Notes under the pieces: generated by a model
Seen by the model: only the letters and a program-made list of their open reading frames with translations
Databases searched by the model: none
What the model was told of the DNA's origin: nothing
Part shown: positions 1-64,000 of the stretch, in pieces
How positions within the stretch are numbered: the stretch's first letter is position 1
Layout: each line of letters starts with the position of its first letter
Program-made: the position numbers and the translations under genes
NCBI RefSeq assembly: GCF_003019035.1
Contig: NZ_CP027447.1
DNA from: Escherichia coli
GTDB lineage: Bacteria; Pseudomonadota; Gammaproteobacteria; Enterobacterales; Enterobacteriaceae
Strand: one strand, 5' to 3'
Length of the DNA stretch: 64,000 nucleotides

Positions 1-636
1 TCTGTTAGCCTCAATCTCTACGTCTGTTTCTGTGTCAATGTCTAAATCATCGAGGATTGGCGTATCTAATTTATCATAGTGCAGAGCAATGTGGGATAAT
101 TCATGCATTAATGTAAACCAAAAGTAATCATATCTCGAATATCTTAAACTTAGACCTATGACTGGTGTTTTATTTGGTAAACAAAAGGTACAGCCATCTA
201 ACTTCATACCTTTGAATGATTTTTCAATTATTAGAATAATACCATATTCTTCTTTAAGGATTCTTGAAATATAATGAATAGATTGTACATCCCTGCTCAA
301 ACTTGCAATTATTCCGAGGTTTTCAAAATCCAGATCTGTGAAGACCTTTGTATTTCCTTTTAAATAGGTGTTTAATGACTTTTTTTCTATTAATGATAAC
401 CATAAATTTATGAGTTCAGAATTAGCATCATCTCTTTTTCTAAATAGTTTATTTTTGTTAAATGTTAAATTTTTTGCTACATCAAGTAGGAATTGATTTT
501 CGTTTTCCATTTCTGGTTTACGGGAAATAATATCTTTTATTTTTTTGCTGTTTTTTATCTTTTGGAAATTTAGTAAAATTTCCAAATCAGACTCACTAAA
601 CTGATTTGATACAAAGAAATCTTTCTCATGCGGCAT
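1..636 (-). CDS. ImmA/IrrE-like HEXXH zinc metallopeptidase domain protein, partial (3' end runs off the window)
   Basis: Absent from the ORF track because it is truncated. Manual minus-strand translation from ATG 636..634 gives about 210 codons with no stop, including ...IGLSLRYSRYDYFWFTLMHELSHIALHYDKLDTPILDD... (HELSH at about 105..91). The start overlaps the stop of the upstream ORF by 11 nt. Confidence 0.5.
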   Translation of the reverse strand, partial: MPHEKDFFVSNQFSESDLEILLNFQKIKNSKKIKDIISRKPEMENENQFLLDVAKNLTFNKNKLFRKRDDANSELINLWLSLIEKKSLNTYLKGNTKVFTDLDFENLGIIASLSRDVQSIHYISRILKEEYGIILIIEKSFKGMKLDGCTFCLPNKTPVIGLSLRYSRYDYFWFTLMHELSHIALHYDKLDTPILDDLDIDTETDVEIEANR

Positions 637-1273
637 TTGAAATTCCTCCGAGAGTTGATGCGACAACCTGTGATGCCTCATAAAATCGGAGATTTTCTTT
701 TTCATGGTCGACGCCAAAATCAGTCATGCCAAGATGGTTATAGAAACCCTCTGCACTTGGGAGTGCATGTAGGCAAAAACCAGGTCTATACCCCCAGTTT
801 GAACAGGCATAATTAATTGTATGTTGGATAAGCTCTTTGCCTACTCCACTATATTTAGGGGTAAAGTTAGGACGAGGACGATTCCAGTATGCTGTTGCAA
901 TATAATCCACGTAGAAAATTTTATTATTATCAAATCGACTTTCTTTTGGATGGTAAAGAACACAAACACCTTGAACTGCGTCGTTTATTTGCAGAAAAAA
1001 CCACTGATAATCATCACCATTACATTGCAAAAGCTTGCGGCACCAGTCCCAATGCCAATCAGAAAGGCTGTTATCTGCCAGAATTTTCCTTGCTAACTCG
1101 TTATCAGTGGCCATACCGGGGTTAGCAGTAATTAGAGCTGACAATAAATCAGCACGATAGGCACCCCATTTGCTCTGCAAGTCAACCACTTTAGCATAGT
1201 CAATCCCTACGTGAATTTGGTAATCAACTGATTTTCCTGAACAATTTTCAACGACCATAAGCTCCCTTTCCAT
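626..1273 (-). CDS. GNAT-family acetyltransferase-like protein (215 aa)
   Basis: ORF track. The segment ...KYSGVGKELIQHTINYACS...GFCLHALPSAEGFYNHLGM resembles GNAT motifs A/B (R/K-x-x-G-x-G, then A..FY...G). Its stop overlaps the start of the downstream peptidase-like ORF. Confidence 0.45.
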   Translation of the reverse strand: MERELMVVENCSGKSVDYQIHVGIDYAKVVDLQSKWGAYRADLLSALITANPGMATDNELARKILADNSLSDWHWDWCRKLLQCNGDDYQWFFLQINDAVQGVCVLYHPKESRFDNNKIFYVDYIATAYWNRPRPNFTPKYSGVGKELIQHTINYACSNWGYRPGFCLHALPSAEGFYNHLGMTDFGVDHEKENLRFYEASQVVASTLGGISNAA

Positions 1274-1505
1274 TGTGTCGGCTCATTTTGACTAATAATA
1301 CAACTTTATAGTCTTTAAGAATGCTCTGCTGGTCAAATTTCTTATTTGATCTATAGAAGGCTATGTTTTGAAGCTGGTTGTTAATCTGGTTATGATGTGG
1401 TCATATTAGAATTGGTAAATCAAACCAATTTTGTTGGTATGAATGATGGTATCTTCGCTAATGTAATATGCTTTATTCACTAAAAATCATAAGGATAGTT
1501 GCGAT

Positions 1506-1528
1506 GTTCGAGTCCGGCATCCGCACCA
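1506..1528 (+). other. tRNA 3'-end-like fragment (T-loop GTTCGAGTCC ... ACCA), not a complete tRNA
   Basis: GTTCGAGTCCGGCATCCGCACCA resembles the T-arm/acceptor 3' end of a tRNA (similar to the 3' end of tRNA-Leu leuX as I recall it). The upstream sequence does not form a cloverleaf. A small hairpin plus T-tract follows at about 1546..1568. Confidence 0.3.
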
Positions 1529-2203
1529 CACTGTATGCAAATCGAGTCGCTCAAGAGCGGCTTTTTTTGTGTCTGAAATCACCCATATCCGTGCAGTATA
1601 TAGGCCTGCCAGAAAAGCAATTCAGTATTCTTCATTTTGTAGTCGATGGTCCCAAGTTTGCTCTGGCTGGAAGCTGCATCGTCCACATTACGTGGGCAGG
1701 GTGGTTTCGCTATGCTACTTGAACGTTTTGACCATGTGGCTCAGGTAGCATATCAAAAGACGTCATTTTGTCTCCACGCCCACCTTGGTGAACATTCAAT
1801 AAATAGTTTCGGTCGAGAGCAGTTATGTAGGGCTAGCAGACGAAATGCGCAGACATCTTGTTGAAGACAATTTTACTGACCACCTGAGAACGCTATTCTA
1901 CCGAATAATATTTATTATCTTGGTGAATAATGATGATTACCTGTGTAACTATGGTTTTATGCTGATGGGACCGGCAGTACAATTTCTGTAGTGTACTCGC
2001 AATTTCAGGTCTCTGGCGTTTATTCTGGTGCAAAGGATGTATGTGATGAAAACTTTGCTACCATGCCATTAAATGCGACCAATATCGGATTATCCATCAG
2101 TTGCTTGTTGTAGATTTCATTGGTTATAAAAATGCAAGGTGTAAAAGATGAAATTTATAATTATTAGTTAAGTGGCTAGTTTTATAGTAATTTAGACAAT
2201 AGG

Positions 2204-4252
2204 ATGTATGGAAAAATGGAAAAAGTTTATGATACCACTAGAATTAGTAATCTTGCTAACGACCCGAAACAGTTTTGTTCTTTTTTTTGTGAGTACATAA
2301 AAAGAGATGATATTAGTATAGATATCGCCTTGGATGTGCTGAGAATATCTTCCATCTATTATAATAGATTTTCAGTTCAGACTGAAGTTGAGTATAACAA
2401 TACATTCAAAAAATGTATTAATGAGCTAGTAAACTCATTTCCTGATAACATTGAACTAATCTCTGAGTTCGAGAGTCAATGTAAAATTATGCATGATATA
2501 AATAATTCTTTCTTTGCGGCTACAAAATGTGCTGGTATTTGGCGTAAAAATACAAAAAAATCACATGCATTAATACTTAATCTCATCATGTTTTGTGAGA
2601 TGTTTTTATCATTATTATCATCCTTGGTTGTGGTCAATGATCCTAAAAAAATGAAGAGGATTTTTCCATTGTTTATCGTTTCTGAAAATATTAATATTCA
2701 TGCTGAACCTGATATCGAATATTTTCGAGTTATCGATAGGGCATTTGATGAGGTAGCCAATTACACCGGAAGAATATTTTCTTATTTACGGACTCATGGG
2801 CCATTGAAACTAACTTCTTGTGTGAATAAACAAACCTTGCTTTCAATGGGAGGGTACCTTAATGAGTGGAATGTTTTTGACTCATTAAGCAGAGTAAGAG
2901 ACTTTTTCAGACTAAGTAGTGCAGTATTTACAAAATTGGATAATAACATTTACTCTCTTGAGGTTGATAGTTTTTGTTTATACCGAGATTATGAGATTGC
3001 AAGAAATAGACTAATGATGAGAGCGTCACATCTATATAGCGAAGTTCATGAATTTAGTAACAAACATTTTCATCTAAATAGTTGGGTAAAGGATCATATG
3101 CCATCTTACTTAAATTCTGATGGCGTTTTTAGCTCATTTCATCTAAGCGAGTTGGAAAATATGTCTCCTGATGACCTTCATGAAGAATATGGGAATATAT
3201 CATTATTTAATTGGGTGCACGCTTATCAATGTTTAGTCGAGTTATCTAAAGAAGAAATGAGCAAAAGATTTTCATCGACAAAACCTATACCCCTACAGTT
3301 GGATCGCTGGCTGATCATAAAAAGCCGTGAGAGTTGGTTATCATTCTTTCAACGTAAGGGGATTGCAGTAGATGCAGCAAAAAAACTGATAGATTATTTT
3401 ACCTTCAATTCAAAATCACATGATCTTAATGATTGCCCATTTATTCCCTGTATGGACGGTTTATGCTTAATGCCTGCATTAATAGCAAATAGCTCAGTGA
3501 CTCGCTCTCTAATGTCATTATTTGGTTCCAAAAAAATTTCTCAAGCAAGTAAAGGGCGATTTCATGAGCAACAATTTATAAAACAAGTTCGTGATGCGGG
3601 GATTAAAGCTTCTCCAATTGATGCTCATGCTAATTATCAGTGCGATTGCGTGATTCTCCTGGATGATTGTTTGATTTTTACAGAACTAAAATCAAATGGT
3701 CAACCAATATATTATGGTAAGTACTATCAGCAAGTGTGTAACATCGTTGGAGATAGCTCATTAATACATGATCATAATAATAAATTTATGCGTTCTTATT
3801 TTCAACAAATAAATCGAATTTCTGAACATTATCTTAATCATCTTAATGTGATCATTAAAGAATTCGAACTACCATCAACATGGCAACCCAAAGGTGTGTA
3901 TAAGCTTATTGTTACTACAACTATGCTCGGTGGGAAATATCATGTGGATGATACATATGTAGCGGACAAATATGCATTATCTAGTTTTTTTCAACGAATA
4001 CCTGGAGTGATATATCAAACAAATGAAAATGGAAAAATGGCGAAAAATATCATTGATGGGTTTGAGTGTTGCGAAGGGGAAATCACTATCGATAAGTTTA
4101 TAGATTATCTTTCCTCTTTGCCCAGTATTAATGCTGTACGTAAAAATATAAAAAAATTAACTTATAGTGTTCGATTTAATGAAAAATTAGTCCATCACCC
4201 TTATTATGATTCTTGGGCTTTTGGCCCATATATTCGTAAGGGAAATGATTAG
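2204..4252 (+). CDS. Hypothetical protein, 682 aa, very AT-rich; possible PD-(D/E)XK-type nuclease motif in the C-terminal third
   Basis: Long uninterrupted ORF in the track. N/K/I/F/Y-rich composition, no recognisable Walker motif. The segment ...CDCVILLDDCLIFTELK... fits a hhhD...ExK nuclease-like pattern. A hairpin plus T-tract follows immediately downstream. Confidence 0.6.
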   Translation: MYGKMEKVYDTTRISNLANDPKQFCSFFCEYIKRDDISIDIALDVLRISSIYYNRFSVQTEVEYNNTFKKCINELVNSFPDNIELISEFESQCKIMHDINNSFFAATKCAGIWRKNTKKSHALILNLIMFCEMFLSLLSSLVVVNDPKKMKRIFPLFIVSENINIHAEPDIEYFRVIDRAFDEVANYTGRIFSYLRTHGPLKLTSCVNKQTLLSMGGYLNEWNVFDSLSRVRDFFRLSSAVFTKLDNNIYSLEVDSFCLYRDYEIARNRLMMRASHLYSEVHEFSNKHFHLNSWVKDHMPSYLNSDGVFSSFHLSELENMSPDDLHEEYGNISLFNWVHAYQCLVELSKEEMSKRFSSTKPIPLQLDRWLIIKSRESWLSFFQRKGIAVDAAKKLIDYFTFNSKSHDLNDCPFIPCMDGLCLMPALIANSSVTRSLMSLFGSKKISQASKGRFHEQQFIKQVRDAGIKASPIDAHANYQCDCVILLDDCLIFTELKSNGQPIYYGKYYQQVCNIVGDSSLIHDHNNKFMRSYFQQINRISEHYLNHLNVIIKEFELPSTWQPKGVYKLIVTTTMLGGKYHVDDTYVADKYALSSFFQRIPGVIYQTNENGKMAKNIIDGFECCEGEITIDKFIDYLSSLPSINAVRKNIKKLTYSVRFNEKLVHHPYYDSWAFGPYIRKGND

Positions 4253-4274
4253 AGCAATTTATTATATAGTCCAT

Positions 4275-4331
4275 GTTATTCACTGATTATATTATTGATA
4301 ATATAATCAGTGAATAACTCTAATTTTTTTA
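4275..4331 (+). terminator. Putative intrinsic terminator after the 682-aa ORF
   Basis: 44-nt near-perfect inverted repeat (gttattcactgattatattatt / gataatataatcagtgaataac) followed by T-tract ttttttt at 4325..4331. Confidence 0.45.
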
Positions 4332-4640
4332 ATGTTGGGGTTTAGCCTGAAGTTGAAATTGGTACTACGGAACGGTATGATCATATCGCATCAAAATATC
4401 AAGGTAGTGATGATTTTCTACGCACCGATCCAGAAATGTGGATTTTATCATCACCATAAGCAATGGCAGCGACAACACCATCAATTTCTATATCAAAGGT
4501 GGTAAAATAAATTAGAAAATTGTTTATTTAATCCATTAGCGATAAGTTTTATTGTTATTTAGCCGAGATATATTCCATTGAAAAAAGTAAATTGGCACTG
4601 ATATTATATCAAATGGGAATAATCCTTTTGTAAATAAGCT

Positions 4641-4830
4641 GAGGAATGTGTTAATTCACATCCAGCGCCTTATAAACCGCATCAACCGGTTCTGAGTAAA
4701 AACTTACCTGAAACTTGGTAAACAACTCTGCCGGAACTGTTGGAATATCCATAGCCGAGGATATCGGCAACAGAACTCGTTTTGCGCCGCTATCGAAGGC
4801 GAGTTGTAAACTAGCGGCAAGATCCTGCAC
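4641..4830 (-). pseudogene. Lon-protease-like C-terminal fragment (gene remnant)
   Basis: Minus-strand translation (V)QDLAASLQLAFDSGAKRVLLPISSAMDIPTVPAELFTKFQVSFYSEPVDAVYKALDVN* resembles the extreme C-terminus of Lon/S16 peptidase domains (compare E. coli Lon ...AAHRGGIKTVLIPFENKRDLEEIPDNVIADLDIHPV...EEVLTLAL). Only about 60 codons, with an in-frame stop immediately upstream. Confidence 0.35.
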
Positions 4831-4874
4831 TGATTATGTCAGCAATATTGAACATACTGCGATAGTTATCAACC

Positions 4875-5804
4875 TCACCCCCTAAAAACCTCTTTCCGAT
4901 GCCACTCCACAAATCCCTCATAAGGGTAATTTTTACGTACCTGCGGCAACGCAATAGTTTTCCCGTCAAAATCCCAGAATAGTTTCTCAACGATCCCTCC
5001 GCCGTTTACCGCATCTGATACCAGTACCCGCATATTTTCATCCAGGCCAATCGATCCTTTATCAAAGGCTTTATGGTGTATTGCACAAAGCGCCAGACCA
5101 TTAGGAATTTCACAAGGACCGCCGTGCTGTTTCCATTTTATATGCGCCGCTTCCAGCGCGACGGTGGTGTCGTCGTGGCGCATATTAAAGCCACATATCG
5201 CGCACTGGTAGTTATAAGCGCGTAATACATTTTTGCGAAATAACGGGTCGCGCTGTTTACGGATTTGCTGGAGATCAAAACCCAGTTCGTCAGCAATTTC
5301 TTCCTGAATACTCTCGGTGAAGTGCGCTTCGAGTATCTGTTGCGCCAGAGTATTGATGAGTTTTTTATTGCCAGTTACCAGGGCGTAGTGCTGTTCATCG
5401 AAACCGCCTGCAACGTGGTATTCAGTCAGTTCCTTCACTGGTGGTTGTCGGCTGCTCCCTGCTGTTGAGCAAAGCCCGGCATTGTGTAATTGCCAGAATC
5501 CGTCGCCTTGTAATCGCCAGAACGGCATATCAGGTCGGTACTGTGAACGCTGTGGCCCAAAACGTTCCAGTAAATTGTGCAGAGGTTCGTAGATTTCCGA
5601 TCCATAATCGAAAAGGCGCGGATGCCCATTCAGGTATCCCGCTAATACGTATAGCAGTAACAATGGTTTATGCGGCGCGCGCTGTTCACCCTTGTGCCAG
5701 ATTTTTATATTGGCAATTGCCTGCTGTAGCGATTTACTGGAAGCCATTGATATCCCTGGCAGTGAAATAATTGCGATCATGCTCGCAAATTTTCTGCTGT
5801 TCAA
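4875..5804 (-). CDS. HNH endonuclease domain protein with uncharacterised N-terminal domain (McrA-like architecture)
   Basis: ORF track. C-terminal ...YQCAICGFNMRHDDTTVALEAAHIKWKQHGGPCEIPNGLALCAIHHKAFD... is an HNH signature (C-x2-C ... H ... N ... C-x2-H). The true start may be the internal Met near 5747. Confidence 0.6.
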   Translation of the reverse strand: MNSRKFASMIAIISLPGISMASSKSLQQAIANIKIWHKGEQRAPHKPLLLLYVLAGYLNGHPRLFDYGSEIYEPLHNLLERFGPQRSQYRPDMPFWRLQGDGFWQLHNAGLCSTAGSSRQPPVKELTEYHVAGGFDEQHYALVTGNKKLINTLAQQILEAHFTESIQEEIADELGFDLQQIRKQRDPLFRKNVLRAYNYQCAICGFNMRHDDTTVALEAAHIKWKQHGGPCEIPNGLALCAIHHKAFDKGSIGLDENMRVLVSDAVNGGGIVEKLFWDFDGKTIALPQVRKNYPYEGFVEWHRKEVFRG

Positions 5805-5958
5805 GCCTGCAAGTGAAGATATATTACCTTGATCTCATTTGTTTTTTTGCTGCCTGTGTACCCTAATTGCCATGCGATGTTGCACCGACGCAAACCACCG
5901 TTTACGCCGGAGGAGTTAAAAGCGCTGATGGATGCAAATAAATCAAATTAATGAACGC

Positions 5959-6939
5959 TCACCTTTCGCGCCAAAACCGCAAAATTGCTTCTACAAACCT
6001 GTCAGAAATAATCCCCCGACGGGCTGCCGCGCTGAAATGACTGCTTCGCAGTGCCGTCGTCCAGTTCTCCGGTGACCGGTACGCTGAACCGTAATATCCC
6101 GTGCTTAAATCGTCCGGGTCTTCAACAGGCGCGTTCGTCAGTCCTCTTTCACCTTGTTGCTGGAAGTCGACGAAAATAATATTGGCTAAAACATTATTTT
6201 GATAATTGCCATAAATAGCTTCATACGCATGAGGGAAATTTTCTTTCCAGTACCAGGTGGTATCGCCGCAAAACCACGGCGCGTCAGTAATATTATTAAG
6301 CTGAGAATGGTATTGTTTTAGATCCCTACGAAAGGCTTCAACCATATGATTAAAGTGTTGAGGGTGTGACGCGTAGTCACTGGTCATTAAGTCAAATTCG
6401 CCTTGCATCCAGCATACGCCGAGGAATTTGTTCTGCGGATTTTTTGCCAGTGCGGCTCGCGTTCTGCTGACTAAATCCTGGTATAGCGGAGTATCCGTTC
6501 CCCAACGACAAGCATCATGGCTGGCTCCGTGCCGTTCTGAATATGTCCCTTCGCTGCCCGCGGTAAAAGCCGATCCGCCACGGCAACACGGAACGATGAG
6601 AACCCCTGCATTATCAGGAATGAAGGGCAGTAATTTCCGTGCAATATGCAGTGCCTGGCCAACGGTGCCGTACTGTGTTTGATGATTCGTTGCCAGAGGA
6701 TGGTGATAACCCTGCATATCCTGAACATCGTGTGGGCAGTGAGTCAGTGGAATAATGTCGTTAAAGTGACATGACGGGCCTCCGGGATGCGTATGCGCAA
6801 ATCTCGCTAATTGTTTAATTCTGGGATGAGGCGCATCTTCCCCGTCCGGTAATGGCAGTCCTTCGCCATACGCCATGGCATTAGACTGACCAGCAACGGT
6901 AAGAACATAGTAATAATCGGGCGATATTATCGCGTTCAT
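5959..6939 (-). CDS. nanS: Sialate O-acetylesterase NanS (YjhS)
   Basis: 326-aa ORF matching E. coli NanS in length and remembered sequence; synteny nanS-nanM-nanC. Confidence 0.85.
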   Translation of the reverse strand: MNAIISPDYYYVLTVAGQSNAMAYGEGLPLPDGEDAPHPRIKQLARFAHTHPGGPSCHFNDIIPLTHCPHDVQDMQGYHHPLATNHQTQYGTVGQALHIARKLLPFIPDNAGVLIVPCCRGGSAFTAGSEGTYSERHGASHDACRWGTDTPLYQDLVSRTRAALAKNPQNKFLGVCWMQGEFDLMTSDYASHPQHFNHMVEAFRRDLKQYHSQLNNITDAPWFCGDTTWYWKENFPHAYEAIYGNYQNNVLANIIFVDFQQQGERGLTNAPVEDPDDLSTGYYGSAYRSPENWTTALRSSHFSAAARRGIISDRFVEAILRFWRER

Positions 6940-7003
6940 ATAATTTTCGCGTAATTGAAATGATAAATTGATAGCAGGGCCCCTTTACCGGGGCCCTGAA
7001 GCG

Positions 7004-8110
7004 TTAGTTTTGTACTGTGACTTTATTATCCTTCACAGAAATTAAAACTGAATCCGTCACCGCTTTGCCGCCTGCAGTTTCACCGCCAATAATTAATAAA
7101 CTATTATTCCAGGGCAATGATACTCCGTAGGCCCGACCTTGCGATAATTCACCCGATTTATCCCATTTCCCGTTATGCCAAAGATGAATATCAGTGCTAT
7201 ATGATTTTTTCAGGCCTTCATGCGCATAGTTCTTACCGTTCTGGTAATTTTCTCGTGAACCTTTGAATCCGGCCCCCCCGGCAAATATAAGAGAATCATT
7301 GCTTATCCCCGCAAAACCGCCAGCGACGCCATCTGGTGATGAGACGGGAGCAAGCTTATTCCATTTTAAATTATTACCGGTGAAATCAAGTTCAAATACG
7401 GCATCCGTTCGCAATCCTGGTTTGGCTTCGCCATTAATAAGCCAGGTTTTATCACCTTTATTCACAACCGCCGCACCAGCCGTTCCGTACCAGGGAGATT
7501 CGCCAGCGTAACTCCATTGCTGTGTTGAGGGATCAAAAGACAACAGAAACTTATTGAAGAAATAATCTTCTGCTTTTTTGTCAAAATAGTGGGCGTTGAT
7601 TTTATCTATAGCGGTTGAATCTTTTCCAGCCTCGTTGAGATCTTCAAAATAGCCATTGAAGATATTCTGGTTAACACCGCCAGTAACATAAGCCTTGCCG
7701 TTGTGTACAAAAGTCACATGACCCGCCATGCCCATCGGCGCGTGCGACATCAATTTAACCCAGCTATTGGTTTTGGGGTTGTATTTGTGTACGTCATTAA
7801 ATACCTGAGTCAAGCCCTCGCTGTTTTTGCCAATGCCGCCAAACACATACAGATTGCCATCAATAAATGCCGAGGTTGCTTGATCTCTTGGTCCGCCAGG
7901 GAATGCAGCTAACGCTGTCCATTTTTTATCTTTGGCCTGTGTATCCAGCTTGTACCATGCCGTACCTGCGCTACCTAAACCAATGTAGACAGTGTCGTTA
8001 TCAATTGCTCCGGTACCACTTTTAAATGCCACAGGAGTTTCCGGTAATACAGACGCGTTTGCGGCAAATGAAGCCATCATGATAGCAAGCGCCGTTATTG
8101 TTTTATTCAT
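7004..8110 (-). CDS. nanM: N-acetylneuraminate mutarotase NanM (YjhT)
   Basis: ORF track 7004..8218; start trimmed to the internal Met MNKTITALAIMM... (signal peptide), giving 368 aa as in K-12. Confidence 0.85.
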   Translation of the reverse strand: MNKTITALAIMMASFAANASVLPETPVAFKSGTGAIDNDTVYIGLGSAGTAWYKLDTQAKDKKWTALAAFPGGPRDQATSAFIDGNLYVFGGIGKNSEGLTQVFNDVHKYNPKTNSWVKLMSHAPMGMAGHVTFVHNGKAYVTGGVNQNIFNGYFEDLNEAGKDSTAIDKINAHYFDKKAEDYFFNKFLLSFDPSTQQWSYAGESPWYGTAGAAVVNKGDKTWLINGEAKPGLRTDAVFELDFTGNNLKWNKLAPVSSPDGVAGGFAGISNDSLIFAGGAGFKGSRENYQNGKNYAHEGLKKSYSTDIHLWHNGKWDKSGELSQGRAYGVSLPWNNSLLIIGGETAGGKAVTDSVLISVKDNKVTVQN

Positions 8111-8129
8111 TGTGACTGTCTCCTGTCTA

Positions 8130-8855
8130 CTACAGTTTAAATGACACACCAATGCGATAACTGTTTTCCGATAAATTATCTCTGCCGTTGTAAACACCCT
8201 GACGGTCCAGGTAGTCATATTCTATGTATGGCGTAATATCGGGCGTCATATGGTATTGTAGAACAAATGCATTTTCCGTCGCCCATTTCTTGTGGTTTGC
8301 ATAGCGATAATCGTTCTGTTTGCTGTATAGCGTCGTTTGCCATGCGAAGGTGAAATCACTATTAATATGGTAAGTGACATATCCATCCCAACGATGAACG
8401 TTATCACGAGACATATCACCGGATAAGTCTTGTTGTCGGTAAGCTTTCCAGTCGTAACGATAGCGAATGCCAAAATTAAGATCTTTTGTCGCGTCCCAGG
8501 ACAGTTTTACGTAGGGTCCGTAGCGTGTGCCGTTGCTGCTAAAATGCGTTAACATTCCCGGGCGCACCGTCCATTGATCATCAAGTTTAATCGCGTAATT
8601 AACTTCAACCTGAACATCATTGAGTGCGGCATTTTCCTTTTTATTATCATGAATGGTATTCCAGGTATTACTTTCCATGCTTGCCCACCATCCATTTTGC
8701 CATCCCTCACTGACTTTGAGTCGAGTCTCATAGGCGTGGCTTCCACTACGATATCCACCACGTACGTCCAGTGTCGCAGCCTGAGAAATTAATGGTGACG
8801 AAAAGCACAGTAATAATACGCCAGAAAGTATTTTAGCCTTTTTCATAAATTTCAC
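8130..8855 (-). CDS. nanC: N-acetylneuraminic acid outer-membrane channel NanC (YjhA)
   Basis: ORF track; signal peptide, beta-barrel-like alternating pattern, C-terminal F-K-L. The true start may be 9 nt downstream (MKKAKILSG...). Confidence 0.8.
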   Translation of the reverse strand: MKFMKKAKILSGVLLLCFSSPLISQAATLDVRGGYRSGSHAYETRLKVSEGWQNGWWASMESNTWNTIHDNKKENAALNDVQVEVNYAIKLDDQWTVRPGMLTHFSSNGTRYGPYVKLSWDATKDLNFGIRYRYDWKAYRQQDLSGDMSRDNVHRWDGYVTYHINSDFTFAWQTTLYSKQNDYRYANHKKWATENAFVLQYHMTPDITPYIEYDYLDRQGVYNGRDNLSENSYRIGVSFKL

Positions 8856-9267
8856 TCATTTGTAGGATACAGAAAGCAATACAAAGCCCGCATAAACAAT
8901 TAGCATTTATGTTGTGTAATATTTTTTTGCCAGGCTTATAGTGTCTTTGGCAACGGGTAACTGTATTTTATATTTTTTGTATAAGGTCTCCTGTGAAAAT
9001 TCTCTTTTCACATTATTTAAATAAACAGAGATCCAGATTAAATACCTGAGTATAAAATCTCTTCTGATGTTTAATTGATTTGAATGTTCGTAAGCTATAT
9101 CACTTACTCAATCCATTTTACCCAGAGTCATAAAATAGAGTGTCTGTTGATCTCATTTTCATATTCCTTTCAGACTGAAGTGCATTTTCATCACCCGATG
9201 TGAAAGAACTGAAGTGATGTTTGCCATAGATTACGAGATGCCCAGTCTCATTGACTATCGTGGTGCA

Positions 9268-9290
9268 CCTTTATACCTGTTATACCAGAT
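9268..9290 (-). promoter_or_regulatory. NanR-operator-like GGTATA repeats in the nanC-fimB intergenic region
   Basis: Minus-strand reading atctGGTATAacaGGTATAaag (plus-strand TATACC repeats at 9272..9286) matches the NanR GGTATA-repeat operator type known for nan promoters. Confidence 0.45.
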
Positions 9291-10299
9291 CAAAAATCAC
9301 GCAATCCATACAACAAAACCAGATTTGCAATTCGTGTCACAAAATATGTCGATCTTTTTCTAAGAGGCAGATGCCATGTGAAGCCAGACGAACACTTGCA
9401 GTGGTCTTCAAAAACTAAAAATTTTCTTTTAAATATATGTTTTATAAATAATTTATTTAGAATCTAAACAAAGAAAGCTTTGCAAGCTAACTCAGTGAGC
9501 TTGGTGAAAATAAGTGTTTACCCGCCATCAGGCTGAGCATAATTCTCACCATGAAATATGTTTCTTGGTTTGTGGCTTGTAACTGGTCACTCCTGATGTC
9601 GATCTGGAGAGGCTTGTTGATGTTGGTGTTTTCAGGATGATGTTTCACTTAGTTTGTTTGCCGTATCGTCCGGCGAATAGCTGTGATTGAGGAAGGTTTA
9701 AGTCGTAGTGACCAAAGCCATATTTACCAACGGATGTAGATGAAAAAGCGTCGCCTGCGTTCCCCCATATCTCCAGGATAAAAAGGAATGTAACAATCTC
9801 GTGGCGTAAGCTGATGAACCAGGCAGGAATAATCGCTAGGGACCTAAGAATTAGCATGATAATAGCCACTAAGAAATAACTGCGTTCCATGAAATAGCCA
9901 TTTTGTGGCAAATGCAGTTGACTAATAATGTCATATGTGAGACGGCTAGTTGAACGAATATTAAATTTTGCTGAATTTTTTATGTTGATTTTACTTGTTA
10001 CAGAACATATCACATGATATATAGATAAGATTAGTTGCATTAATGATGAGGGTTATTATTAGATTCGTATCCGATTGATAAATATATAAAGGTACATAGC
10101 ATGCAAGAGCATGGCGTTTGTATGGCAACGTTATTATAATTAACTGTTGCTACTCTATTTAAGTTCACTCAGAAGAACTGGTCCACTTACGTTAGTTATT
10201 AAGCAAACGTTCGCTTTTATAAACATAATCAGGATTAAAATGTTGGATTATTGCTAACCCAGCACAGCTAGTGCGCGTCTGTAATTATAAGGGAAAACG

Positions 10300-10902
10300 A
10301 TGAAGAATAAGGCTGATAACAAAAAAAGGAACTTCCTGACCCATAGTGAAATCGAATCACTCCTTAAAGCAGCAAATACCGGGCCTCATGCAGCACGTAA
10401 TTATTGTCTGACTTTGCTTTGTTTTATTCATGGTTTCCGGGCGAGTGAAATTTGTCGATTGAGGATTTCGGATATTGATCTTAAGGCAAAGTGTATATAT
10501 ATCCATCGATTAAAAAAAGGCTTTTCAACAACGCACCCGCTATTGAACAAAGAAGTTCAGGCTTTAAAAAACTGGTTGAGTATCCGTACTTCTTATCCGC
10601 ATGCTGAGAGCGAGTGGGTATTTTTATCACGTAAGGGGAATCCGCTTTCTCGGCAACAGTTTTACCATATTATCTCGACTTCTGGTGGTAATGCCGGGTT
10701 GTCACTGGAGATTCATCCGCACATGTTACGCCATTCGTGTGGTTTTGCTTTGGCGAATATGGGAATAGATACGCGACTTATCCAGGATTATCTTGGGCAT
10801 CGCAATATTCGTCATACTGTCTGGTATACCGCCAGCAATGCAGGGCGTTTTTACGGCATCTGGGATAGAGCCAGAGGGAGACAGCGTCACGCTGTTTTAT
10901 AG
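10300..10902 (+). CDS. fimB: Type 1 fimbriae recombinase FimB
   Basis: 200-aa tyrosine-recombinase ORF (…HPHMLRHSCGFALANMGIDTRLIQDYLGHRNIRHTVWYT…); position upstream of fimE. Confidence 0.9.
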   Translation: MKNKADNKKRNFLTHSEIESLLKAANTGPHAARNYCLTLLCFIHGFRASEICRLRISDIDLKAKCIYIHRLKKGFSTTHPLLNKEVQALKNWLSIRTSYPHAESEWVFLSRKGNPLSRQQFYHIISTSGGNAGLSLEIHPHMLRHSCGFALANMGIDTRLIQDYLGHRNIRHTVWYTASNAGRFYGIWDRARGRQRHAVL

Positions 10903-11379
10903 AGATAGTTGAGATACCATGGATGGTGTTAAAAACTACATTATTCTTACGATATATCAAAAATGATTAACCATTTATTAATTGATGTTATTGTAAGTGT
11001 GATTCTTAATTATCATAATAAACATTAAGTTAACCATATCCATACAAAATACAATGGTTTATGTTCTTCAAAATAAATAAACAAAATCATTCATAAATTT
11101 ACACATCACTTAAATCCTCCTGTTTCCACACTTTTTTCTTTATTTTTTAAGCAACTGGAAGTTAATCTTCTGCAATCTATTGTTATATTGAATCAAATCA
11201 ATGAAAATAGATGTTGTCACATCGGTGATATTTTATTTTTGTATGATATTTAATGTAATTGACTGATAGCCACATCACTTCGTGTGTGGTTATCTTTTTA
11301 TCTATTGGGCTAATTTTGACCGATTGAGGTTTCCTATAGGTATTCATTCAAATATATCTCAGTCAGGAGTACTACTATT

Positions 11380-11976
11380 GTGAGTAAACGTCGTTATCTT
11401 ACCGGTAAAGAAGTTCAGGCCATGATGCAGGCGGTTTGTTACGGGGCAACGGGAGCCAGAGATTATTGTCTTATTCTGTTGGCATATCGGCATGGGATGC
11501 GTATTAGTGAACTGCTTGATCTGCATTATCAGGATCTTGACCTTAATGAAGGTCGAATAAATATTCGCCGACTGAAGAACGGATTTTCTACCGTTCACCC
11601 GTTACGTTATGATGAGCGTGAAGCCGTGGAACGCTGGACCCAGGAACGTGCTAACTGGAAAGGCGCTGACCGGACCGACGCTATATTTATTTCTCGCCGT
11701 GGGAGTCGGCTTTCTCGCCAGCAGGCCTATCGCATTATTCGCGATGCCGGTATTGAAGCTGGAACCGTAACGCAGACTCATCCTCATATGTTAAGGCATG
11801 CTTGCGGTTATGAACTGGCAGAGCGTGGTGCAGATACCCGTTTAATTCAGGATTATCTCGGGCATCGAAATATTCGCCATACTGTGCGTTATACCGCCAG
11901 TAATGCTGCTCGTTTTGCCGGATTATGGGAAAGAAATAATCTCATAAACGAAAAATTAAAAAGAGAAGAGGTTTGA
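11380..11976 (+). CDS. fimE: Type 1 fimbriae recombinase FimE
   Basis: 198-aa tyrosine recombinase paralogous to FimB; synteny. Confidence 0.9.
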   Translation: MSKRRYLTGKEVQAMMQAVCYGATGARDYCLILLAYRHGMRISELLDLHYQDLDLNEGRINIRRLKNGFSTVHPLRYDEREAVERWTQERANWKGADRTDAIFISRRGSRLSRQQAYRIIRDAGIEAGTVTQTHPHMLRHACGYELAERGADTRLIQDYLGHRNIRHTVRYTASNAARFAGLWERNNLINEKLKREEV

Positions 11977-12023
11977 TTTAACTTATTGATAATAAAGTTA
12001 AAAAACAAATAAATACAAGACAA

Positions 12024-12337
12024 TTGGGGCCAAACTGTCCATATCATAAATAAGTTACGTATTTTTTCTCAAGCATAAAAATATCAAAAAACGACAAAAA
12101 GCATCTAACTGTTTGATATGTAAATTATTTCTCTTGTAAATTAATTTCACATCACCTCCGCTATATGTAAAGCTAACGTTTCTGTGGCTCGATGCATCTT
12201 CCTCATTCTTCTCTCCAAAAACCACCTCATGCAATATAAAAATCTATAAATAAAGATAACAATAGAATATTAAGCCAACAAATAAACTGAAAAAGTTTGT
12301 GCGCGATGCTTTCCTCTATGAGTCAAAATGGCCCCAA
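12024..12337. promoter_or_regulatory. fimS: fimS invertible promoter element (fim switch), apparently in OFF orientation
   Basis: 9-bp inverted repeats TTGGGGCCA (12024..12032) and TGGCCCCAA (12329..12337) bound a 314-bp element. A sigma70-like promoter (-35 TTGAGA at 12072..12067, 18-nt spacer, -10 TATGAT at 12048..12043) lies on the minus strand, reading toward fimE rather than fimA. Confidence 0.7.
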
Positions 12338-12456
12338 ATGTTTCATCTTTTGGGGGGAAACTGTGCAGTGTTGGCAGTCAAACTCGTTGACAAAACAAAG
12401 CGTACAGAACGACTGCCCATGTCGATTTAGAAATAGTTTTTTTAAAGGAAAGCAGC

Positions 12457-13005
12457 ATGAAAATTAAAACTCTGGCAATCGTTGTTCTGTCGGCTCTGTC
12501 CCTCAGTTCCGCAGCGGCTCTGGCTGATACTACGACGGTAAATGGTGGGACCGTTCACTTTAAAGGGGAAGTTGTTAACGCCGCTTGCGCAGTTGATGCA
12601 GGCTCTGTTGATCAAACCGTTCAGTTAGGACAGGTTCGTACCGCATCGCTGGCACAAGAAGGAGCAACCAGTTCTGCTGTCGGTTTTAACATTCAACTGA
12701 ACGATTGTGACACTACTGTTGCAGACAAAGCTGCTATTGCCTTCCTTGGTACCGCAATTGATGGAACTCATCCTAACGTATTAGCTTTGCAGAGTTCAGC
12801 TGCGGGTAGCGCAACAAAAGTTGGTGTGCAGATCCTGGACAGAACGGGTGCTGTGCTGGCGCTGGACGGTGCGACATTCAGTGAGCAAACAACCCTGAAT
12901 AACGGTACTAACACCATTCCGTTCCAGGCGCGTTATTATGCAACCGGTGTCGCAACCCCGGGTGCTGCTAATGCGGATGCGACCTTCAAGGTTCAGTATC
13001 AATAA
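12457..13005 (+). CDS. fimA: Type 1 fimbrial major subunit FimA
   Basis: 182-aa pilin with signal peptide and C-terminal ...KVQYQ. Confidence 0.9.
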
Positions 13006-13069
13006 CCTACCCAGGATCAGGGACGTCATTACGGGCAGGGATGCCCACCCTTGTGCGATAAAAATAACG

Positions 13070-13609
13070 ATGAAAAGGAAGAGATTATTTCTGTTAGCGT
13101 CGTTGCTGCCGGTGTTTGCTCTGGCCGGAAATAAATGGAATACCACGCTGCCCGGCGGAAATATGCAATTTCAGGGCGTCATTATTGCGGAAGCTTGCCG
13201 GATTGAAGCCGGTGATAAACAAATGACGGTCAATATGGGGCAAATCAGCAGTAACCGGTTTCATGCGGTAGGGGAAGATAGCGCACCGGTGCCTTTTGTT
13301 ATTCATTTACGGGAATGTAGCACGGTGGTGAGTGAACGTGTGGGTGTGGCGTTTCACGGTGTCGCGGATGGTAAAAATCCGGATGTGCTTTCCGTGGGAG
13401 AGGGGCCAGGGATAGCCACCAATATTGGCGTAGCGTTATTTGATGATGAAGGAAACCTCGTACCGATTAATCGTCCTCCAGCAAACTGGAAACGGCTTTA
13501 CTCAGGCTCTACTTCGCTACATTTCATCGCCAAATATCGTGCTACCGGGCGTCGGGTTACTGGCGGCATCGCCAATGCCCAGGCCTGGTTCTCTTTAACC
13601 TATCAGTAA
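13070..13609 (+). CDS. fimI: Fimbrial protein FimI
   Basis: ORF track 12938..13609, trimmed to Met at 13070 ([19 protein letters not shown] signal peptide), 179 aa. Confidence 0.85.
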
Positions 13610-13645
13610 TTGTTCAGCAGATAATGTGATAACAGGAACAGGACA

Positions 13646-14371
13646 GTGAGTAATAAAAACGTCAATGTAAGGAAATCGCAGGAAATAACATTCTGCTTGC
13701 TGGCAGGTATCCTGATGTTCATGGCAATGGTGGTTGCCGGACGCGCTGAAGCGGGAGTGGCCTTAGGTGCGACCCGCGTAATTTATCCGGCAGGGCAAAA
13801 ACAAGTGCAACTTGCCGTGACAAATAATGATGAAAATAGCACCTATTTAATTCAATCATGGGTGGAAAATGCCGATGGTGTTAAGGATGGTCGTTTTATC
13901 GTGACGCCACCTCTGTTTGCGATGAAGGGAAAAAGAGAGAATACCTTGCGTATTCTTGATGCAACAAATAACCAATTGCCACAGGATCGGGAAAGTTTAT
14001 TCTGGATGAACGTTAAAGCGATTCCGTCAATGGATAAATCAAAATTGACTGAGAATACGCTACAGCTCGCAATTATCAGCCGCATTAAACTGTACTATCG
14101 CCCGGCTAAATTAGCGTTGCCACCCGATCAGGCCGCAGAAAAATTAAGATTTCGTCGTAGCGCGAATTCTCTGACGCTGATCAACCCGACACCCTATTAC
14201 CTGACGGTAACAGAGTTGAATGCCGGAACCCGGGTTCTTGAAAATGCATTGGTGCCTCCAATGGGCGAAAGCACGGTTAAATTGCCTTCTGATGCAGGAA
14301 GCAATATTACTTACCGAACAATAAATGATTATGGCGCACTTACCCCCAAAATGACGGGCGTAATGGAATAA
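13646..14371 (+). CDS. fimC: Periplasmic pilus chaperone FimC
   Basis: 241-aa PapD-like chaperone ORF; synteny. Confidence 0.9.
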   Translation: MSNKNVNVRKSQEITFCLLAGILMFMAMVVAGRAEAGVALGATRVIYPAGQKQVQLAVTNNDENSTYLIQSWVENADGVKDGRFIVTPPLFAMKGKRENTLRILDATNNQLPQDRESLFWMNVKAIPSMDKSKLTENTLQLAIISRIKLYYRPAKLALPPDQAAEKLRFRRSANSLTLINPTPYYLTVTELNAGTRVLENALVPPMGESTVKLPSDAGSNITYRTINDYGALTPKMTGVME

Positions 14372-14437
14372 CGCAGGGGGATTTTTTCGCCTGAATAAAA
14401 AGAATTGACTGCCGGGTGATTTTAAACCGGAGGAATA

Positions 14438-17074
14438 ATGTCATATCTGAATTTAAGACTTTACCAGCGAAACACACAATGCTTGCATATTCGTAAGCAT
14501 CGTTTGGCTGGTTTTTTTGTCCGGCTCTTTGTCGCCTGTGCTTTTGCCGCACAGGCACCTTTGTCATCTGCCGAACTCTATTTTAACCCGCGTTTTTTAG
14601 CGGATGATCCCCAGGCTGTGGCCGATTTATCGCGTTTTGAAAATGGGCAAGAATTACCGCCAGGGACGTATCGCGTCGATATCTATTTGAATAATGGTTA
14701 TATGGCAACGCGTGATGTCACATTTAATACGGGCGACAGTGAACAAGGGATTGTTCCCTGCCTGACACGCGCGCAACTTGCCAGTATGGAGCTGAATACG
14801 GCTTCTGTCTCCGGTATGAATCTGCTGGCGGATGATGCCTGCGTGCCATTAACCTCAATGATCCATGACGCTACTGCGCATTTAGATGTTGGTCAGCAGC
14901 GACTCAACCTGACGATCCCTCAGGCATTTATGAGTAATCGCGCGCGTGGATATATTCCTCCTGAGTTGTGGGATCCCGGTATTAATGCCGGATTGCTCAA
15001 TTATAATTTCAGCGGAAATAGTGTACAGAATCGGATTGGGGGTAACAGCCATTATGCATATTTAAACCTACAGAGTGGGTTAAATATTGGTGCGTGGCGT
15101 TTACGCGACAATACCACCTGGAGTTATAACAGTAGCGACAGATCATCAGGTAGCAAAAATAAATGGCAGCATATCAATACCTGGCTTGAGCGAGACATAA
15201 TACCGTTACGTTCCCGGCTGACGCTGGGTGATGGTTATACTCAGGGCGATATTTTCGATGGTATTAACTTTCGCGGCGCACAATTGGCCTCAGATGACAA
15301 TATGTTACCCGATAGCCAAAGAGGATTTGCCCCGGTGATCCACGGTATTGCTCGTGGTACTGCACAGGTCACTATTAAACAAAATGGGTATGACATTTAT
15401 AATAGTACGGTGCCACCGGGGCCTTTTACCATCAACGATATCTATGCCGCAGGTAATAGTGGTGACTTGCAGGTAACGATTAAAGAGGCTGACGGCAGTA
15501 CGCAGATTTTTACCGTACCCTATTCGTCAGTCCCGCTTTTGCAACGTGAAGGGCATACACGTTATTCCATTACGGCAGGAGAATACCGTAGTGGAAATGC
15601 GCAACAGGAAAAACCCCGCTTTTTCCAGAGTACATTACTCCACGGCCTTCCGGCTGGCTGGACAATATATGGTGGAACGCAACTGGCGGATCGTTATCGT
15701 GCGTTTAATTTCGGTATCGGGAAAAATATGGGGGCACTGGGCGCTCTGTCTGTGGATATGACGCAGGCTAATTCCACACTTCCCGATGACAGTCAGCATG
15801 ACGGAAAATCGGTGCGTTTTCTTTATAACAAATCGCTCAATGAGTCAGGCACGAATATTCAGTTAGTGGGTTACCGTTATTCGACCAGTGGGTATTTTAA
15901 TTTCGCTGATACAACATACAGTCGAATGAATGGCTACAACATCGAAACACAGGATGGTGTTATTCAGGTTAAGCCGAAATTCACCGACTATTACAATCTC
16001 GCTTATAACAAACGCGGGAAATTACAACTCACCGTTACTCAGCAACTCGGGCGCACATCAACACTGTATTTGAGTGGTAGCCATCAAACTTATTGGGGAA
16101 CGAGTAATGTCGATGAGCAATTCCAGGCTGGATTAAATACTGCGTTCGAAGATATTAACTGGACGCTCAGCTATAGCCTGACGAAAAACGCCTGGCAAAA
16201 AGGACGGGATCAGATGTTAGCTCTTAACGTCAATATTCCTTTCAGCCACTGGCTGCGTTCTGACAGTAAATCTCAGTGGCGACATGCCAGTGCCAGCTAC
16301 AGCATGTCACACGATCTCAACGGTCGGATGACCAATCTGGCCGGTGTATACGGTACGTTGCTGGCAGACAACAACCTCAGCTATAGCGTGCAAACCGGCT
16401 ATGCCGGGGGAGGCGATGGTAATAGCGGAAGTACAGGCTACGCCACGCTGAATTATCGCGGTGGCTACGGCAATGCCAACATCGGTTACAGCCATAGCGA
16501 TGATATTAAGCAGCTCTATTACGGAGTCAGCGGTGGGGTACTGGCTCATGCCAATGGCGTAACGCTGGGGCAGCCGTTAAACGATACGGTGGTGCTTGTT
16601 AAAGCGCCTGGCGCAAAAGATGCAAAAGTCGAAAACCAGACAGGAGTGCGTACCGACTGGCGGGGTTATGCCGTGCTGCCTTATGCCACTGAATATCGGG
16701 AAAACAGAGTGGCGCTGGATACCAATACCCTGGCTGATAACGTCGATTTAGATAATGCGGTCGCTAACGTTGTTCCCACCCGTGGGGCGATCGTGCGAGC
16801 AGAGTTTAAAGCGCGCGTTGGGATAAAACTGCTCATGACGCTGACCCACAATAATAAGCCGCTGCCGTTTGGGGCGATGGTGACATCAGAGAGTAGCCAG
16901 AGTAGCGGCATTGTTGCGGATAATGGTCAGGTTTACCTCAGCGGAATGCCTTTAGCGGGAAAAGTTCAGGTGAAATGGGGAGAAGAGGAAAATGCTCACT
17001 GTGTCGCCAATTATCAACTGCCACCAGAGAGTCAGCAGCAGTTATTAACCCAGCTATCAGCTGAATGTCGTTAA
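14438..17074 (+). CDS. fimD: Outer-membrane usher FimD
   Basis: 878-aa usher ORF; synteny. Confidence 0.9.
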   Translation: MSYLNLRLYQRNTQCLHIRKHRLAGFFVRLFVACAFAAQAPLSSAELYFNPRFLADDPQAVADLSRFENGQELPPGTYRVDIYLNNGYMATRDVTFNTGDSEQGIVPCLTRAQLASMELNTASVSGMNLLADDACVPLTSMIHDATAHLDVGQQRLNLTIPQAFMSNRARGYIPPELWDPGINAGLLNYNFSGNSVQNRIGGNSHYAYLNLQSGLNIGAWRLRDNTTWSYNSSDRSSGSKNKWQHINTWLERDIIPLRSRLTLGDGYTQGDIFDGINFRGAQLASDDNMLPDSQRGFAPVIHGIARGTAQVTIKQNGYDIYNSTVPPGPFTINDIYAAGNSGDLQVTIKEADGSTQIFTVPYSSVPLLQREGHTRYSITAGEYRSGNAQQEKPRFFQSTLLHGLPAGWTIYGGTQLADRYRAFNFGIGKNMGALGALSVDMTQANSTLPDDSQHDGKSVRFLYNKSLNESGTNIQLVGYRYSTSGYFNFADTTYSRMNGYNIETQDGVIQVKPKFTDYYNLAYNKRGKLQLTVTQQLGRTSTLYLSGSHQTYWGTSNVDEQFQAGLNTAFEDINWTLSYSLTKNAWQKGRDQMLALNVNIPFSHWLRSDSKSQWRHASASYSMSHDLNGRMTNLAGVYGTLLADNNLSYSVQTGYAGGGDGNSGSTGYATLNYRGGYGNANIGYSHSDDIKQLYYGVSGGVLAHANGVTLGQPLNDTVVLVKAPGAKDAKVENQTGVRTDWRGYAVLPYATEYRENRVALDTNTLADNVDLDNAVANVVPTRGAIVRAEFKARVGIKLLMTLTHNNKPLPFGAMVTSESSQSSGIVADNGQVYLSGMPLAGKVQVKWGEEENAHCVANYQLPPESQQQLLTQLSAECR

Positions 17075-17083
17075 GGGGGCGTG

Positions 17084-17614
17084 ATGAGAAACAAACCTTT
17101 TTATCTTCTGTGCGCTTTTTTGTGGCTGGCGGTGAGTCACGCTTTGGCTGCGGATAGCACGATTACTATCCGCGGCTATGTCAGAGATAACGGCTGTAGT
17201 GTGGCTGCTGAATCAACCAATTTTACTGTTGATCTGATGGAAAACGCGGCGAAGCAATTTAACAACATTGGCGCGACGACTCCTGTCGTTCCATTTCGTA
17301 TTTTGCTGTCACCCTGTGGTAATGCCGTTTCTGCCGTAAAAGTTGGGTTTACCGGTGTTGCAGATAGCCACAATGCCAACCTGCTTGCACTTGAAAATAC
17401 GGTGTCAGCGGCTTCGGGACTGGGAATACAGCTTCTGAATGAGCAGCAAAATCAAATACCCCTTAATGCTCCATCGTCCGCGATTTCGTGGACGACCCTG
17501 ACGCCAGGTAAACCAAATACGCTGAATTTTTACGCCCGGCTAATGGCGACACAGGTGCCTGTCACTGCAGGGCATATCAATGCCACGGCTACCTTCACTC
17601 TTGAATATCAGTAA
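17084..17614 (+). CDS. fimF: Fimbrial minor subunit FimF
   Basis: Pilin-like ORF with signal peptide; synteny. Confidence 0.85.
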
Positions 17615-17626
17615 CTGGAGATGCTC

Positions 17627-18130
17627 ATGAAATGGCGCAAACGTGGGTATTTATTGGCGGCAATATTGGCGCTCGCAAGTGCGACGATACAGGCAGCCGA
17701 TGTCACCATCACGGTGAACGGTAAGGTCGTCGCCAAACCGTGCACGGTTTCCACCACCAATGCCACGGTTGATCTCGGCGATCTTTATTCTTTCAGTCTT
17801 ATGTCTGCCGGGGCGGCATCGGCCTGGCATGATGTTGCGCTTGAGTTGACTAATTGTCCGGTGGGAACGTCGAGGGTCACTGCCAGCTTCAGCGGGGCAG
17901 CCGACAGTACCGGATATTATAAAAACCAGGGGACCGCGCAAAACATCCAGTTAGAGCTACAGGATGACAGTGGCAACACATTGAATACTGGCGCAACCAA
18001 AACAGTTCAGGTGGATGATTCCTCACAATCAGCGCACTTCCCGTTACAGGTCAGAGCATTGACCGTAAATGGTGGAGCCACTCAGGGAACCATTCAGGCA
18101 GTGATTAGCATCACCTATACCTACAGCTGA
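17627..18130 (+). CDS. fimG: Fimbrial minor subunit FimG
   Basis: Pilin-like ORF (MKWRKRGYLLAAILALASA...); synteny. Confidence 0.85.
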   Translation: MKWRKRGYLLAAILALASATIQAADVTITVNGKVVAKPCTVSTTNATVDLGDLYSFSLMSAGAASAWHDVALELTNCPVGTSRVTASFSGAADSTGYYKNQGTAQNIQLELQDDSGNTLNTGATKTVQVDDSSQSAHFPLQVRALTVNGGATQGTIQAVISITYTYS

Positions 18131-18149
18131 ACCCGAAGAGATGATTGTA

Positions 18150-19052
18150 ATGAAACGAGTTATTACCCTGTTTGCTGTACTGCTGATGGGCTGGTCGGTA
18201 AATGCCTGGTCATTCGCCTGTAAAACCGCCAATGGTACCGCAATCCCTATTGGCGGTGGCAGCGCCAATGTTTATGTAAACCTTGCGCCTGCCGTGAATG
18301 TGGGGCAAAACCTGGTCGTAGATCTTTCGACGCAAATCTTTTGCCATAACGATTACCCGGAAACCATTACAGACTATGTCACACTGCAACGAGGTTCGGC
18401 TTATGGCGGCGTGTTATCTAATTTTTCCGGGACCGTAAAATATAGTGGCAGTAGCTATCCATTTCCGACCACCAGTGAAACGCCGCGCGTTGTTTATAAT
18501 TCGAGAACGGATAAGCCGTGGCCGGTGGCGCTTTATTTGACGCCGGTGAGCAGTGCGGGGGGAGTGGCGATTAAAGCTGGCTCATTAATTGCCGTGCTTA
18601 TTTTGCGACAGACCAACAACTATAACAGCGATGATTTCCAGTTTGTGTGGAATATTTACGCCAATAATGATGTGGTGGTGCCCACTGGCGGCTGTGATGT
18701 TTCTGCTCGTGATGTCACCGTTACTCTGCCGGACTACCCTGGTTCAGTGCCGATTCCTCTTACCGTTTATTGTGCGAAAAGCCAAAACCTGGGGTATTAC
18801 CTATCCGGCACAACCGCAGATGCGGGCAACTCGATTTTCACCAATACCGCGTCGTTTTCACCCGCGCAGGGCGTCGGCGTACAGTTGACGCGCAACGGTA
18901 CGATTATTCCAGCGAATAACACGGTATCGTTAGGAGCAGTAGGGACTTCGGCGGTAAGTCTGGGATTAACGGCAAATTACGCACGTACAGGAGGGCAGGT
19001 GACTGCAGGGAATGTGCAATCGATTATTGGCGTGACTTTTGTTTATCAATAA
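18150..19052 (+). CDS. fimH: Mannose-binding adhesin FimH
   Basis: ORF track 18141..19052, trimmed to MKRVITLFAVLLMGWSVNAWSFACKTANGTAIPIGGGSANVYVNLAP... Confidence 0.9.
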   Translation: MKRVITLFAVLLMGWSVNAWSFACKTANGTAIPIGGGSANVYVNLAPAVNVGQNLVVDLSTQIFCHNDYPETITDYVTLQRGSAYGGVLSNFSGTVKYSGSSYPFPTTSETPRVVYNSRTDKPWPVALYLTPVSSAGGVAIKAGSLIAVLILRQTNNYNSDDFQFVWNIYANNDVVVPTGGCDVSARDVTVTLPDYPGSVPIPLTVYCAKSQNLGYYLSGTTADAGNSIFTNTASFSPAQGVGVQLTRNGTIIPANNTVSLGAVGTSAVSLGLTANYARTGGQVTAGNVQSIIGVTFVYQ

Positions 19053-19118
19053 AGAAATCACAGGACATTGCTAATGCTGGTACGCAATATTACCTGAAGC
19101 TAAAAACCTGCACGTTAG

Positions 19119-19230
19119 CCCTTTGTAGGCCAGATAAGACGCGTCAGCGTCGCATCTGGCATAAACAAAGCGCACTTTGCTGGTCTGTTCCCCTCACCCT
19201 AACCCTCTCCCCGGAGGGGCGAGGGGACTG
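19119..19230. repeat. Intergenic palindromic repeats (REP-like unit plus a CCCTC...GAGGG palindromic unit)
   Basis: gtaggccagataagacgcgtcagcgtcgcatctggcat is REP-like. cccctcaccctaaccctctccccggaggggcgaggggactg (19189..19230) recurs with two mismatches at 23935..23975. Confidence 0.5.
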
Positions 19231-19294
19231 GCCGGGCACATTTTTAGACTTTGTCATCAGTCTGAGCCTGCCATTGGCAGGCTCCGGTGTTCTT

Positions 19295-20638
19295 TTACGC
19301 TACCATGCTAATAATCAACACAATAATCAGCCCAACCACGGAGTTGACCAGCTCCAGCAGTCCCCAGGTTTTCAACGTGTCTTTTACCGACAGGTCAAAG
19401 TAACCTTTGAACAGCCAGAATGAGGCATCATTAATGTGGGTGAGGGTGTTGGAACCCGCAGCCGTCGCCAGTACCAGCAGCGCCGGATTCACGCCAACCA
19501 GCTGACCGGTTGCTGGATCAAGGATTGCAGCACTGATAATCCCGGCGGCGGTCATCGCCGAAACGACACCCTGACCCGTCGCCAGACGAATTAGCACAGT
19601 GATCAGCCATGCCATGATGTAGGGCGAGATATTGCCGTGGGACATCAACATGCCGATGGTGTCGCCAATGCCGGTGTCGATGATGGTCTGCTTCAGCACG
19701 CCACCCGCACCGATGATCAGAATCACCATTGCAATACTCTTCACCGCGCTTTCAAAAGCGTTCATCACCCACTGCATGTCATGACCACGCGCGGTGCCAA
19801 AGAGTACGAATGCAACCACCATCGCAATAAACATTGCAATCGGCGAGGAACCGATAAAGTTAACCACTTCCCAGGCAGGGGTATCTTTTACCAGCCAGAT
19901 ATTGGCGATGGTGGTGGAGATCATAATGATCGCTGGGATCAGCGGCACCAGAATCGAAACGCCGAAAGAGGGCAGATTATTCATATCTACCGGTTGATCT
20001 GCTTTCAGGAATGATGGCGTTGGGCGCTCAAGATTGCCGAGGAACTTCGGCAGGATCAGACCTGCGCAGATGACACTTGGGATCGTCACCAGTACGCCAT
20101 AGATATAAACCATCCCCATATCCGCGCCATAAGCATTCACCAGCGCCACCGGACCCGGCTGCGGTGGGAACAGTGAATGTGCGGTAGTGGCAGCTGCTAC
20201 TGCCGGGATCGCCAGTTTCAGGAACGGAATTTTAGCTTCGGCGGCAATAACAATAACCAGCGGCGCTAACATGATAAAGGCCACTTCATAAAACATCGCC
20301 AGACCGAAAATCAGGCCGATGATAATCACCGACAGCTGTACATAGCGCAGACCGAGACGCGCCAGCAGCGTATGTGCTATCTGGTGAGCCGCGCCGGAGT
20401 CGACCATCAATTTACCGATGACCGCACCGAACACCACGATGATAGCCAGTTCCCCCAGCGTGTTGCCGAAGCCCGCTTTCATGGTGTGCAGCAGCGACAT
20501 CAAATCCATGCCCGCCAGCATCCCGACGGACAGCGCCGCCACCAACAAAGCCACCATTGAATTGATTTTGAACTTCAAATTCAGTACCAGCATCAGACCA
20601 ATGCCGAATACCACCCAGAGAATGTTAAGCACATGCAT
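19295..20638 (-). CDS. gntP: Gluconate/fructuronate transporter GntP
   Basis: 447-aa polytopic membrane ORF; synteny fimH-gntP-uxuA. Confidence 0.85.
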
Positions 20639-20978
20639 AACGTTTTTACCTTACCTGGTTGAACCGTTGTTATTTTGGGCGACATGTTATGTAAATTGGT
20701 CAACCATTGTTGCGATGAATGTCACATCCTCTGATCAATAACCATCGATTACCCTTTGCTGCAATTTGCAGCAACAACCATGAGAGTGAAATTCTTGTGA
20801 TGTGGTTAACCAATTTTAGAATTCGGGTTGACATGTCTTACCAAAAGGTAGAACTTATACGCCATCTCATCCGATGCAACGCCACGGCTGCGGTCTGGTT
20901 GTTCATCCGGATACCTAAACAACTCCGGGGCTCCACGTCTCTTTGCTGTGGAACCCACTATGTGAAAGAGGAAAAATC

Positions 20979-22163
20979 ATGGAACAGACCTGGCGCTGGT
21001 ACGGCCCAAACGATCCGGTTTCTTTAGCTGATGTCCGTCAGGCGGGCGCAACTGGCGTGGTTACCGCGCTGCACCATATCCCGAACGGCGAAGTATGGTC
21101 CGTAGAAGAGATCCTCAAACGCAAGGCGATCGTTGAAGACGCAGGCCTGGTGTGGTCTGTCGTTGAAAGCGTACCAATTCACGAAGATATCAAAACCCAC
21201 ACTGGCAACTATGAGCAGTGGATCGCTAACTATCAGCAGACCCTGCGCAACCTGGCGCAGTGCGGCATTCGCACCGTGTGCTACAACTTCATGCCGGTGC
21301 TCGACTGGACCCGTACTGACCTCGAATACGTGCTGCCAGACGGCTCCAAAGCTCTGCGCTTCGACCAGATCGAATTCGCTGCATTCGAAATGCATATCCT
21401 GAAGCGTCCAGGCGCGGAAGCGGATTACACCGAAGAAGAAATTGCTCAGGCCGCTGAACGCTTCGCCACTATGAGCGACGAAGACAAAGCGCGTCTGACC
21501 CGTAACATCATTGCCGGTCTGCCAGGTGCGGAAGAAGGGTATACCCTCGACCAGTTCCGTAAGCACCTGGAGCTGTACAAAGATATCGACAAAGCCAAAC
21601 TGCGCGAAAACTTTGCTGTCTTCCTGAAAGCGATTATTCCAGTTGCTGAAGAAGTTGGCGTGCGTATGGCGGTTCACCCGGACGATCCGCCGCGCCCGAT
21701 CCTCGGCCTGCCGCGCATTGTTTCCACCATTGAAGATATGCAGTGGATGGTTGATACCGTAAACAGCATGGCGAATGGTTTCACCATGTGCACCGGTTCC
21801 TACGGCGTGCGTGCTGACAACGATCTGGTTGATATGATCAAGCAGTTCGGTCCGCGTATTTACTTCACCCATCTGCGCTCCACCATGCGTGAAGATAACC
21901 CGAAAACCTTCCACGAAGCGGCGCACCTGAACGGTGACGTTGATATGTACGAAGTGGTGAAAGCGATTGTTGAAGAAGAACACCGTCGTAAAGCGGAAGG
22001 CAAAGAAGACCTGATCCCGATGCGTCCGGACCACGGTCATCAGATGCTGGACGACCTGAAGAAGAAAACCAACCCAGGTTACTCCGCAATTGGTCGTCTG
22101 AAAGGCCTGGCCGAAGTTCGCGGTGTCGAACTGGCGATCCAGCGCGCTTTCTTTAGCCGTTAA
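20979..22163 (+). CDS. uxuA: Mannonate dehydratase UxuA
   Basis: ORF track 20943..22163, trimmed to [16 protein letters not shown]... (394 aa). Confidence 0.9.
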
Positions 22164-22243
22164 TATCCACCGGCATGGCTGCGCGCCGTGCCGGTTCCTT
22201 CTTCCTTGCCGTCACTCTCTGAAGACGGATTCTGGAGTTTACG

Positions 22244-23704
22244 ATGACTACTATTGTTGACAGCAATCTGCCGGTTGCCCGCCCGTCATGGGATCATTCT
22301 CGTCTGGAATCACGCATTGTGCATCTCGGTTGCGGGGCGTTTCACCGCGCGCACCAGGCGCTGTACACCCATCATCTGCTGGAAAGCACCGACAGCGACT
22401 GGGGTATCTGCGAAGTTAACCTGATGCCAGGCAACGACCGCGTGCTGATCGAAAACCTGAAAAAACAGCAACTGCTGTACACCGTGGCGGAAAAAGGCGC
22501 AGAAAGCACCGAGCTGAAAATTATCGGTTCGATGAAAGAAGCCCTGCACCCGGAAATCGACGGTTGTGAAGATATTCTCAACGCGATGGCGCGTCCGCAG
22601 ACGGCGATTGTCTCCCTGACGGTCACAGAGAAAGGTTATTGCGCCGATGCGGCAAGCGGTCAGCTGGATCTCAATAATCCGCTGATTAAGCACGATCTGG
22701 AAAACCCGACTGCGCCGAAGTCCGCGATTGGTTACATCGTAGAAGCCCTGCGTCTGCGTCGTGAAAAAGGGCTGAAAGCGTTTACGGTGATGTCCTGCGA
22801 CAACGTGCGTGAAAACGGTCATGTGGCGAAGGTCGCGGTTCTGGGGCTGGCTCAGGCGCGTGATCCACAGCTGGCGGCATGGATTGAAGAAAACGTCACC
22901 TTCCCGTGCACCATGGTTGACCGCATCGTTCCGGCGGCGACGCCAGAAACCTTACAGGAAATTGCTGACCAGCTGGGTGTTTACGACCCGTGCGCCATTG
23001 CCTGCGAACCGTTCCGTCAGTGGGTGATTGAAGATAACTTCGTTAATGGTCGCCCGGACTGGGATAAAGTCGGCGCGCAGTTTGTTGCGGATGTTGTACC
23101 GTTCGAAATGATGAAGCTGCGTATGCTGAACGGTAGCCACTCTTTCCTGGCGTACCTCGGTTACCTCGGCGGCTATGAAACTATTGCCGACACCATGACT
23201 AACCCGGATTATCGCAAAGCGGCCTTTGCCCTGATGATGCAGGAACAAGCGCCAACGCTGTCGATGCCGGAAGGTACGGACCTGAACGCCTATGCGACGC
23301 TGCTGATCGAGCGTTTCAGCAACCCGTCTCTGCGTCACCGTACCTGGCAGATTGCAATGGACGGCAGCCAGAAGTTACCGCAGCGTCTGCTGGATCCGGT
23401 GCGTCTGCACCTGCAAAACGGCGGCAGCTGGCGTCACCTGGCGCTGGGCGTGGCTGGCTGGATGCGTTACACCCAGGGCGTGGATGAGCAGGGTAATGCC
23501 ATTGACGTGGTCGACCCGATGCTGGCGGAGTTCCAGAAGATCAACGCGCAGTATCAGGGCGTAGACCGCGTGAAAGCGCTGCTGGGCCTGAGCGGTATTT
23601 TTGCCGATGATCTGCCGCAGAATGCCGACTTTGTTGGCGCGGTGACGGCGGCATATCAGCAGCTGTGCGAACGCGGTGCGCGCGAGTGTGTGGCTGCGCT
23701 GTAA
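22244..23704 (+). CDS. uxuB: D-mannonate oxidoreductase UxuB
   Basis: 486-aa ORF; synteny. Confidence 0.9.
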   Translation: MTTIVDSNLPVARPSWDHSRLESRIVHLGCGAFHRAHQALYTHHLLESTDSDWGICEVNLMPGNDRVLIENLKKQQLLYTVAEKGAESTELKIIGSMKEALHPEIDGCEDILNAMARPQTAIVSLTVTEKGYCADAASGQLDLNNPLIKHDLENPTAPKSAIGYIVEALRLRREKGLKAFTVMSCDNVRENGHVAKVAVLGLAQARDPQLAAWIEENVTFPCTMVDRIVPAATPETLQEIADQLGVYDPCAIACEPFRQWVIEDNFVNGRPDWDKVGAQFVADVVPFEMMKLRMLNGSHSFLAYLGYLGGYETIADTMTNPDYRKAAFALMMQEQAPTLSMPEGTDLNAYATLLIERFSNPSLRHRTWQIAMDGSQKLPQRLLDPVRLHLQNGGSWRHLALGVAGWMRYTQGVDEQGNAIDVVDPMLAEFQKINAQYQGVDRVKALLGLSGIFADDLPQNADFVGAVTAAYQQLCERGARECVAAL

Positions 23705-23934
23705 CTAACTGATTACCCTACAGACTTACTGGTCAATCAAACGCATATTTGGTTGACCAGTTTTCGTTTTTTTGCCCACCTGTACGTGCCAACTTCCAGT
23801 GCTAATGGTATAGTTTGAAAATAAATAACCGCATCTAACCAGATTGCTGACAAACCTGTTTATGAGCGATTCAGTCACTGTTTTTCTCCCCAGTCCAGGA
23901 AGGCAATAGGGCGGGGTAATGGCTACAGTCATTT

Positions 23935-23975
23935 CCCCTCACCCTAACCCTCTCCCCAAAGGGGCGAGGGGACTG
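23935..23975. repeat. Second copy of the CCCTCACCCTAACCCTCTCCCC..GGGGCGAGGGGACTG palindromic repeat
   Basis: Near-identical to 19189..19230. It lies inside the spurious N-terminal extension of the uxuR ORF in the track. Confidence 0.5.
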
Positions 23976-24026
23976 AACGTGCCCTTTACAGGATTTGTTA
24001 CCAGTCTCATCAAATGGATATTACTT

Positions 24027-24800
24027 ATGAAATCTGTCACCTCTGCGCAAAGACCTTACCAGGAAGTCGGGGCGATGATCCGCGATCTGATCATAAAGAC
24101 GCCGTACAATCCTGGCGAACGGCTGCCGCCGGAGCGTGAAATTGCAGAAATGCTTGATGTCACGCGGACGGTGGTACGTGAAGCGCTGATCATGCTGGAG
24201 ATCAAAGGGCTGGTGGAAGTGCGCCGGGGTGCCGGTATTTATGTTCTTGATAGCTCAGACAGCCAGAACACAGACAGTCCGGATGCCAACGTCTGTAATG
24301 ATGCCGGTCCTTTTGAGCTGTTACAGGCGCGTCAGTTACTGGAAAGTAACATCGCCGAGTTTGCCGCCCTGCAGGCTACCCGCGAAGATATCGTCAAAAT
24401 GCGTCAGGCATTGCAACTGGAAGAGCGTGAACTGGCTTCCAGCGCGCCGGGCAGCAGCGAAAGCGGTGATATGCAGTTCCATCTCGCCATTGCCGAAGCA
24501 ACGCATAACAGCATGCTGGTGGAGTTATTCCGTCAGTCCTGGCAGTGGCGGGAAAACAATCCAATGTGGATCCAATTGCACAGCCATCTGGATGACAGCC
24601 TGTATCGCAAAGAGTGGTTGGGCGATCACAAACAGATCCTCGCCGCGTTAATCAAAAAAGATGCCCGAGCGGCGAAGCTGGCAATGTGGCAGCATCTGGA
24701 AAACGTTAAGCAACGTCTGCTGGAATTCTCGAACGTTGACGATATTTATTTTGACGGCTATCTGTTTGATTCATGGCCGCTGGATAAAGTCGACGCCTGA
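24027..24800 (+). CDS. uxuR: GntR-family repressor UxuR
   Basis: ORF track 23919..24800, trimmed to MKSVTSAQRPYQEVGAMIRDLIIK... (257 aa). Confidence 0.85.
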   Translation: MKSVTSAQRPYQEVGAMIRDLIIKTPYNPGERLPPEREIAEMLDVTRTVVREALIMLEIKGLVEVRRGAGIYVLDSSDSQNTDSPDANVCNDAGPFELLQARQLLESNIAEFAALQATREDIVKMRQALQLEERELASSAPGSSESGDMQFHLAIAEATHNSMLVELFRQSWQWRENNPMWIQLHSHLDDSLYRKEWLGDHKQILAALIKKDARAAKLAMWQHLENVKQRLLEFSNVDDIYFDGYLFDSWPLDKVDA

Positions 24801-24813
24801 CTTATTATGATAA

Positions 24814-24845
24814 GCGCAAGGGTAAACGTTCCTTGCGCTTTCTTA
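24814..24845 (+). terminator. Putative intrinsic terminator after uxuR
   Basis: Hairpin agcgcaagg-gtaaacgtt-ccttgcgct followed by ttctt. Confidence 0.45.
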
Positions 24846-24940
24846 AATTAAGAAGTCGCAATGAGTATTACTTTGTAAATTGCAGGGTATTGTTTAACTA
24901 TCTGTATAACCTGAATGTTAGTACTCATTCTTCTCAGTAG

Positions 24941-25771
24941 TCATTTACCAATATAATTCCATTCACCATTTTTTAATTCAAACAGTTCTGGAAGAGATGA
25001 CGGTTGCAGAGTCATGCGTTTGAGTGGCGCATCTTCATCACCGGGGATAACTTTATATCCCATTTTTGCATGGATCTCCGCGGTACCGGGATAGGCTTCT
25101 ATACCAATTATTGGGTCATTTCCCATCTCAATATTAGCATTAAGTAATGCGGCAACGGCGAATCCGGAAGAATTTGCTACCCCTGTTACCGTCATTATCT
25201 GATCAATATAGATATCAATCCTTGGCTGTTCATTGGTCCATCTTTTTGCCTGAGAAGCTGGAAGGGTTGAAATATATCCTATCGTGGTTCCGGCATAACC
25301 AGGAACATTGCAGCCAGGGCCTAATGTTATTTCATGCACAGTATAGTCCTCTACAGGATCGGAGGGGCTCTTCATAAATAAATTTAGTTGTAATCCTTCC
25401 GCTAACTCTGTGGCAGCATGCGCCTTTTTACATATACCACCATATATTTCGTCTAAAGCTGAGGTGATTTTCAAGTTTCGATAGAGCATACGTCCTGTTG
25501 TTGTAATACCATTGAATTCTCTGCATGTTTCTGTCACATAATTAAATGGCCAGGACTGTTTGCTAATATTAAGTTTTCTAATTTCGACAACACTTTTTCC
25601 ATCGTAATTATGGTTATTGCCACGAGCAAGAGGCAGAAGATAGATATTTTCCGTATCCATGCGTGCATATTCATATTCACGTGTTAACTTATTGTCGACT
25701 CTTGGGTGATGAAGGAAGTGATTATTTGTATTGAATTGGTTAATAGCGGCATTGCTTAATGGCATAGACAT
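24941..25771 (-). CDS. yjiC: Uncharacterised protein YjiC
   Basis: 276-aa ORF in the K-12 yjiC position between uxuR and iraD; identity is from synteny and length only. Confidence 0.6.
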   Translation of the reverse strand: MSMPLSNAAINQFNTNNHFLHHPRVDNKLTREYEYARMDTENIYLLPLARGNNHNYDGKSVVEIRKLNISKQSWPFNYVTETCREFNGITTTGRMLYRNLKITSALDEIYGGICKKAHAATELAEGLQLNLFMKSPSDPVEDYTVHEITLGPGCNVPGYAGTTIGYISTLPASQAKRWTNEQPRIDIYIDQIMTVTGVANSSGFAVAALLNANIEMGNDPIIGIEAYPGTAEIHAKMGYKVIPGDEDAPLKRMTLQPSSLPELFELKNGEWNYIGK

Positions 25772-26433
25772 AATAGTTACCTTTTATGAGTATTTCACTG
25801 ATGTTTAGAAAAATAGATAAATTTTTCTGTAGTAAAAAAGAAGTAAAAAAATGACATGCATGTTTCTGTTGTAGTGATATCAACTCTACACGGTGATATT
25901 AAAGGGTAGGAAACACTCTAAAGTATCAAAAAACGCTCATTTGAAATTATTTTCATGCAATTAAAAAGCATATCTTATTACTAATTGGAATTTGATGTTG
26001 CTATATTTATGTCTATATTAATAATGCCTATGAATGGTATTTTTGATGTATTTGATATGTTATCAATTTATATTATTTACAAACTAATTGTTTCAAGTAA
26101 TACATGGCTGATTATGCGGAAATAAATAATTTCCCACCGGAATTAAGTAGCGGCGGTGACAAGTATTTTCATCTACATAACTATTCGGAATATTCAGAAT
26201 ATACTAGCAGTTTTTTTTTGAGTTTGATGATTTTTATCAAATCATGACTTTTTTCCTGAAAAGTCAGTAGATATTCATAGGCAAGTAAGGTTTTATACTT
26301 TGCTGACAGGATTCAGGCCTGTCTCAGACTGACATGGATGTAATGAACAAAAGGGAATGGCTATGGAAAATGAGCATCAATACAGTGGTGCCCGGTGTTC
26401 AGGGCAAGCCGCATATGTTGCTAAACGTCAGGA

Positions 26434-26826
26434 GTGCGCAAAATGATGCGCCAATCACTTCAGGCTGTTTTACCTGAAATTTCAGGCAATAAAACGTCAT
26501 CGCTGCGTAAATCGGTATGCAGCGATCTCCTCACACTTTTTAATTCTCCTCATTCGGCATTACCGTCATTACTTGTTTCAGGCATGCCCGAGTGGCAAGT
26601 GCATAACCAGAGCGACAAACATCTTCAGAGCTGGTATTGCCGTCAGCTGCGTTCTGCACTGTTATTTCATGAGCCACGGATTGCGGCGTTGCAGGTCAAT
26701 TTGAAAGAAGCGTACTGCCACACGCTGGCGATCAGCCTTGAGATAATGCTGTACCACGACGATGAACCGCTAACGTTTGATCTGGTCTGGCAGAAGGGGA
26801 GTTGGCATCGCACGATGCCGCAGTAA
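26434..26826 (+). CDS. iraD: Anti-adaptor protein IraD (YjiD)
   Basis: 130-aa ORF; synteny and remembered sequence. Confidence 0.75.
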
Positions 26827-26873
26827 ATGACGGGAAACGCGATACGCGCAAGACGTATCGCGTTAGGTCACAA

Positions 26874-29255
26874 TTAGTGGGAGGTTCTGATTGCTGCTTT
26901 CAAGGCCGGAAGCCGGGACGGACTGGCACTGAGCTTATCAATCCCCATGGTGAGCAGTCGTGCTGTTTGCTGGGTATCTCCAGCCATTTCGCCGCACATA
27001 CTGACCGGAATTTCATTATTACGTCCGGCCTGACACACCATAGCAATAGCGTTAATCACCGCGTCATTACGATAATCGACCAGTTCCGCGACGGTGCTAT
27101 TTCCTCTGTCTGCCGCCATAATATATTGCGTCAGATCGTTGGTGCCGATGGAAAAGAAATCGACTTCACTGGCTAATTTTTCTGCAATCATGACTGCAGC
27201 AGGAACCTCAATCATAATTCCCAGCGCCGGAAGATTTTCTGCAGTAAGTCCCAGCAGTTTTGCCTGCGTTTGTATCAGCGTTTTGACGGCGTTGACCTCC
27301 TCGAGCGTTGAAACCATCGGCAGCATAATTTGCAGCGTTGGGTATTCTTTCCCGGCCCGGAGAAGTGCGCGTAATTGCGGAATAAATATTTGCGGATGCG
27401 CCAGGCACAACCGGATACCGCGAAGTCCCAGGAACGGGTTGTCCTCTGCGGGTAAAGGGTACGAAGGTAATGGCTTGTCACCGCCAATATCCAGAGTGCG
27501 GATGGTGACTGGTTTATCGCCAAAAGCCTGAGCAACAGAACAATACACGCGAAACTGCTCTTCTTCATCGGGTAATGTTGCAGACTCATGGAATAAAAAC
27601 TCTGTGCGCAGTAAACCCACGCCCTCAGCCCCGTGAGATAGCGCAGCCTCAATATCTTGCAGGTCACCAATATTCGCCAGCACGCTGATTTTTCGCCCAC
27701 CTTGCGTGACAGCGGGCAGCATGGCATCAGCTAACTGACGATCCCTTTGTTGCCGCCATGCTTCGGCGCGTTGCAGTAAATCCAGGCGGGTGACCTCATC
27801 CGGCTGTAGCCACAAACGGCCTGTTTCACCATCAAGAATGACTGTGTCGTTATCGCGGACGTTTTGCGGGGTAATAGCTGCCTTCACAATGGCAGGAATA
27901 CCCATTGCTCTGGCAAGGATCGCTGTATGTGAAGTTGTTCCGCCATTATGAAGACAAATGCCAAGAATGTGTGCTTTATTCAGGCTGGTTATCTGTGATG
28001 GCAACAGATCGTTGGCTAACAAAATGCAGGGCGCGGTAGTAATAAAGTGTTGTTCACTTACCCCGCAAAGCTGGTTCAGTACCTGACGTGTAAGGTCACG
28101 GATATCTGCCTCGCGTTCACGTAAATACAGTGTTTCCGCCTGACAATATTGCTCTGCTAATGCCTGCATGACTTCTAACCATGCGAATTCCGCCTGTTTG
28201 CCCTTTGCCAGACGTTGCTGTAATTGCCGGTTAATCTTTGGATCTTCAAGCATCATTTTATGGGCGGCAAAAATATCGCCTTCAGGGCCTGCCGCTTTAT
28301 CGGCAAGTTCACAAACAACAATGTCGATAGCAGACTCGATTCGCGACAGCTCTTCTTGCGGAGAATCGACGGTGCGCTGCGTAATTTCTGGTCGTTCGCA
28401 GGTAAACCATTTAACAGGACCAATAGCGATACCATTTTGTACTGACAAGCCTGATATTGCGCCATCAACAGGGGCGCTGACCACCGGCGTTTCCGTTAGC
28501 GGAATCTCTGAAGAAGCGAGCAGGTGAGCTTCACCAAAATGATTTTTCGCCAACGTTTCAATTGCCTTGAGAGCGTCACTGGCATCGGTGCCTTCGGCCT
28601 GGAAGATGATTTCATCGCCACAGCGGACGCCCAGCATTGCCAGTTCGTTGAGACTGCGGGTGCTGGCGCGTTTATCGCCTTTGATGACGATAATGTTTGC
28701 CGAAAATTGTGCGGATACTTTCAGGATGCTGGCTGCCGGACGAGCATGAATGCCGTGGGGATTACGTATCGTCCAGCAAAAAGTTTGCCATTCATCGCAA
28801 TGATTGATTGGTGATATTGCTGGAATAACCTCGCCTGCAGTTGAGGATGGCGTGAGTTGCTGCTGTTTAGCACACAGCGCAAGATCCACTTCAGCGATAA
28901 TCTCCGTCACCGAAAGCCCCGCTGCGGCAGACGTTACCGCTGACATGGCACCTTCCACTACAGGGGCGGCGAGCAGATAAATTGCACTTCTTTGCTCTTC
29001 AGAAAGCAGCTCCAGCGCCATCTCGGTACTAAGCAGCGCACTGCCCATATCCATGAGTACCAGAACGCCATCCGGTGACCAGACCGATTCAATCGCAGAC
29101 ATAATGGCAATAGCATCAGTGCCAATCGGATTTTGCGGATCATCAATACCTGCAGCAATGGCCAGAGGAACGTCCCCTCCAGACATCTGTAGTGCTAATT
29201 CCTCAACCCCCTGGGCGAGACGTAGACTATGAGAAACAATAACAATGGCAACCAT
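26874..29255 (-). CDS. DhaM-like PTS multiphosphoryl transfer protein (EIIA-Man-like, HPr-like and full Enzyme I domains)
   Basis: N-terminus MVAIVIVSHSLRLAQGVEEL...IAAGIDDPQNPIGTDA closely resembles DhaM. HPr-like HGIHARPAA. EI-like GGTTSHTAILARAMGIPAIV and PEP-utilising C-terminal region. 793 aa. Confidence 0.75.
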   Translation of the reverse strand: MVAIVIVSHSLRLAQGVEELALQMSGGDVPLAIAAGIDDPQNPIGTDAIAIMSAIESVWSPDGVLVLMDMGSALLSTEMALELLSEEQRSAIYLLAAPVVEGAMSAVTSAAAGLSVTEIIAEVDLALCAKQQQLTPSSTAGEVIPAISPINHCDEWQTFCWTIRNPHGIHARPAASILKVSAQFSANIIVIKGDKRASTRSLNELAMLGVRCGDEIIFQAEGTDASDALKAIETLAKNHFGEAHLLASSEIPLTETPVVSAPVDGAISGLSVQNGIAIGPVKWFTCERPEITQRTVDSPQEELSRIESAIDIVVCELADKAAGPEGDIFAAHKMMLEDPKINRQLQQRLAKGKQAEFAWLEVMQALAEQYCQAETLYLREREADIRDLTRQVLNQLCGVSEQHFITTAPCILLANDLLPSQITSLNKAHILGICLHNGGTTSHTAILARAMGIPAIVKAAITPQNVRDNDTVILDGETGRLWLQPDEVTRLDLLQRAEAWRQQRDRQLADAMLPAVTQGGRKISVLANIGDLQDIEAALSHGAEGVGLLRTEFLFHESATLPDEEEQFRVYCSVAQAFGDKPVTIRTLDIGGDKPLPSYPLPAEDNPFLGLRGIRLCLAHPQIFIPQLRALLRAGKEYPTLQIMLPMVSTLEEVNAVKTLIQTQAKLLGLTAENLPALGIMIEVPAAVMIAEKLASEVDFFSIGTNDLTQYIMAADRGNSTVAELVDYRNDAVINAIAMVCQAGRNNEIPVSMCGEMAGDTQQTARLLTMGIDKLSASPSRLPALKAAIRTSH

Positions 29256-29258
29256 AAT

Positions 29259-29891
29259 TTATCCCGCGAATCCTTCCTGCATAGCCTTAATCATCAGCCA
29301 GGAGGAGGTCGCGCCTGGATCCTGATGGCCCACACTGCGAGCGCCGAGATAACTGGCACGTCCTTTTTTCGCCTGCATATTGATGGTGTTATCGACGGCT
29401 GTTGCCGCATCTTGCACCATCGTATTCAGCAGAAGGGAAGGCGACATTCCGGCTTGCAGGTTCTTTTTGGCTTCGTGGAGAACTGGAACCCAGACATCAC
29501 ACAGAGTTTTATCCCTTTGTTCTGCTTTTCCTCGTGCGATAACGCCTGCAATCCCTTCTTCCAGACACGCCAGCCACTCTTCCAGAGTTAATTCTGTTCT
29601 GGCTCCCACTGCCGCAGAAGCGCGAATAAATAATGTGCCGTAAAGAGGACCACTGGCACCGCCAACGCTGGAAAGTAGTTTCATGCCAGTATTTTTAAGA
29701 ATATTGCCAATATGCTGACGTTCAATGTCGGGCAACGTCGCTTTCACTGCACTGAAACCACGATTCATATTGAGGCCGTGGTCGGCATCACCAATATCTC
29801 TGTCAAGTGCGGTTAGAAAATCTTGTTGTTCAGTGAGATGTGCAGCACAACTCTCCAGCCAGGCAATAACATGTTTGTTTTGAATTTTCAT
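29259..29891 (-). CDS. Dihydroxyacetone kinase ADP-binding subunit DhaL-like
   Basis: 210-aa ORF with ...DRDIGDADHGLNMNRGF... DhaL signature; sits between the DhaK-like and DhaM-like genes. Confidence 0.8.
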   Translation of the reverse strand: MKIQNKHVIAWLESCAAHLTEQQDFLTALDRDIGDADHGLNMNRGFSAVKATLPDIERQHIGNILKNTGMKLLSSVGGASGPLYGTLFIRASAAVGARTELTLEEWLACLEEGIAGVIARGKAEQRDKTLCDVWVPVLHEAKKNLQAGMSPSLLLNTMVQDAATAVDNTINMQAKKGRASYLGARSVGHQDPGATSSWLMIKAMQEGFAG

Positions 29892-29903
29892 ATAATGTCC
29901 TTA

Positions 29904-30974
29904 TTAACATCCCCAACGAAGCGCTGGCGTATTGACCGGGGCATCCCAAAGTTGCAAAAACTCTGGGGTACATTTCAGCAGGCTGATGGAAAATCCGGCC
30001 ATATCTAATGATGTACAATAATTACCGACCAACTGGCGGCTAATTTTAATTCCCTGGCGCTGTGCGGCGCACATAAATACCCTGGCTACACCATATAACT
30101 CTGATTCAGGCGTGCTGCCAAGTCCGTTAATTAACACAATATATTCGGCATTTTGATCGAATGACTCATTCATTGATGATGCGTCAATCCATCCCCCCGC
30201 ATGGCGATCCCAATGGCGTAATGTGCGTCGCCAGGGGGTATTATCCAGTAATTGCGCTATCACGCTGTCGATTAAAGTGTTCAGATCTTGCAAAGTGCGG
30301 CGTTCAATGCCGGGTTCACCGTGGATCCCGACACCAAATTCGATTTCATTATCAGCCAGTTCAAATGAGGGTTTTCCCGCGGCGGGAACCGTACAGGCTG
30401 ACAGTGCGATGCCAAAAGAACGGGTGGCATTGTTAACATTTTTGCCAAGTTGCTCGCACTGCCCCAGGTTATATCCCTGAAGTGCAGCCGCACCGACAAT
30501 CTTTTCAACAAAAACTGTACCCGCAACACCGCGACGTCCGGCTGTATACAGGCTATCTTTTACCGCTACATCATCATCAATAATGACGGTCCCAACGGCG
30601 ATGCCTTCTTCGTGTAACATCTCGACTGCCGTTTCGAAATTCAGAATATCGCCTGTGTAATTTTTGATGAAAAACAGAACGCCAGAACCATTATCAACCG
30701 CTTTGGCACATTCGATCATTTGATCTGGCGTGGGCGATGTGAAGATTTCACCAGGACATGCACCGGTTAACATTCCCATACCGACAAAACCTGCATGCAG
30801 TGGTTCATGGCCTGAGCCGCCGCCTGAAATCAGCGCCACTGCATTATCGGTTTGTTTGCACCACACATATCGGGGCGCGTAATTTGCCTGCAGGTGTGGC
30901 CAGGTGGCGATGAGTCCTTCCATTTGTTCTGTGACAACAGAATCAATCTGGTTAATTAATTTCTTCATAGTCAT
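29904..30974 (-). CDS. Dihydroxyacetone kinase substrate-binding subunit DhaK-like
   Basis: 356-aa ORF with ...ISGGGSGHEPLHAGFVGMGMLTGACPGEIFTSP... DhaK signature. Confidence 0.8.
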   Translation of the reverse strand: MTMKKLINQIDSVVTEQMEGLIATWPHLQANYAPRYVWCKQTDNAVALISGGGSGHEPLHAGFVGMGMLTGACPGEIFTSPTPDQMIECAKAVDNGSGVLFFIKNYTGDILNFETAVEMLHEEGIAVGTVIIDDDVAVKDSLYTAGRRGVAGTVFVEKIVGAAALQGYNLGQCEQLGKNVNNATRSFGIALSACTVPAAGKPSFELADNEIEFGVGIHGEPGIERRTLQDLNTLIDSVIAQLLDNTPWRRTLRHWDRHAGGWIDASSMNESFDQNAEYIVLINGLGSTPESELYGVARVFMCAAQRQGIKISRQLVGNYCTSLDMAGFSISLLKCTPEFLQLWDAPVNTPALRWGC

Positions 30975-31293
30975 TCCTGTTCTGATAAATTACGTAAATC
31001 GCGCTAAATATGTTTGCGAGATTAATTCTCCAGCCGCAATAAAACAAATCGCACGATAATAAGATTCATAATGAAACAGTTAATTCATGGTGTTGTTTCA
31101 AAATGAAAAGGGACCAGTATGGATATTGATATATTGTGATTAAGGCATGAAAAGTGTTTTTTATTATCATCTGCAGATGATGTTTTTTACAGCGCGATCA
31201 TAAAACATAATTTTTCGCGAATGAAATGTTTGCCGCCACTGGATGCAACGAGTAGGTTAACAGTGAAGCAAAACAAGTTACGCGAGGAATGAT

Positions 31294-32376
31294 ATGGATA
31301 AGATTATTATAAGTCCGGCTAAATATATCCAGGGAAATGGTTCTCTGGATAATATTGCTACATATGCGGCGAGTTTGGGAACAGAACCATTAATTATTGC
31401 AGATGAATTTGTGACCGGTCTGGTTGGTGACAGAGTAAGCCAGAGCTTTGCAAGAGAAAACATTATTGCGGATCTTGATGTTTTTTGCGGTGAATGCTCG
31501 CAAAATGAAATTTCTCGAATTCGTGAGAAATTTAATCAGCGTAAATATAATGTCGTTATTGGTATTGGCGGCGGTAAAACGTTGGATACGGCAAAAGCCG
31601 TAGCGTATTACCAAAAAATTCCGGTGGTGGTGGTGCCGACAATTGCTTCCACAGATGCGCCAACCAGTTCTCTGGCAGTAATTTACACCCCGGAAGGCCA
31701 GTTTAGCGAATATCTGTTTTTCCCGAAAAACCCGGATATGGTGATTATGGATACTGGCGTCATTTCAGCCGCGCCAGTGCGTCTGCTGGTGGCCGGTATG
31801 GGAGATGCATTGTCAACCTGGTTTGAGGCGAGAGCCAATCAGGCGTCAGGAAAAGCCACAATGGCAGGTGGGGCGTCGACACTGGCGGCACTGGCTATTG
31901 CCCGACTCTGTTATACCACGCTACTGGAAGATGGCTATAAGGCAAAAGTCGCGGTTGAACAAGGTGTTAGCACCAAAGCGGTAGAGAATATTATCGAAGC
32001 TAATACCTATCTTAGCGGCATTGGATTTGAAAGTAGCGGCCTGGCGGCAGCTCATGCCATTCATAACGGCATGACGCAACTGGAGGAATGCCATCATTGC
32101 TACCACGGTGAAAAAGTGGCATTTGGCGTCCTGGTACAGCTCGTACTGGAAAACGCACCACAGGAGGAAATTGAAACCGTACTCAATTTCTGCCATAGCG
32201 TTGGTCTGCCGACAAATCTTCATATGTTAGGCGTGAAGGAAATTAATAAAGATAAATTACGGGCAGTGGCTGAAGCAGCGACTGCTGAAGGGGAAACTAT
32301 CCATAATATGCCATTCGTAGTAACAGCGCAGGACGTTCTTTGCGCAATTTTAACTGCACATCATTTGGGACTTTAA
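31294..32376 (+). CDS. Glycerol dehydrogenase-like iron-containing alcohol dehydrogenase (GldA paralogue)
   Basis: 360-aa ORF, MDKIIISPAKYIQGNGSL... similar to the GldA N-terminus; divergent from the dhaKLM-like operon. Confidence 0.75.
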   Translation: MDKIIISPAKYIQGNGSLDNIATYAASLGTEPLIIADEFVTGLVGDRVSQSFARENIIADLDVFCGECSQNEISRIREKFNQRKYNVVIGIGGGKTLDTAKAVAYYQKIPVVVVPTIASTDAPTSSLAVIYTPEGQFSEYLFFPKNPDMVIMDTGVISAAPVRLLVAGMGDALSTWFEARANQASGKATMAGGASTLAALAIARLCYTTLLEDGYKAKVAVEQGVSTKAVENIIEANTYLSGIGFESSGLAAAHAIHNGMTQLEECHHCYHGEKVAFGVLVQLVLENAPQEEIETVLNFCHSVGLPTNLHMLGVKEINKDKLRAVAEAATAEGETIHNMPFVVTAQDVLCAILTAHHLGL

Positions 32377-32386
32377 AAAAATAATA

Positions 32387-32409
32387 CGGCCTGTGCAAAG
32401 CAGGCCGTT
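32387..32409 (+). terminator. Possible terminator hairpin after the gldA-like gene
   Basis: acggcctg-tgcaaag-caggccgt hairpin followed by a weak T-rich run. Confidence 0.3.
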
Positions 32410-32443
32410 GGTGTCATTTTAAATACTTCATTCGGGAATAAAT

Positions 32444-33712
32444 ATGACCAGTAACTGGAAACGTTGGATCACGCTGGCGTTATGTGGTATTGCCGGAAGT
32501 GCAATATATAAATTGCCTTATTTACGGGAAACCTATTACGACGCGATGCAGCAGGCTACAGGAGCGACTAATGCTGAACTTGGTTTTCTAATGACAGCCT
32601 ATGGTCTGGTGAACTTTTTATTATATCTACCTGGCGGTTGGGCTGCCGATAGATTTTCTGCACGTAAATTAATGACCTTTTCATTAATTTCCACCGGGAT
32701 AAGTGGTTTTTATTATGCGACCTTCCCCTCGTATACTATGATCTGTTTGTTACATGCACTTTGGGCTGTTACAACCGTATTTACGTTTTGGGCCGTGTGT
32801 GTGCGAATTATTCGTACCCTGGGAACCAGCGAAGAACAAGGTCGCTTATACGGTTACTGGTTTCTGGGTAAGGGATTAACCTCCATTGTACTGGGATTTC
32901 TTTCCGTGCCGGTATTTGCCAAATTTGGCGAAGGTGTTGATGGTTTACGGGCGACAATTATTTTTTATTCCGTAGTGACTATTCTGGCCGGTGTTTTAGC
33001 TTGGTTTGTTTGTCAGGATGAAACGCACAGCGAAGATAAAGCGAATTTCCGTCTGGCAGATATGGCATTCGTGCTGAAAATGCCGACGGTTTGGCTGGCA
33101 GGTGTTGTGACCTTTTGTATGTGGTCAATTTATATCGGCTTTGGCATGGTCACGCCGTATCTCACGCAGATCCTGCATATGGGCGAATCGGAAGTGGCAG
33201 TTGCCAGTATTCTTCGCGCCTATGTGTTATTTGCGATGGGGGGATTAATTGGCGGACAACTGGCCGACCGCTGTGCGTCACGCACGCGTTTTATGATTTA
33301 CGCCTTTATCGGCATGATTGTCTTTACTACCGTTTATTTCTTCCTGCCCGGTGAGTCGCGCTACGTCACTATTGCGCTGGCGAATATGGTTGCGTTGGGC
33401 GTGTTTATTTACTCTGCGAATGCCGTGTTCTTCTCAATTATTGATGAGGTTCGGATCCCGGCAAAAGTCACAGGGACTGCTGCGGGTCTGATCTCTTTAC
33501 TGACTTATTTCCCGGAAATCTACTGCTACACGATGGTGGGCAATATGGTCGACCGCAAACCGGGTATTGCCGGTTATCAGGATGTTTTCCTGTTCATGTT
33601 GGTTTGCGCATTCATCGGCCTTATCGCCGCACTGGTCCTCCAGCGTGTGAATCGTAAAAGTAAAAATCAAGTCAATGAAATCACTGAAAACAATGCGGAT
33701 TGCGCATCCTGA
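32444..33712 (+). CDS. MFS-type transporter
   Basis: 422-aa polytopic hydrophobic ORF. Confidence 0.65.
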   Translation: MTSNWKRWITLALCGIAGSAIYKLPYLRETYYDAMQQATGATNAELGFLMTAYGLVNFLLYLPGGWAADRFSARKLMTFSLISTGISGFYYATFPSYTMICLLHALWAVTTVFTFWAVCVRIIRTLGTSEEQGRLYGYWFLGKGLTSIVLGFLSVPVFAKFGEGVDGLRATIIFYSVVTILAGVLAWFVCQDETHSEDKANFRLADMAFVLKMPTVWLAGVVTFCMWSIYIGFGMVTPYLTQILHMGESEVAVASILRAYVLFAMGGLIGGQLADRCASRTRFMIYAFIGMIVFTTVYFFLPGESRYVTIALANMVALGVFIYSANAVFFSIIDEVRIPAKVTGTAAGLISLLTYFPEIYCYTMVGNMVDRKPGIAGYQDVFLFMLVCAFIGLIAALVLQRVNRKSKNQVNEITENNADCAS

Positions 33713-35094
33713 GTCTGACGGGGGAACCAATGGTGGACATGATTAATGAAAGTGCACGGCAAACGCCAGTCATTGCACAAACGGACGTTCTGGTTATCGG
33801 GGGCGGTCCGGCAGGATTAACGGCGGCGATAGCGGCGGGGCGGCTAGGTGCCAGAACCATGATTGTTGAGCGTTACGGCTCACTAGGCGGCGTATTGACG
33901 CAGGTTGGTGTGGAAAGTTTTGCCTGGTATCGCCATCCGGGGACGGAAGATTGTGAAGGGATTTGTCGTGAATATGAAGGCCGCGCGCGAGCATTGGGCT
34001 TCACGCGACCAGAACCTCAGTCAATTAGCGAAGTTATAGATACTGAAGGATTTAAAGTTGTTGCCGATCAGATGATAACGGAAGCTGGCGTTGAGCCGTT
34101 ATATCACTCCTGGGTTGTGGATGTGATCAAGGAAGGGGATACGTTATGCGGTGTTATTGTCGAGAACAAATCAGGACGAGGGGCAATTCTGGCGAAAAGA
34201 ATCGTCGATTGCACGGGGGATGCTGATATTGCTGCTCGTGCAGGCGCGCCCTGGACGAAACGGGGAAAGGACCAACTGATGGGCGTCACCGTGATGTTCA
34301 GTTGCGCAGGTGTCGATGTGGCGCGCTTTAACCGTTTTGTTGCGGAAGAACTTAAGCCGACCTACGCGGATTGGGGAAAAAACTGGACGATTCAAACCAC
34401 GGGCAAAGAAGACCAGATGTTTAGCCCTTATATGGAGGATATTTTTACCCGGGCGCAGCAGGATGGTGTGATTCCAGGCGACGCCCAGGCGATTGCCGGA
34501 ACCTGGTCAACCTTTTCTGAAAGCGGCGAAGCGTTTCAGATGAATATGGTGTACGCCTTTGGTTTTGACTGTACCGATGTCTTCGATTTAACCAAAGCAG
34601 AAATCGCCGGAAGGCAGCAAGCATTATGGGCAATTGACGCTCTACGCCATTATGTTCCGGGCTTTGAAAATGTACGGTTACGCAATTTTGGCGCCACGCT
34701 GGGTACACGTGAATCACGGCTTATTGAGGGGGAAATACGTATTGCTGATGATTACGTCCTTAATCAGGGGCGTTGTTCGGACAGTGTAGGGATTTTCCCG
34801 GAATTTATTGATGGTTCCGGTTATCTCATTTTGCCAACGACCGGGCGTTTCTTTCAGATCCCCTATGGCTGTCTGGTGCCACAAAAAGTGGAGAACCTTT
34901 TGGTCGCCGGTCGCTGTATTTCCGCAGGCGTAGTTGCACATACTTCTATGCGCAACATGATGTGTTGTGCCGTTACCGGTGAGGCCGCAGGCACTGCCGC
35001 CGTGGTTTCGCTACAGCAACATTGCACCGTGCGTCAGGTTGCTATCCCTGATTTGCAAAACACGCTGCAACAGCAGGGCGCACGTCTGGCATAA
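33700..35094 (+). CDS. FAD-dependent oxidoreductase (paralogue 1)
   Basis: N-terminal dinucleotide-binding motif DVLVIGGGPAGLTAAIAA; about 460 aa; paralogous to 44263..45633. Confidence 0.7.
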   Translation: MRILSLTGEPMVDMINESARQTPVIAQTDVLVIGGGPAGLTAAIAAGRLGARTMIVERYGSLGGVLTQVGVESFAWYRHPGTEDCEGICREYEGRARALGFTRPEPQSISEVIDTEGFKVVADQMITEAGVEPLYHSWVVDVIKEGDTLCGVIVENKSGRGAILAKRIVDCTGDADIAARAGAPWTKRGKDQLMGVTVMFSCAGVDVARFNRFVAEELKPTYADWGKNWTIQTTGKEDQMFSPYMEDIFTRAQQDGVIPGDAQAIAGTWSTFSESGEAFQMNMVYAFGFDCTDVFDLTKAEIAGRQQALWAIDALRHYVPGFENVRLRNFGATLGTRESRLIEGEIRIADDYVLNQGRCSDSVGIFPEFIDGSGYLILPTTGRFFQIPYGCLVPQKVENLLVAGRCISAGVVAHTSMRNMMCCAVTGEAAGTAAVVSLQQHCTVRQVAIPDLQNTLQQQGARLA

Positions 35095-35146
35095 CAACAA
35101 GGCGCAGAGAGCTGAAAACCTGTCTGCGCCTTGCAGGAGAAAGACC

Positions 35147-35371
35147 ATGAGGGATGATGACCTTGAGCACTTAAGTGCCAATTACTGGATAACCACAGTT
35201 CTCTGCGGCCTCTTTTTGGGGATATTCCTGTTCATGCTGCAACAGCATCAGTGTGGTTTAGCTCTGTATTGTATTGCGGTACTTTCACTTATTTGCGCCT
35301 TTTTTTCTTTACGCCTTTCCCGACAATTGCAACACATGAAAAAGGAACGGCGAAATATTCGTCCTCATTGA
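35147..35371 (+). CDS. Small putative membrane protein
   Basis: 74 codons from an ATG preceded by aggaga; one or two hydrophobic helices. Weak support. Confidence 0.3.
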   Translation: MRDDDLEHLSANYWITTVLCGLFLGIFLFMLQQHQCGLALYCIAVLSLICAFFSLRLSRQLQHMKKERRNIRPH

Positions 35372-35394
35372 ATGAAAACATTCAGGAGACTGAA

Positions 35395-36936
35395 ATGCAA
35401 TATTTAAAAAAACGCTTTTCTTTGATTGAACTGAATGTGTTTATCCCAGCAATATTATTTATTGCGGTAATCATTCTGTGTTTGACGATATATCCACAAG
35501 ATACCAGCCGGTATATAAATAAAATACATCATTTTTTAACCTGGGAAATGGGCGGGATTTTTCTGGTCATGACTTTTCTGGTTGTACTTTGTTGTCTGTG
35601 GCTGGCCTTCTCACGTTATGGCGATATCTTGTTAGGTCAGTCGGGAGAAAAGCCTGACTTCAGCTTGTTAACCTGGCTTGGACTTATTTTTACTTCTGGA
35701 ACGGGGGGCAGCTTGTTATATCTGGCCTCTGTAGAGTGGATTTGGATCATTCAGCAACCGCCTTTTGGCGCGGCAGCAGGAAGCGCTCAGGCTGCTCGTT
35801 GGGCCTCTGCTTATGGCATGTTCCATTGGGGGCCGTCCGCATGGGCATGGTATCTGATTTGTGCCGTTCCCATTGGTTGGTTTATGCATGTTAAGAAAAC
35901 GAACTCATTAAAGGTCAGTGATTTATGCCGTGGGTGTCTGGGGGCACGTGCTGATGGTTTTTGCGGGCATTGTGTGAATTTTTTCTACATGTTTGGTTTG
36001 CTCGGCGGCGCGGTAACGTCTCTGGCGCTGGGAACGCCGATGATTTCTGCCGTATTTTGCCATGTGTTCCATCTGGATCCTGCCGGGCAGTTTATCAATG
36101 TCATGGTTATTTTTATCTGGACGCTAGTGCCATTATTAATTCTCTTTTTTGGACTTAAAAAAGGTGTGGCATGGGCCAGTAACTGGAATATTCGTGCCGA
36201 TATTTTTATGCTACTGGCAATACTGATTTGTGGACCGACAGCTTTTATACTTAACCAATCAATTGATGGTTTCGGCCTGATGCTGCAAAATTTTGTAGCG
36301 ATGAGTTTAAGTACCGATGCTATTGGTCGTAGCGGATTTCCACAGATGTGGACCGTATTTTATTTTTCATGGTGGGTCGTGTATGCCATCCCATTCGGTT
36401 TATTTATCGCCCGTATTTCAAAAGGAAGGACGATCCGGCAATTGATTGTATGTGGAACTCTGGCAGGTTCATTGGGATGCATGGTTTTTTACATGGTACT
36501 GGCTAATTTCGGCTTATCGTTGCAGACAACTCATGTCATCGATTTTGTTCCCATACTTAACGAACAAGGGCGAGGCGTTGTCGTTTCTCGTTTACTGGAG
36601 CAGCTACCCGCAAGTCAGGTGTTTTTGGTTGCTTTTGGGGCTATAGCATTAATTTCATATATTACCGGACACTGTACTGTGGGTTATGCCCTCGGTTTTG
36701 CGACGCAAAAACGGGCAGATAGTGAGAGTGAACCGGCATTCTGGAACGTGGCATTTTGGTTGATTATGACCGGAATCGTCGCCATCACACTCTATCTTCT
36801 TGATGCGCAAAGTCTGCAACCGCTACAAACGGTCTCTATACTGGCCGGACTACCGCTTTGCGGCGTAGTGTTTATTTTATTGAAGAGTTTTTTGACACAG
36901 TTTGCGGCTGAAGAGAAAACCGCGAGAGATGAATAA
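35395..36936 (+). CDS. BCCT-family transporter
   Basis: ORF track 35251..36936, trimmed to the Met at 35395 (aggaga SD upstream). BCCT-like signature ...FYFSWWVVYAIPFGLFIARISKGRTIRQL... Confidence 0.7.
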   Translation: MQYLKKRFSLIELNVFIPAILFIAVIILCLTIYPQDTSRYINKIHHFLTWEMGGIFLVMTFLVVLCCLWLAFSRYGDILLGQSGEKPDFSLLTWLGLIFTSGTGGSLLYLASVEWIWIIQQPPFGAAAGSAQAARWASAYGMFHWGPSAWAWYLICAVPIGWFMHVKKTNSLKVSDLCRGCLGARADGFCGHCVNFFYMFGLLGGAVTSLALGTPMISAVFCHVFHLDPAGQFINVMVIFIWTLVPLLILFFGLKKGVAWASNWNIRADIFMLLAILICGPTAFILNQSIDGFGLMLQNFVAMSLSTDAIGRSGFPQMWTVFYFSWWVVYAIPFGLFIARISKGRTIRQLIVCGTLAGSLGCMVFYMVLANFGLSLQTTHVIDFVPILNEQGRGVVVSRLLEQLPASQVFLVAFGAIALISYITGHCTVGYALGFATQKRADSESEPAFWNVAFWLIMTGIVAITLYLLDAQSLQPLQTVSILAGLPLCGVVFILLKSFLTQFAAEEKTARDE

Positions 36937-36991
36937 TGATGTTCAGGAATGCCCGGTAATTTGCATTATCGGGCATTTTACCGAACGGGAA

Positions 36992-38134
36992 TTAACTCAG
37001 GACTGCATGAAAATACCCTGCCAAATTTTCTCCGAGACGAATTAAATTATTTTCCCCCTGACTCAGCGCGGTGGGTAAATCACAAGGACCATTGACGACG
37101 GAAAAACAGGCTTCGATTCCACACTGGCGTAACTCATTCAAATCAAGTTGATCATCGATATACCCGGCAATTGCGATAACCGGAACGCCCATCATCTGGG
37201 CGATTTTGGCCGCCCCCACAGGTGCTTTGCCATTCAGGCTTTGACGGTCTAATTTACCTTCACCGACAATCGCCAATGCTGCATATTTTAAATGTTGGGT
37301 ATATTGAATCGCTTCCAGCACGAGCGAAATACCCGGTTGTAAGCGAGCATCGAGAAAAGCCATCAAGGCCGCGCCAACGCCGCCAGCCGCCCCAGAACCG
37401 GGTATCGTATCGACTTCTTTACCACAACAACGGTAGATGCAACGGGCATAGTTTTTCATTCCCTGTTCCAGTTGCTCAAGGTTGTCAGCACTGGCCCCTT
37501 TTTGTTGAGCAAAAACCCGAGTCGCGCCGTTATCGCCGGTTAGTGGGTTGGTGACATCACAGGCTGCAATAAATTTCACATTTTTCAATCGTGGATCGAG
37601 GTGCTGTAAGTCAATGTGGTGAATTGCCGCCAGCCCCATCCCATTAACGGAGACTGATTGCCCTTCGGCGTCTGTAAACGATGCGCCAAGTGCCGACATC
37701 AACCCAATACCGCCATCATTTGTAGCACTGCCACCCAGGCATAGAATAACGGTATCAATATTGTGTTCCAGGGCGGCGAGAATAAGTTCGCCAGTGCCAA
37801 ACGACGTCGTATAAAGGGGAGAACGCTGGACAGGAGAAACCAGTTCCAGCCCTGAAGCTTGTGCCAGTTCTATCACTGCGGTGGTTTGGTTGCCTAAAAT
37901 ACCGTATTGCGCATGTATTGATTCTCCAAGCGGTCCGGTGACTTTTTTAGTGTAAAACGTACCGTCAGTCGCATGAATGAGTGTTTCGAGCGTGCCTTCG
38001 CCGCCGTCAGCCACGGGCAAACACACCAGTTGGCTGCCAGGCAGGACCTTGCGCCAGCCGGTTGCCAGCGCTTCGGCGACTTTCCATGCGGGAAGGCATT
38101 CTTTAAAGGAGTCGGGGGAGATAACTATCTTCAT
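36992..38134 (-). CDS. Glycerate kinase (GlxK/GarK family)
   Basis: 380-aa ORF, MKIVISPDSFKECL... typical glycerate kinase N-terminus. Confidence 0.8.
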   Translation of the reverse strand: MKIVISPDSFKECLPAWKVAEALATGWRKVLPGSQLVCLPVADGGEGTLETLIHATDGTFYTKKVTGPLGESIHAQYGILGNQTTAVIELAQASGLELVSPVQRSPLYTTSFGTGELILAALEHNIDTVILCLGGSATNDGGIGLMSALGASFTDAEGQSVSVNGMGLAAIHHIDLQHLDPRLKNVKFIAACDVTNPLTGDNGATRVFAQQKGASADNLEQLEQGMKNYARCIYRCCGKEVDTIPGSGAAGGVGAALMAFLDARLQPGISLVLEAIQYTQHLKYAALAIVGEGKLDRQSLNGKAPVGAAKIAQMMGVPVIAIAGYIDDQLDLNELRQCGIEACFSVVNGPCDLPTALSQGENNLIRLGENLAGYFHAVLS

Positions 38135-38208
38135 AGCAGGTCTCTCAAAATAGGGGAATGGGGCAGGGCAACGAGTGAACGAAGGGAACCGGTGGTTCCC
38201 TTAATTCA

Positions 38209-39096
38209 TTATTTACGGATAGTGAAATTGGCTTGTGTTTCAAGCGCCCGAATTAGCGCAGAATGATCCCACTCTTTACCACCAAGCGCGGCGCAGGCGC
38301 TAAATAATTGTTGCGTCATAGCCGTGTTAGGAAGCGGGGTATTCAACAGGCGAGCATTCTCCAGTGCCAGATTCAGATCTTTTTGATGCAGGCTAATTCG
38401 AAAACCAGGGGCGAATGTCCCTTTGATCATCCGTTCGCCATGAACTTCCAATACACGAGAGGAAGCAAAACCCCCCATCAGAGCTTCACGTACGCGGGCG
38501 GGATCGGCACCTGATTTACTGGCAAAAAGCAGGGCTTCAGCCACCGCTTCAATATTCAGTGCAACAATAATTTGGTTAGCGACTTTGCACGTTTGACCAT
38601 CACCGATGTTACCGACCAGAGTGATATTTTTACCCATCAATTCCAGAATCGGTTTGATCTGTAAATAAACCTCTTCACATCCGCCAACCATAATGGAAAG
38701 CGTCCCGGCTTTCGCGCCAACTTCACCGCCAGAGACGGGCGCATCGATATATTCCGCGCCTCCCGCGATAATACGTTGTGCAAATGCTTTGGTGGCAACC
38801 GGGGAAATTGAACTCATATCAATGACAATTTTCCCGTGGCTTAAACCGTGTATTACGCCATAGTTGGGATGAAAAAGAACATCCTCAACATGTGGGGTAT
38901 CAGGGAGCATGGTGATGATGACCTCACACTCCTGCGCGACTTCACGCGGTGTAGAGCAAACAATGCCACGTTCACCAATAAGCTCTTGCGGTGCAGGTTC
39001 AAAATGCGCTGAAAAATAAAGAGTATGTCCGGCTTGTTGTAAATTATAAGCCATCGGCTTACCCATTATGCCGGTGCCGATAAATCCAATATTCAT
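38209..39096 (-). CDS. Tartronate semialdehyde reductase-like (GlxR/GarR family)
   Basis: 295-aa ORF, MNIGFIGTGIMGKPMAYNL... NAD-binding motif. Confidence 0.75.
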   Translation of the reverse strand: MNIGFIGTGIMGKPMAYNLQQAGHTLYFSAHFEPAPQELIGERGIVCSTPREVAQECEVIITMLPDTPHVEDVLFHPNYGVIHGLSHGKIVIDMSSISPVATKAFAQRIIAGGAEYIDAPVSGGEVGAKAGTLSIMVGGCEEVYLQIKPILELMGKNITLVGNIGDGQTCKVANQIIVALNIEAVAEALLFASKSGADPARVREALMGGFASSRVLEVHGERMIKGTFAPGFRISLHQKDLNLALENARLLNTPLPNTAMTQQLFSACAALGGKEWDHSALIRALETQANFTIRK

Positions 39097-39113
39097 GATA
39101 AATACCTCAGGGA

Positions 39114-39896
39114 TTAAAATTGAGTCTCGTTTTTTAGCCAGCGTAGACTTTCAGTCGTTGTCGTAGATGGAATATATTCGCAACCAATCCATCCCTGATA
39201 ACCAATCTGGTCTATATAATTTAACAACCACGGGTAATTAATTTCTCCCGTCCCTGGTTCATGACGCCCAGGGTTATCGGCTAATTGAATATGTCCAATG
39301 TTATTCAGGTTGTTTTTGATTGTTGTAGCAATATTCCCTTCCATGATTTGCATATGATAAATATCGTATTGGTAGCGCAAATCAGGATGTTTTACATCAT
39401 GAATAATATTGAGAGCTTGTCTGGTATTGTTAACAAAAAAACCGGGAATATCTTTTGTATTAATGGCTTCCAGAACTAACTTTATCCCATGAGAAGCCAA
39501 TTTATCTACCGCATAGCGCAAATTTTCGACCAGTGTTTCATGACATTGTTCATGCGAATAACCACCTGGATGTTTTCCTGCAAGGCAATTAACTTGTGAA
39601 CAATTAAGGGCCAATGCATACTCTATTGCCCTGGAAACGCCCTCCTGAAATTCTTTTGCCCGACCAGGATGACATGCAATACCCCGTTCACCCTCTTGCC
39701 AGTTACCCGCAGGAAGATTAAACAGAACCTGCGTCAGATTATGTTGATGCAGTTGCGAAACTAACTCATCTGCAGAAAAGTCATAGGGGAAAAGATACTC
39801 AACGCCGTGGAATCCTGCGTGACTTGCCTGTGCAAAACGTTCAATAAATGGATACTCGGTAAAGAGCATAGATAAATTTGCTGCAAACTTTGCCAT
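39114..39896 (-). CDS. Hydroxypyruvate isomerase-like (Hyi family)
   Basis: 260-aa ORF; TIM-barrel isomerase-like; positioned between the gcl-like and glxR-like genes as in the K-12 gcl operon. Confidence 0.7.
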   Translation of the reverse strand: MAKFAANLSMLFTEYPFIERFAQASHAGFHGVEYLFPYDFSADELVSQLHQHNLTQVLFNLPAGNWQEGERGIACHPGRAKEFQEGVSRAIEYALALNCSQVNCLAGKHPGGYSHEQCHETLVENLRYAVDKLASHGIKLVLEAINTKDIPGFFVNNTRQALNIIHDVKHPDLRYQYDIYHMQIMEGNIATTIKNNLNNIGHIQLADNPGRHEPGTGEINYPWLLNYIDQIGYQGWIGCEYIPSTTTTESLRWLKNETQF

Positions 39897-39908
39897 AATC
39901 CTGTTTCC

Positions 39909-41648
39909 TTATAAATCGAGAATTTCTTCAAATTCTGTGACTTTATTAATGTCAGGTCCCATAGCGATATTAGTCACGCGTTCAGTAATAATTTCCACAA
40001 CAACAGGTACGTGAAATTCGTCACGCAAACGCTGGGCTTCTTGCAGTGCAGGCGCAATATCCTGTGATGCGAATACGCGAATCGCTTTACATCCTAATCC
40101 TTCAACCACAGCTTTATGATCAACGCCATAACCATTAATTTCTGGAGCATTAATATTTTCAAATGACAGTTGAACGCAATAATCAATATCAAATGCACGT
40201 TGTGATTGACGAATCAAACCAAGATAAGCGTTGTTAAGTAAAATATGGATATACGGAAGATTAAATTGTGCGCCGACGGCTAATTCTTCAATCAAGAATT
40301 GAAAATCGTAATCACCGGATATTGCCACAACGGGAACAGATGGATCAGCTTTTACCGCGCCCAGTGCTGCGGGCATTGTCCAGCCTAGCGGCCCAGCCTG
40401 ACAGGCATTAATCCAGTGGCGTGGGCGGTAAACATGTAAAAATTGGTTTGCGGCGATTTGCGCCAGACCAATTGTCGAAATATAGCGTGTCTCCGGTCCG
40501 AAAACCTTATTCATTTCGTGATACACGCGCTGCGGTTTAATTGGATTGCAGTCAAAGTCTGAACGACGAAGCATTGTGCGTTTACGCTCGGCACATTCGG
40601 CAATCCAGCGACTGCGGTCTTTCAGTTCTCCACGTGACTTCATATCACGGGCGACCTGAATAAATAGCGTTAAGGCGCTTTCAGCATCAGAAACAATGCC
40701 CAGATCCGGCGCAAATATCCGGCCAATTTGTGCAGGTTCGATATCAACATGAATGAATTTGCGGCCTTCGGTGTAGGTCTCAATGGCTCCGGTATGACGG
40801 TTTGCCCAACGGTTACCGATACCAAAAACAAAATCGGAGGCCAGATAACTGGCGTTACCATAGCGATGACCCGCCTGACATCCCATGCGACCAATCATTA
40901 GGGGATGATCATCTGATAATGCGCCCCAACCGCGTAAGGTTTGAATGACGGGAACGCCAGTTAACTCGACAAACTCACGCAACAATTCACTCGCTTCGGC
41001 GTTAATAATGCCACCGCCAGCGATGATGACGGGCTTTTCGGCGCCATTTAGCATTTCTAATGCGCGTACGGCCTGGGCCCGTGTTGCCTGAGGTTGCCAG
41101 GGGGTTAGTGGCTGATAGAGATCGATATCAAACTCAATTTCGGTCATCTGAACATCAAAAGGGAGATCTAAAAGAACCGGGCCAGGGCGGCCTGAACGCA
41201 TTTCCCAGAAGGCTTTCTGGAATATCCCCGGCAACTGACCCGCTTCGAGAATTGTGCGAGCCATTTTGGTTACTGGCGTGGCGATAGCCTCAATATCGAC
41301 GGCCTGGAAATCTTCTTTATGAAGTTTTCCTACGGGAGCTTGACCAGTAATGCAGAGAATAGGAATGGAATCCGCGGAGGCGGAATAAAGCCCCGTAATC
41401 ATATCAGTGCCCGCAGGGCCTGATGTGCCAATACACACGCCAATATTGCCATTCTGACTGCGGGTGTAACCTTCAGCCATATGCGAGGCGCCCTCAACAT
41501 GACGGGCCAGAATATGATCAATACCGCCTGATTTTTTCATCGCGGCATAGAGTGGGTTGATTGCTGCGCCGGGTACACCAAAAGCAACGCTAATGCCTTC
41601 TTTTTTCAGTATTTCTACTGCAGCTTCGATTGCACGCATCCTCGCCAT
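39909..41648 (-). CDS. Glyoxylate carboligase-like ThDP enzyme (Gcl paralogue)
   Basis: 579-aa ORF; N-terminus [64 protein letters not shown] parallels E. coli Gcl, including Val51 where other ThDP enzymes have the catalytic Glu. Confidence 0.75.
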
Positions 41649-42026
41649 ACATTATTTCTCCTGATATTTACGCTGAGTTGAATAGTCAGTCAATTTTGGA
41701 ATTTAACGACGAAATATCTTTGAGGAAATAAAAGGGCAGAACAAATTTCGCTGCACTGTTTCACAGTGAAACAACTCGTATGCCTGTGTTGTTTCAGTTT
41801 GAATAATGATAAATATCAAACGCAAAGATTTCAGATGTTGTTGGCAGTTTTAAAATTTATCTAATGTATTATTCGTTTTTTATTGCTTTAACGGTTATTC
41901 TTTCTAATGTATGTATGGTTACATTGTTGATAAGGTCTGTTTTTGTAATGATCCAGACTAGATATTATTGCGTTTGATCAAGCTTACTGGCATAGCATTC
42001 TGATACAAGTTCTGAAAATGACTTGA

Positions 42027-43976
42027 ATGGATATTATTATAATGAATAAAGAGTCGTATCATAATGATCTAAAAAATAAATGGAAAATGTTTGTTAAGCA
42101 TGGTTGGGTCGCGACAAATTCGACTAATCATGTGATGCTGAGGTCATGGCAAAAATGTCTCAAGCATTGTGACCCTCGCCACTGGAACACGCCTGTCAAA
42201 GCTTCCGGGCAAACATTGCAGACGATTTTTTCTCGTAACGAAGAGTTTATTAGAATTTCACAAAGAGTTGTTGAAGACCATTTCACTCTGGCTGGTGACG
42301 ACCGGTTGGCATTTTTGATCATTGACCCACACGGCTGGGTTCTATCGTTGAATGCAGCAGGCGATTATTCCAGTCAATTGCGAGAGTTAGGAATTGAATC
42401 TGGTATGTCATGGGCCGAAGATGGCATTGGAACCAATGTATATAGTCTTTGTCGGGAAACAAATTTATATACACAACTGGAAGGAGCAGAACATTTTAGT
42501 GAACAGCTACATTGTTATGCGATGAGCGCTGCTCCGGTCATTGATTATTATGGTAATATCCATGGATACATTGTATGTATAATTGAAACTACCGCCGAGC
42601 TTGTTAAATTAAAAACATCATATTCATGTGCAACAGAAATCGCTAATTATATCTATATTGAGAATGAACAAAAGTTAATAAACAAAGTACTTTGCCAGCA
42701 TAATGCTGTGATTGAATGCATGGATGACGGTTTTATTTGTTGGAATAGTCATTCTTTAATTACGATGGTTAATTCTCAAGCACAAACACTACTGAATATT
42801 GATAAAGAAAGTTTAATTGGTCAGAACATCCGAAAAGGATTCGTATTTCCGCCGATTTTGAATGAGGCAATTACACAACGGAACAAACTATCGCAAAAGC
42901 AAATTGTCCTCGAATGCCGTGGCGAATTTATTGAACTTATGGTTACCCTTCGCCCGTTAAGCGATGGTTCGTTTTTACTTTTTCTTCATCCATTAGACAA
43001 AATCAGGAAAATAGCCCAACAGCAAATAAGCACTAATGCAAATTTTACCTTTGACAGTTTACATGCGGCTTCAGGTGGTATGAAGCAGGTATTACTTATC
43101 GCTCGCCGGGCAATTAAATCCATCTCTCCGATTTTGATCAATGGCGAAGAAGGTGTGGGAAAATTGAGTTTGGCGATGGCAATACATAATGAGAGCGAGC
43201 AACGTGATGGGCCATTTATTTCTGTAGATTGTCAGATGCTATCACCAGAAAATATCTTACACGAACTTCTTGGCTCTGATGTTGGCCCTTCGCCATCGAA
43301 ATTTGAACTGGCTCATAATGGCACCTTATATCTGGATAAAGTCGAATATCTATCAGGGGAAGTTCAGAGTGTTTTATTGAAAGTATTGAAAACGGGGCTT
43401 GTTACTCGCTCAGACAGCCATCGTTTGATCCCCGTACGCTTTCGCCTGATTACATGTACCAGTAGTTCGTTACGTGAGTACGTGCAACAAGGGGCTTTTA
43501 GCCGACAGCTATATTATGAGATCTCCATGAATGAAATTGAAATTCCGCCATTGCGCAAACGTCGTGAAGATCTCAAGCAAATGATTGACGATATTATTGA
43601 TAAGTATCAGGAGCGCACTCGAAAAAAAATGACAATCACGCCTGACGCAAATTCAGTTCTGCTTGAGTACCGTTGGCCTGGAAACATCTCCGAGTTCAAA
43701 AATCGAATGGAGAAGGTATTTATTAACTGCAATCGGCTTGTCCTCGGATTAGAGAATATTCCTCTGGATATCCGACAAAATAACAGTAGTGGCGACGATG
43801 ATATCCCTCATCTTACTTCACTGGCAGAATTGGAGATGCAAGCTATTGAGCATACATGTCGTGTCTGCGAATGGAATCTAACTAAAGCAGCTGAAGTATT
43901 AAAAATTGGTCGTACAACATTATGGCGCAAGCTTAAAATCTATAATCTCTATCCAAATGTTGAGCATGCAGATTGA
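42027..43976 (+). CDS. AAA+ bacterial enhancer-binding-protein-like regulator lacking a GAFTGA motif (DhaR/TyrR-like)
   Basis: 649-aa ORF; central AAA+ domain (GEEGVGKL Walker A-like, NGTLYLDKV Walker B-like) and C-terminal Fis-type HTH (...GRTTLWRKLKIY). No GAFTGA is seen in the translation. Confidence 0.65.
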   Translation: MDIIIMNKESYHNDLKNKWKMFVKHGWVATNSTNHVMLRSWQKCLKHCDPRHWNTPVKASGQTLQTIFSRNEEFIRISQRVVEDHFTLAGDDRLAFLIIDPHGWVLSLNAAGDYSSQLRELGIESGMSWAEDGIGTNVYSLCRETNLYTQLEGAEHFSEQLHCYAMSAAPVIDYYGNIHGYIVCIIETTAELVKLKTSYSCATEIANYIYIENEQKLINKVLCQHNAVIECMDDGFICWNSHSLITMVNSQAQTLLNIDKESLIGQNIRKGFVFPPILNEAITQRNKLSQKQIVLECRGEFIELMVTLRPLSDGSFLLFLHPLDKIRKIAQQQISTNANFTFDSLHAASGGMKQVLLIARRAIKSISPILINGEEGVGKLSLAMAIHNESEQRDGPFISVDCQMLSPENILHELLGSDVGPSPSKFELAHNGTLYLDKVEYLSGEVQSVLLKVLKTGLVTRSDSHRLIPVRFRLITCTSSSLREYVQQGAFSRQLYYEISMNEIEIPPLRKRREDLKQMIDDIIDKYQERTRKKMTITPDANSVLLEYRWPGNISEFKNRMEKVFINCNRLVLGLENIPLDIRQNNSSGDDDIPHLTSLAELEMQAIEHTCRVCEWNLTKAAEVLKIGRTTLWRKLKIYNLYPNVEHAD

Positions 43977-44262
43977 TGCTTTTCAAATTGAAAGAATTTT
44001 AATATCGCAGTGTTTCATTTTGATGCAGTGCTTTAATGGTATTGAAATATTGTGATGTGCTCCATAAATGCCAATGTGGTTATTAGCCAGGGAGACGGAA
44101 AATGTGTTTACACTCCTGAAATAATAAAAAATAGGCAAAGAGAGATGATCTCCTTGTATGTCTGTATTAGCATGATGTTGCTTGTTAATAATTAAAAATA
44201 TCAACGCGCTTATATAAGCGCGGGGGATTGTTTTACTCAATTATTGAATACGGAGATAAAGT

Positions 44263-45633
44263 ATGGAATTTTATCTGGAACCCGCTCGTAATATACCTGT
44301 ACTGGCAACCACGGAAGTGTTAGTTGTTGGTGGTGGTCCATCGGGTATTGCCGCAGCAATGAGTGCCGCTCGTGAAGGCGCAGCTACTATGCTGATTGAA
44401 CGTTTCGGTTGTTTTGGCGGAATGATGACAACGGCTGGCGTCGAGTCAATTGCCTGGTGGCGTCATGAAAATACGGTAGAGTCAGGTGGACTGGCACGCG
44501 AAATAGAAGAAACGGCAAAATCAATGGGGGCGTCCAGCCCTGAGCCGCAATCGAATAGTCAGGCTATTAACGCCGAGCGTTTCAAACTGGTTGCGGATGC
44601 AATGCTTGAACAGGCAGGTGTGCGCCGCGTACTACACATTACCGCCGTTGATGTTATTAAGCAGGGCAATAATTTACTCGGCGTAATAACAGAGAGTAAA
44701 TCTGGTCGTCAGGCTATTTTGGCGAATGTCATTATTGACTGTACTGGCGATGCCGATATTGCATGGTTTGCCGGAGCACCATTTATTAAGCGTGAACGTG
44801 AAGACCTGATGTGTATGACAACCGTTTTTAGTTGCGCAAATGTCAATAAAAACGCGTTCATGCAAAATATTAAGAGCACGGAACCTAAATATGGAGACTG
44901 GGGGGCGGATGAAGAAAATAAAAACTGGTCTTATGATGTTCATGAATCTTGTCGCGATATGTTTAGCCCTTATCTGGGTAAAGTCTTTGCGAAAGGAAAG
45001 TCGGCAGGAATTATTCCAAAAGATGTGACGTTAGGCGGTTCCTGGAGTACGGTCACCGAGTATGGTGATGCGAATTACTTGAACGTTGTCAGCATCCCTG
45101 CCGTCGATTGTACGGATGTTTTTGACCTGACGCGTGCAGAAATAGAAGGCCGCAAGCAAGCCATGCAGGCGATTGAAGCGTTGCGTCAATTCCAGCCAGG
45201 ATTTGAACAGGCACAATTAAAAAATTTCGGTATGACGGTGGGAACAAGAGAATCAAGACATATTATTGGGCGAGTCCAGCTTACGGAAAATGATATTTGT
45301 AATGAGGGACGTCATGCGGATTCAATAGGGGTATTCCCTGAGTTTATAGATGGAAATGGTCATCTTAAATTACCTCTTGAAGCGAACTATTTTCAAATCC
45401 CTTATGGCGTAATGATTCCGCAGCAAGTTGAAAACCTGTTGGTTTGCGGACGGGCAATCGATGCAGATAATTTCGCCTATGCGACAATCCGTAATATGGG
45501 GTGTTGTATTGTCACTGGAGAAGGTGCAGGGACTGCCGCTGCTATTGCCATTAAAAATAACACTACCGTTTCACAGGTAGATATTCAGACGGTACAGGAA
45601 CGCTTACAGCAAAATGGCGTAAAAGTCTTTTAA
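44263..45633 (+). CDS. FAD-dependent oxidoreductase (paralogue 2)
   Basis: 456-aa ORF, EVLVVGGGPSGIAAAMSAA...; clearly paralogous to 33700..35094 along the whole length. Confidence 0.7.
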   Translation: MEFYLEPARNIPVLATTEVLVVGGGPSGIAAAMSAAREGAATMLIERFGCFGGMMTTAGVESIAWWRHENTVESGGLAREIEETAKSMGASSPEPQSNSQAINAERFKLVADAMLEQAGVRRVLHITAVDVIKQGNNLLGVITESKSGRQAILANVIIDCTGDADIAWFAGAPFIKREREDLMCMTTVFSCANVNKNAFMQNIKSTEPKYGDWGADEENKNWSYDVHESCRDMFSPYLGKVFAKGKSAGIIPKDVTLGGSWSTVTEYGDANYLNVVSIPAVDCTDVFDLTRAEIEGRKQAMQAIEALRQFQPGFEQAQLKNFGMTVGTRESRHIIGRVQLTENDICNEGRHADSIGVFPEFIDGNGHLKLPLEANYFQIPYGVMIPQQVENLLVCGRAIDADNFAYATIRNMGCCIVTGEGAGTAAAIAIKNNTTVSQVDIQTVQERLQQNGVKVF

Positions 45634-45647
45634 CAGGGAATAAAGTT

Positions 45648-47051
45648 ATGAGAGAAAAACCCAGTTTTTATGTCGCGCTTACACCGATCATTTTTATGAT
45701 GATCGTGTTGGTTGTTGGCATCGGTGTTATGGGCTGGCCTGCCAGCGTCTGTTTATTAATTTCAGCGGCGTTTTCCTGCATTATTGCAATGGCTAAGCTG
45801 AAATATACCTGGGATGAAATCCAGGGGTTTATTATCGATAAGATTTCGGCGGTGATGGCACCGGTACTTATCGTTATTTTCGTTGGCTTTATGGTCGCGA
45901 CATGGAGCTATGCAGGTACACTGCCGATGCTGGTTTATTACGGTATGTTACTGGTTGCGCCCGCATGGCTTTATGCCATAGCGTTTTTTCTGAACGCAAT
46001 ATTGTCCTATGTTTCCGGGGCATCATGGGGATCTGTCGCTTCTATTGGTGTTGCATTAATGGGCATCGGTTCCGGCTTACATGCCGATCTTCCAATTCTG
46101 GCGGCAGCCATTGTTACCGGGGCTTATTTTGGCGACAAACTTTCACCGTTAAGTGATACCACTAACCTGACTTCAGCGGTAACCAAAACTAAACTTTATG
46201 ATCTGATTAAATATCTACTCTGGACGACCATCCCATCAACGATTATTAGCCTGCTGTTTTTTACCTGGCTGGGAATGATTCATACTTCTACGGGCTCTAT
46301 TTCACCAGAAAGCATGCAGATGCTGGTACAGCTCAAAGAGTTATATAAGTTTGGTCTGTTACCGCTACTGCCTATGCTTATTGTTCTGTGCTTTACCTTT
46401 TTGCGTTTGCCTACAGTACCGGCATTATTAAGCAGTGCGTTCGTGGCCGTATTGGTTGGATGGCTGTATCAAGGTTTCCCGCTGGCCGAAGGTATTAAGG
46501 CCACAATGAGTGGTTTCCGTCTGACGATGATCACTGATTCAACGACGCTGTTACCTTCTGTGAAAGAACTGCTTGAACAAGGCGGCCTGAATAATCAGGG
46601 CGGATTCCTGTCATTTATTATCTGCGCCATGATGTTTGCTGGCATCCTGACGGGAACAGGAATGATGGATGTCACATTACAAAGTGCGGCAAACAAAATA
46701 AAAAGTGCTTTTGGCGCTATTCTGGCAAGCGGTGTTTTAGCGATCATCATTAACTTACTTACCGGTTCTGATGGTTTGAATAAGATTGTTATATCTGAAT
46801 TGATGATGAAGAAATTCGAAGATCTTAATTTATCACCGTTAGTCTTAGCCCGAACGCTGGAAGATTTTGGCACCATGAGCGCGCCAATTATTCCGTGGTC
46901 AGCTGCCGGATTGTATATGGCGACAACACTAGGCGTGCCGACGTTTAGTTACTTGCCGTACTGTGTATTCTGTTTCTGCTCGATGATATTTGCGTTGATC
47001 TATGCTTCTACAGGTTTCCGTTTACTGCGCTTCAACGAAGCAAAGGCCTGA
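45648..47051 (+). CDS. Polytopic membrane transporter (NhaC-like family)
   Basis: 467-aa highly hydrophobic ORF immediately downstream of oxidoreductase paralogue 2. Family assignment is tentative. Confidence 0.55.
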   Translation: MREKPSFYVALTPIIFMMIVLVVGIGVMGWPASVCLLISAAFSCIIAMAKLKYTWDEIQGFIIDKISAVMAPVLIVIFVGFMVATWSYAGTLPMLVYYGMLLVAPAWLYAIAFFLNAILSYVSGASWGSVASIGVALMGIGSGLHADLPILAAAIVTGAYFGDKLSPLSDTTNLTSAVTKTKLYDLIKYLLWTTIPSTIISLLFFTWLGMIHTSTGSISPESMQMLVQLKELYKFGLLPLLPMLIVLCFTFLRLPTVPALLSSAFVAVLVGWLYQGFPLAEGIKATMSGFRLTMITDSTTLLPSVKELLEQGGLNNQGGFLSFIICAMMFAGILTGTGMMDVTLQSAANKIKSAFGAILASGVLAIIINLLTGSDGLNKIVISELMMKKFEDLNLSPLVLARTLEDFGTMSAPIIPWSAAGLYMATTLGVPTFSYLPYCVFCFCSMIFALIYASTGFRLLRFNEAKA

Positions 47052-47137
47052 GTTATTCAAGATAATAAATGCGTTTGCCGGATGGATTAATCTCCATCCG
47101 GCGTTAATGTCAAAATTCCATGTTCTGCAGAATAATG

Positions 47138-48049
47138 TCAGCTAAGCACAATCTCCAGCTCGCGCAGTTCACGCCAGAAGCGTTCGGCAACGGGATTCAT
47201 GCGGGTATTCATCCGGTATGCGTAGGCCTGAATCGGGATCACCAGTTCGTCCCGATTCAGCACAACGAGCTGCCCGCTGCGAATTTCTTGTTGGATAGCG
47301 TACTCCGGCAGCCAGGCAATCCCACAGCCGTCGAGGGCAACCTGCTTTAAAAGCTCGCTCATCGAAGAGACAAAAAAGGTGCTGAAACTTAACTCACTGT
47401 GGCGCGTCAGGGTGCGATTAATCAATCGCCCCATGTAGGAGTTGCGGCTGTAATTCAGTAACGGAAAGTGTGGCTGCGCGAGGTTAAAAAGTGCTTCTCC
47501 GTGTTCGTCACTGGCGCAGACGGGGAACAATTGAGATTCAAATAAGCGAATGTGGTCAAATGGTGCTTCCAGCAAATCTTCGTCGTGAAAGGAAAAAATA
47601 CAGTCACTTTGCCCTTCACGCAGTTTATCGACCGCTTCATCGACATCAATGGCTTCAATCGCCCAGGTAAAGAGCGGCGGCATCTGGCTGATAATGGACG
47701 GTAACAGACCGAGGGAAAGAGAGTGTGCAGCGGCTATCTTGATTTTACGTTGCGCGTAATCGCTGCCGCCACGCAGCTCTGCCAGATTGCTTTCTAACTG
47801 TTGCAACAGATGGCGGATCTGCGAATGAAAGATTTTCCCTTGTTCCGAGAGTTGCAGCGGCGTCACCTGGCGGTTAAACAATTCAACGCCAATCGCCTGT
47901 TCCAGTGCACGGATGCGGCGGCTGAATGCCGGTTGCGAGACGTTGCGACTGACTGCCGCCTGGGAAAAGTTGCGGCATTTTTCCAAGGTCAGAAAATCAT
48001 AAAGCCATTTTGTTTCAATATTATGCAAAACCGCACCACAGCCATCCAT
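47138..48049 (-). CDS. hypT: LysR-type regulator HypT (YjiE)
   Basis: 303-aa LysR-family ORF; synteny with iadA. Confidence 0.8.
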   Translation of the reverse strand: MDGCGAVLHNIETKWLYDFLTLEKCRNFSQAAVSRNVSQPAFSRRIRALEQAIGVELFNRQVTPLQLSEQGKIFHSQIRHLLQQLESNLAELRGGSDYAQRKIKIAAAHSLSLGLLPSIISQMPPLFTWAIEAIDVDEAVDKLREGQSDCIFSFHDEDLLEAPFDHIRLFESQLFPVCASDEHGEALFNLAQPHFPLLNYSRNSYMGRLINRTLTRHSELSFSTFFVSSMSELLKQVALDGCGIAWLPEYAIQQEIRSGQLVVLNRDELVIPIQAYAYRMNTRMNPVAERFWRELRELEIVLS

Positions 48050-48113
48050 TACGTTTTACTCTGTCAGCCGCCCTTGCGGGCATTCTACGTCCATTCGGGC
48101 GGCTGACAACCGT

Positions 48114-49286
48114 TTAAGCCGTTTCAAACGTTCCTTTCACGCAGGCTTTGCCGTCTTTGACCATCAGTTTGCCGCGAGCGTATACCTGCTCAATGCGCAA
48201 TTCTGGCGTCATGACCAGTAAGTCTGCGTCATTGCCTGGCAGAATTTCGCCTTTCCCGCTCAGGTTAAGGAAACCGGCTACGCTACTGGTGAGCGGGCGC
48301 AGGGCATCGCTGATACTGAAATCATAATCTTTGACCAGCACCTGCACGGTTTCCAGCAACGTTTCAAAACCGGCAACACCGATATGGGTTAAATTCCCTT
48401 CGTCATCGAAGAACGGCTGGCTACCGTTGCCGTCGGAGCTGAGGGTGACGCGTGCCAGCGGAATACCCGCCTGAACGGCGCGGGCAATACCTTCGGCAGG
48501 GGCGACCGGTTCGTCAATGCTGCTGGTGATGTCGATGGTGCCGCCTTTGCGCGCGAACTCCAGCGCCTGCTCAAACAACGGAACGTTGCGGTTAACGTGG
48601 GTCGGCAGCAGCTTGCTGATCGGCACATCGCAGTTTTCCAGCAGGTCATAGACAGGCTGTAACGCCTTTTTACTGTCGCCCATGTGGAACACGGTGACGC
48701 CAGGTTTACCGCCAAGCAAACCGCCAACGCGGGATTCCGCCGCCATATTAGCCAGGTGATAAACGTCCGGTGCGGCAGAACGGTGATCAGAGATGGCGCA
48801 TTTCACACCAATCACGCGATCGATAATCGCCACGTCTTTTTCCACGGAACCCGTAATAGTGCGGGAAGGGACATGATAAGCGCCGGTCAGCATCCAGGCG
48901 CTGATGCCTTCTTCATTGAGCGCACGGGTCTTGGCGAGCAGGGATTCCGGGTGGCGAGAGATAGAGTCGGTGCCCAGCAGACCAACCACTGACGTGACGC
49001 CCGCTTCCGTCAGGCGACTTAACGCCACTTCCGGCGTGCGCGTCGTGGGACCTGCTTCACCGCCACCGCCAATCAAATGAACGTGTTGATCAATAAAACC
49101 TGGGCAGAGGATCTGCCCGCGGAGATCGACAACCGTGCAGTCCGGTACAATGTCAGAAGGGATATTACTGGCAACGGCGATAATTTTGCCGTTAGCGACG
49201 AGGACATCGCAAACTCCCCGATCTTCCGGCGCATACAAATGCGCTCCCTGCAGCAGGGTAAAACCGGCTGCGGTATAATCAATCAT
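48114..49286 (-). CDS. iadA: Isoaspartyl dipeptidase IadA
   Basis: 390-aa amidohydrolase ORF, MIDYTAAGFTLLQGAHLYAPEDRG... Confidence 0.85.
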   Translation of the reverse strand: MIDYTAAGFTLLQGAHLYAPEDRGVCDVLVANGKIIAVASNIPSDIVPDCTVVDLRGQILCPGFIDQHVHLIGGGGEAGPTTRTPEVALSRLTEAGVTSVVGLLGTDSISRHPESLLAKTRALNEEGISAWMLTGAYHVPSRTITGSVEKDVAIIDRVIGVKCAISDHRSAAPDVYHLANMAAESRVGGLLGGKPGVTVFHMGDSKKALQPVYDLLENCDVPISKLLPTHVNRNVPLFEQALEFARKGGTIDITSSIDEPVAPAEGIARAVQAGIPLARVTLSSDGNGSQPFFDDEGNLTHIGVAGFETLLETVQVLVKDYDFSISDALRPLTSSVAGFLNLSGKGEILPGNDADLLVMTPELRIEQVYARGKLMVKDGKACVKGTFETA

Positions 49287-49298
49287 GGTAACTCCTTG

Positions 49299-49760
49299 TT
49301 AAACAATAAGCTGCATAACCCAGATCGACAGCAATGCGTTAATCACGCAGACCGTAATGATATGCGGGTAATATTTGGCATTCACTTCGGCTGTCCCCAG
49401 GCAGCGACCGACATTTTGCACCGGGTTGCCCATTAAATACATCGCGGGCAGTAAAACGGTGACATCGTGACCGGTTAATGCGCCAGCGGTTGCCAGACTG
49501 GCGGCAACACCGACTGCGCCGCCCATACTCATTAATGCGGCTAAAAGGACGGTTGCCGCTTCACCGGGTAATCCCCACAGCGCCATTACGGGTTCACAGA
49601 TATGCCCCACCCAGTCGAGCAGGCCGGTAATTTTCAGCGCCTGAATGATGACAAACGCCATCACCACGTTTGGCAGCAGGTTGGTCGTGGCGATAGTAAA
49701 GCCACGGCGCGCGCCATCGATAAACATATCCATGACGTTTTTGCGGACCTGAGTTGTCAT
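49299..49760 (-). CDS. yjiG: Inner-membrane protein YjiG
   Basis: 153-aa membrane ORF; its start overlaps the upstream yjiH stop; synteny. Confidence 0.75.
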   Translation of the reverse strand: MTTQVRKNVMDMFIDGARRGFTIATTNLLPNVVMAFVIIQALKITGLLDWVGHICEPVMALWGLPGEAATVLLAALMSMGGAVGVAASLATAGALTGHDVTVLLPAMYLMGNPVQNVGRCLGTAEVNAKYYPHIITVCVINALLSIWVMQLIV

Positions 49761-50452
49761 GCTTGCGCTCCTTGCGTTGGGTTGCGACGTTCTTCGAAGT
49801 TAAGCCAGACGCGCAAAATGTTGGCTCCGACAAATTTAAACACCAGGATGACGGCTAAAGGTACGATTACGGACGTGCCCAGAAAGGCAAACACCGCGAC
49901 GCCGGAAGAGAAGTAGTTGGTGATGATGGCGCTACCGCTGGTTTGATATGCGGCGAATATCACTTTATCACGTTCGGTAATTTCCCCTTCCTGCGCCAGT
50001 TCTTTGGTCATACCTGCGGCGGCATCGGTGTTTTGCAGGTTAGCAATCAGCGCTAGTGAACAGATGCCTGGAATGCCCAACAACGGTTTTAGCACGGGCG
50101 TCATTAACTGCTGCGCGGCGCGCAATCCGCCAAGACCATCGGTAATCGAGATAATTCCCAGAGAGAGAATGACTGACGGTGCCAGCTCCAGCGCAAAGAG
50201 AAAGCCATCTTTAGCCCCCGCGCCACCCGCCCCGCGAAACGAGGTGGTGGCTCCGTTCGCACCAGGCAGTTGCCCAAACGATCCGTTCAGAACGGAAAAA
50301 TCAAAAACGCGCCACCAGCTGTCTGTTCCGGAAAAAACACCGGAAAAAAAGATTATGGTGAGAAAAAAAGCCAGATACCCTTTAATGCCCACTTTTTCTG
50401 TCGCCAGCTCCCCGGCTACAGCATCCCCTTGTTGTGTCATAACAATCCCCAT
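49757..50452 (-). CDS. yjiH: Inner-membrane protein YjiH
   Basis: 231-aa membrane ORF (the true start may be the internal Met, MTQQGD...). Confidence 0.75.
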   Translation of the reverse strand: MGIVMTQQGDAVAGELATEKVGIKGYLAFFLTIIFFSGVFSGTDSWWRVFDFSVLNGSFGQLPGANGATTSFRGAGGAGAKDGFLFALELAPSVILSLGIISITDGLGGLRAAQQLMTPVLKPLLGIPGICSLALIANLQNTDAAAGMTKELAQEGEITERDKVIFAAYQTSGSAIITNYFSSGVAVFAFLGTSVIVPLAVILVFKFVGANILRVWLNFEERRNPTQGAQA

Positions 50453-50689
50453 TGTTTTTTTGTGTTTGTGTGTTGCTTGAGCCAGGAAAATTCCTGGAGC
50501 TGAAAAACCTTATCAGCCATGTGGGTATGGGGAAAATGCAAGTATGTTTCTGGCTATGCGTTTTTTGCATAGCGGAAAAATTACGCTATAGGGAAAAGGT
50601 TCTGCGCTGGATTGAGTTGCAGTAAATTCATAAACCCAGTGACAATGACATAAGTAAATAAAAACAGAAAATCCAGGGACGAAAACGAG

Positions 50690-51274
50690 ATGGCAAAGTA
50701 CAACGAAAAAGAGCTGGCGGATACGAGCAAGTTTTTAAGTTTTGTCCTCCGACACAAACCGGAGGCGATTGGTATCGTACTGGACCGTGAAGGATGGGCG
50801 GATATCGATAAGCTCATACTTTGTGCCCAAAAAGCGGGCAAGCGGTTAACCCGTGCATTGCTGGATACCGTTGTCGCCACCAGCGATAAAAAGCGTTTTA
50901 GTTATTCCAGTGATGGTAGGTGCATCCGCGCGGTTCAGGGGCATTCGACTTCGCAGGTCGCTATTTCCTTTGCCGAAAAAACACCGCCACAGTTTCTCTA
51001 CCACGGTACGGCAAGCCGTTTCCTTGACGAGATAAAAAAACAGGGGCTGATTGCAGGTGAGCGTCACTACGTACATCTCTCTGCTGATGAAGCAACGGCA
51101 CGCAAAGTGGGAGCAAGACACGGATCGCCGGTTATTTTAACCGTCAAAGCACAGGAAATGGCGAAACGAGGCCTCCCTTTCTGGCAAGCGGAAAACGGGG
51201 TCTGGCTGACATCAACGGTTGCTGTTGAGTTTCTTGAGTGGCCGTTCATGCCGGCTGGGTTACAAAAACAATAA
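50690..51274 (+). CDS. kptA: RNA 2'-phosphotransferase KptA
   Basis: 194-aa [45 protein letters not shown]... (Tpt1/KptA family). Confidence 0.85.
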
Positions 51275-51352
51275 ATTCAAGATATTGCAGGGGTTATATA
51301 GGACTGATAAGCGCAGCGGATCAGGCAATGTAGCGTTTGTTATCAGTCTGAA

Positions 51353-51378
51353 AGGATACCCTCGCACAAGGGTATCCT
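51353..51378. terminator. Hairpin between convergent kptA and the adhesin gene
   Basis: aggatacc-ctcgcacaa-gggtatcct inverted repeat; a REP-like ctgataagcgcagcggatcag lies just upstream. Confidence 0.35.
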
Positions 51379-51394
51379 TAATAACCTGCTGAAA

Positions 51395-64000: not shown

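Follow-up and report, generated by a model that had tools for sequence, protein, structure and literature searches.

GimA, the island between iraD and hypT of Escherichia coli, as a probable DhaR-type regulon for imported polar compounds

What is the DNA that separates iraD from hypT in some Escherichia coli genomes, and which function do its genes share? The window analyzed here, a stretch of 64,000 nucleotides, contains iraD (yjiD; 26434-26826, plus strand; NCBIfam IraD 278 bits against a cut-off of 198) and hypT (yjiE; 47138-48049, minus strand; NF007488, 695 against 301 bits) as left and right flank of such an insert. In the K-12-type empty site used for comparison, the two genes are convergent and overlap by 8 bp. 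This site matches the window at 24300-26806 and 47134-49699 in BLASTN, and the resulting breakpoints delimit an insert of 20,327 bp (26807-47133). The insert supplants the last ~20 nt of the K-12-type iraD, where the alignment breaks at 26806, and its GC content of 46.1% is not distinct from that of the immediate flanks in the window (44.6% and 48.3%). Among 5,426 E. coli genomes that are complete, 245 contain at least 80% of the region, and nearly all others have the empty site. Both comparisons bear out an earlier note on this DNA, in which iraD and hypT are neighbors in K-12 and the island intervenes.

The insert is the GimA locus, and the second of its FAD-dependent oxidoreductases is ibeA. 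This identification rests on position, size, GC content and four operons, which fit the published locus of 20.3 kb and 46.2% GC between yjiD and yjiE with the operons ptn, cgl, gcx and ibeRAT (Huang 2001; Homeier 2010). It is further based on RefSeq, which calls ibeA in genomes that are 97-99.7% identical, including UTI89, UM146 and NC101, and on a ptsP remnant of 372 bp, present in one UPEC genome, that fits the published GimA remnant. The pair ibeA-ibeT was found in 246 of the 5,426 genomes, every time as a single chromosomal copy. The novelty implied by the earlier note therefore falls away: GimA was described in 2001 with a functional annotation essentially that of the modules in the note, and ibeA has been much studied. 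The note had also considered that the island could prove to be a well-characterized operon set with a known substrate; the island is indeed well known, but the literature that could be searched names no substrate for it. What is new here is the putative operator, the recurring core and IbeA as a predicted soluble protein.

GimA comprises 14 intact annotated genes in four transcription units of mixed orientation and one conserved unannotated ORF of 74 codons, a content confirmed by ORF listing and NCBIfam scans; all core enzymes score above the curated cut-offs. The earlier figure of 15 intervening genes is 14 in the current annotation, unless the ORF is counted as the fifteenth, and the published count of 15 divides the ptn genes into four. 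As the note had stated, the modules are a DhaKLM-type kinase, GldA, Gcl-Hyi-GlxR-GlxK, an MFS transporter, a DhaR-like regulator and, each with a transporter gene behind it, two FAD oxidoreductases that are paralogues.

The ptn operon, on the minus strand, encodes a dihydroxyacetone kinase. DhaK, the dihydroxyacetone-binding subunit (29904-30974; TIGR02363, 461 against 406 bits), is 59% identical to K-12 DhaK with H56, D109 and H218 conserved, and DhaL, the ADP-binding subunit (29259-29891; TIGR02365, 246 against 138 bits), is 54% identical to K-12 DhaL with the DxGDADHG motif conserved. The third gene (26874-29255; published as ptnI/ptnP, 'pptE') fuses DhaM to a complete PTS enzyme I, and its EIIA-like, HPr-like and EI domains match the NCBIfam models dha_pts (119.6 bits against 98), HPr and PTS_I_fam (462 against 342). 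This protein is 37.5% identical to K-12 DhaM over 493 aa and keeps all three phospho-His positions of the latter.

The cgl operon, on the plus strand, begins with a GldA-like glycerol dehydrogenase (cglD; 31294-32376; NF006941, 558 against 336 bits), followed by an MFS transporter (cglT; 32444-33712) that weakly resembles anion:cation symporters (PgtP, D-galactonate). An MFS protein of equal length (422 aa), compared by length and position, adjoins gldA in Serratia. CglE (33730-35094), annotated as 'FAD-dependent oxidoreductase', is a PF12831 enzyme and a paralogue of IbeA with 51% identity; its ORF has an alternative TTG start at 33700. The unannotated ORF (35147-35371) encodes a small hydrophobic protein conserved at the protein level, with 97% identity in a B2-type E. 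coli, 79% in E. albertii, 71% in C. freundii, where it is called as a gene, and 42% in Citrobacter sp. NCU1. The operon ends with a BCCT-family transporter (cglC; 35395-36936), which is nearest to CaiT and stays below the cut-offs of both the CaiT (391 against 541 bits) and the BCCT subfamily model (356 against 408). CglE orthologues (68-78% identity) have a BCCT neighbor in every case, and all CglE-linked BCCT orthologues keep the signature variant WTVFYFSWWVVYA. This variant, which departs from the aromatic signature of the family, fits an onium-type substrate, which backs in part the earlier hint at a quaternary amine or zwitterion.

The gcx operon, on the minus strand, encodes the glyoxylate branch: glyoxylate carboligase (39909-41648; NF008431, 1077 against 791 bits; 70% identity to K-12 Gcl), hydroxypyruvate isomerase (39114-39896; TIGR03234, 390 against 353; 56% to Hyi), tartronate-semialdehyde (2-hydroxy-3-oxopropionate) reductase (gcxR; 38209-39096; TIGR01505, 383 against 341; 63% to GlxR) and glycerate kinase (gcxK; 36992-38134; TIGR00045, 550 against 168; 48% to GlxK). 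The isomerase also scores above the cut-off of the 2-oxo-tetronate isomerase model (NF043033, 377 against 325).

The ibeRAT operon, on the plus strand, starts with IbeR (42027-43976; NF008485, 986 against 551 bits), a regulator of the DhaR type that contains AAA+ and HTH_8 domains. IbeA (44263-45633), published as an 'invasion of brain endothelium' protein and named ibeA in RefSeq, is a PF12831 FAD-dependent oxidoreductase (Pfam FAD_oxidored, E=1e-93). IbeT (45648-47051) is an NhaC-family transporter (TIGR00931, 381 against 370 bits) that reaches 291 bits with the ArcD-type antiporter model, under its cut-off. IbeA models as a soluble, cytoplasmic flavoprotein, because the FAD-binding fold is N-terminal, with the GxGxxG motif beginning at residue 23, the sequence shows neither a signal peptide nor a transmembrane segment nor beta-barrel features, the maximum 19-residue hydropathy is 1.43, and the AF2 model (pLDDT 94) depicts a globular two-domain protein. 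The literature that could be searched gives neither a substrate nor a product nor an activity for CglE or IbeA.

The palindrome TGTTTCA-N3-TGAAACA, allowing up to 2 mismatches, has five matches in the 64 kb against 0.46 expected (0 of 100 shuffles reached five), none of them outside the three promoter regions of GimA. At 3 mismatches a sixth site appears, so that every promoter region carries a pair spaced by 32-33 bp: the divergent dhaK/gldA region (31062-31110, 32 bp apart), the divergent gcl/ibeR region (41757-41806, 33 bp apart, the first being a perfect TGTTTCACAGTGAAACA) and, with a palindrome-like pair, the region upstream of ibeA (43979-44027, 32 bp apart). The same pair is found between dhaK and dhaR of K-12, C. 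freundii and E. albertii likewise have sites at the gcl/ibeR position, and the clusters of Citrobacter, Serratia, Vibrio and Photobacterium have palindromes ahead of BCCT, ibeA/ibeT, gldA/dhaK, gcl and dhaR. K-12 DhaR binds DNA sites and is controlled by DhaK and DhaL. By analogy, the palindrome is a putative IbeR/DhaR operator and IbeR, only 33% identical to K-12 DhaR, may be controlled by DhaK and DhaL. Since the palindrome occurs in pairs in all three promoter regions and is present in K-12 dhaK/dhaR and in related clusters, and since the GAFTGA motif is absent from IbeR and the intergenic regions of the island gave no match to a sigma-54 promoter, we infer that the island is a single regulon under a DhaR-type regulator.

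The same set of modules recurs outside E. coli: at least five further genera, which belong to two proteobacterial classes, have it in differing gene orders. A core of GldA and DhaK-DhaL-DhaM::EI, usually with Gcl-Hyi-GlxR, is found in Citrobacter, Serratia, Vibrio, Photobacterium and Pseudovibrio, with differing input modules of a PF12831 flavoenzyme and a transporter attached to it. Core and enzyme/transporter pairs are co-located in V. jasicida, Photobacterium, Vibrio VB16, Serratia and Citrobacter sp. NCU1. In Pseudovibrio, gcl-hyi-glxR-glycerate kinase-gldA-dhaKLM-FAD oxidoreductase-MFS follow each other on one strand. In identity, GimA proteins match those of the Vibrio cluster (46-86%) at least as well as their K-12 paralogues (33-70%), and in Citrobacter, Serratia, Vibrio and Photobacterium these metabolic clusters include IbeA orthologues of 68-89% identity. 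More distant flavoenzyme homologues (about 50% identity) have varied gene contexts. The Serratia cluster contains IbeA-IbeT, GldA and DhaKLM with no gcl within 10 kb, and hence not every input need give glyoxylate.

Our best explanation, to which we assign a probability of about 0.6, is that GimA is an IbeR regulon whose products import polar compounds and derive C3 and C2 units from them. The reading as one pathway is based on the co-location of core and PF12831 pairs across genera and from the single-strand run in Pseudovibrio. CglE would be paired with the BCCT and IbeA with IbeT, and the MFS transporter may serve either. Each of the two flavoenzymes, predicted to be cytoplasmic, would open the route with a redox reaction on a small polar compound taken up by the cell, which in the case of the BCCT probably bears an onium group and a carboxylate. 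Their products would be a C3 unit (glycerol or dihydroxyacetone), converted to DHAP via GldA and the PEP-dependent DhaK-DhaL-DhaM::EI kinase, and glyoxylate as C2 unit, converted to phosphoglycerate via Gcl, Hyi, GlxR and glycerate kinase. IbeR, if it behaves like K-12 DhaR, would respond to the turnover of dihydroxyacetone, as relayed by DhaK and DhaL, and switch on all three promoter regions via the shared palindrome, making induction product-driven. The dedicated C2 and C3 route suggested in the earlier note thus gains from the common putative operator and the co-conserved modules. If the mechanism is true, the virulence phenotypes of ibeA would be secondary to metabolism.

This stands against a large literature that presents IbeA as a surface-exposed invasin. 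GimA would then primarily be a virulence island, in which IbeA binds host vimentin and PSF and so drives entry into brain endothelium, and the metabolic genes would do no more than tune ibeA expression by carbon source. In favor are the published framework, the attenuation of knock-outs in rat and chicken models, extensive work on vimentin and NF-κB, and the enrichment of the locus in NMEC and APEC. However, an N-terminal FAD-binding fold without export or membrane features, orthologues in metabolic clusters of four other genera and a dha/gcl-type palindrome pair in front of ibeA make this an unlikely primary role, and a review places IbeA among cytoplasmic or periplasmic proteins that act on fimbriae via oxidative stress. 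It is possible that IbeA moonlights.

CglE and IbeA could also be reductases rather than dehydrogenases, so that imported compounds are reduced, the CaiT-like BCCT and the NhaC-type carrier swap substrate for product, and the island acts as an electron sink re-oxidizing GldA-derived NADH during glycerol or dihydroxyacetone fermentation. The proximity of the BCCT to the carnitine/gamma-butyrobetaine antiporter CaiT and the sub-threshold match of IbeT to the arginine/ornithine antiporter model point in this direction, and E. coli is not known to have the reductive branch of the dha regulon. Yet a reductive role leaves both gcl-hyi-glxR-glxK within the regulon and the Pseudovibrio run unexplained. 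The flavoenzyme family is, moreover, abundant in SAR86, Halieaceae and the Roseobacter group, which are aerobic marine heterotrophs, and its Halieaceae members adjoin predicted choline dehydrogenase (BetA) and betaine-aldehyde dehydrogenase (BetB) genes. We consider such a sink improbable.

DhaK, GldA and the Gcl route all use up reactive C2/C3 carbonyls, and GimA might accordingly protect against stress by clearing dihydroxyacetone, glyoxal or glyoxylate, and glycolaldehyde, raising peroxide tolerance rather than acquiring nutrients. Mutants in ibeA, ibeR or GimA are, as published, more sensitive to H2O2 and other stresses. Three dedicated transporters, together with the chemoreceptor and porin genes in the Vibrio VB16 cluster, instead point to uptake of external compounds, and exchangeable flavoenzyme/transporter inputs are typical of catabolic loci, which renders detoxification as the main function very unlikely. 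That unrelated genes came together by chance, with no common pathway or regulation, was already disfavored and is scarcely credible despite the four units in mixed orientation and the varied contexts of distant flavoenzyme homologues, given the putative operator pair common to all promoter regions and the module set recurring across genera.

Among known systems, the window copy agrees with GimA of K1 RS218, UTI89 and APEC in its chromosomal site (yjiD/iraD-yjiE/hypT) beside the fim operon, in size (20.3 kb), GC content (46%) and four operons, and in lacking a tRNA, an integrase and a flanking repeat. Its ibeA-ibeT is 99.1% identical at the nucleotide level to that of UTI89 and UM146, and the locus is 97.4% identical to that of the B2-type genome compared, which does not retain yjiC, whereas the background of the window does, as in K-12. 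Nearest is the blood isolate XDL (99.7%), whose ibeR is broken by IS903B, while that of the window is intact. With K-12 dhaKLM-dhaR the island shares the subunit set, catalytic and phospho-His residues, the divergent regulator/kinase layout, a regulator lacking GAFTGA and a palindrome pair in the promoter region. It differs in proteins that are only 33-59% identical, in a DhaM with a full enzyme I, which should make the phosphorelay independent of the general PtsI, and in a putative operator that is also present ahead of the gcl, gldA and ibeA operons. The four enzymes of the K-12 allantoin regulon (gcl-hyi-glxR...glxK) are 48-70% identical and the gcl-hyi-glxR order is kept, but the island contains no allantoin genes, AllR or AllS, has glxK directly downstream and places the operon behind a putative DhaR-type operator. 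The uncharacterized clusters of V. jasicida, Photobacterium, Vibrio sp. VB16, Serratia sp. S1B, Citrobacter sp. NCU1 and Pseudovibrio stylochi combine a GimA-like core with PF12831/transporter pairs, and the gammaproteobacterial ones share the putative GimA operator. They differ from GimA in gene order and in extra genes for a second, distant PF12831 enzyme, a cyclophilin-like protein, a PatB-like C-S lyase, a chemoreceptor and a porin, and some of them carry a single input module, which is IbeA/IbeT, CglE/BCCT or a third flavoenzyme with an MFS transporter of ~470 aa.

The interval 26874-47051 is filled by 14 ORFs, each longer than 200 codons. When a K-12-type genome with an empty site was used as the BLASTN query, matches were obtained to 24300-26806 and 47134-49699 of the window; since they end at 26806 and resume at 47134, the insert comprises 26807-47133, corresponding to 20,327 bp. 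In this K-12-type genome iraD and hypT are convergent and overlap by 8 bp, in line with the adjacency stated in the earlier note. Both the size and the GC content of 46.1% agree with the values published for GimA, which was described as a 20.3-kb island of 46.2% GC in the yjiD-yjiE interval, adjoining the fim operon, with four operons (ptnIPKC, cglDTEC, gcxKRCI and ibeRAT) and without tRNA, mobility genes or direct repeats. The window island likewise is located between yjiD (iraD) and yjiE (hypT) with the fim operon upstream, and carries ibeA within ibeRAT together with the ptn, cgl and gcx operons. No tRNA was found in the 64-kb window, no integrase or IS element among the island ORFs, and no repeat of at least 10 nt common to both island ends. 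Genomes with 97-99.7% identity to the window carry the second oxidoreductase under the RefSeq name ibeA. The island is GimA and is already known, as is its modular annotation, published in 2001. Since the modules assigned in the earlier note correspond in substance to this annotation, its finding is a rediscovery: the NCBIfam assignments agree with the described module content across the island and the note's interpretation has partial support, but the implied novelty does not hold. The note had also considered a well-characterised operon set with a known substrate; the island is known, but a substrate was not found in the searchable literature.

At the iraD-hypT junction, whose occupancy the note had proposed to check by comparative genomics, at least 80% of the region is present in 245 of 5,426 complete E. 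coli genomes and the site is empty in almost all of the rest. The ibeA-ibeT pair was detected in 246 genomes of the complete E. coli set, invariably as a single chromosomal copy, and shows ~99% nucleotide identity in UTI89, UM146 and NC101. A 372-bp ptsP-like gene fragment in the UPEC strain EcPF14 is the counterpart of the published "GimA remnant". The island in the window is 97.4% identical to a B2-type GimA-positive locus (L001) and 99.7% identical to that of the blood isolate XDL, its closest relative. In XDL, ibeR is interrupted by IS903B (L096 29243-32243), while ibeR is intact in the window; XDL thereby represents a natural regulator knock-out in an island that is otherwise 99.7% identical. 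GimA has been reported almost exclusively from B2. As in K-12, yjiC is kept between uxuR and iraD in the window (24941-25771, minus strand), unlike in the compared B2-type genomes, the GimA-positive L001 and the GimA-remnant genome L003, from which it is absent; this hints at a window lineage outside classical B2. The surrounding segment 25000-26000 is AT-rich (37% GC). On the left side, the type 1 fimbrial operon (fimA-fimH) is found beyond gntP-uxuAB. On the right side, a very large inverse autotransporter gene of ~5.2 kb, iatD, follows a few kb past the island, beyond kptA; it was mapped to ~52,400-57,700 from its XDL counterpart (L096 39662-44902), and a pentapeptide-repeat protein gene is situated further out.

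According to NCBIfam, gene 1 encodes a DhaM-like protein fused to a complete PTS enzyme I (DhaM::EI), and genes 2-4 encode DhaL, DhaK and a glycerol dehydrogenase. Genes 5-7 specify an MFS transporter, a PF12831 FAD oxidoreductase (CglE) and a BCCT transporter, genes 8-11 a glycerate kinase, a tartronate-semialdehyde reductase, a hydroxypyruvate isomerase and a glyoxylate carboligase, and genes 12-14 a DhaR-type regulator (IbeR), a second PF12831 oxidoreductase (IbeA) and an NhaC-family transporter (IbeT). Curated cut-offs were passed by the core enzymes, with 1077 against 791 bits for Gcl, 461 against 406 for DhaK and 986 against 551 for DhaR. All four proteins of the glyoxylate branch (Gcl, Hyi, GlxR and glycerate kinase) scored above their curated family cut-offs, the Hyi protein also exceeding that of the 2-oxo-tetronate isomerase model. 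DhaK, which lies above the cut-off of TIGR02363, retains the dihydroxyacetone-binding H218 and its partners H56 and D109 (K-12 numbering); the nucleotide-binding motif of DhaL and the three phospho-His positions of DhaM::EI are retained as well. By residues and family models, the GimA kinase is thus predicted to be of the PTS-dependent dihydroxyacetone kinase (DhaKLM) type. Identity to the K-12 paralogues DhaKLM, DhaR, Gcl, Hyi, GlxR and GlxK amounts to only 33-70%, and the GimA proteins are equally or more similar to those of a Vibrio cluster; the GimA genes therefore did not arise by recent duplication of core genes.

Between cglE and the BCCT gene, an unannotated ORF of 74 codons (35147-35371, plus strand) encodes a small hydrophobic protein. 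At the protein level it is conserved in a B2-type E. coli (97%), E. albertii (79%) and C. freundii (71%, as a called gene), and also at 42% in Citrobacter sp. NCU1, where it precedes the flavoenzyme. The ORF has no RefSeq annotation in the E. coli records inspected. Where the earlier note had counted 15 genes, current RefSeq lists 14, and this conserved ORF could be the fifteenth.

IbeR matches the DhaR model NF008485 over its full length (986 bits vs 551) and possesses an AAA+ domain. The sigma-54 activator motif GAFTGA is absent from its sequence, and sigma-54 promoter matches occurred at chance level, with none in the intergenic regions. IbeR is therefore assigned, as judged from its sequence, to the DhaR-type, sigma-70-dependent class (AAA+ without GAFTGA). 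Comparison of the island intergenic regions yielded the palindrome TGTTTCA-N3-TGAAACA. When up to two mismatches are allowed, the 64-kb window contains five matches, every one of them located in one of the three GimA intergenic regions that bear promoters; 0.46 matches were expected, and at least five were reached in none of 100 shuffles. With up to three mismatches a sixth site is added, and the sites pair up at a spacing of 32-33 bp: 31062/31094 (31062-31110) between the divergent dhaK and gldA, 41757/41790 (41757-41806) between the divergent gcl and ibeR, and 43979/44011 (43979-44027) upstream of ibeA. K-12 has this palindrome pair as well, between dhaK and dhaR (L095 3350-3397). Related clusters carry the sites singly or in pairs: in Vibrio and Photobacterium upstream of the BCCT gene, ibeA or ibeT, gcl and the regulator gene and also between gldA and dhaK, in C. 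freundii and E. albertii between gcl and the regulator gene, in Citrobacter sp. NCU1 upstream of a flavoenzyme-MFS pair, and in Serratia upstream of the MFS gene. We infer that TGTTTCA-N3-TGAAACA is a putative DhaR/IbeR operator. Its occurrence in pairs in three GimA promoter regions, in the K-12 dha promoter and in the related clusters suggests that the whole island would form one regulon.

K-12 DhaR reportedly uses DhaK as a co-repressor and DhaL-ADP as a co-activator, so that transcription is induced by dihydroxyacetone turnover. Taken together with the conserved residues of DhaK, DhaL and DhaM::EI, the most economical model for GimA would be a product-driven induction by dihydroxyacetone. 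As the K-12 dha promoter carries a GimA-type palindrome pair, DhaR and IbeR, which are 33% identical, may cross-regulate each other's targets in GimA-positive strains.

A recurring set was found in other genera, consisting of GldA and DhaK-DhaL-DhaM::EI, usually with Gcl-Hyi-GlxR(-glycerate kinase) and a DhaR-type regulator, and combined with varied flavoenzyme/transporter pairs. The first of these inputs pairs BCCT with CglE (orthologues of 68-78%) and is seen in V. jasicida, Photobacterium and Vibrio VB16, in clusters that also encode another, distant PF12831 enzyme together with a cyclophilin-like protein; in VB16 a chemoreceptor and a porin are added. The BCCT-CglE pair is not confined to clusters with the core: in Pseudovibrio a 2-hydroxyacid dehydrogenase accompanies it instead, and in Endozoicomonas a class V aminotransferase does. 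The second input, IbeA with IbeT, is shared by Escherichia, Citrobacter, Vibrio and Photobacterium, and is accompanied in Serratia by MFS, GldA and DhaKLM, with no gcl within 10 kb. A third flavoenzyme with an MFS transporter of ~470 aa is found in Citrobacter sp. NCU1 and Pseudovibrio, the latter showing gcl-hyi-glxR-glycerate kinase-gldA-dhaK-dhaL-dhaM::EI-flavoenzyme-MFS as a consecutive run on one strand. Around ~45 homologues of ~50% identity, among the matches listed from genomes other than enterobacterial and Vibrio ones, Opp-type ABC transporters, BCCT and class V and class III aminotransferases recurred, and genes read as BetA and BetB were seen in Halieaceae; these ~45 contexts were too varied to name a substrate. 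On plasmids, only distant IbeA homologues in uninformative contexts were found, and GimA was not plasmid-borne. A contig assigned to a Lokiarchaeota MAG carries, beside a phosphofructokinase-like gene, a homologue 46% identical to IbeA (L024 5862-7244); horizontal transfer and misbinning are both possible explanations.

The GimA BCCT protein scored below the cut-offs of the NCBIfam BCCT subfamily (356 vs 408 bits) and of the CaiT model (391 vs 541), precomputed Pfam BCCT matches being recorded only for orthologues in other loci. Its tryptophan-rich TM8 signature reads WTVFYFSWWVVYA, in which, relative to the consensus, one Trp is changed to Phe, a change that is kept in orthologues. The CglE-linked BCCTs share a common variant of the family aromatic signature, WT[VI]FYFSWWVVYA, which, by comparison with BetP and CaiT, is presumably compatible with an onium-type ligand.

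In the simplest reading, the flavoenzymes would perform the first step on imported polar compounds, at a C-N, C-O or C-S bond, and yield glycerol or dihydroxyacetone as a C3 unit along with glyoxylate as a C2 unit, both of which the core would convert to DHAP and phosphoglycerate. A bolder reading, tentative and with a probability of roughly 0.3, is that GimA represents, in E. coli, a widespread, unrecognised kind of dihydroxyacetone-sensing regulon, found in Enterobacterales, Vibrionaceae and Pseudovibrio, for compounds joining glyceryl and carboxymethyl/glyoxylate units to a variable group. Such a regulon would consist of a DhaR-type regulator that senses dihydroxyacetone, an invariant core (GldA, DhaKL-DhaM::EI and Gcl-Hyi-GlxR-GlxK) and exchangeable PF12831 flavoenzyme/transporter inputs, which would cleave compounds carrying glyceryl (C3) and carboxymethyl or glyoxylate (C2) units on a variable, often onium-bearing group. 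The virulence, fimbriation and peroxide phenotypes of IbeA would on this view be side effects of metabolism, the protein itself acting in the cytoplasm as a catabolic enzyme. One concrete candidate substrate comes from DGCC, an algal betaine lipid whose head group, once deacylated, is chemically glycerol, glyoxylate and choline; strombine-type opines, carboxymethyl-lysine, N-/O-carboxymethyl or glyceryl compounds and betaine-lipid head groups are further candidates, none of which we assert. An S-alkyl-cysteine was set aside: a PatB-like C-S lyase lies beside ibeA in V. jasicida, but is absent in Photobacterium and Enterobacterales.

IbeA is 51% identical to CglE; its match to PF12831 spans the whole protein (E=1e-93), with an N-terminal GxGxxG dinucleotide-binding fold. 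The sequence search against the PDB returned the FAD-binding motif only and no close relative. The predicted structure is a globular alpha/beta flavoprotein, and no signal peptide, hydrophobic segment (maximum 19-residue hydropathy 1.43), membrane anchor or beta-barrel was detected. The ibeA product looks like an ordinary cytoplasmic flavoenzyme within a metabolic regulon. That IbeA is instead a surface invasin binding vimentin is unlikely, as it lacks any export signal and its orthologues in other genera belong to metabolic clusters that share the operator, even though the literature reports surface location and vimentin binding, and moonlighting is conceivable. A carbonyl or peroxide stress island, while compatible with the published mutant phenotypes, would leave three transporters and the Vibrio VB16 chemoreceptor unexplained and is improbable. 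A chance juxtaposition of the modules is contradicted by the shared operator and the synteny, and we regard it as ruled out.

The reading of GimA as a dihydroxyacetone-sensing catabolic regulon bears on a gene that serves as a virulence marker worldwide, in neonatal-meningitis, avian and Crohn's-associated E. coli. The island itself is not new; what could matter is naming the substrate, which would help to explain why some ExPEC lineages retain GimA and others, such as ST131 clade C and many UPEC, have it deleted. Searches of the literature up to 2026 on ibeA, PF12831, the GimA genes, carboxymethyllysine, and gcl with dihydroxyacetone kinase and BCCT returned nothing biochemical, and neither a substrate nor an enzymatic activity of CglE or IbeA was found. 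An activity result would be the first for the IbeA/CglE branch of PF12831, which has many marine and gut relatives. The DhaR-type operator and the cross-genus modules make "function unknown" experimentally approachable. Three points were not found in the searchable literature, namely the paired DhaR-type palindromes, the core shared across genera with its exchangeable inputs, and the small ORF; an earlier description of the operator or the ORF is possible.

In Vibrio, Photobacterium and Pseudovibrio, BCCT-CglE is followed by a second PF12831 enzyme that is only ~25% identical to CglE (L005 5038-6784; L098 7898-9602; L100 11444-13109; L048 11384-12661), and in Vibrionaceae this enzyme is in turn followed by a cyclophilin-like protein of ~125 aa (PF04126); both are missing from E. 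coli GimA. E. albertii carries the island at the same place, but hypT is missing and iadA directly follows ibeT (L093 11386-14147), whereas Citrobacter freundii has the same island gene order in another chromosomal context.

Follow-up and report, generated by a model that had tools for sequence, protein, structure and literature searches.

A DhaM-like multiphosphoryl transfer protein with a complete Enzyme I module, encoded beside dhaK and dhaL in the GimA locus of Escherichia coli

Introduction

Multiphosphoryl transfer proteins (MTPs) that join IIA-Man, HPr, and Enzyme I (EI) in one chain were described by Comas et al. (2008) and are said there to be "invariably associated" with dihydroxyacetone (DHA) kinase genes. 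Members from Vibrio parahaemolyticus, Photobacterium profundum, and Desulfovibrio vulgaris share a five-domain order and a gene position behind dhaK and dhaL (Comas, González-Candelas & Zúñiga, 2008). The E. coli entry there is YcgC alone, with the remark that its "EI lacks C-t domain," and the survey gives no full-length member from E. coli (Comas et al., 2008). In a 2018 paper, PptE, an E. coli protein treated below, is called "uncharacterised." In our literature search, we found no protein of the IIA-Man/HPr/EI type that had been tested biochemically or genetically.

The K-12 member of this class is DhaM (YcgC), which also follows dhaK and dhaL in its operon. It must be charged by EI and HPr because the PEP-binding domain is absent, and this dependence is reportedly what was observed. 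According to earlier literature summaries, phosphoryl transfer runs from DhaM to DhaL to DhaK and then to DHA, and the same summaries present the paradigm of control through DhaR. Two further K-12 proteins, FryA and PtsA, also have an HPr domain and an entire EI within a single polypeptide. Their genes are not adjacent to dhaKL. K-12 ptsA lies in one operon with fsaB and gldA, so that ptsA is also near DHA-related enzymes.

Gene identity and genomic context

In the window, by which we mean the whole 64,000-nt stretch of E. coli DNA that was analyzed, a minus-strand ORF (26874..29255) starts with ATG and encodes a 793-aa MTP with zero internal stops. A matching CDS of 2,382 nt is annotated by RefSeq in both UTI89 and SMS-3-5. 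The nucleotide identity is 99.4% to UTI89 pptE (= ptnI, 2,382 bp) and 99.7% to SMS-3-5-like genomes, and the encoded protein differs from its UTI89 and SMS-3-5 alleles by 7 and 5 aa, respectively. The gene adjoins iraD (yjiD) and belongs to the GimA block, which spans approximately 20 kb between iraD and hypT (yjiE) and has cglDTEC, the gcx genes, and ibeRAT among its other genes. Homeier et al. (2010) named a 2,382-bp gene pptE, equal to ptnI; it belongs to GimA of the ExPEC strains RS218, UTI89, and APEC O1 (Homeier et al., 2010, and reportedly Huang et al., 2001). The window gene and ptnI/pptE from the GimA (ibeA) locus of E. coli are one and the same. The observation is thus already known, as the gene had been named and the fusion class had been described in 2008.

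The gene order in the window matches the annotation of SMS-3-5 and UTI89 and the description by Homeier et al. (2010), with the difference that UTI89 is without yjiC, whereas the window keeps yjiC between uxuR and iraD. Also, the operon name GimA1 = ptnIPKC implies four ptn genes originally (Homeier et al., 2010), compared to three ORFs in the window. These three ORFs are all on the minus strand. The first is dhaK (29904..30974), which encodes the DHA-binding subunit (TIGR02363, 460.8 vs. a cut-off of 406.25) and is followed after a gap of 12 nt by dhaL (29259..29891), which encodes the ADP-binding subunit (TIGR02365, 245.8 vs. a cut-off of 138.3). Only 3 nt separate the dhaL stop from the start of ptnI/pptE, the last cistron of this dhaK-dhaL-MTP operon. 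DhaK is 59% identical to its K-12 counterpart, with GVGIHGEPG conserved, and DhaL is 54% identical, with the motif DRDIGDADHG present. Divergent from dhaK is the glycerol dehydrogenase gene cglD (31294..32376, plus strand; NF006941, 558 vs. a cut-off of 336). A scan of 26700-31400 for promoters and terminators gave results no better than shuffles.

The association of this type of MTP gene with DHA kinase genes extends beyond the window to V. parahaemolyticus and Pseudovibrio, both of which also have the neighboring glycerol dehydrogenase gene, and to E. lignolyticus, which has the same dhaK-dhaL-MTP arrangement without that gene. As in the window, ptnI/pptE is full length in 244 genomes, without stops or frameshifts, and the identity among carriers is 96-99.7%. 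The GimA kinase and the core dhaKLM system must coexist in at least 135 complete genomes. Compared to the most divergent E. coli allele, the EI parts of the gene have dN/dS values of 0.065-0.08 and no stops, and are under purifying selection. A pseudogene or an annotation artifact is ruled out by this selection together with the intact ORF and the matching RefSeq CDS. As to the RefSeq gene symbol of the CDS in the window, ptsP, the protein has no GAF domain and reaches 397.1 with the PtsP equivalog NF008283, for which the cut-off is 583, so PtsP (EI-Ntr) was rejected; the symbol is used generically and does not denote orthology.

Domain organization and catalytic residues

The earlier note, made from the sequence alone, had proposed that in this protein a DhaM-like EIIA-Man N-terminus is fused to an HPr-like domain and to an apparently complete EI. 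This holds: five Pfam domains were found in that order, all above cut-offs, with E-values too low for chance. The EIIA-man domain (PF03610, aa 4-118, 28902..29246, minus strand; E = 1.6e-23) contains the phosphoryl-carrier His9 within the motif VSHS, and the region also exceeds the cut-off of the EIIA-Man-like model TIGR02364 "dha_pts" (119.6 vs. 98.25). Next is the PTS-HPr domain (PF00381, aa 159-237, 28545..28781, minus strand; E = 1.5e-21), which is 41% identical to K-12 HPr and has His170 in HGIHARP as the counterpart of HPr His15. His9, His170, and Arg172 are invariant in 76 homologs. The N-terminal and mobile histidine domains of EI occupy jointly aa 269-479 (27819..28451, minus strand) according to Pfam and alignment. 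The former is the HPr-binding domain PEP-utilisers_N (PF05524, aa 269-381; E = 6e-21), and the latter, the PEP-utilizers mobile domain (PF00391, aa 408-479; E = 2.5e-20), has His443 in GGTTSHTAILAR. The last domain, PEP-utilizers_C (PF02896, aa 511-791, 26883..27725, minus strand; E = 4e-100), covers profile positions 8-290 of 293. The same Pfam set is present in nearly all of the full-length homologs listed.

The note had named the absence of the PEP-binding domain or of the catalytic histidine as what would speak against it; the domain is complete by Pfam and H443 is present. With TIGR01417, the model of the Enzyme I family in NCBIfam, the protein scores 462.2 bits (cut-off 341.7), and residues 2-540 of the 575 in the PDB Enzyme I chains can be aligned to it. 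Based on the alignment to K-12 PtsI, H443 and C754 are the counterparts of EI His189 and Cys502, and R550, R586, D589, K594, E683, N706, D707, and R717 correspond to EI Arg296, Arg332, Asp335, Lys340, Glu431, Asn454, Asp455, and Arg465, respectively. From structural work on EI, we take His189 to be the catalytic residue, Cys502 the proton donor, and the others ligands of PEP and Mg. All of the EI catalytic and ligand residues checked are invariant in 76 of 76 homologs, down to 47% identity.

Comparison with described proteins

The protein in the window has the domain order and the gene position of the class described by Comas et al. (2008), and is 52% identical to the V. parahaemolyticus MTP. 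Like the window, the loci of that class have a glycerol dehydrogenase gene and a DhaR-like regulator gene nearby; unlike them, the window has the module inside a larger locus that also contains glyoxylate-pathway genes and ibeRAT.

With K-12 DhaM, the protein shares the first four domains, the histidines H9, H169/170, and H430/443 (K-12/window numbering where two are given), and 38% identity over residues 1-484. The note's description of DhaM as about 470 aa long with a truncated EI-like region was correct, as it has 472 aa and no PEP-utilizers_C. DhaM stops just past the mobile histidine domain, whereas the window protein has an extra domain of 310 aa. Furthermore, the score of the window protein with the whole-protein equivalog of K-12-type DhaM (NF008478) is 422.8, which is below the cut-off of 520, and the K, L, regulator, and dehydrogenase partners of the window MTP are nearer to the Vibrio versions than to those of K-12. 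Judging from these comparisons, the window MTP represents a paralogous lineage and not an ortholog of K-12 DhaM.

The alignment with PtsI (MTP residues 267-793 vs. PtsI 2-541) has 38% identity and includes all three EI domains. Unlike PtsI, the window protein has EIIA-Man and HPr fused at its N-terminus and is without the last ~34 residues, and it scores 401 with the PtsI equivalog, which has a cut-off of 824. The identity to FryA and PtsA is 31% over the HPr and EI span. In those two proteins, a fructose/EIIA_2-type IIA domain lies at the C-terminus, whereas the window protein has a mannose/DhaM-type IIA domain at its N-terminus and is without PF00359 (EIIA_2). The domain order rules out an MTP of the FryA/PtsA type. 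The domain comparison with K-12 DhaM, PtsI, PtsA, and FryA that had been suggested for checking the fusion thus gave the picture expected.

Proposed phosphorelay

We consider it probable, at about 0.75, that the ptnI/pptE product serves as phosphoryl-donor subunit in an accessory DHA kinase of the PTS type, a second one beside the core dhaKLM, which is driven by a self-contained PEP relay. The C-terminal EI module would bind PEP and phosphorylate itself on His443. From there, the phosphoryl group would be handed to His170 in the HPr-like domain, intramolecularly or on the dimer partner, and next to His9 in the EIIA-Man/DhaM domain. His9 would donate it to ADP held permanently on DhaL, and the resulting DhaL-bound ATP would phosphorylate DHA on DhaK to give DHAP. 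The DHA may be derived from glycerol through the glycerol dehydrogenase encoded by the divergently transcribed cglD; that DHA is the substrate of the GimA kinase is assumed from homology. Because all steps from PEP to EIIA are within one polypeptide, PtsI and HPr should be dispensable for the MTP kinase. We infer the direction and autonomy of phosphotransfer, as well as the substrate and the regulation by IbeR described next.

IbeR and paired palindromes

The GimA locus encodes a regulator, IbeR (42027..43976, plus strand), that is paralogous to DhaR and was annotated as dhaR by PGAP. It has PAS, AAA+, and Fis-type HTH domains, and its identity is 33% to K-12 DhaR and 45% to the regulator beside the Vibrio MTP operon. 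It has the same Walker A and the same recognition helix, GRTTLWRK; a GAFTGA motif is absent from IbeR. IbeR is presumed, from this kinship, to be the regulator of the dhaK-dhaL-MTP module.

Three intergenic regions of GimA contain pairs of a DhaR-type palindromic motif, TGTTTCA-N3-TGAAACA, with a spacing of 32-33 bp. The first pair (AGATTCATAATGAAACA and TGTTTCAAAATGAAAAG, 32 bp apart; 31062..31110) is in the divergent region between dhaK and cglD, 88-136 bp upstream of the dhaK ATG. The second (the perfect TGTTTCACAGTGAAACA and TGTTTCAGTTTGAATAA, 33 bp apart; 41757..41806) is in the divergent region between gcl and ibeR, and the third (32 bp apart; 43979..44027) is between the ibeR stop and the ibeA start codons. 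In random sequence, 0.013 pairs are expected, and none of 300 shuffles had more than one pair. A distant GimA-like locus in E. lignolyticus has three pairs at the matching three positions, and the paired motif is also found upstream of dhaK in V. parahaemolyticus and in the K-12 dhaR-dhaK region.

The three pairs and their conservation in the distant GimA-like locus therefore suggest GimA as an IbeR regulon. In the fullest form of this proposal, the whole locus, ibeA included, would be one regulon with the DHA kinase as its sensor, which we put forward only tentatively. IbeR would bind at the three pairs upstream of dhaK/cglD, gcl/ibeR, and ibeA-ibeT, and its activity would be set by the GimA DhaK and DhaL, with the ADP/ATP state of DhaL in turn set from PEP by the MTP.

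A related alternative to the kinase reading is that MTP, DhaL, and DhaK serve mainly as a regulatory sensor. In this reading, DhaL would be charged from PEP and discharged by the substrate, and the balance of the two would decide whether DhaL-ADP or DhaK binds IbeR, which would then switch on the GimA promoters, including that of ibeA. The kinship of IbeR with DhaR, the palindrome pairs, and the published DhaK/DhaL/DhaR control paradigm are consistent with such a role. However, the core DhaR might be what recognizes the palindromes, and in the literature IbeR is treated as an "RpoS-like" regulator with DHA unmentioned; our literature search for IbeR together with DhaR found nothing relevant. 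We regard the mainly regulatory role as possible, with the odds somewhat against it. It is compatible with the kinase reading, and could be the main physiological point.

Alternative roles of the Enzyme I module

The EI module may instead be a general EI paralog that also charges HPr, FPr, NPr, or the core DhaM, so that the protein would provide capacity or cross-talk and not insulation. The module is complete, and E. coli already has EI paralogs in the multidomain proteins FryA and PtsA. Also, overexpression of pptE in a GimA-negative K-12 strain results in filamentation and inclusions; therefore, it has some effect even where its cognate DhaKL is missing, although this phenotype is non-specific and a PEP drain or aggregation could account for it. 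For D. vulgaris Hildenborough, the one carrier of an IIA-Man/HPr/EI protein considered here from the table in Comas et al. (2008), a separate EI and HPr are listed as well. Thus, autonomy need not follow, and there may be cross-talk with the general PTS; the idea that autonomy arose of necessity, in carriers without any other EI, is not supported by that entry. Nevertheless, genes of the fusion class consistently have DHA kinase genes as neighbors, and the tethered HPr domain favors transfer within the molecule. These features make a general EI role unlikely.

Less probable still is that the C-terminal EI domain is catalytically dead or merely structural, such that PtsI and HPr would be needed as they are for K-12 DhaM. 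The last ~34 residues of PtsI are absent from the window protein and from its whole family, and a published demonstration of autophosphorylation with PEP was not found. The missing tail, however, lies beyond the Pfam PEP-binding domain, which covers residues 250-541 of PtsI, and we have set this shortening aside as a sign of inactivity. In addition, all 76 sequences agree at every PEP/Mg-binding position and at the counterpart of Cys502, and the PEP-binding domain is the second most conserved of the protein (mean identity over these homologs 60%, with EIIA at the top with 61%), with dN/dS of 0.08. A dead domain thus appears quite improbable.

Finally, that ptnI/pptE is a decaying relic of a locus being lost from E. 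coli, as the 267 of 5,426 complete genomes that retain only its 3' ~374 bp as a pseudogene and the reductive evolution of GimA described by Homeier et al. (2010) might suggest, is scarcely credible given the purifying selection, the high identity among carriers, and the full-length ORF in 244 genomes and in the window, for which the intact ORF refutes it.

Biological implications

For the fusion itself, little changes. On the kinase reading, GimA-positive E. coli would possess two DHA kinases, the second of which has an Enzyme I of its own in the donor subunit. GimA has been studied as a virulence locus, and the report that originally described it is said to name carbon-source-regulated invasion in its title. 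The sequence evidence points to a DhaR-type control of ibeA that may respond to DHA and PEP. If the locus is indeed an IbeR regulon, ibeA expression would follow the availability of DHA or glycerol as well as the level of PEP, without dependence on the general PTS, which would provide a mechanism for carbon-source-regulated invasion and reframe the view of how GimA is switched on in the host.

Domain architecture of the multiphosphoryl transfer protein

The open reading frame at 26874-29255 (-) is intact, with an ATG start and no internal stops. Its 793-aa product, a multiphosphoryl transfer protein (MTP), bears out the earlier claim of a fusion of DhaM-type, HPr, and complete Enzyme I (EI) parts, as we found five Pfam domains in that order: EIIA-man (residues 4-118; E = 1.6e-23), PTS-HPr (159-237; 1.5e-21), PEP-utilisers_N (269-381; 6e-21), PEP-utilizers mobile His domain (408-479; 2.5e-20), and the PEP-binding PEP-utilizers_C (511-791, profile positions 8-290 of 293; 4e-100). 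MTP scores above the cut-offs of the NCBIfam EI family model TIGR01417 (462.2 bits; curated cut-off 341.7) and the DhaM-type EIIA domain model TIGR02364 (119.6; 98.25), and the solved EI chains 2hwg and 2kx9 align to it across their residues 2-540 of 575 (E ~6e-102). The whole MTP family ends about 34 residues short of PtsI, and this missing tail lies outside the Pfam domain. The RefSeq label "ptsP" is generic; PtsP identity was rejected by the absence of a GAF domain and a PtsP equivalog score of 397 against a cut-off of 583.

For comparison, K-12 proteins from NC_000913.3 were domain-scanned alongside MTP. DhaM (472 aa) has the EIIA-man, HPr, PEP-utilisers_N, and mobile domains without PEP-utilizers_C, as the earlier note had correctly stated (about 470 aa, with a truncated EI-like region). 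PtsI (575 aa) has the three EI domains, with the C domain ending at residue 541, and FryA and PtsA (831 and 833 aa) have HPr, EI, and then a C-terminal EIIA_2 domain. MTP is 38% identical to DhaM across residues 1-484 and, across residues 267-793, 38% identical to PtsI 2-541. When the sequences are aligned, DhaM ends directly after the mobile-His domain. Identity to HPr is 41% across MTP residues 162-237, and that to FryA and PtsA is 31-32%. K-12 PtsA, another EI-containing MTP, adjoins FsaB, an aldolase that uses DHA, and GldA, a glycerol dehydrogenase (5933-10222 in our K-12 ptsA region, L012), and the three genes form one operon (Peiro et al., 2019). This neighborhood is a second, independent link of an EI paralogue to dihydroxyacetone (DHA) metabolism.

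The catalytic residues are likewise retained. His9 (within VSHS) corresponds to DhaM His9, His170 (within HGIHARP) to HPr His15 and DhaM His169, R172 to HPr Arg17, and His443 (within GGTTSHTAILAR) to EI His189 and DhaM His430. The PEP-binding domain has R550 (EI R296), R586 (R332), D589 (D335), K594 (K340), E683 (E431), N706 (N454), D707 (D455), R717 (R465), and C754 (C502). All 13 catalytic positions examined, R172 included, are invariant among 76 full-length homologues with identity down to ~47%. Conservation across the same set is highest in two parts, of which the PEP-binding domain is one (mean identity 60%, compared with 21-28% in linkers). Compared with the allele of strain SC455, which at 83 nt differences was the most divergent found in E. 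coli, the gene as a whole has a dN/dS of 0.13, with values of 0.065 and 0.081 for its two EI parts. Because the PEP-binding domain and the catalytic His are both present and conserved, the possibility that the C-terminal region lacks them falls, and the interpretation of the earlier note survives, supported at the sequence level.

The dS values against SC455 vary strongly along the gene, from ~0.01-0.02 in the EIIA/HPr parts through 0.06 in the central stretch to 0.23 in the PEP-binding part beside iraD. This pattern points to a possible recombination breakpoint within the gene, near the start of the GimA remnant found in other strains.

The GimA locus and its distribution

The window is E. 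coli DNA, with 99.7% identity across 22 kb to SMS-3-5 and similar genomes. The block that holds the MTP gene is flanked by uxuB, uxuR, yjiC, and iraD on one side and hypT, iadA, yjiG, and yjiH on the other. It contains dhaK-dhaL-MTP (26874-30974, -); genes for glycerol dehydrogenase, an MFS transporter, a FAD oxidoreductase, and a BCCT transporter (31294-36936, +); genes for glycerate kinase, tartronate-semialdehyde reductase, hydroxypyruvate isomerase, and glyoxylate carboligase (36992-41648, -); and ibeR, ibeA, and ibeT (42027-47051, +). This is the GimA locus, described as a 20.3-kb cluster from yjiD (iraD) to yjiE (hypT) with the operons ptnIPKC, cglDTEC, gcxKRCI, and ibeRAT (Homeier et al., 2010). 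Its pptE, synonymous with ptnI, is 2,382 bp (Homeier et al., 2010), exactly the length of our reading frame. The MTP gene is thus already known, with two published names and RefSeq annotation in hundreds of genomes. The FAD-dependent oxidoreductases CglE (33700-35094, +) and IbeA (44263-45633, +) are paralogues (both PF12831), each followed by a transporter gene (BCCT-family and NhaC-type, respectively).

The full MTP gene is present in 244 of 5,426 complete E. coli genomes; 267 have only its last ~374 bp, and ~4,900 have no trace. The remnant, in the hypT-iraD interval, is annotated as a pseudogene for a "putative PEP-binding protein" (e.g., 8003-8374 in UPEC 26-1 region L002), and the census agrees with the 342-bp 3' remnant of pptE that is all many UPEC strains retain (Homeier et al., 2010). 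Core dhaM was found in 5,317 of the 5,426 genomes; therefore, at least 135 genomes have both DHA kinase systems.

Two other genes in the window are absent from the matching positions in UPEC 26-1. One (51395-56635, -), between kptA and yjiJ, encodes an invasin/intimin-type inverse autotransporter (1,746 aa) with an IAT_beta domain and numerous Big_1 and Invasin_D3 repeats. The other (59200-61173, -), between yjiK and yjiL, encodes a 657-aa pentapeptide-repeat protein.

A separate lineage of DHA kinases

Hundreds of proteins share the five-domain set of MTP. Identity is 90-92% in Escherichia marmotae and E. albertii, 67% in [Enterobacter] lignolyticus, 58% in Citrobacter, 54% in Serratia, ~52% in Vibrio and Photobacterium, and ~49-50% in Pseudovibrio and Rhodobacteraceae. 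All three neighborhoods examined (V. parahaemolyticus, Pseudovibrio, and E. lignolyticus) have dhaK-dhaL-MTP, accompanied in the first two by a glycerol dehydrogenase gene. Identities of the GimA components to their V. parahaemolyticus and K-12 counterparts are 64 and 59% for DhaK, 65 and 54% for DhaL, 52 and 38% for MTP, 75 and 57% for glycerol dehydrogenase, and 45 and 33% for the regulator. Since all five are nearer to V. parahaemolyticus, the GimA kinase belongs to a separate, widespread lineage, and its reading as a variant of the K-12 operon is ruled out.

Neither the fusion nor its interpretation is new, as both the architecture class and the way in which K-12 DhaM differs from it have been on record since 2008. 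In Comas et al. (2008), full IIA-Man/HPr/EI proteins are tabulated for Photobacterium profundum and Desulfovibrio vulgaris, a V. parahaemolyticus member is named in the text, and for the four E. coli genomes of that time only YcgC is listed, marked "EI lacks C-t domain".

A complete GimA-like locus outside Escherichia was found in E. lignolyticus (CP012871.1, 971133-991915), in another chromosomal context and with the order ibeT-ibeA-ibeR, gcl-hyi-glxR-glxK, BCCT-FAD-MFS, and dhaK-dhaL-MTP. The glycerol dehydrogenase gene is seemingly missing, with a 61-aa ORF at the cglD position in one E. lignolyticus region (L013) and no call in the other (L014).

Proposed phosphoryl relay

In K-12, according to published summaries, DhaM transfers the phosphoryl group to the ADP bound by DhaL, from which it reaches the DHA held by DhaK. 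The GimA proteins retain the motifs GVGIHGEPG (DhaK) and DRDIGDADHG (DhaL), and 3 nt separate the dhaL stop from the MTP start. From the domains and residues present, their conservation, and the operon layout, we infer that PEP would phosphorylate His443, with transfer within MTP to His170 and His9 and then, by homology with K-12, to DhaL·ADP and to DHA on DhaK, yielding DHAP. MTP would thus charge itself from PEP without PtsI/HPr, as the earlier note had suggested, and would be insulated from the general PTS. DHA, the predicted substrate, may be supplied from glycerol via the divergently transcribed dehydrogenase. Our literature search turned up no experimental work on proteins of the IIA-Man/HPr/EI class. 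A 2018 study termed PptE "uncharacterised" and reported that its overexpression in K-12 caused recA-independent filamentation and membrane-staining inclusions, with nothing further.

Paired palindromes and IbeR

In the K-12 dhaR-dhaK intergenic region, the palindrome TGTTTCA-N3-TGAAACA occurs twice at a spacing of 31-33 bp, and such a pair is also found upstream of dhaK in V. parahaemolyticus and E. lignolyticus and in the GimA dhaK-cglD region. A scan of the whole 64-kb window (≤3 mismatches) gave 11 matches, six of which form three pairs with spacings of 32, 33, and 32 bp; in 300 Markov-1 randomizations, the mean number of pairs was 0.013 and the maximum 1. The first pair (31062/31094; 31062-31110) lies in the dhaK/cglD region, 88-136 bp upstream of the dhaK start codon. 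The second (41757/41790; 41757-41806), whose first copy is a perfect match, lies between the divergent genes gcl and ibeR, and the third (43979/44011; 43979-44027) between the ibeR stop and ibeA. The E. lignolyticus GimA-like locus, with its 67% identical MTP, has only six matches in 20.8 kb, which make up the same pairs in the three corresponding intergenic regions (17876/17908, 8093/8126, and 5866/5898 in L013, equivalent to the dhaK, gcl/ibeR, and ibeR-ibeA pairs).

IbeR (42027-43976, +), called an "RpoS-like regulator" in the literature and DhaR in RefSeq, is paralogous to DhaR and has PAS, AAA+, and Fis-HTH domains. Its identity is 33% to K-12 DhaR and 45% to the regulator beside the V. 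parahaemolyticus dhaK-dhaL-MTP operon. All three have the Walker A motif GEEGVGK and the recognition helix GRTTLWRK and lack the GAFTGA σ54-contact motif. Published summaries state that DhaR acts at a σ70 promoter and that DhaL activates and DhaK represses it, according to the nucleotide load of DhaL. The IbeR papers examined make no mention of DhaR or DHA.

The three pairs are probably IbeR/DhaR-type operators, judging from sequence, and we consider these putative operators a more interesting lead than the MTP finding. If they do serve as such, GimA, ibeA included, would be a single IbeR regulon, possibly with the MTP-DhaL-DhaK set as its signal input, a natural but tentative reading to which we give roughly one chance in three.

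Follow-up and report, generated by a model that had tools for sequence, protein, structure and literature searches.

The DNA analysed here, a stretch of 64,000 nucleotides from Escherichia coli (hereafter the window), carries two FAD-dependent oxidoreductases, CglE and IbeA. Both are PF12831 flavoproteins without signal peptide and they belong to two anciently separated orthologous groups, each of them coupled genetically to an importer of its own: CglE to a CaiT-like BCCT transporter and IbeA to an NhaC-family transporter. With moderate confidence, we favor the explanation that they are two cytoplasmic flavin dehydrogenases that use different imported solutes as substrates and supply a common dihydroxyacetone (DHA)/glyoxylate assimilation regulon governed by IbeR, a paralogue of DhaR. 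Genomic context and a DNA motif are the evidence suggesting that the pair feeds this pathway.

The window contains the GimA island

This region is GimA, an island known from extraintestinal pathogenic E. coli, and its flavoenzyme genes are cglE and ibeA; ibeA has long been studied as a virulence gene in E. coli that causes meningitis. The pairing of both genes is real but already known, in an island described previously. An earlier note on this DNA had recognized neither the published island nor the virulence gene. The DNA is 99.7% identical to that of E. coli SMS-3-5, and likewise to many ExPEC/APEC genomes, and RefSeq annotates ibeA, BCCT, nhaC, dhaR, gcl and dhaKL in it. The island lies between iraD and hypT, the same insertion site (yjiD/iraD-yjiE/hypT) as that of GimA in E. 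coli K1 RS218 and APEC (Huang et al. 2001; Homeier et al. 2010, PMC2878320), with which it shares the four operons (ptnIPKC, cglDTEC, gcxKRCI and ibeRAT; PMC2878320), the gene content and a GC content of ~46–48%. There is no structural difference between them, and the window holds a copy of that island. In the GimA literature consulted we found no discussion of the orthology split between cglE and ibeA, of swappable cassettes in other genera or of a DhaR-type operator. The genes of the island, in order, are as follows:

26874..29255, minus strand: DhaM-HPr-Enzyme I fusion of the ptn operon (NCBIfam DhaM domain plus PTS EI family; ptsP in RefSeq)
29259..29891, minus strand: dhaL paralogue, DHA kinase ADP-binding subunit (TIGR02365, 246 bits, cut-off 138)
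29904..30974, minus strand: dhaK paralogue, DHA-binding subunit (TIGR02363, 461 bits, cut-off 406)
31294..32376, plus strand: cglD, glycerol dehydrogenase of the GldA type (NF006941, 558 bits, cut-off 336)
32444..33712, plus strand: cglT, MFS transporter weakly similar to anion:cation symporters (PgtP and galactonate transporter models)
33730..35094, plus strand: cglE, first paralogue, PF12831 FAD-dependent oxidoreductase
35395..36936, plus strand: cglC, BCCT transporter 3' of cglE, with the CaiT-type Trp box kept
36992..38134, minus strand: gcxK, glycerate kinase (TIGR00045, 550 bits)
38209..39096, minus strand: gcxR, tartronate semialdehyde (2-hydroxy-3-oxopropionate) reductase (TIGR01505, 383 bits, cut-off 341)
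39114..39896, minus strand: gcxI, hydroxypyruvate isomerase (TIGR03234, 390 bits, cut-off 353)
39909..41648, minus strand: gcxC, glyoxylate carboligase (NF008431, 1074 bits, cut-off 791)
42027..43976, plus strand: ibeR, regulator of the DhaR-type enhancer-binding-protein family (NF008485 DhaR, 986 bits, cut-off 551; the RefSeq start maps to 42042)
44263..45633, plus strand: ibeA, second paralogue, PF12831 FAD-dependent oxidoreductase
45648..47051, plus strand: ibeT, NhaC-family transporter (TIGR00931, 381 bits, cut-off 370; ArcD-like, 291 bits)

The DHA kinase receives its phosphoryl group from the DhaM-HPr-Enzyme I fusion. The cglE ORF was listed from a TTG at 33700, while the RefSeq start is the ATG at 33730, giving a product of 454 aa; that of ibeA has 456 aa. 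Of 5426 complete E. coli genomes, 246 carry cglE and an equal number carry ibeA, the two genes being present together and in single copy; ibeA DNA is at least 95% identical across all 246 carriers.

CglE and IbeA are homologous along their entire length and anciently separated

The earlier note had described two oxidoreductases of about 460 aa alike along their whole length, and this was borne out by BLASTP: CglE and IbeA share 231/452 identities (51%) and 70% positives, with 7 gaps and an E value of 4e-162. The alignment covers the entire proteins and reaches far past the common GxGxxG motif, contrary to a homology limited to the FAD-binding motif. Each paralogue matches Pfam PF12831 (FAD_oxidored) end-to-end, with E values of 1.1e-93 and 6.8e-97, and the N- and C-terminal peptides quoted in the note are present in both ORFs.

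A duplication of a whole module, as the note had put it, is an overstatement, because the oxidoreductase alone is present twice and the transporters that follow (BCCT at 35395-36936 and NhaC-family at 45648-47051, of different types as claimed) are unrelated to each other. By tblastn, we found no further copy or remnant in the window. Nor did the duplication take place inside the island. In a neighbor-joining tree the CglE and IbeA clades are each monophyletic, and their common ancestor spans 172 of the 183 sequences, so the paralogues are about as divergent as any two members of the core family and their split is ancient. IbeA is 68–89% identical to proteins of Citrobacter, Pluralibacter, Serratia, Vibrio and Photobacterium, and CglE 68–80% identical to proteins of Vibrio, Pseudovibrio and Endozoicomonas, these CglE orthologues always adjoining a BCCT gene. 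We rejected in-island module duplication since each paralogue has closer orthologues elsewhere (68–77%, in Vibrio, Photobacterium, Serratia and Pseudovibrio) and its own transporter type.

The AF2 model of IbeA is a compact globular flavoprotein. Against solved two-dinucleotide-binding-domain flavoproteins (geranylgeranyl reductases, FixC, urocanate/fumarate reductases, glycine/sarcosine oxidases) identity was ≤21% and the Foldseek TM score ≤0.48, the substrate/cap domain of the family being unmatched. Sequence matches in the PDB span the N-terminal Rossmann segment only, and a search of AFDB50 yielded no characterized enzyme with the same whole fold. Homologues are found in Desulfobacteraceae, Anaerolineae, Oscillospiraceae and Lokiarchaeota, and hence the chemistry of the family is likely to be O2-independent.

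Each flavoenzyme travels with its own importer

Among loci of known context, which come from several genera, CglE-type enzymes are accompanied by a BCCT transporter in 7/7 (E. coli, L003, L087, L090, L095, L004 and L077) and IbeA-type enzymes by an NhaC transporter in 5/5 (E. coli, L003, L088, L095 and L096). A third flavoenzyme clade comes with MFS transporters (L013, L086 and L089), and an Oscillospiraceae locus (L009) pairs the flavoenzyme with a TRAP transporter. The cglT product has an orthologue in Serratia (82%) that adjoins gldA.

CglC and the CaiT of K-12 are 31% identical from end to end. Its best NCBIfam matches are CaiT/BCCT models, all under the curated cut-offs (391 vs 541 bits for the CaiT equivalog), and the TM4 (FHWGP..W..Y) and TM8 (WTVFY..WW..Y) motifs are conserved with respect to CaiT; we take these residues to be the trimethylammonium box of the CaiT structures. 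In contrast to CaiT, the L-carnitine/gamma-butyrobetaine antiporter, CglC has no cai or fix genes nearby, and its partner is a PF12831 flavoenzyme instead of the CoA-dependent Cai enzymes. Halieaceae and SAR92 homologues of the flavoenzyme adjoin betA/betB and carnitine dehydrogenase/BKACE genes and this, together with the Trp box kept with respect to CaiT, links CglC/CglE to quaternary amines.

The cassettes are swappable additions to a constant DHA core

In Enterobacterales, Vibrionaceae, an alphaproteobacterium and a Firmicute, the loci have a constant core of glycerol dehydrogenase and DHA kinase, to which the transporter-plus-flavoenzyme cassettes are added interchangeably. Glyoxylate carboligase, hydroxypyruvate isomerase, tartronate-semialdehyde reductase and glycerate kinase frequently belong to the core as well. 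In nine loci of seven genera, gldA and a DHA kinase gene lie within 10 kb, with differing gene orders: Pseudovibrio has a one-strand run gcl-hyi-glxR-glxK-gldA-dhaKLM-FADox-MFS, and the Firmicute locus reads gldA-DAK-FADox-TRAP. Both cassettes have gldA-dhaKLM and gcl-hyi-glxR-glxK in common as genes of the downstream pathway. The cassette is found without DHA genes in L004, L077, L089 and L096, and in most of the 79 GTDB loci (from marine Rhodobacteraceae and others) the gene sits in housekeeping synteny, with gldA, dhaK and gcl all absent; the DHA linkage is therefore lineage-restricted. The four gcx enzymes all reach or exceed their equivalog or family cut-offs and correspond to gcl-hyi-glxR-glxK of the E. 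coli allantoin/glycolate regulon, but in GimA they are tied to DHA genes, PF12831 flavoenzymes and a DhaR-type operator, and not to all or glc genes.

A paired palindrome is a putative IbeR binding site

The motif TTTCA-N3-TGAAA has 12 occurrences in the window vs 4.7 expected (0/100 shuffles), and three of its four exact copies fall within GimA promoter regions:

31064..31108, no strand: paired palindrome in the dhaK/cglD divergent promoter region (31064 with 1 mismatch, 31096 exact, spacing 32 bp), candidate IbeR/DhaR operator
41759..41804, no strand: paired palindrome in the gcl/ibeR divergent promoter region (41759 exact, 41792 with 1 mismatch, spacing 33 bp)
43981..43993, no strand: exact palindrome TTTCAAATTGAAA 5' of ibeA, with a weaker second copy ~31 bp downstream

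The divergent dhaK/dhaR promoter of K-12, a genuine DhaR target, bears the same palindrome pair with 31–33 bp spacing. In Vibrio, Photobacterium and Citrobacter, such pairs also precede the homologues of gldA/dhaK, BCCT, ibeA, gcl and ibeR. By its NF008485 score IbeR counts as a DhaR equivalog, and we infer that the pair is a putative IbeR binding site. GimA has paralogues of the K-12 DhaK, DhaL, DhaM, GldA and DhaR; the two systems differ in that IbeR and DhaR share only 33% identity (full length), that in GimA DhaM forms one protein with a full Enzyme I, and that the K-12 genes lack the two transporter-plus-flavoenzyme cassettes and the glyoxylate pathway.

Proposed pathway and alternative explanations

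In the explanation that we favor, the importers would carry different small solutes, quaternary-ammonium or zwitterionic for CglC/CglE and another one for IbeT/IbeA. The cytoplasmic flavoenzyme would dehydrogenate the solute without O2, beside a heteroatom or at a polyol carbon, and the product would then fall apart. A triose-level fragment (glycerol, DHA or glyceraldehyde) would be converted to DHAP by GldA and DhaKLM, and a C2 fragment (glyoxylate), where present, to phosphoglycerate by Gcl-Hyi-GlxR-GlxK. IbeR would sense released DHA via the DhaK/DhaL paralogues, inducing the entire island. Speculative candidate substrates are glyceryl conjugates (betaine-lipid head groups, S-glycerylcysteine), N-alkylglycines and serinol-type amines. 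The proposal of the earlier note, two substrates or uptake routes for one downstream pathway, is broadly supported by genomic context, namely the transporter locking, the common pathway genes and the operator motif.

One could argue that the enzymes are instead amine or ‘carboxymethyl-X’ dehydrogenases, turning N-alkylglycines (dimethylglycine, sarcosine), opine-like or other X-CH2-COO- solutes into glyoxylate and HX, with the glyoxylate pathway as the real route. The BCCT partner with its binding box of the quaternary/tertiary-amine type fits this idea, as do the betA/betB and carnitine-to-betaine genes of Halieaceae and SAR92, an AGXT-like class V aminotransferase gene after the flavoenzyme gene in four loci, the FADox-MFS-gcl-hyi-glxR arrangement of L089 and the Opp/Dpp-type ABC transporters near the flavoenzyme gene in ~21 of 88 loci. 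We nevertheless consider it unlikely: it leaves unexplained the most consistent linkage (gldA and DHA kinase) and the DhaR-type operator upstream of the cassettes, and the Serratia and Oscillospiraceae loci have DHA genes without gcl.

Slightly less likely still is a primary role of IbeA at the cell surface, as an exposed invasin or adhesin with vimentin, PSF and Caspr1 as host binding partners and NF-kB signaling as the outcome; the flavoprotein fold and the paralogue CglE would then be incidental. A sizeable experimental literature gives IbeA such a role, with invasion and biofilm defects of ibeA mutants and receptor binding in many papers (PMC3334993, PMC5033352, PMC13128420), and this counts against a metabolic reading. 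However, neither a signal peptide nor a membrane segment was found in the IbeA sequence, whose beta-alpha-beta Rossmann FAD motif starts at residue 17, and the AF2 model is compact and globular. RefSeq names the protein an intracellular oxidoreductase, and one review groups ibeA with cytoplasmic or periplasmic proteins affecting H2O2 resistance. Free-living marine bacteria, anaerobes, Lokiarchaeota and algae have members of the family at 45–55% conservation, and ibeA is always paired with importer and catabolic genes. Conserved gene neighborhoods point to a DHA-controlled nutrient pathway rather than to a surface invasin, and IbeA may moonlight as the latter. If the favored explanation is true, what ibeA mutants show in virulence, H2O2 sensitivity and fimbriation would be indirect metabolic effects.

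It is quite improbable that the enzymes work as reductases, with an imported unsaturated or oxidized solute as electron sink (as crotonobetaine, fumarate or urocanate) balancing the NADH that GldA yields in fermentative glycerol oxidation and with transporters that exchange substrate for product. GldA-DhaKLM is the fermentative glycerol route, the family is found in strict anaerobes and the best NCBIfam match of CglC is the carnitine/gamma-butyrobetaine antiporter CaiT, all of which would suit such a role, but neither a domain nor a partner gene for electron input was seen (ETF, cytochrome and NAD(P)H domains are all absent). Besides, partners of the TRAP and ABC types import their solutes and do not work by antiport, and the gcl linkage is left unexplained.

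Finally, a role as peroxide- or thiol-linked flavoproteins in oxidative-stress defense is very improbable: ibeA, ibeR and GimA mutants are described as more H2O2-sensitive (Flechard 2012, as cited), and an invariant Cys415, preceded by a near-invariant Cys414, adjoins the C-terminal FAD-binding helix, but an NAD(P)H-binding domain is absent, the operators are DhaR-type with no OxyR or SoxS link seen, the family occurs in strict anaerobes, and genes for solute import and carbon assimilation accompany the flavoenzyme gene in every case.

GimA membership of the paralogue pair

The genes considered here are located as follows:

33730-35094, plus strand: cglE, first FAD-dependent oxidoreductase (open reading frame 33700-35094, RefSeq start mapping to 33730)
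35395-36936: cglC, BCCT transporter gene 3' of cglE
44263-45633, plus strand: ibeA, second FAD-dependent oxidoreductase (open reading frame with the same limits)
gene after ibeA: ibeT, NhaC-family transporter gene

The 17.2 kb around the two oxidoreductase genes are 99.7% identical to E. coli SMS-3-5 and to many human and avian ExPEC genomes. GimA has been defined as four operons, ptnIPKC, cglDTEC, gcxKRCI and ibeRAT (PMC2878320; PMC8618662), and the locus is a GimA member on every defining feature tested. It occupies the yjiD (iraD)/yjiE (hypT) insertion site, with the SMS-3-5 RefSeq order iraD, ptsP...nhaC, hypT. Between these flanks, RefSeq annotates ptsP-dhaL-dhaK; glycerol dehydrogenase, MFS transporter, FAD-dependent oxidoreductase and BCCT transporter genes; glycerate kinase, 2-hydroxy-3-oxopropionate reductase, hyi and gcl; and dhaR, ibeA and nhaC. 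Scoring against NCBIfam agrees with the RefSeq name of every island gene, so that the four-operon content (DHA kinase, glycerol dehydrogenase, glyoxylate-pathway and ibeRAT genes) is found gene by gene. The second paralogue is 99.6% identical to genes annotated ibeA, whose RefSeq product name is 'putative intracellular survival FAD-dependent oxidoreductase'. Among 5426 complete E. coli genomes, ibeA and cglE are each present in 246, always as a single chromosomal copy, and 246 is also the number of genomes covering at least 80% of the island query. The locus being published GimA and its two paralogues cglE and ibeA, their pairing was already known and annotated. The pair as such thus adds nothing new, and the remaining interest lies in the chemistry of a clinically used virulence marker, ibeA being widely used for neonatal-meningitis, avian-pathogenic and adherent-invasive E. 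coli. In the literature examined, IbeA appears either as an invasin or as a Pfam12831 oxidoreductase that influences H2O2 resistance, and the role of its regulon is called unresolved; in a 2026 paper the protein is modelled as a vimentin ligand on the cell surface, and its regulon is said to have a role that 'remains elusive'.

Homology and family of the two flavoproteins

That the two oxidoreductases are similar along their whole length, as the earlier note had claimed, was borne out: the quoted peptides are present, and the full-length pairwise alignment counts 231/452 identities (51%) and reaches 70% positives (E-value 4e-162). Both proteins span the complete PF12831 FAD_oxidored model (positions 1-416 of 416), IbeA with residues 18-448 (E 1.1e-93) and CglE with residues 19-446 (E 6.8e-97). 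The N-terminal GxGxxG beta-alpha-beta motif reads VLVVGGGPSG in IbeA and VLVIGGGPAG in CglE, and across 43 homologues its glycines G23, G25 and G28 are invariant. Invariant columns in these homologues number 82, including Cys415 beside the C-terminal FAD helix, which suggests a common chemistry with variable specificity. The 47 positions specific to the IbeA, CglE or third clade (see below) form no pattern of charge or aromatic switches. Both enzymes are PF12831 members with predicted FAD binding and redox catalysis, and IbeA reportedly binds FAD.

The AlphaFold2 model of IbeA is confident (pLDDT 87.5, pTM 0.90) and places a strand at residues 10-22 and then a helix at 26-37, the FAD motif beginning at residue 17. 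Taken with the sequence, it describes a compact flavoprotein without a signal peptide. This is to be weighed against the rival explanation that IbeA is a surface invasin, on whose side stand the invasin literature and the vimentin-ligand model. Solved structures match the FAD domain only (Foldseek TM at most 0.48), and PDB sequence matches are confined to the N-terminal Rossmann part, roughly residues 1 to 60-170. All AFDB50 entries that match the full IbeA fold are unnamed or misnamed 'oxidoreductase'. A DAO-family glycine/sarcosine oxidase was considered and rejected, as the PF01266 match covers only about 32-35 N-terminal residues in the two proteins (E 0.004-0.009).

Of 8000 candidates scored, 4870 match the family at E <= 1e-20, and at E <= 1e-30 the family forms 1377 clusters (50% identity). 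The literature searched yielded no biochemical characterisation of PF12831/FAD_oxidored members or of this gene-cluster combination, and we flag these clusters as a large conserved flavoenzyme family without a characterised member. Strict anaerobes and Lokiarchaeota are among its members, which argues against an obligate oxygenase. Fusions with extra domains occur in distant members only (35-36% identical), the added domains being CBM9-like or without assignment; the former hint at carbohydrates for that distant subfamily only. One long match (L033) was rejected as a fusion because it is a split gene, probably frameshifted, in a locus crowded with overlapping ORFs.

Eukaryotic family members were also seen in AFDB50. 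Algal proteins of 33-47% identity come from Cladocopium, Symbiodinium, Emiliania huxleyi, Chrysochromulina, Chrysophaeum and Chloropicon (A0A9P1D755, A0A1Q9DVW3, A0A0D3ITC9, A0A0M0LRP5, A0AAD7XTF3 and A0A5B8MN02), two of the algal proteins being about 750 aa long with an extra region, and rotifers have members at 48-49%. The algal proteins suggest a substrate that is common in marine phytoplankton.

Separate orthologous groups with their own importers

The earlier note had seen a duplicated oxidoreductase-transporter module. The oxidoreductase is indeed present twice; the transporters are unrelated, and a tblastn search of the window revealed neither another copy nor a remnant. We aligned 77 and then 183 family members and built a neighbour-joining tree from the 183, which speaks against duplication within the island. 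The IbeA-type sequences (32 leaves) and the CglE-type sequences (12 leaves) each form a monophyletic clade, and the common ancestor of the two clades covers 172 of the 183 sequences. IbeA is 89% identical to its Citrobacter counterpart, 86% to that of Pluralibacter, 77% to that of Serratia and 68-69% to those of Vibrio and Photobacterium, while CglE shares 80-68% with proteins of Vibrio, Pseudovibrio and Endozoicomonas. An origin by duplication inside the island was therefore rejected, both on the tree and because these orthologues are closer than the 51% that the paralogues share. A third clade comprises proteins of Pseudovibrio (locus L013), Citrobacter sp. NCU1 and two metagenomic sources (72-75% identical to that of L013).

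In Vibrio, Photobacterium, Pseudovibrio and Chloroflexi, the CglE-type enzyme is found together with a fourth, distant PF12831 paralogue of 425-445 aa and about 27% identity (L003 5056-6784; L087 11444-13109; L090 12993-14658; L095 7898-9602; L077 11384-12661; also L007, L011 and L066). In Vibrio and Photobacterium it is directly followed by a gene for a cyclophilin-like protein (PF04126, 123-126 aa). Both genes are absent from E. coli GimA, and the window holds no remnants of either, nor of a C-S lyase or aminotransferase gene.

The claim that each oxidoreductase gene is followed by a different transporter type was confirmed, with a BCCT gene after cglE and an NhaC-family gene after ibeA. For CglC, full-length BCCT/CaiT models are the best NCBIfam hits, below their cut-offs; homologues 50-58% identical carry PF02028, the WTVFY.SWW motif is conserved, and the protein is 31% identical to K-12 CaiT over its full length. 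CglC keeps the Trp-box motifs of CaiT, whose residues we take to be those that bind trimethylammonium in CaiT, but with 391 bits it stays below the 541-bit cut-off of the CaiT equivalog model and is not counted as CaiT. IbeT matches TIGR00931, the model of the NhaC Na+/H+ antiporter family, with 381.4 bits (cut-off 370). In other genomes and metagenomic assemblies, the same coupling recurs, the orthologous groups being separate and each locked to its own importer:

Importers encoded with each flavoenzyme type
CglE type: CglC-type BCCT, at least 54% identical where measured (E. coli, V. jasicida L003, Vibrio VB16 L087, L090, Photobacterium L095, Endozoicomonas L004, Pseudovibrio L077)
IbeA type: NhaC (E. 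coli, L003, Serratia L088, L095, L096)
Third clade: MFS transporter (L013, L086, L089)
Oscillospiraceae homologue: TRAP system, with a CaiT-like BCCT nearby (L009)
Chloroflexi homologues: Opp/Dpp-type ABC transporters

Conserved pathway genes around the flavoenzymes

Genes for GldA and DHA kinase lie within 10 kb of the flavoenzyme gene in nine loci from seven genera, in varied arrangements, and gcl-hyi-glxR accompanies it in seven loci, one of which (L089) is without DHA genes.

Representative arrangements
Pseudovibrio L013, single-strand run: (gcl)-hyi-glxR-glycerate kinase-gldA-dhaK-dhaL-dhaM-flavoenzyme-MFS
Citrobacter L086: gcl-hyi-glxR-glxK, dhaMLK, then gldA-flavoenzyme-MFS
Serratia L088: MFS-gldA, dhaKLM, ibeA-nhaC
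Firmicute L009: GlpO-like gene, PocR-like regulator, gldA, fused ATP-type DHA kinase, flavoenzyme, TRAP, BCCT, then eutABC-eutL

Homologues in Halieaceae and SAR92 lie amid betA, betB, carnitine 3-dehydrogenase, a BKACE-family gene, BCCT and a TonB receptor, and in four loci an AGXT/PhnW-like class V aminotransferase gene is immediately downstream. That the flavoenzymes are carboxymethyl-X or amine dehydrogenases is a rival explanation to be weighed with these neighbourhoods and locus L089 on one side and the nine gldA/DHA kinase loci on the other. Most copies in marine Rhodobacteraceae lie in conserved housekeeping synteny (proS, hda, ppx, AI-2E transporter) that gives no functional clue.

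Some neighbourhoods deserve separate mention. In the Oscillospiraceae assembly L009 (15070-21170), gldA, the DHA kinase gene, the flavoenzyme gene and TRAP precede a CaiT-like BCCT gene and eutA, eutB, eutC and eutL, which belong to ethanolamine ammonia-lyase and its microcompartment; with a GlpO-like glycerol-3-phosphate oxidase gene upstream, the cluster looks like phospholipid head-group catabolism. On the metagenomic contig L096 (5963-8716), an ibeA-nhaC pair (IbeA 76% identical) without DHA genes adjoins sulfur-trafficking genes (YeeE/YedE-like transporter, TusA, Se/S carrier), and in V. jasicida a PatB-type C-S lyase gene lies between nhaC and ibeA. Together these might hint that the IbeA clade acts on a sulfur-containing substrate. 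As a core partner the C-S lyase was rejected: Photobacterium, Serratia, E. coli and L096 showed no such gene next to ibeA, and it was treated as accessory.

A candidate DhaR-type operator

The island regulator IbeR scores as a DhaR equivalog (NF008485, 986 bits against a cut-off of 551), and its full-length alignment with K-12 DhaR (614 aa) shows 33% identity. Sigma-54-dependent action was dropped, as GimA promoters lack a -24/-12 box: TGGCAC-N5-TTGCA with up to two mismatches is found in no GimA intergenic region, and its 25 matches in the window compare with 26.7 expected. A generic scan of 29.8-47.3 kb gave promoter-like sites below the shuffle mean and no interpretable terminator-like site. 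By contrast with chance expectation, the palindrome TTTCA-N3-TGAAA (up to one mismatch) occurs 12 times in the window versus 4.7 +/- 2.1 (0/100 shuffles). Three of the four exact copies fall in three GimA promoter regions. The dhaK/cglD and gcl/ibeR divergent regions each hold a second copy with one mismatch, 32-33 bp from the first; for ibeA the second upstream copy is weaker and seen by eye only. The remaining exact copy, at 56024, is inside a large ORF (51395-56635) and is presumably due to chance.

Palindrome sites (pairs spaced 31-33 bp)
31064-31108: dhaK/cglD divergent region
41759-41804: gcl/ibeR divergent region
43981-43993: upstream of ibeA
L091 1458-1501: pair in the K-12 dhaK/dhaR promoter, 31 bp apart

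Such pairs recur in five loci outside the window besides K-12 (Vibrio VB16, V. jasicida, L090, Photobacterium and Citrobacter), at the gldA/dhaK divergent promoter and upstream of homologues of the BCCT-flavoenzyme genes, ibeA or nhaC, third-clade flavoenzyme genes, gcl and ibeR. In Photobacterium there are 10 matches against 1.6 expected; the Serratia signal is weaker. No description of the paired palindrome was found in the literature examined. We infer that TTTCA-N3-TGAAA is a DhaR-type operator and a candidate IbeR/DhaR binding site, which would place both flavoenzyme cassettes in one DHA-responsive regulon. Bachler et al. (in 2005) are said to have identified DhaK and DhaL of K-12 as DHA sensors for DhaR, and by analogy we assume that IbeR would sense DHA through DhaK/DhaL.

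Between ibeR and ibeA, at 44205-44222 and about 40 bp upstream of the ibeA start, the sequence holds a perfect GC-rich hairpin, CGCGCTTATATAAGCGCG. Because of this hairpin and the candidate operator at 43981, ibeAT may be transcribed separately from ibeR and not as one ibeRAT operon.

Proposed function and rival explanations

The comparative picture is that of an own importer for each orthologous group, a constant link with the genes for glycerol dehydrogenase, DHA kinase and the assimilation of glyoxylate, and a shared DhaR-type candidate operator. It bears on a 25-year-old question, namely the enzymatic role of IbeA and whether the virulence phenotypes are metabolic. The earlier suggestion of two uptake routes feeding one downstream pathway is reasonable and, as far as genomic context goes, is strengthened by all these features.

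In the scheme we propose, each importer would deliver a distinct solute to its cytoplasmic flavoenzyme, and the solute would break up once dehydrogenated, independently of O2, beside a heteroatom or on a polyol carbon. A triose-level product would enter GldA/DhaKLM and a C2 product, glyoxylate, would enter Gcl-Hyi-GlxR-GlxK, with the DHA formed inducing the regulon through IbeR. We regard this general scheme as somewhat favoured, and any single substrate class as very improbable. Speculative candidates are glyceryl conjugates, for instance deacylated betaine-lipid head groups, S-glycerylcysteine from lipoproteins, serinol-type amines and N-alkylglycines. In the DGCC head group, glycerol and choline are joined in an acetal of glyoxylate, and a head group of this type might, speculatively, explain why marine members have all three downstream modules.

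Two other rivals remain beside the general scheme. As electron-sink reductases, the flavoenzymes would suit the strict anaerobes in the family, and as oxidative-stress enzymes they would suit the reported effect on H2O2 resistance; the recurring gcl neighbourhoods have to be set against the former, and the pairing with importers and carbon-assimilation genes, as well as the strict anaerobes, against the latter. A more far-reaching version of our scheme we consider rather unlikely. It would have this large family of bacteria, Lokiarchaeota and marine phytoplankton cleave imported polyol- or glyceryl-type conjugates by O2-independent dehydrogenation to a triose (DHA, glyceraldehyde or glycerol) and sometimes glyoxylate. 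CglE would take a quaternary-ammonium conjugate such as a deacylated betaine-lipid head group, GimA as a whole would be a catabolic regulon that senses DHA and is controlled by IbeR, and the 'invasin' phenotypes of ibeA would be metabolic side effects.

Other features of the window

A complete type 1 fimbrial locus (fimB, fimE, fimAICDFGH) lies at 10300-19052, about 8 kb upstream of GimA. Mutants in ibeA and ibeT have lower expression of fimB/fimE and type 1 fimbriae, according to literature as cited in PMC8777976, and the proximity may or may not be relevant to this phenotype. At 5959-8855, nanC and nanM (sialic acid channel and epimerase) adjoin a sialate O-acetylesterase gene annotated as truncated in SMS-3-5. 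The left end (1-4252) is low in GC (33-37%), and its SMS-3-5 counterpart encodes a DEAD/DEAH-box helicase and a UvrD-helicase-domain protein; since ORF boundaries at 2204-4252 differ from the SMS-3-5 record, this end may vary between strains and could be a defence or mobile region. The very large ORF at 51395-56635 (minus strand, 1746 aa) is annotated in SMS-3-5 as the inverse autotransporter IatD.

Follow-up and report, generated by a model that had tools for sequence, protein, structure and literature searches.

The Gcl family (EC 4.1.1.47) comprises the ThDP enzymes that convert two molecules of glyoxylate into tartronate semialdehyde and CO2, with FAD bound non-catalytically, and the functional role of Ile393 in these enzymes was reportedly addressed by Kaplun et al. 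in 2008. In E. coli, GimA is an island whose original description is said to be that of Huang et al. in 2001 and whose IbeA protein has long been described as a brain-endothelium invasin. Within the ThDP decarboxylase family, Glu51 is found in 94% of the members, and the valine borne by glyoxylate carboligases at standard position 51 is considered as "characteristic of the entire family" (PMC3534367). As for GimA, it was depicted as a locus of 20.3 kb and 46.2% G+C encompassing four operons, namely a PTS/dihydroxyacetone kinase operon, an operon for glycerol dehydrogenase and transporters, the glyoxylate genes, i.e. the operon gcxKRCI, and ibeRAT (Homeier et al., 2010, PMC2878320). Under the designation PAI-iraD (GimA), an element of 20-21 kb and 46% G+C was further reported in strains RS218, IHE3034, APEC O1, LF82, NRG857c, UM146, and UTI89 (PMC7545054).

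The whole stretch of DNA analysed here, hereafter the window, is a 64,000-nt piece of E. coli chromosome, a 7.2-kb core of which matches the SMS-3-5 chromosome at 99.8% identity, many other strains being alike. The gene order runs uxuB-uxuR-yjiC-iraD, then an island, then hypT-iadA-yjiG-yjiH, and is identical in SMS-3-5; the G+C content of the island contrasts with the 49-50% of its flanks. In the RefSeq annotation of SMS-3-5, the island reads ptsP-dhaL-dhaK, glycerol dehydrogenase, MFS, FAD oxidoreductase, BCCT, glycerate kinase, reductase, hyi, gcl, dhaR, ibeA, and nhaC, and it is bordered on the right by hypT-iadA-yjiG-yjiH-kptA-iatD. The island and its genes are positioned as follows in the window:

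26874-47051, strand not applicable: whole GimA island, about 20.2 kb, 46.1% G+C, between iraD and hypT, matching the SMS-3-5 annotation.
26874-29255, minus strand: PtnI/DhaM-like EIIA-HPr-EI fusion.
29259-29891, minus strand: DhaL.
29904-30974, minus strand: DhaK.
31294-32376, plus strand: glycerol dehydrogenase.
32444-33712, plus strand: MFS transporter.
33730-35094, plus strand: CglE, second PF12831 FAD-dependent oxidoreductase, 51% identical to IbeA.
35395-36936 (RefSeq coordinates), plus strand: CglC, BCCT-family transporter, assigned at family level only (TIGR00842 356 bits, below the cut-off of 408).
36992-38134, minus strand: glycerate kinase, last gene of the operon (TIGR00045 550 bits vs. 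a cut-off of 168; RefSeq).
38209-39096, minus strand: tartronate semialdehyde (2-hydroxy-3-oxopropionate) reductase (TIGR01505 383 bits vs. a cut-off of 341; RefSeq).
39114-39896, minus strand: hydroxypyruvate isomerase (hyi), 13 nt downstream of gcl (TIGR03234 389.9 bits vs. a cut-off of 353; RefSeq hyi).
39909-41648, minus strand: glyoxylate carboligase, 579 aa, ATG start (RefSeq gcl; WP_012311859.1 in SMS-3-5; GimA3 operon gcxKRCI).
42027-43976, plus strand: IbeR, DhaR-family regulator of the enhancer-binding type, divergent from gcl (NF008485 DhaR 986 bits; RefSeq start at 42042).
44263-45633, plus strand: IbeA, 456-aa PF12831 FAD-dependent oxidoreductase, GimA marker gene (PF12831 315 bits; RefSeq ibeA).
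45648-47051, plus strand: IbeT, NhaC-family antiporter (TIGR00931 381 bits).

The insertion site, a size of about 20 kb, a G+C content of about 46%, the four operons, and ibeA are all those of GimA, and the match of the island gcl in UM146 (4674038-4675777) falls within the published GimA of that strain, at 4660918-4681265 (PMC7545054). The island is GimA and there is nothing new in the gene or the island; as a discovery this matters little, the gene, its name, and the island having been published as early as 2001 and the gene being already designated gcl in RefSeq. The carboligase gene is presumably gcxC of gcxKRCI.

Positions 39909-41648 correspond exactly to one ATG-initiated ORF on the minus strand, within which lies the peptide singled out by the original prediction as having valine in place of the catalytic glutamate:

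41484-41513, minus strand: ten-residue Val51-bearing peptide, residues 46-55, with the Val51 codon at 41496-41498.

In a MAFFT alignment of five proteins, the comparison ones being the products of gcl, ilvI, ilvB, and poxB from K-12 (NC_000913.3), Val51 shares its column with Val51 of K-12 Gcl and with the glutamate of the RHE motif of IlvI, IlvB, and PoxB; confronted with E. coli Gcl and the ALS large subunits, the island protein thus exhibits Val and no Glu at the canonical position, which, together with the ORF and the codon position, bears out the predicted substitution. The region around residue 51 is ungapped and anchored by the invariant R49, H50, and A54, the motif being RH-V-EGA in the island protein and K-12 Gcl, RH-E-Q in IlvI and IlvB, and RH-E-E in PoxB. 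Over 578 residues, the island protein and K-12 Gcl are 70% identical with 84% positives and zero gaps (BLASTP), hence the identical numbering of the two proteins. The substitution had also been presented as the hallmark of Gcl, with which both the published family description (PMC3534367) and the valine present at position 51 in 26/26 Gcl sequences compared here agree.

The peptide match is no chance motif, since the whole protein matches the NCBIfam Gcl equivalog HMMs at E=0, namely NF008431 with 1077 bits for a cut-off of 791 and TIGR01504 with 1055 bits for a cut-off of 711; the models for ALS, pyruvate oxidase, and other ThDP enzymes all remain below their own cut-offs. A PDB sequence search retrieved six Gcl sequences with E values of 1e-276 to 1e-282, 2pan and 8i01 being at about 1e-282. 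Regarding the cofactor and active-site positions, compared across the 26 Gcl sequences, the island protein is Gcl-type at 32/32, including V51, I393, G445-D446, N472-N473, and L476-G-L-I479, and the GD...NN ThDP/Mg motif is kept. With position 447 set aside, its residues at these sites are identical in the 25 other Gcl sequences; Tyr447 of the island protein is the majority state, the Phe447 of K-12 being the exception. With Val51, the HMM scores, the 70% identity, and these 32 positions, the view of a true Gcl rather than an ALS-like enzyme stands, and the ORF very probably encodes a functional glyoxylate carboligase (EC 4.1.1.47), i.e. the GimA (ibeA) island copy of E. coli, as far as can be judged from sequence. 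A search of the accessible literature returned no published biochemical assay of the island Gcl. What the Val51 check adds is that this copy shows all the sequence features expected of an active Gcl and is under purifying selection, as detailed below.

The operon gcl-hyi-glxR-glycerate kinase begins with this gene, the three downstream genes lying on the same strand over 36992-39896, and the gcl-hyi-glxR trio is kept in 79/80 related loci. The hyi product also scores above the cut-off for 2-oxo-tetronate isomerase (376.8 vs. 325). By analogy with the crystallised E. coli enzyme, to which it is 70% identical, the island Gcl would convert two molecules of glyoxylate into tartronate semialdehyde and CO2, ThDP being used without the usual activating glutamate and with Val51 instead; Hyi would interconvert hydroxypyruvate and tartronate semialdehyde, the reductase would turn tartronate semialdehyde into D-glycerate, and glycerate kinase would direct D-glycerate to glycolysis. 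Because gcl heads this operon, it is reasonable to consider glyoxylate as an intermediate of an island-encoded pathway, and this part of the original prediction can soundly be drawn from the operon; on the side of supply it finds no counterpart, no glyoxylate-producing enzyme being recognisable among the island genes.

Upstream of the operon, the regulator gene ibeR is separated from gcl by the following region:

41649-42026, strand not applicable: divergent gcl/ibeR intergenic region, 378 bp (sequence inspection).

In this region, an AGGAGA Shine-Dalgarno sequence precedes the gcl ATG by 9 nt, and positions 41758-41772 form a perfect 7-1-7 palindrome, GTTTCAC-T-GTGAAAC. The identity between IbeR and K-12 DhaR amounts to 33%, and neither protein possesses the GAFTGA loop, IbeR having GPSPSK in its place. 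As IbeR is a member of the enhancer-binding-protein family, a sigma-54 site was sought; no -24/-12 pattern occurs within the gcl/ibeR intergenic region and the window-wide counts are those of chance. DhaR itself acts at a sigma-70 promoter. Scans for sigma-70 promoters and for terminators gave no excess over shuffled sequence. We infer that IbeR is likely the local regulator of the gcl operon.

Relatives were collected by a scan with one genome per species, 80 loci being used, and a neighbour-joining tree was drawn. The closest ones are found in a Pluralibacter MAG (91% identity), in Citrobacter sp. NCU1 (87%), and in two members each of Serratia (81-83%), Photobacterium (82%), and Vibrio (79-80%), while the remaining Gcl proteins, among them those of Raoultella, Pseudomonas, and most Vibrio, are 70-74% identical and K-12 Gcl 69%. 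Together with the E. coli island alleles, these eight relatives form a single clade of 579-580 aa proteins, apart from the core E. coli Gcl, and in Photobacterium sanctipauli both types of Gcl occur, with one copy each (L008 and L049). The island gcl has a GC3 of 0.41 vs. 0.54 for the core gcl. Since it belongs to a separate clade, the island gcl is, according to the tree, no recent duplicate but either a xenologue or a lineage of ancient origin; the designation of paralogue, initially attached to this true Gcl, is accordingly less accurate than that of xenologue. A recent tandem or segmental duplication of the core gcl was likewise considered and rejected on the clade structure.

All 14 GimA proteins were searched by tblastn against the 80 gcl loci. 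An IbeR-like regulator adjoins gcl in 5/8 clade loci vs. 0/72 other Gcl loci, and PF12831 flavoproteins of the CglE/IbeA type, one or two per locus, are encoded in addition in four of the five regulator-bearing loci, those of Pluralibacter, Serratia sp. H1w, S. microhaemolytica, and V. mediterranei, accompanied by a BCCT transporter in three of these four, i.e. all but Pluralibacter. In Citrobacter sp. NCU1, the regulator, dhaKLM, and gldA are kept, with no flavoprotein within 10 kb. This distinctive neighbourhood, free of allantoin genes, is also what could be expected from a Gcl-like carboligase of changed specificity, which would act on another 2-oxo acid or aldehyde (hydroxypyruvate, glycolaldehyde, or pyruvate) coming from the dihydroxyacetone, glycerol, or flavoprotein enzymes of the island. 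The clade is indeed distinct, with 79-91% identity within it vs. 69-74% to other Gcl, and its C-terminus is 12-14 residues shorter than in most Gcl proteins. Such a shift is nonetheless improbable, as the active-site and cofactor positions checked are all Gcl-type, including Val51, Ile393, and LGLI, the Gcl equivalog cut-offs are well exceeded, and hyi, the reductase, and glycerate kinase are kept, which is sensible only downstream of tartronate semialdehyde. Besides, the clade gcl of P. sanctipauli comes directly after the gene for ureidoglycolate lyase (allA), tctABC being also there. Ureidoglycolate lyase is a classical glyoxylate producer, and its position before this gcl supports ordinary Gcl chemistry for the clade.

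As for the supply of glyoxylate, IbeA, CglE, and the transporters are candidates. The PDB sequence searches with IbeA and CglE returned matches to the FAD Rossmann motif only. The AlphaFold model of CglE, built from a six-sequence alignment, is mediocre (pLDDT 65.5), and Foldseek related it to generic two-domain flavoproteins with TM-scores of 0.3-0.45, which are uninformative as to substrate; a literature search on PF12831 gave nothing relevant to the substrate of these flavoproteins. A tentative reading of the gene linkage, for which the odds are rather against than in favour, is that Gcl proteins of the GimA-type clade may be the signature of a conserved catabolic module, in which a DhaR-like regulator and a BCCT, MFS, or NhaC transporter would be combined with one or two PF12831 flavoproteins (CglE and IbeA); by oxidation of an imported, possibly host-derived compound, the latter would yield glyoxylate and perhaps also a C3 unit to be processed via GldA/DhaKLM. 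IbeA would then be mainly a cytoplasmic enzyme of this pathway and the virulence phenotypes of the island would be metabolic. Once found, the source of glyoxylate could recast IbeA/GimA from an "invasion locus" to a nutrient-utilisation locus.

Within the 64,000-nt window, tblastn with the Gcl protein detected no other ThDP enzyme. Among the 5426 complete E. coli genomes scanned by sensitive blastn with the island gene, 5407 contain some gcl; in 5161 of them only the 60-80% identity class is found, which, at about 68% nucleotide identity, is the core gcl of the allantoin cluster. The island gcl, taken at an identity of at least 90%, is present in 246/5426, and the 7.2-kb core likewise in 246/5426, chromosomal and single copy in every case. 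The gcl places exceed the genomes by 249 and the best-matching genome, LR-28, has two, in keeping with the retention of both copies by strains that bear the island; the prediction of a "second" Gcl is in this respect correct, the core gene being located elsewhere in the genome. Some 4.5% of the complete E. coli genomes, for the most part of ExPEC, AIEC, and APEC lineages, would possess with the island an additional full glycerate pathway for glyoxylate.

The gcl of the window resembles the SMS-3-5/LR-28 allele and is 99.1-99.3% identical to the B2-type alleles of UM146 and IHE3034. Against the intact alleles of UM146 and A0 34/86, 11-16 synonymous and 3 non-synonymous differences were counted (dN/dS 0.06-0.08), and against the Pluralibacter homologue the synonymous sites are saturated, just 9% of the residues being different. 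As read from these substitution patterns, the island gcl is under purifying selection. Since the core gcl is present in nearly every E. coli genome, the island gene could be viewed as a redundant and decaying copy without function, a relic travelling with the virulence gene ibeA, all the more as reductive evolution of the GimA locus has been described (Homeier et al., 2010, PMC2878320) and as the island allele of strain AR_0077, with 99 substitutions and a single 13-bp deletion, is flagged as frameshifted in RefSeq. Even in this allele, however, 83 of the 99 substitutions are at third codon positions, and all 246 island matches are full length, with the three other alleles inspected being intact; together with the low dN/dS, this leads to reject a decaying pseudogene, the chance of which is minimal. 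The AR_0077 frameshift, which indicates that at least this strain can do without the gene, is a recent one-strain loss and no general decay.

Just as negligible is the chance of an ALS-like or other ordinary ThDP enzyme whose valine would be an alignment artefact, ALS large subunits being the next-best family (TIGR00118 with 426 bits, and 6lpi as best ALS in the PDB sequence search with E=7.6e-80) but every ALS model remaining far under its cut-off (538 bits for TIGR00118), and a reading as an AHAS large subunit is effectively refuted by these HMM scores, the ungapped region with R49, H50, and A54 alongside position 51, where no Glu stands, and a search of the vicinity of gcl in which no gene for a regulatory small subunit was found, adjacent or nearby.

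The island protein belongs to the same three-domain ThDP fold family as IlvI, IlvB, and PoxB, to which it is 22-31% identical and with which it shares the GD...NN motif and R49-H50, while these enzymes exhibit Glu instead of Val51 and Val instead of Ile393. K-12 Gcl (b0507; PDB 2PAN and 8I01) is much closer, as Val51, Ile393, GD...NN, LGLI, and the downstream hyi and reductase genes are common to both; the island Gcl differs in its length, 579 aa vs. 593 aa, its C-terminal tail being shorter, and in its genetic context. The core gcl belongs to the allantoin regulon, arranged as allS-allA-allR-gcl-hyi-glxR-allW-allB-ybbY-glxK in K-12, whereas around the island gcl lie the genes for a DhaR-type regulator, for dihydroxyacetone kinase and glycerol dehydrogenase, and for two PF12831 flavoproteins and three transporters. 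Beyond E. coli, the GimA-type clade includes the Gcl of the Pluralibacter MAG, Citrobacter sp. NCU1, Serratia sp. H1w, S. microhaemolytica, Photobacterium sanctipauli, P. pectinilyticum, Vibrio mediterranei, and Vibrio sp. 99-8-1; these eight relatives are 79-91% identical to the island protein and, as in the island, hyi and glxR come after gcl, the module of V. mediterranei having transposase genes on its flanks. Finally, the island presents no difference from GimA of ExPEC, with which it shares the iraD (yjiD)/hypT (yjiE) site near fim and uxu, the size, the G+C content, the gene content, and ibeA.

The ibeA genomic island (GimA) encodes two related FAD-dependent oxidoreductases.

44263-45633, ibeA, PF12831 FAD-dependent oxidoreductase
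33730-35094, cglE, PF12831 FAD-dependent oxidoreductase

Well known as an 'invasin' of brain endothelium, IbeA nevertheless has the appearance of a cytoplasmic flavoenzyme. It shares 51% identity with CglE, and in Serratia, Vibrio and Pluralibacter its homologues occur in linkage with gcl-hyi-glxR. Neither solved structures nor family matches pointed to a substrate for IbeA or CglE. Two loci in other genomes also drew notice.

Vibrio mediterranei locus L013, 1304-14414, module combining gcl-hyi-glxR with genes for a regulator, a BCCT transporter, a cyclophilin-like protein and two PF12831 flavoproteins
E. coli AR_0077 locus L086, 12001-13727, gcl (93.6% identity) of a GimA allele that has diverged

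Since the Vibrio module is bordered by IS110-family and DDE transposase genes, its mobility is suggested. As for AR_0077, third codon positions take 83 of the 99 gcl substitutions, and the frame is shifted by a single 13-bp deletion. The accessions of ibeA, dhaR and nhaC are the same as in the annotated comparison strain SMS-3-5, whereas those of the GimA genes near gcl differ, which suggests a recombinant island.

Regarding regulation, ibeR is transcribed divergently from gcl.

42027-43976, ibeR, passing the DhaR equivalog HMM
41758-41772, perfect 7-1-7 palindrome GTTTCAC-T-GTGAAAC, about 110 nt 5' of the gcl start codon

Despite passing this model, IbeR shares only 33% identity with K-12 DhaR. 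The GAFTGA loop that contacts sigma-54 is missing from IbeR, and the gcl/ibeR intergenic region (41649-42026) contains no sigma-54 promoter. The palindrome is a candidate binding site for a regulator.

Outside GimA, the window ends carry further genes, the first 4000 nt (1-4000) being low in G+C (33-37%).

626-1273, ORF of 215 aa, no NCBIfam match
2204-4252, ORF of 682 aa, no NCBIfam match
4875-5804, phosphorothioated-DNA-binding restriction endonuclease (437 bits), adjoining these two ORFs
59200-61173 and 61749-63698, 657-aa pentapeptide-repeat protein in a stretch of 39-40% G+C, with neighbouring genes

The low-G+C stretch with these two ORFs and the endonuclease may constitute a small defence locus. 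At the other end, the pentapeptide-repeat gene adjoins acyl-CoA dehydratase-activase-like and double-cubane-cluster reductase genes (yjiL/yjiM-like).

Back in the island, two further genes deserve attention.

39114-39896, hyi, passing two isomerase models
26874-29255, first GimA gene, 793-aa EIIA(Man)-like, HPr and Enzyme I fusion

The hyi product passes the models for both hydroxypyruvate isomerase (390 bits, cut-off 353) and 2-oxo-tetronate isomerase (377 bits, cut-off 325), so that context carries more weight in its assignment than the HMM by itself. In the fusion, the Enzyme I part is complete, PEP-binding domain included. This fusion suggests that, together with DhaK and DhaL, the protein makes up a PEP-dependent dihydroxyacetone kinase system that is self-contained; by comparison, K-12 dhaM has an annotated length of 1419 nt (about 472 aa), as against 793 aa for the GimA fusion.

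Follow-up and report, generated by a model that had tools for sequence, protein, structure and literature searches.

The promoter driven by DhaR (YcgU), the regulator of dhaKLM in Escherichia coli K-12, is a sigma-70 one; the sigma-54 motif is missing from this protein, which DhaL activates and DhaK represses (PMC3162934, PMC10084136). TyrR of E. coli is likewise an AAA+ protein derived from enhancer-binding proteins that has no GAFTGA motif and works with sigma-70. In extraintestinal pathogenic E. coli (ExPEC), on the other hand, the GimA literature describes a 20.3-kb island between yjiD and yjiE whose regulator was named IbeR (PMC2878320, PMC4359115). There, IbeR is presented as an undefined "RpoS-like" regulator of stress and virulence, and one paper calls the control of ibeA by ibeR unknown. 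Our full-text literature search returned nothing relevant that links IbeR to DhaR, dihydroxyacetone or sigma, nor anything on an operator sequence.

The E. coli DNA analysed here (64,000 nucleotides of contig NZ_CP027447.1, assembly GCF_003019035.1; hereafter the window) contains an intact open reading frame of 649 aa at 42027..43976 on the plus strand, namely the one singled out by the initial annotation as an island regulator. Position 42027 is, however, probably only the start of the longest open reading frame, and the ATG at 42042, where RefSeq and the orthologues (aligned MDK/MNK) begin, is probably the real start, giving a protein of 644 aa (MNKES...). The gene is ibeR, already published as encoding the regulator of GimA, the ibeA island of ExPEC. 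In particular, it is the first gene of ibeR-ibeA-ibeT and lies in a cluster of approximately 20.3 kb between yjiD (iraD) and yjiE (hypT), adjoining the fim operon, and by gene order (compared with PMC2878320 and PMC4359115) the same cluster also holds the ptnIPKC, cglDTEC and gcxKRCI operons. While dhaR is found in 5385 of 5426 complete E. coli genomes, ibeR is present in 246, and with few exceptions the GimA-positive strains have the core dhaR in addition to ibeR. Both the ibeR gene and the DhaR-type loss of GAFTGA are already known; the useful addition made here is that three island promoters each carry a candidate operator pair of the DhaR type. The features are listed in Table 1.

Table 1. 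Regulator, motif, candidate operator and neighbouring-gene coordinates in the window
Feature	Position	Strand	Basis
ibeR CDS (RefSeq name dhaR)	42042..43976	+	RefSeq, orthologue starts, family and domain matches
IbeR Walker A GEEGVGKL, residues 373-380 of the 649-aa ORF	43143..43166	+	Alignments
IbeR L1-loop remnant ELLGSDVGPSPSKFE, residues 413-427, GAFTGA deleted	43263..43307	+	7-residue gap versus PspF/NtrC
IbeR degenerate Walker B, D437-K438 in place of catalytic DE	43335..43340	+	Alignments
IbeR Fis-type HTH (HTH_8), residues 598-638	43818..43940	+	Pfam, E 2.6e-11
Candidate operator pair, divergent gcl/ibeR spacer: TGTTTCACAGTGAAACA (0 mismatches) and TGTTTCAGTTTGAATAA (2 mismatches)	41757..41806	.	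Motif scan
Candidate operator pair, divergent dhaK/gldA spacer: AGATTCATAATGAAACA and TGTTTCAAAATGAAAAG	31062..31110	.	Motif scan
Weaker candidate pair directly after the ibeR stop codon: CTTTTCAAATTGAAAGA and TGTTTCATTTTGATGCA	43979..44027	.	Motif scan
Long DhaM (annotated ptsP; ptnI/pptE in the GimA literature)	26874..29255	-	EIIA-Man, HPr and complete Enzyme I fusion
Island dhaL, predicted IbeR co-activator in ADP form	29259..29891	-	RefSeq; 54% identical to K-12 DhaL
Island dhaK, predicted IbeR antagonist	29904..30968	-	RefSeq; 59% identical to K-12 DhaK
gldA, MFS transporter and FAD oxidoreductase (GimA2), predicted IbeR-controlled operon, divergent from dhaK	31294..35094	+	RefSeq
gcl-hyi-glxR-glxK (GimA3), predicted IbeR-controlled operon, divergent from ibeR	36992..41648	-	ORF list, RefSeq
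ibeA (FAD oxidoreductase, invasion determinant) and ibeT (NhaC-type antiporter), 3' of ibeR	44263..47051	+	ORF list, RefSeq

Judged by its sequence, IbeR is a DhaR-family transcription factor. Namely, Pfam places a weak GAF match at residues 75-185, a PAS domain at 227-322, Sigma54_activat at 348-504 (E 5.6e-31) and AAA_lid_14 at 510-589, ahead of the helix-turn-helix listed in Table 1. These domains bear out the AAA+ core and C-terminal Fis-type HTH that the initial annotation had read from the sequence, and together with the missing GAFTGA they reproduce the GAF-PAS-AAA+-HTH architecture of K-12 DhaR. Both proteins fall into the same NCBIfam equivalog, NF008485, on which IbeR scores 985.8 bits against a cutoff of 551 over profile positions 8-643 of 643, and K-12 DhaR 1020.6 bits. 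What is more, the sensing domain of IbeR (residues 36-334) matches the DhaR receiver domain in the PDB (4LRX, one of the structures 4LRX/4LRY/4LRZ) at E 5e-40. The recognition helices are nearly identical (IGRTTLWRKLK in IbeR, IGRTTLWRKMK in K-12 DhaR), and the linkage is also that of the family, with dhaK, dhaL and long dhaM at 26874-30968 of the same island and the equivalent genes, dhaM in the same fused form beside dhaL and dhaK, linked in Citrobacter, Vibrio and Photobacterium. On the other hand, IbeR is only 33% identical to K-12 DhaR over 614 aa, is encoded in an accessory island, and is paired with a long DhaM bearing a complete Enzyme I. DhaR of the Vibrionaceae is closer (41-47% identity), and its clusters (dhaR / dhaK-dhaL-long dhaM / gldA) share with GimA the long EIIA-HPr-EI DhaM, the divergent gldA and an operator pair upstream of dhaK, although the Vibrio and Photobacterium loci that we examined have no gcl operon, no ibeA and no ibeT. 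As for TyrR, its family model NF008085 gives IbeR 144.8 bits against a cutoff of 576. The parallel with DhaR and TyrR proposed by the initial annotation holds unequally: the likeness to DhaR is true homology, while that to TyrR is weaker, because IbeR and DhaR have lost the Walker B DE, the arginine fingers and the sensor II Arg, which are retained in TyrR (the fingers as FREDLYYRL). The N-terminal region and the HTH of TyrR differ as well.

The AAA+ core, lid and Fis-type HTH of IbeR are homologous to those of PspF and NtrC, and yet the parts needed to contact sigma-54 and the catalytic residues are missing. This can be seen in a MAFFT alignment of IbeR with E. coli PspF, NtrC, TyrR and DhaR, which includes the comparison suggested at the outset and shows the GAFTGA deletion, and in a second comparison with 22 other DhaR relatives. 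Both strings quoted in the initial annotation are present in the open reading frame, GEEGVGKL at residues 373-380 and HELLGSDVGPSPSKFELAHNG at residues 412-432. Where PspF and NtrC read ELFGHE(A/K)GAFTGA in the L1 region, IbeR reads ELLGSDVGP-------SPSKFE, a deletion of 7 residues (3 in K-12 DhaR), and GAFTGA is absent from 22 of the 22 other relatives. A regular-expression scan over the entire protein found no shifted copy of the motif. The GAF string within QQGAFSRQLYY (residues 489-491), considered as such a copy, was rejected, as it aligns with the arginine-finger G.FR.DL segment and not with the L1 loop. Further along, Walker B is LYLDKV in IbeR, versus LFLDE(L/I) in PspF/NtrC and LFLEKI in K-12 DhaR; both arginine fingers are absent (FRxDLxxR has become FSRQLYYE), and so is the sensor II Arg (WPGN(I/V)R has become WPGNIS). 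The same three changes occur in 21, 20 and 20 of the 22 other relatives, respectively. Walker A, by contrast, is intact. It does read GEEGVGK, versus GE(R/S)GTGK in PspF and NtrC, but the form called atypical at first is not peculiar to IbeR, being the signature of the DhaR family (20 of the 22 other relatives; K-12 DhaR has it). In other words, the initial annotation was right about the missing motif, yet the feature is an ordinary one, because the whole DhaR family, which descends from sigma-54 enhancer-binding proteins, has lost the contact loop together with the residues for ATP hydrolysis.

Could IbeR nevertheless be an ordinary sigma-54 activator whose contact loop has diverged? The Sigma54_activat match speaks for this, as does the label "sigma-54-dependent" that some databases attach to relatives; against it stand the shortened loop, the missing catalytic residues (Walker B Glu, the two arginine fingers and the sensor II Arg), the documented sigma-70 dependence of the homologue DhaR (PMC3162934, PMC10084136), and the promoters themselves. 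Namely, we scored -24/-12 elements on a 12-point scale that did not demand GC at -12, because the pspA positive control, which reached 11/12, has GT there. The island intergenic regions yielded no credible element above background: the best sites scored 8-9/12, none of them pairing GG with GC at 9/12 or higher, and the K-12 dhaK-dhaR spacer, which is sigma-70-dependent, also gives matches of 8/12, i.e. background level. The best such site in the island (10/12 at 28775-28790) was rejected, since it lies inside the long dhaM coding sequence and is itself at background level, as the 64-kb window has 5 such sites. The sigma-54 reading is thus essentially refuted, and the sigma54-independence proposed in the initial annotation is supported by the loss of the motif, by the island spacers and by what is documented for DhaR. 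By analogy with the latter, we infer that IbeR works with sigma-70 RNA polymerase. It should be noted that a generic sigma-70 scan gave 29 sites, versus 33.2 in shuffled sequence, and therefore no excess, and that an Rfam scan of the island gave no matches. For annotation in general, a match to the Pfam "Sigma-54 interaction domain" alone does not make a sigma-54 activator.

If not at -24/-12 promoters, where would IbeR act? Three island promoter regions (dhaK/gldA, gcl/ibeR and ibeR-ibeA) each carry a tandem pair of palindromes of the form TGTTTCA-N3-TGAAACA (in degenerate form, YGTTTCA-N3-YGRAACR), with starts 32-33 bp apart, so that such pairs precede the predicted target genes. With at most 3 mismatches per site and a spacing of 32-33 bp, the window contains these three pairs, as against 0 in 300 composition-preserving simulations. 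The gcl/ibeR pair (starts 33 bp apart) is centred 117 and 150 bp upstream of the gcl ATG and is kept in two relative loci (L006 and L007), whereas the dhaK/gldA pair (32 bp) is centred 102 and 134 bp upstream of the dhaK ATG, and its type of arrangement recurs in five (L007, L008, L010, L011 and L012). The ibeA pair (32 bp), located 244-276 bp upstream of the ibeA ATG, is weak, with 3 and 2 mismatches, and is kept at the equivalent place in [Enterobacter] lignolyticus (L006, 11939 and 11971). The BCCT promoter at 35095-35394 has no operator pair, even if 4 mismatches are allowed. Outside GimA, the K-12 dhaK-dhaR spacer has the same palindrome pair upstream of its dhaK, and pairs occur in six to seven other DhaR loci, from [Enterobacter] lignolyticus, Citrobacter, Vibrio, Serratia, Photobacterium, Klebsiella and Pantoea, upstream of dhaK, gcl and BCCT genes that adjoin DhaR-family genes; across K-12, the window and the other loci the spacing is 31-33 bp. 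On the strength of this phylogenetic footprinting, the palindrome would be the operator of the DhaR family. Unlike in K-12, the predicted operators of IbeR also precede a glyoxylate carboligase operon and ibeA; in three relative loci (L006, L007 and L009) a gcl operon adjoins an IbeR-clade regulator, with an operator pair.

We consider it likely that IbeR is a sigma-70 activator/repressor of the DhaR type, acting on tandem operators and switched by the DhaK and DhaL of its own island. In such a mechanism, the Fis-type HTH would bind the tandem palindromes, three helical turns apart, of the two divergent spacers (dhaK/gldA and gcl/ibeR) and of the region shortly before ibeA, while the GAF-PAS domain would contact island DhaK (off) and DhaL-ADP (on), thereby setting activity. 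The availability of dihydroxyacetone and the flux of phosphoryl groups from the PTS through the long DhaM would therefore switch the island. The initial annotation had imagined a DhaR-like sensor of a pathway intermediate; the DhaR-like part stands, but DhaR itself reads the state of DhaK/DhaL and not an intermediate (PMC10084136). Deletion of ibeR raised ibeA expression (PMC4359115); IbeR may repress ibeA from its site instead of activating it, or the deletion construct itself may be responsible. Observations that count against the proposed mechanism include the weakness of the ibeA pair and its distance from the start codon, the Serratia locus without dhaK, the published "RpoS-like" phenotypes, and the generic sigma-70 scan with no excess of sites.

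The second of these observations bears on the question of the signal. One can argue that IbeR binds DNA as DhaR does and has a sigma-70 output, but that the signal read by its GAF/PAS region is a small molecule bound directly (glyoxylate, glycerate, DHA or the substrate of the IbeA-type oxidoreductases, for instance) and not DhaK/DhaL. Indeed, the predicted regulon exceeds dihydroxyacetone metabolism, as it includes the gcl operon and ibeA-ibeT. Moreover, the sensing domains of IbeR and K-12 DhaR share only about 30% identity, and in Serratia microhaemolytica, where the regulator is accompanied by gcl, BCCT and FAD oxidoreductase genes, the only related gene nearby encodes Dak2 (DhaL-like), with no dhaK. 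However, the DhaR receiver domain to which this sensing domain is homologous was crystallised with DhaK and DhaL, and the window, like 4 of 4 loci of the IbeR/Vibrio clade with enough flanking sequence, has a Dak2 (DhaL) gene within 10 kb. On balance, direct sensing appears rather improbable. [quoted passage not shown] It is true that ibeR mutants show lower stress and serum resistance and lower invasion, with altered transcripts of katE, sodC, osmC, ompA, aatA, iucD and luxS (PMC4359115), but these are differences in qRT-PCR and possibly indirect metabolic effects. The architecture, furthermore, is that of a specific DNA-binding factor of the DhaR type and not of a sigma factor, and the best operator matches cluster at the island promoters: in a single-site scan of the 64 kb, 6 of the 11 matches form the three island pairs.

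For ExPEC research the gain is modest. That said, regarding IbeR as a DhaR-type factor controlled by trigger enzymes gives concrete and cheaply testable predictions on binding sites, on the signal and on cross-talk with core DhaR, and thus on how a virulence-associated metabolic island is turned on. Since the recognition helices are nearly identical, the operator half-sites are identical and the two regulators occur together in almost all GimA-positive strains, the DhaK/DhaL trigger-enzyme circuits of core DhaR and IbeR may cross-regulate each other, an idea that we put forward tentatively and hold to be possible rather than probable. If it were true, GimA would couple glyoxylate catabolism and the invasion determinant ibeA to the sensing of dihydroxyacetone and the PTS, and the "RpoS-like" effects of ibeR mutation on stress and virulence would lie downstream of this metabolic switch.

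The absence of a GAFTGA motif, for which the island regulator was singled out in the initial annotation, is a known trait of the DhaR family, since both the loss of the motif and the use of a sigma-70 promoter have already been published for E. coli DhaR (PMC3162934 and PMC10084136, with reference to Bächler et al. 2005), and ibeR itself is an already named and annotated gene. What is new here is a layout of paired operators conserved at the promoters of GimA, the ibeA island. As to the identity of the locus, the SMS-3-5 island reads iraD (yjiD); leftward, a ptsP-like gene, dhaL and dhaK; rightward, genes for a glycerol dehydrogenase, an MFS transporter and an FAD oxidoreductase; a BCCT transporter gene; leftward, genes for glycerate kinase and tartronate semialdehyde reductase, hyi and gcl; rightward, ibeR, ibeA and nhaC; and finally hypT (yjiE). 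The ORFs of the window are the same, with the fim operon upstream, while GimA is described as a 20.3 kb element in the yjiD-yjiE interval beside fim, with operons ptnIPKC, cglDTEC, gcxKRCI and ibeRAT (PMC2878320). Because gene order and fim neighbour match, the island is GimA and the sole long ORF at the regulator position, which holds both strings reported initially, is ibeR; the downstream ATG, five codons in and used by RefSeq and the orthologues, is probably its true start. The ibeR DNA was matched in 246 of 5426 complete E. coli genomes (at least 99% identity, and chromosomal, in 245), annotated dhaR in each. The G+C content of the 2-kb bin containing ibeR is 39.4%, as against 44-48% in the adjoining island bins; the published value for the whole island is 46.2% (PMC2878320).

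Coordinates of the genes, protein domains and sites discussed (window positions unless a residue range or another locus is given)
Feature	Position	Detail
ibeR ORF	42027-43976 (+)	649 aa
ibeR alternative start	ATG 42042	MNKES..., 644 aa
IbeR GAF, weak	residues 75-185	Pfam
IbeR PAS	residues 227-322	Pfam
IbeR Sigma54_activat	residues 348-504	Pfam, E 5.6e-31
IbeR GEEGVGKL	residues 373-380	
IbeR HELLGSDVGPSPSKFELAHNG	residues 412-432	
IbeR AAA_lid_14	residues 510-589	Pfam
IbeR HTH_8 (Fis type)	residues 598-638	Pfam, E 2.6e-11
GimA 'PtsP'	26874-29255 (-)	793 aa
FAD oxidoreductase, GimA2 operon	33730-35094	
IbeA	44263-45633	
G+C bin with ibeR	42001-44000	
Pair, dhaK/gldA spacer	starts 31062, 31094	32 bp
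Pair, gcl/ibeR spacer	starts 41757, 41790	33 bp
Pair directly 3' of ibeR stop	starts 43979, 44011	32 bp
Pair, K-12 dhaK-dhaR spacer	starts 4956, 4987	31 bp
Pair before Serratia microhaemolytica BCCT gene	L009 10105-10152	
BCCT promoter	35095-35394	
Perfect hairpin	44204-44222	CGCGCTTATATAAGCGCG
Antisense ORF	43983-44240 (-)	85 aa, TTG start
NtrC SELEX peak, K-12 dhaK-dhaR spacer	L002 4840-5066	

Sequence comparison places IbeR among DhaR proteins. In particular, it scores 985.8 bits on the DhaR equivalog NF008485 (NCBIfam; cutoff 551) over nearly the entire profile, K-12 DhaR itself scoring 1020.6 bits; over its N-terminal 300 residues it matches the DhaR receiver domain known from crystal structures (4LRX/4LRY/4LRZ; E 5e-40); and the models of true sigma-54 activators all score far under their own cutoffs against it. 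IbeR and K-12 DhaR share 33% identity across 614 residues. The nearest relatives in a large protein database, an [Enterobacter] lignolyticus protein among them, are 76-81% identical, followed by a protein of a Citrobacter species (62%). Since the Vibrio, Photobacterium and Salinivibrio DhaR proteins reach 41-47% and the core enterobacterial clade 32-33%, IbeR is a DhaR paralogue of a lineage nearer the Vibrionaceae type.

The claimed AAA+ core and C-terminal Fis-type HTH were recovered as Pfam domains. We aligned IbeR with E. coli PspF and NtrC (sigma-54 activators), TyrR and DhaR, and, in a second alignment, with these references and 22 DhaR-family proteins. GAFTGA was absent from every DhaR-family protein aligned, and a regular-expression search of IbeR for a displaced copy was empty. 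The Walker A, called atypical initially, does differ from that of PspF and NtrC, but is a family signature, found in 20/22 of the other DhaR-family proteins; of these 22, 21 have the Walker B change, 20 the arginine-finger change and 20 the sensor II change, the exceptions being a Klebsiella sequence with a disrupted frame and two distantly related metagenomic proteins. The suggested parallel with TyrR is therefore only partial, as TyrR retains all three elements that are changed in IbeR and DhaR.

AAA+ motifs of sigma-54 activators, IbeR and K-12 DhaR
Motif	PspF/NtrC	IbeR	K-12 DhaR
L1 loop	ELFGHE(A/K)GAFTGA	ELLGSDVGP-------SPSK (7-residue deletion)	EFIGGDRTD---NENGRLS
Walker A	GE(R/S)GTGK	GEEGVGK	GEEGVGK
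Walker B	LFLDE(L/I)	LYLDKV	LFLEKI
Arginine-finger segment	FR(A/E)DL..RL	FSRQLYYE	FSRQLYYA
Sensor II	WPGN(I/V)R	WPGNIS	WPGNDF

Sigma-54 independence also agrees with the promoters. Every island position was scored against TGGCACG-N4-TTGCW. When GG and GC were required, all sites with at least 9/12 matches lay within coding sequences and none in the island spacers; when they were not, the spacers peaked at 8-9/12, none with GG and GC together. As a control, the pspA promoter scored 11/12, and the sigma-70-dependent K-12 dhaK-dhaR spacer 8/12, the background level of the scan. Spacer scores stay near this background and no site combines GG with GC, so that nothing points to sigma-54 promoters in GimA; together with the loss of GAFTGA and the DhaR sigma-70 literature, this supports the initial proposal. 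A generic sigma-70 scan yielded 29 sites, about as many as shuffled sequence (33.2). A genomic SELEX peak for NtrC lies in this same K-12 spacer (PMC8743547); odd at a sigma-70 promoter, it may reflect related HTH specificities among regulators derived from enhancer-binding proteins.

Reading of the spacers revealed a perfect palindrome, TGTTTCA-CAG-TGAAACA, in gcl/ibeR, with a counterpart, TGTTTCA-TAG-TGAAACA, in the K-12 dhaK-dhaR spacer. Allowing up to 3 mismatches, the window holds 11 such sites, 6 of which make up three pairs, and no such pair arose in 300 simulated runs with local dinucleotide composition kept. Pairs are also found at gcl/ibeR and ibeR-ibeA in [Enterobacter] lignolyticus, at gldA/dhaK and gcl/regulator in Citrobacter sp., upstream of dhaK in Vibrio and Photobacterium, upstream of gcl and of a BCCT gene in Serratia microhaemolytica, and at dhaK/gldA in Klebsiella and Pantoea. 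At dhaK and gcl the proximal centre lies 93-125 bp and the distal one 126-156 bp upstream of the start codon; two pairs depart from this (133-134 and 166-167 bp), those at Serratia gcl and Photobacterium dhaK. We infer that the operator of the DhaR family is this motif, with the consensus YGTTTCA-WWW-YGRAACR (30 sites), and that IbeR, whose recognition helix (IGRTTLWRKLK) is nearly identical to that of DhaR (IGRTTLWRKMK), would bind it at three GimA promoters. The pairs imply a sigma-70-dependent IbeR regulon under DhaK/DhaL control, including gcl and possibly ibeA. The Serratia BCCT pair lies downstream of an IbeR-clade regulator gene; as the window BCCT promoter was searched and holds no pair, BCCT regulon membership differs between lineages.

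In K-12, DhaL turns DhaR on and DhaK turns it off, according to the nucleotide state of DhaL (PMC10084136). Most simply, IbeR would read its cognate GimA DhaK and DhaL, which are 59% and 54% identical to their K-12 counterparts. The GimA gene annotated ptsP encodes not the nitrogen-PTS Enzyme I but a long DhaM, in which EIIA-Man and HPr are joined to a complete Enzyme I; this fusion also occurs in Vibrio, Photobacterium and Citrobacter dha clusters, with regulators of the IbeR/Vibrio clade, and could free the island DHA kinase from the general PTS proteins. Core dhaR is present in 5385/5426 E. coli genomes; GimA-positive strains therefore have two DhaR-type regulators that apparently share one DNA specificity, which makes cross-talk plausible. 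IbeA and the GimA2 FAD oxidoreductase are paralogues (51% identity over 452 aa), so that this enzyme type is present twice on the island, each gene adjoined by a transporter gene.

By phenotype, IbeR has been described as an 'RpoS-like' regulator on which stress resistance, invasion and virulence depend (PMC4359115). Its domain architecture gives no support to a sigma-factor-like role, and the wide effects of its loss could be indirect. Control of ibeA by ibeR is described as not known in a review (PMC7988836); Wang et al. saw the ibeA transcript rise in a delta-ibeR mutant (PMC4359115), which is compatible either with negative action of IbeR at the pair before ibeA (244-276 bp upstream) or with an effect of the construct. 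Between this pair and the ibeA start stands a G+C-rich hairpin, terminator-like on the - strand in our scan, which may separate ibeR and ibeA transcription or be another protein-binding palindrome. An antisense ORF that fills the spacer, overlapping pair and hairpin, carries no RefSeq annotation and is probably not a gene. Finally, strain XDL (NZ_CP043033.1), one of the 246 genomes, is a natural ibeR knockout, an IS903B insertion cutting the match in two.
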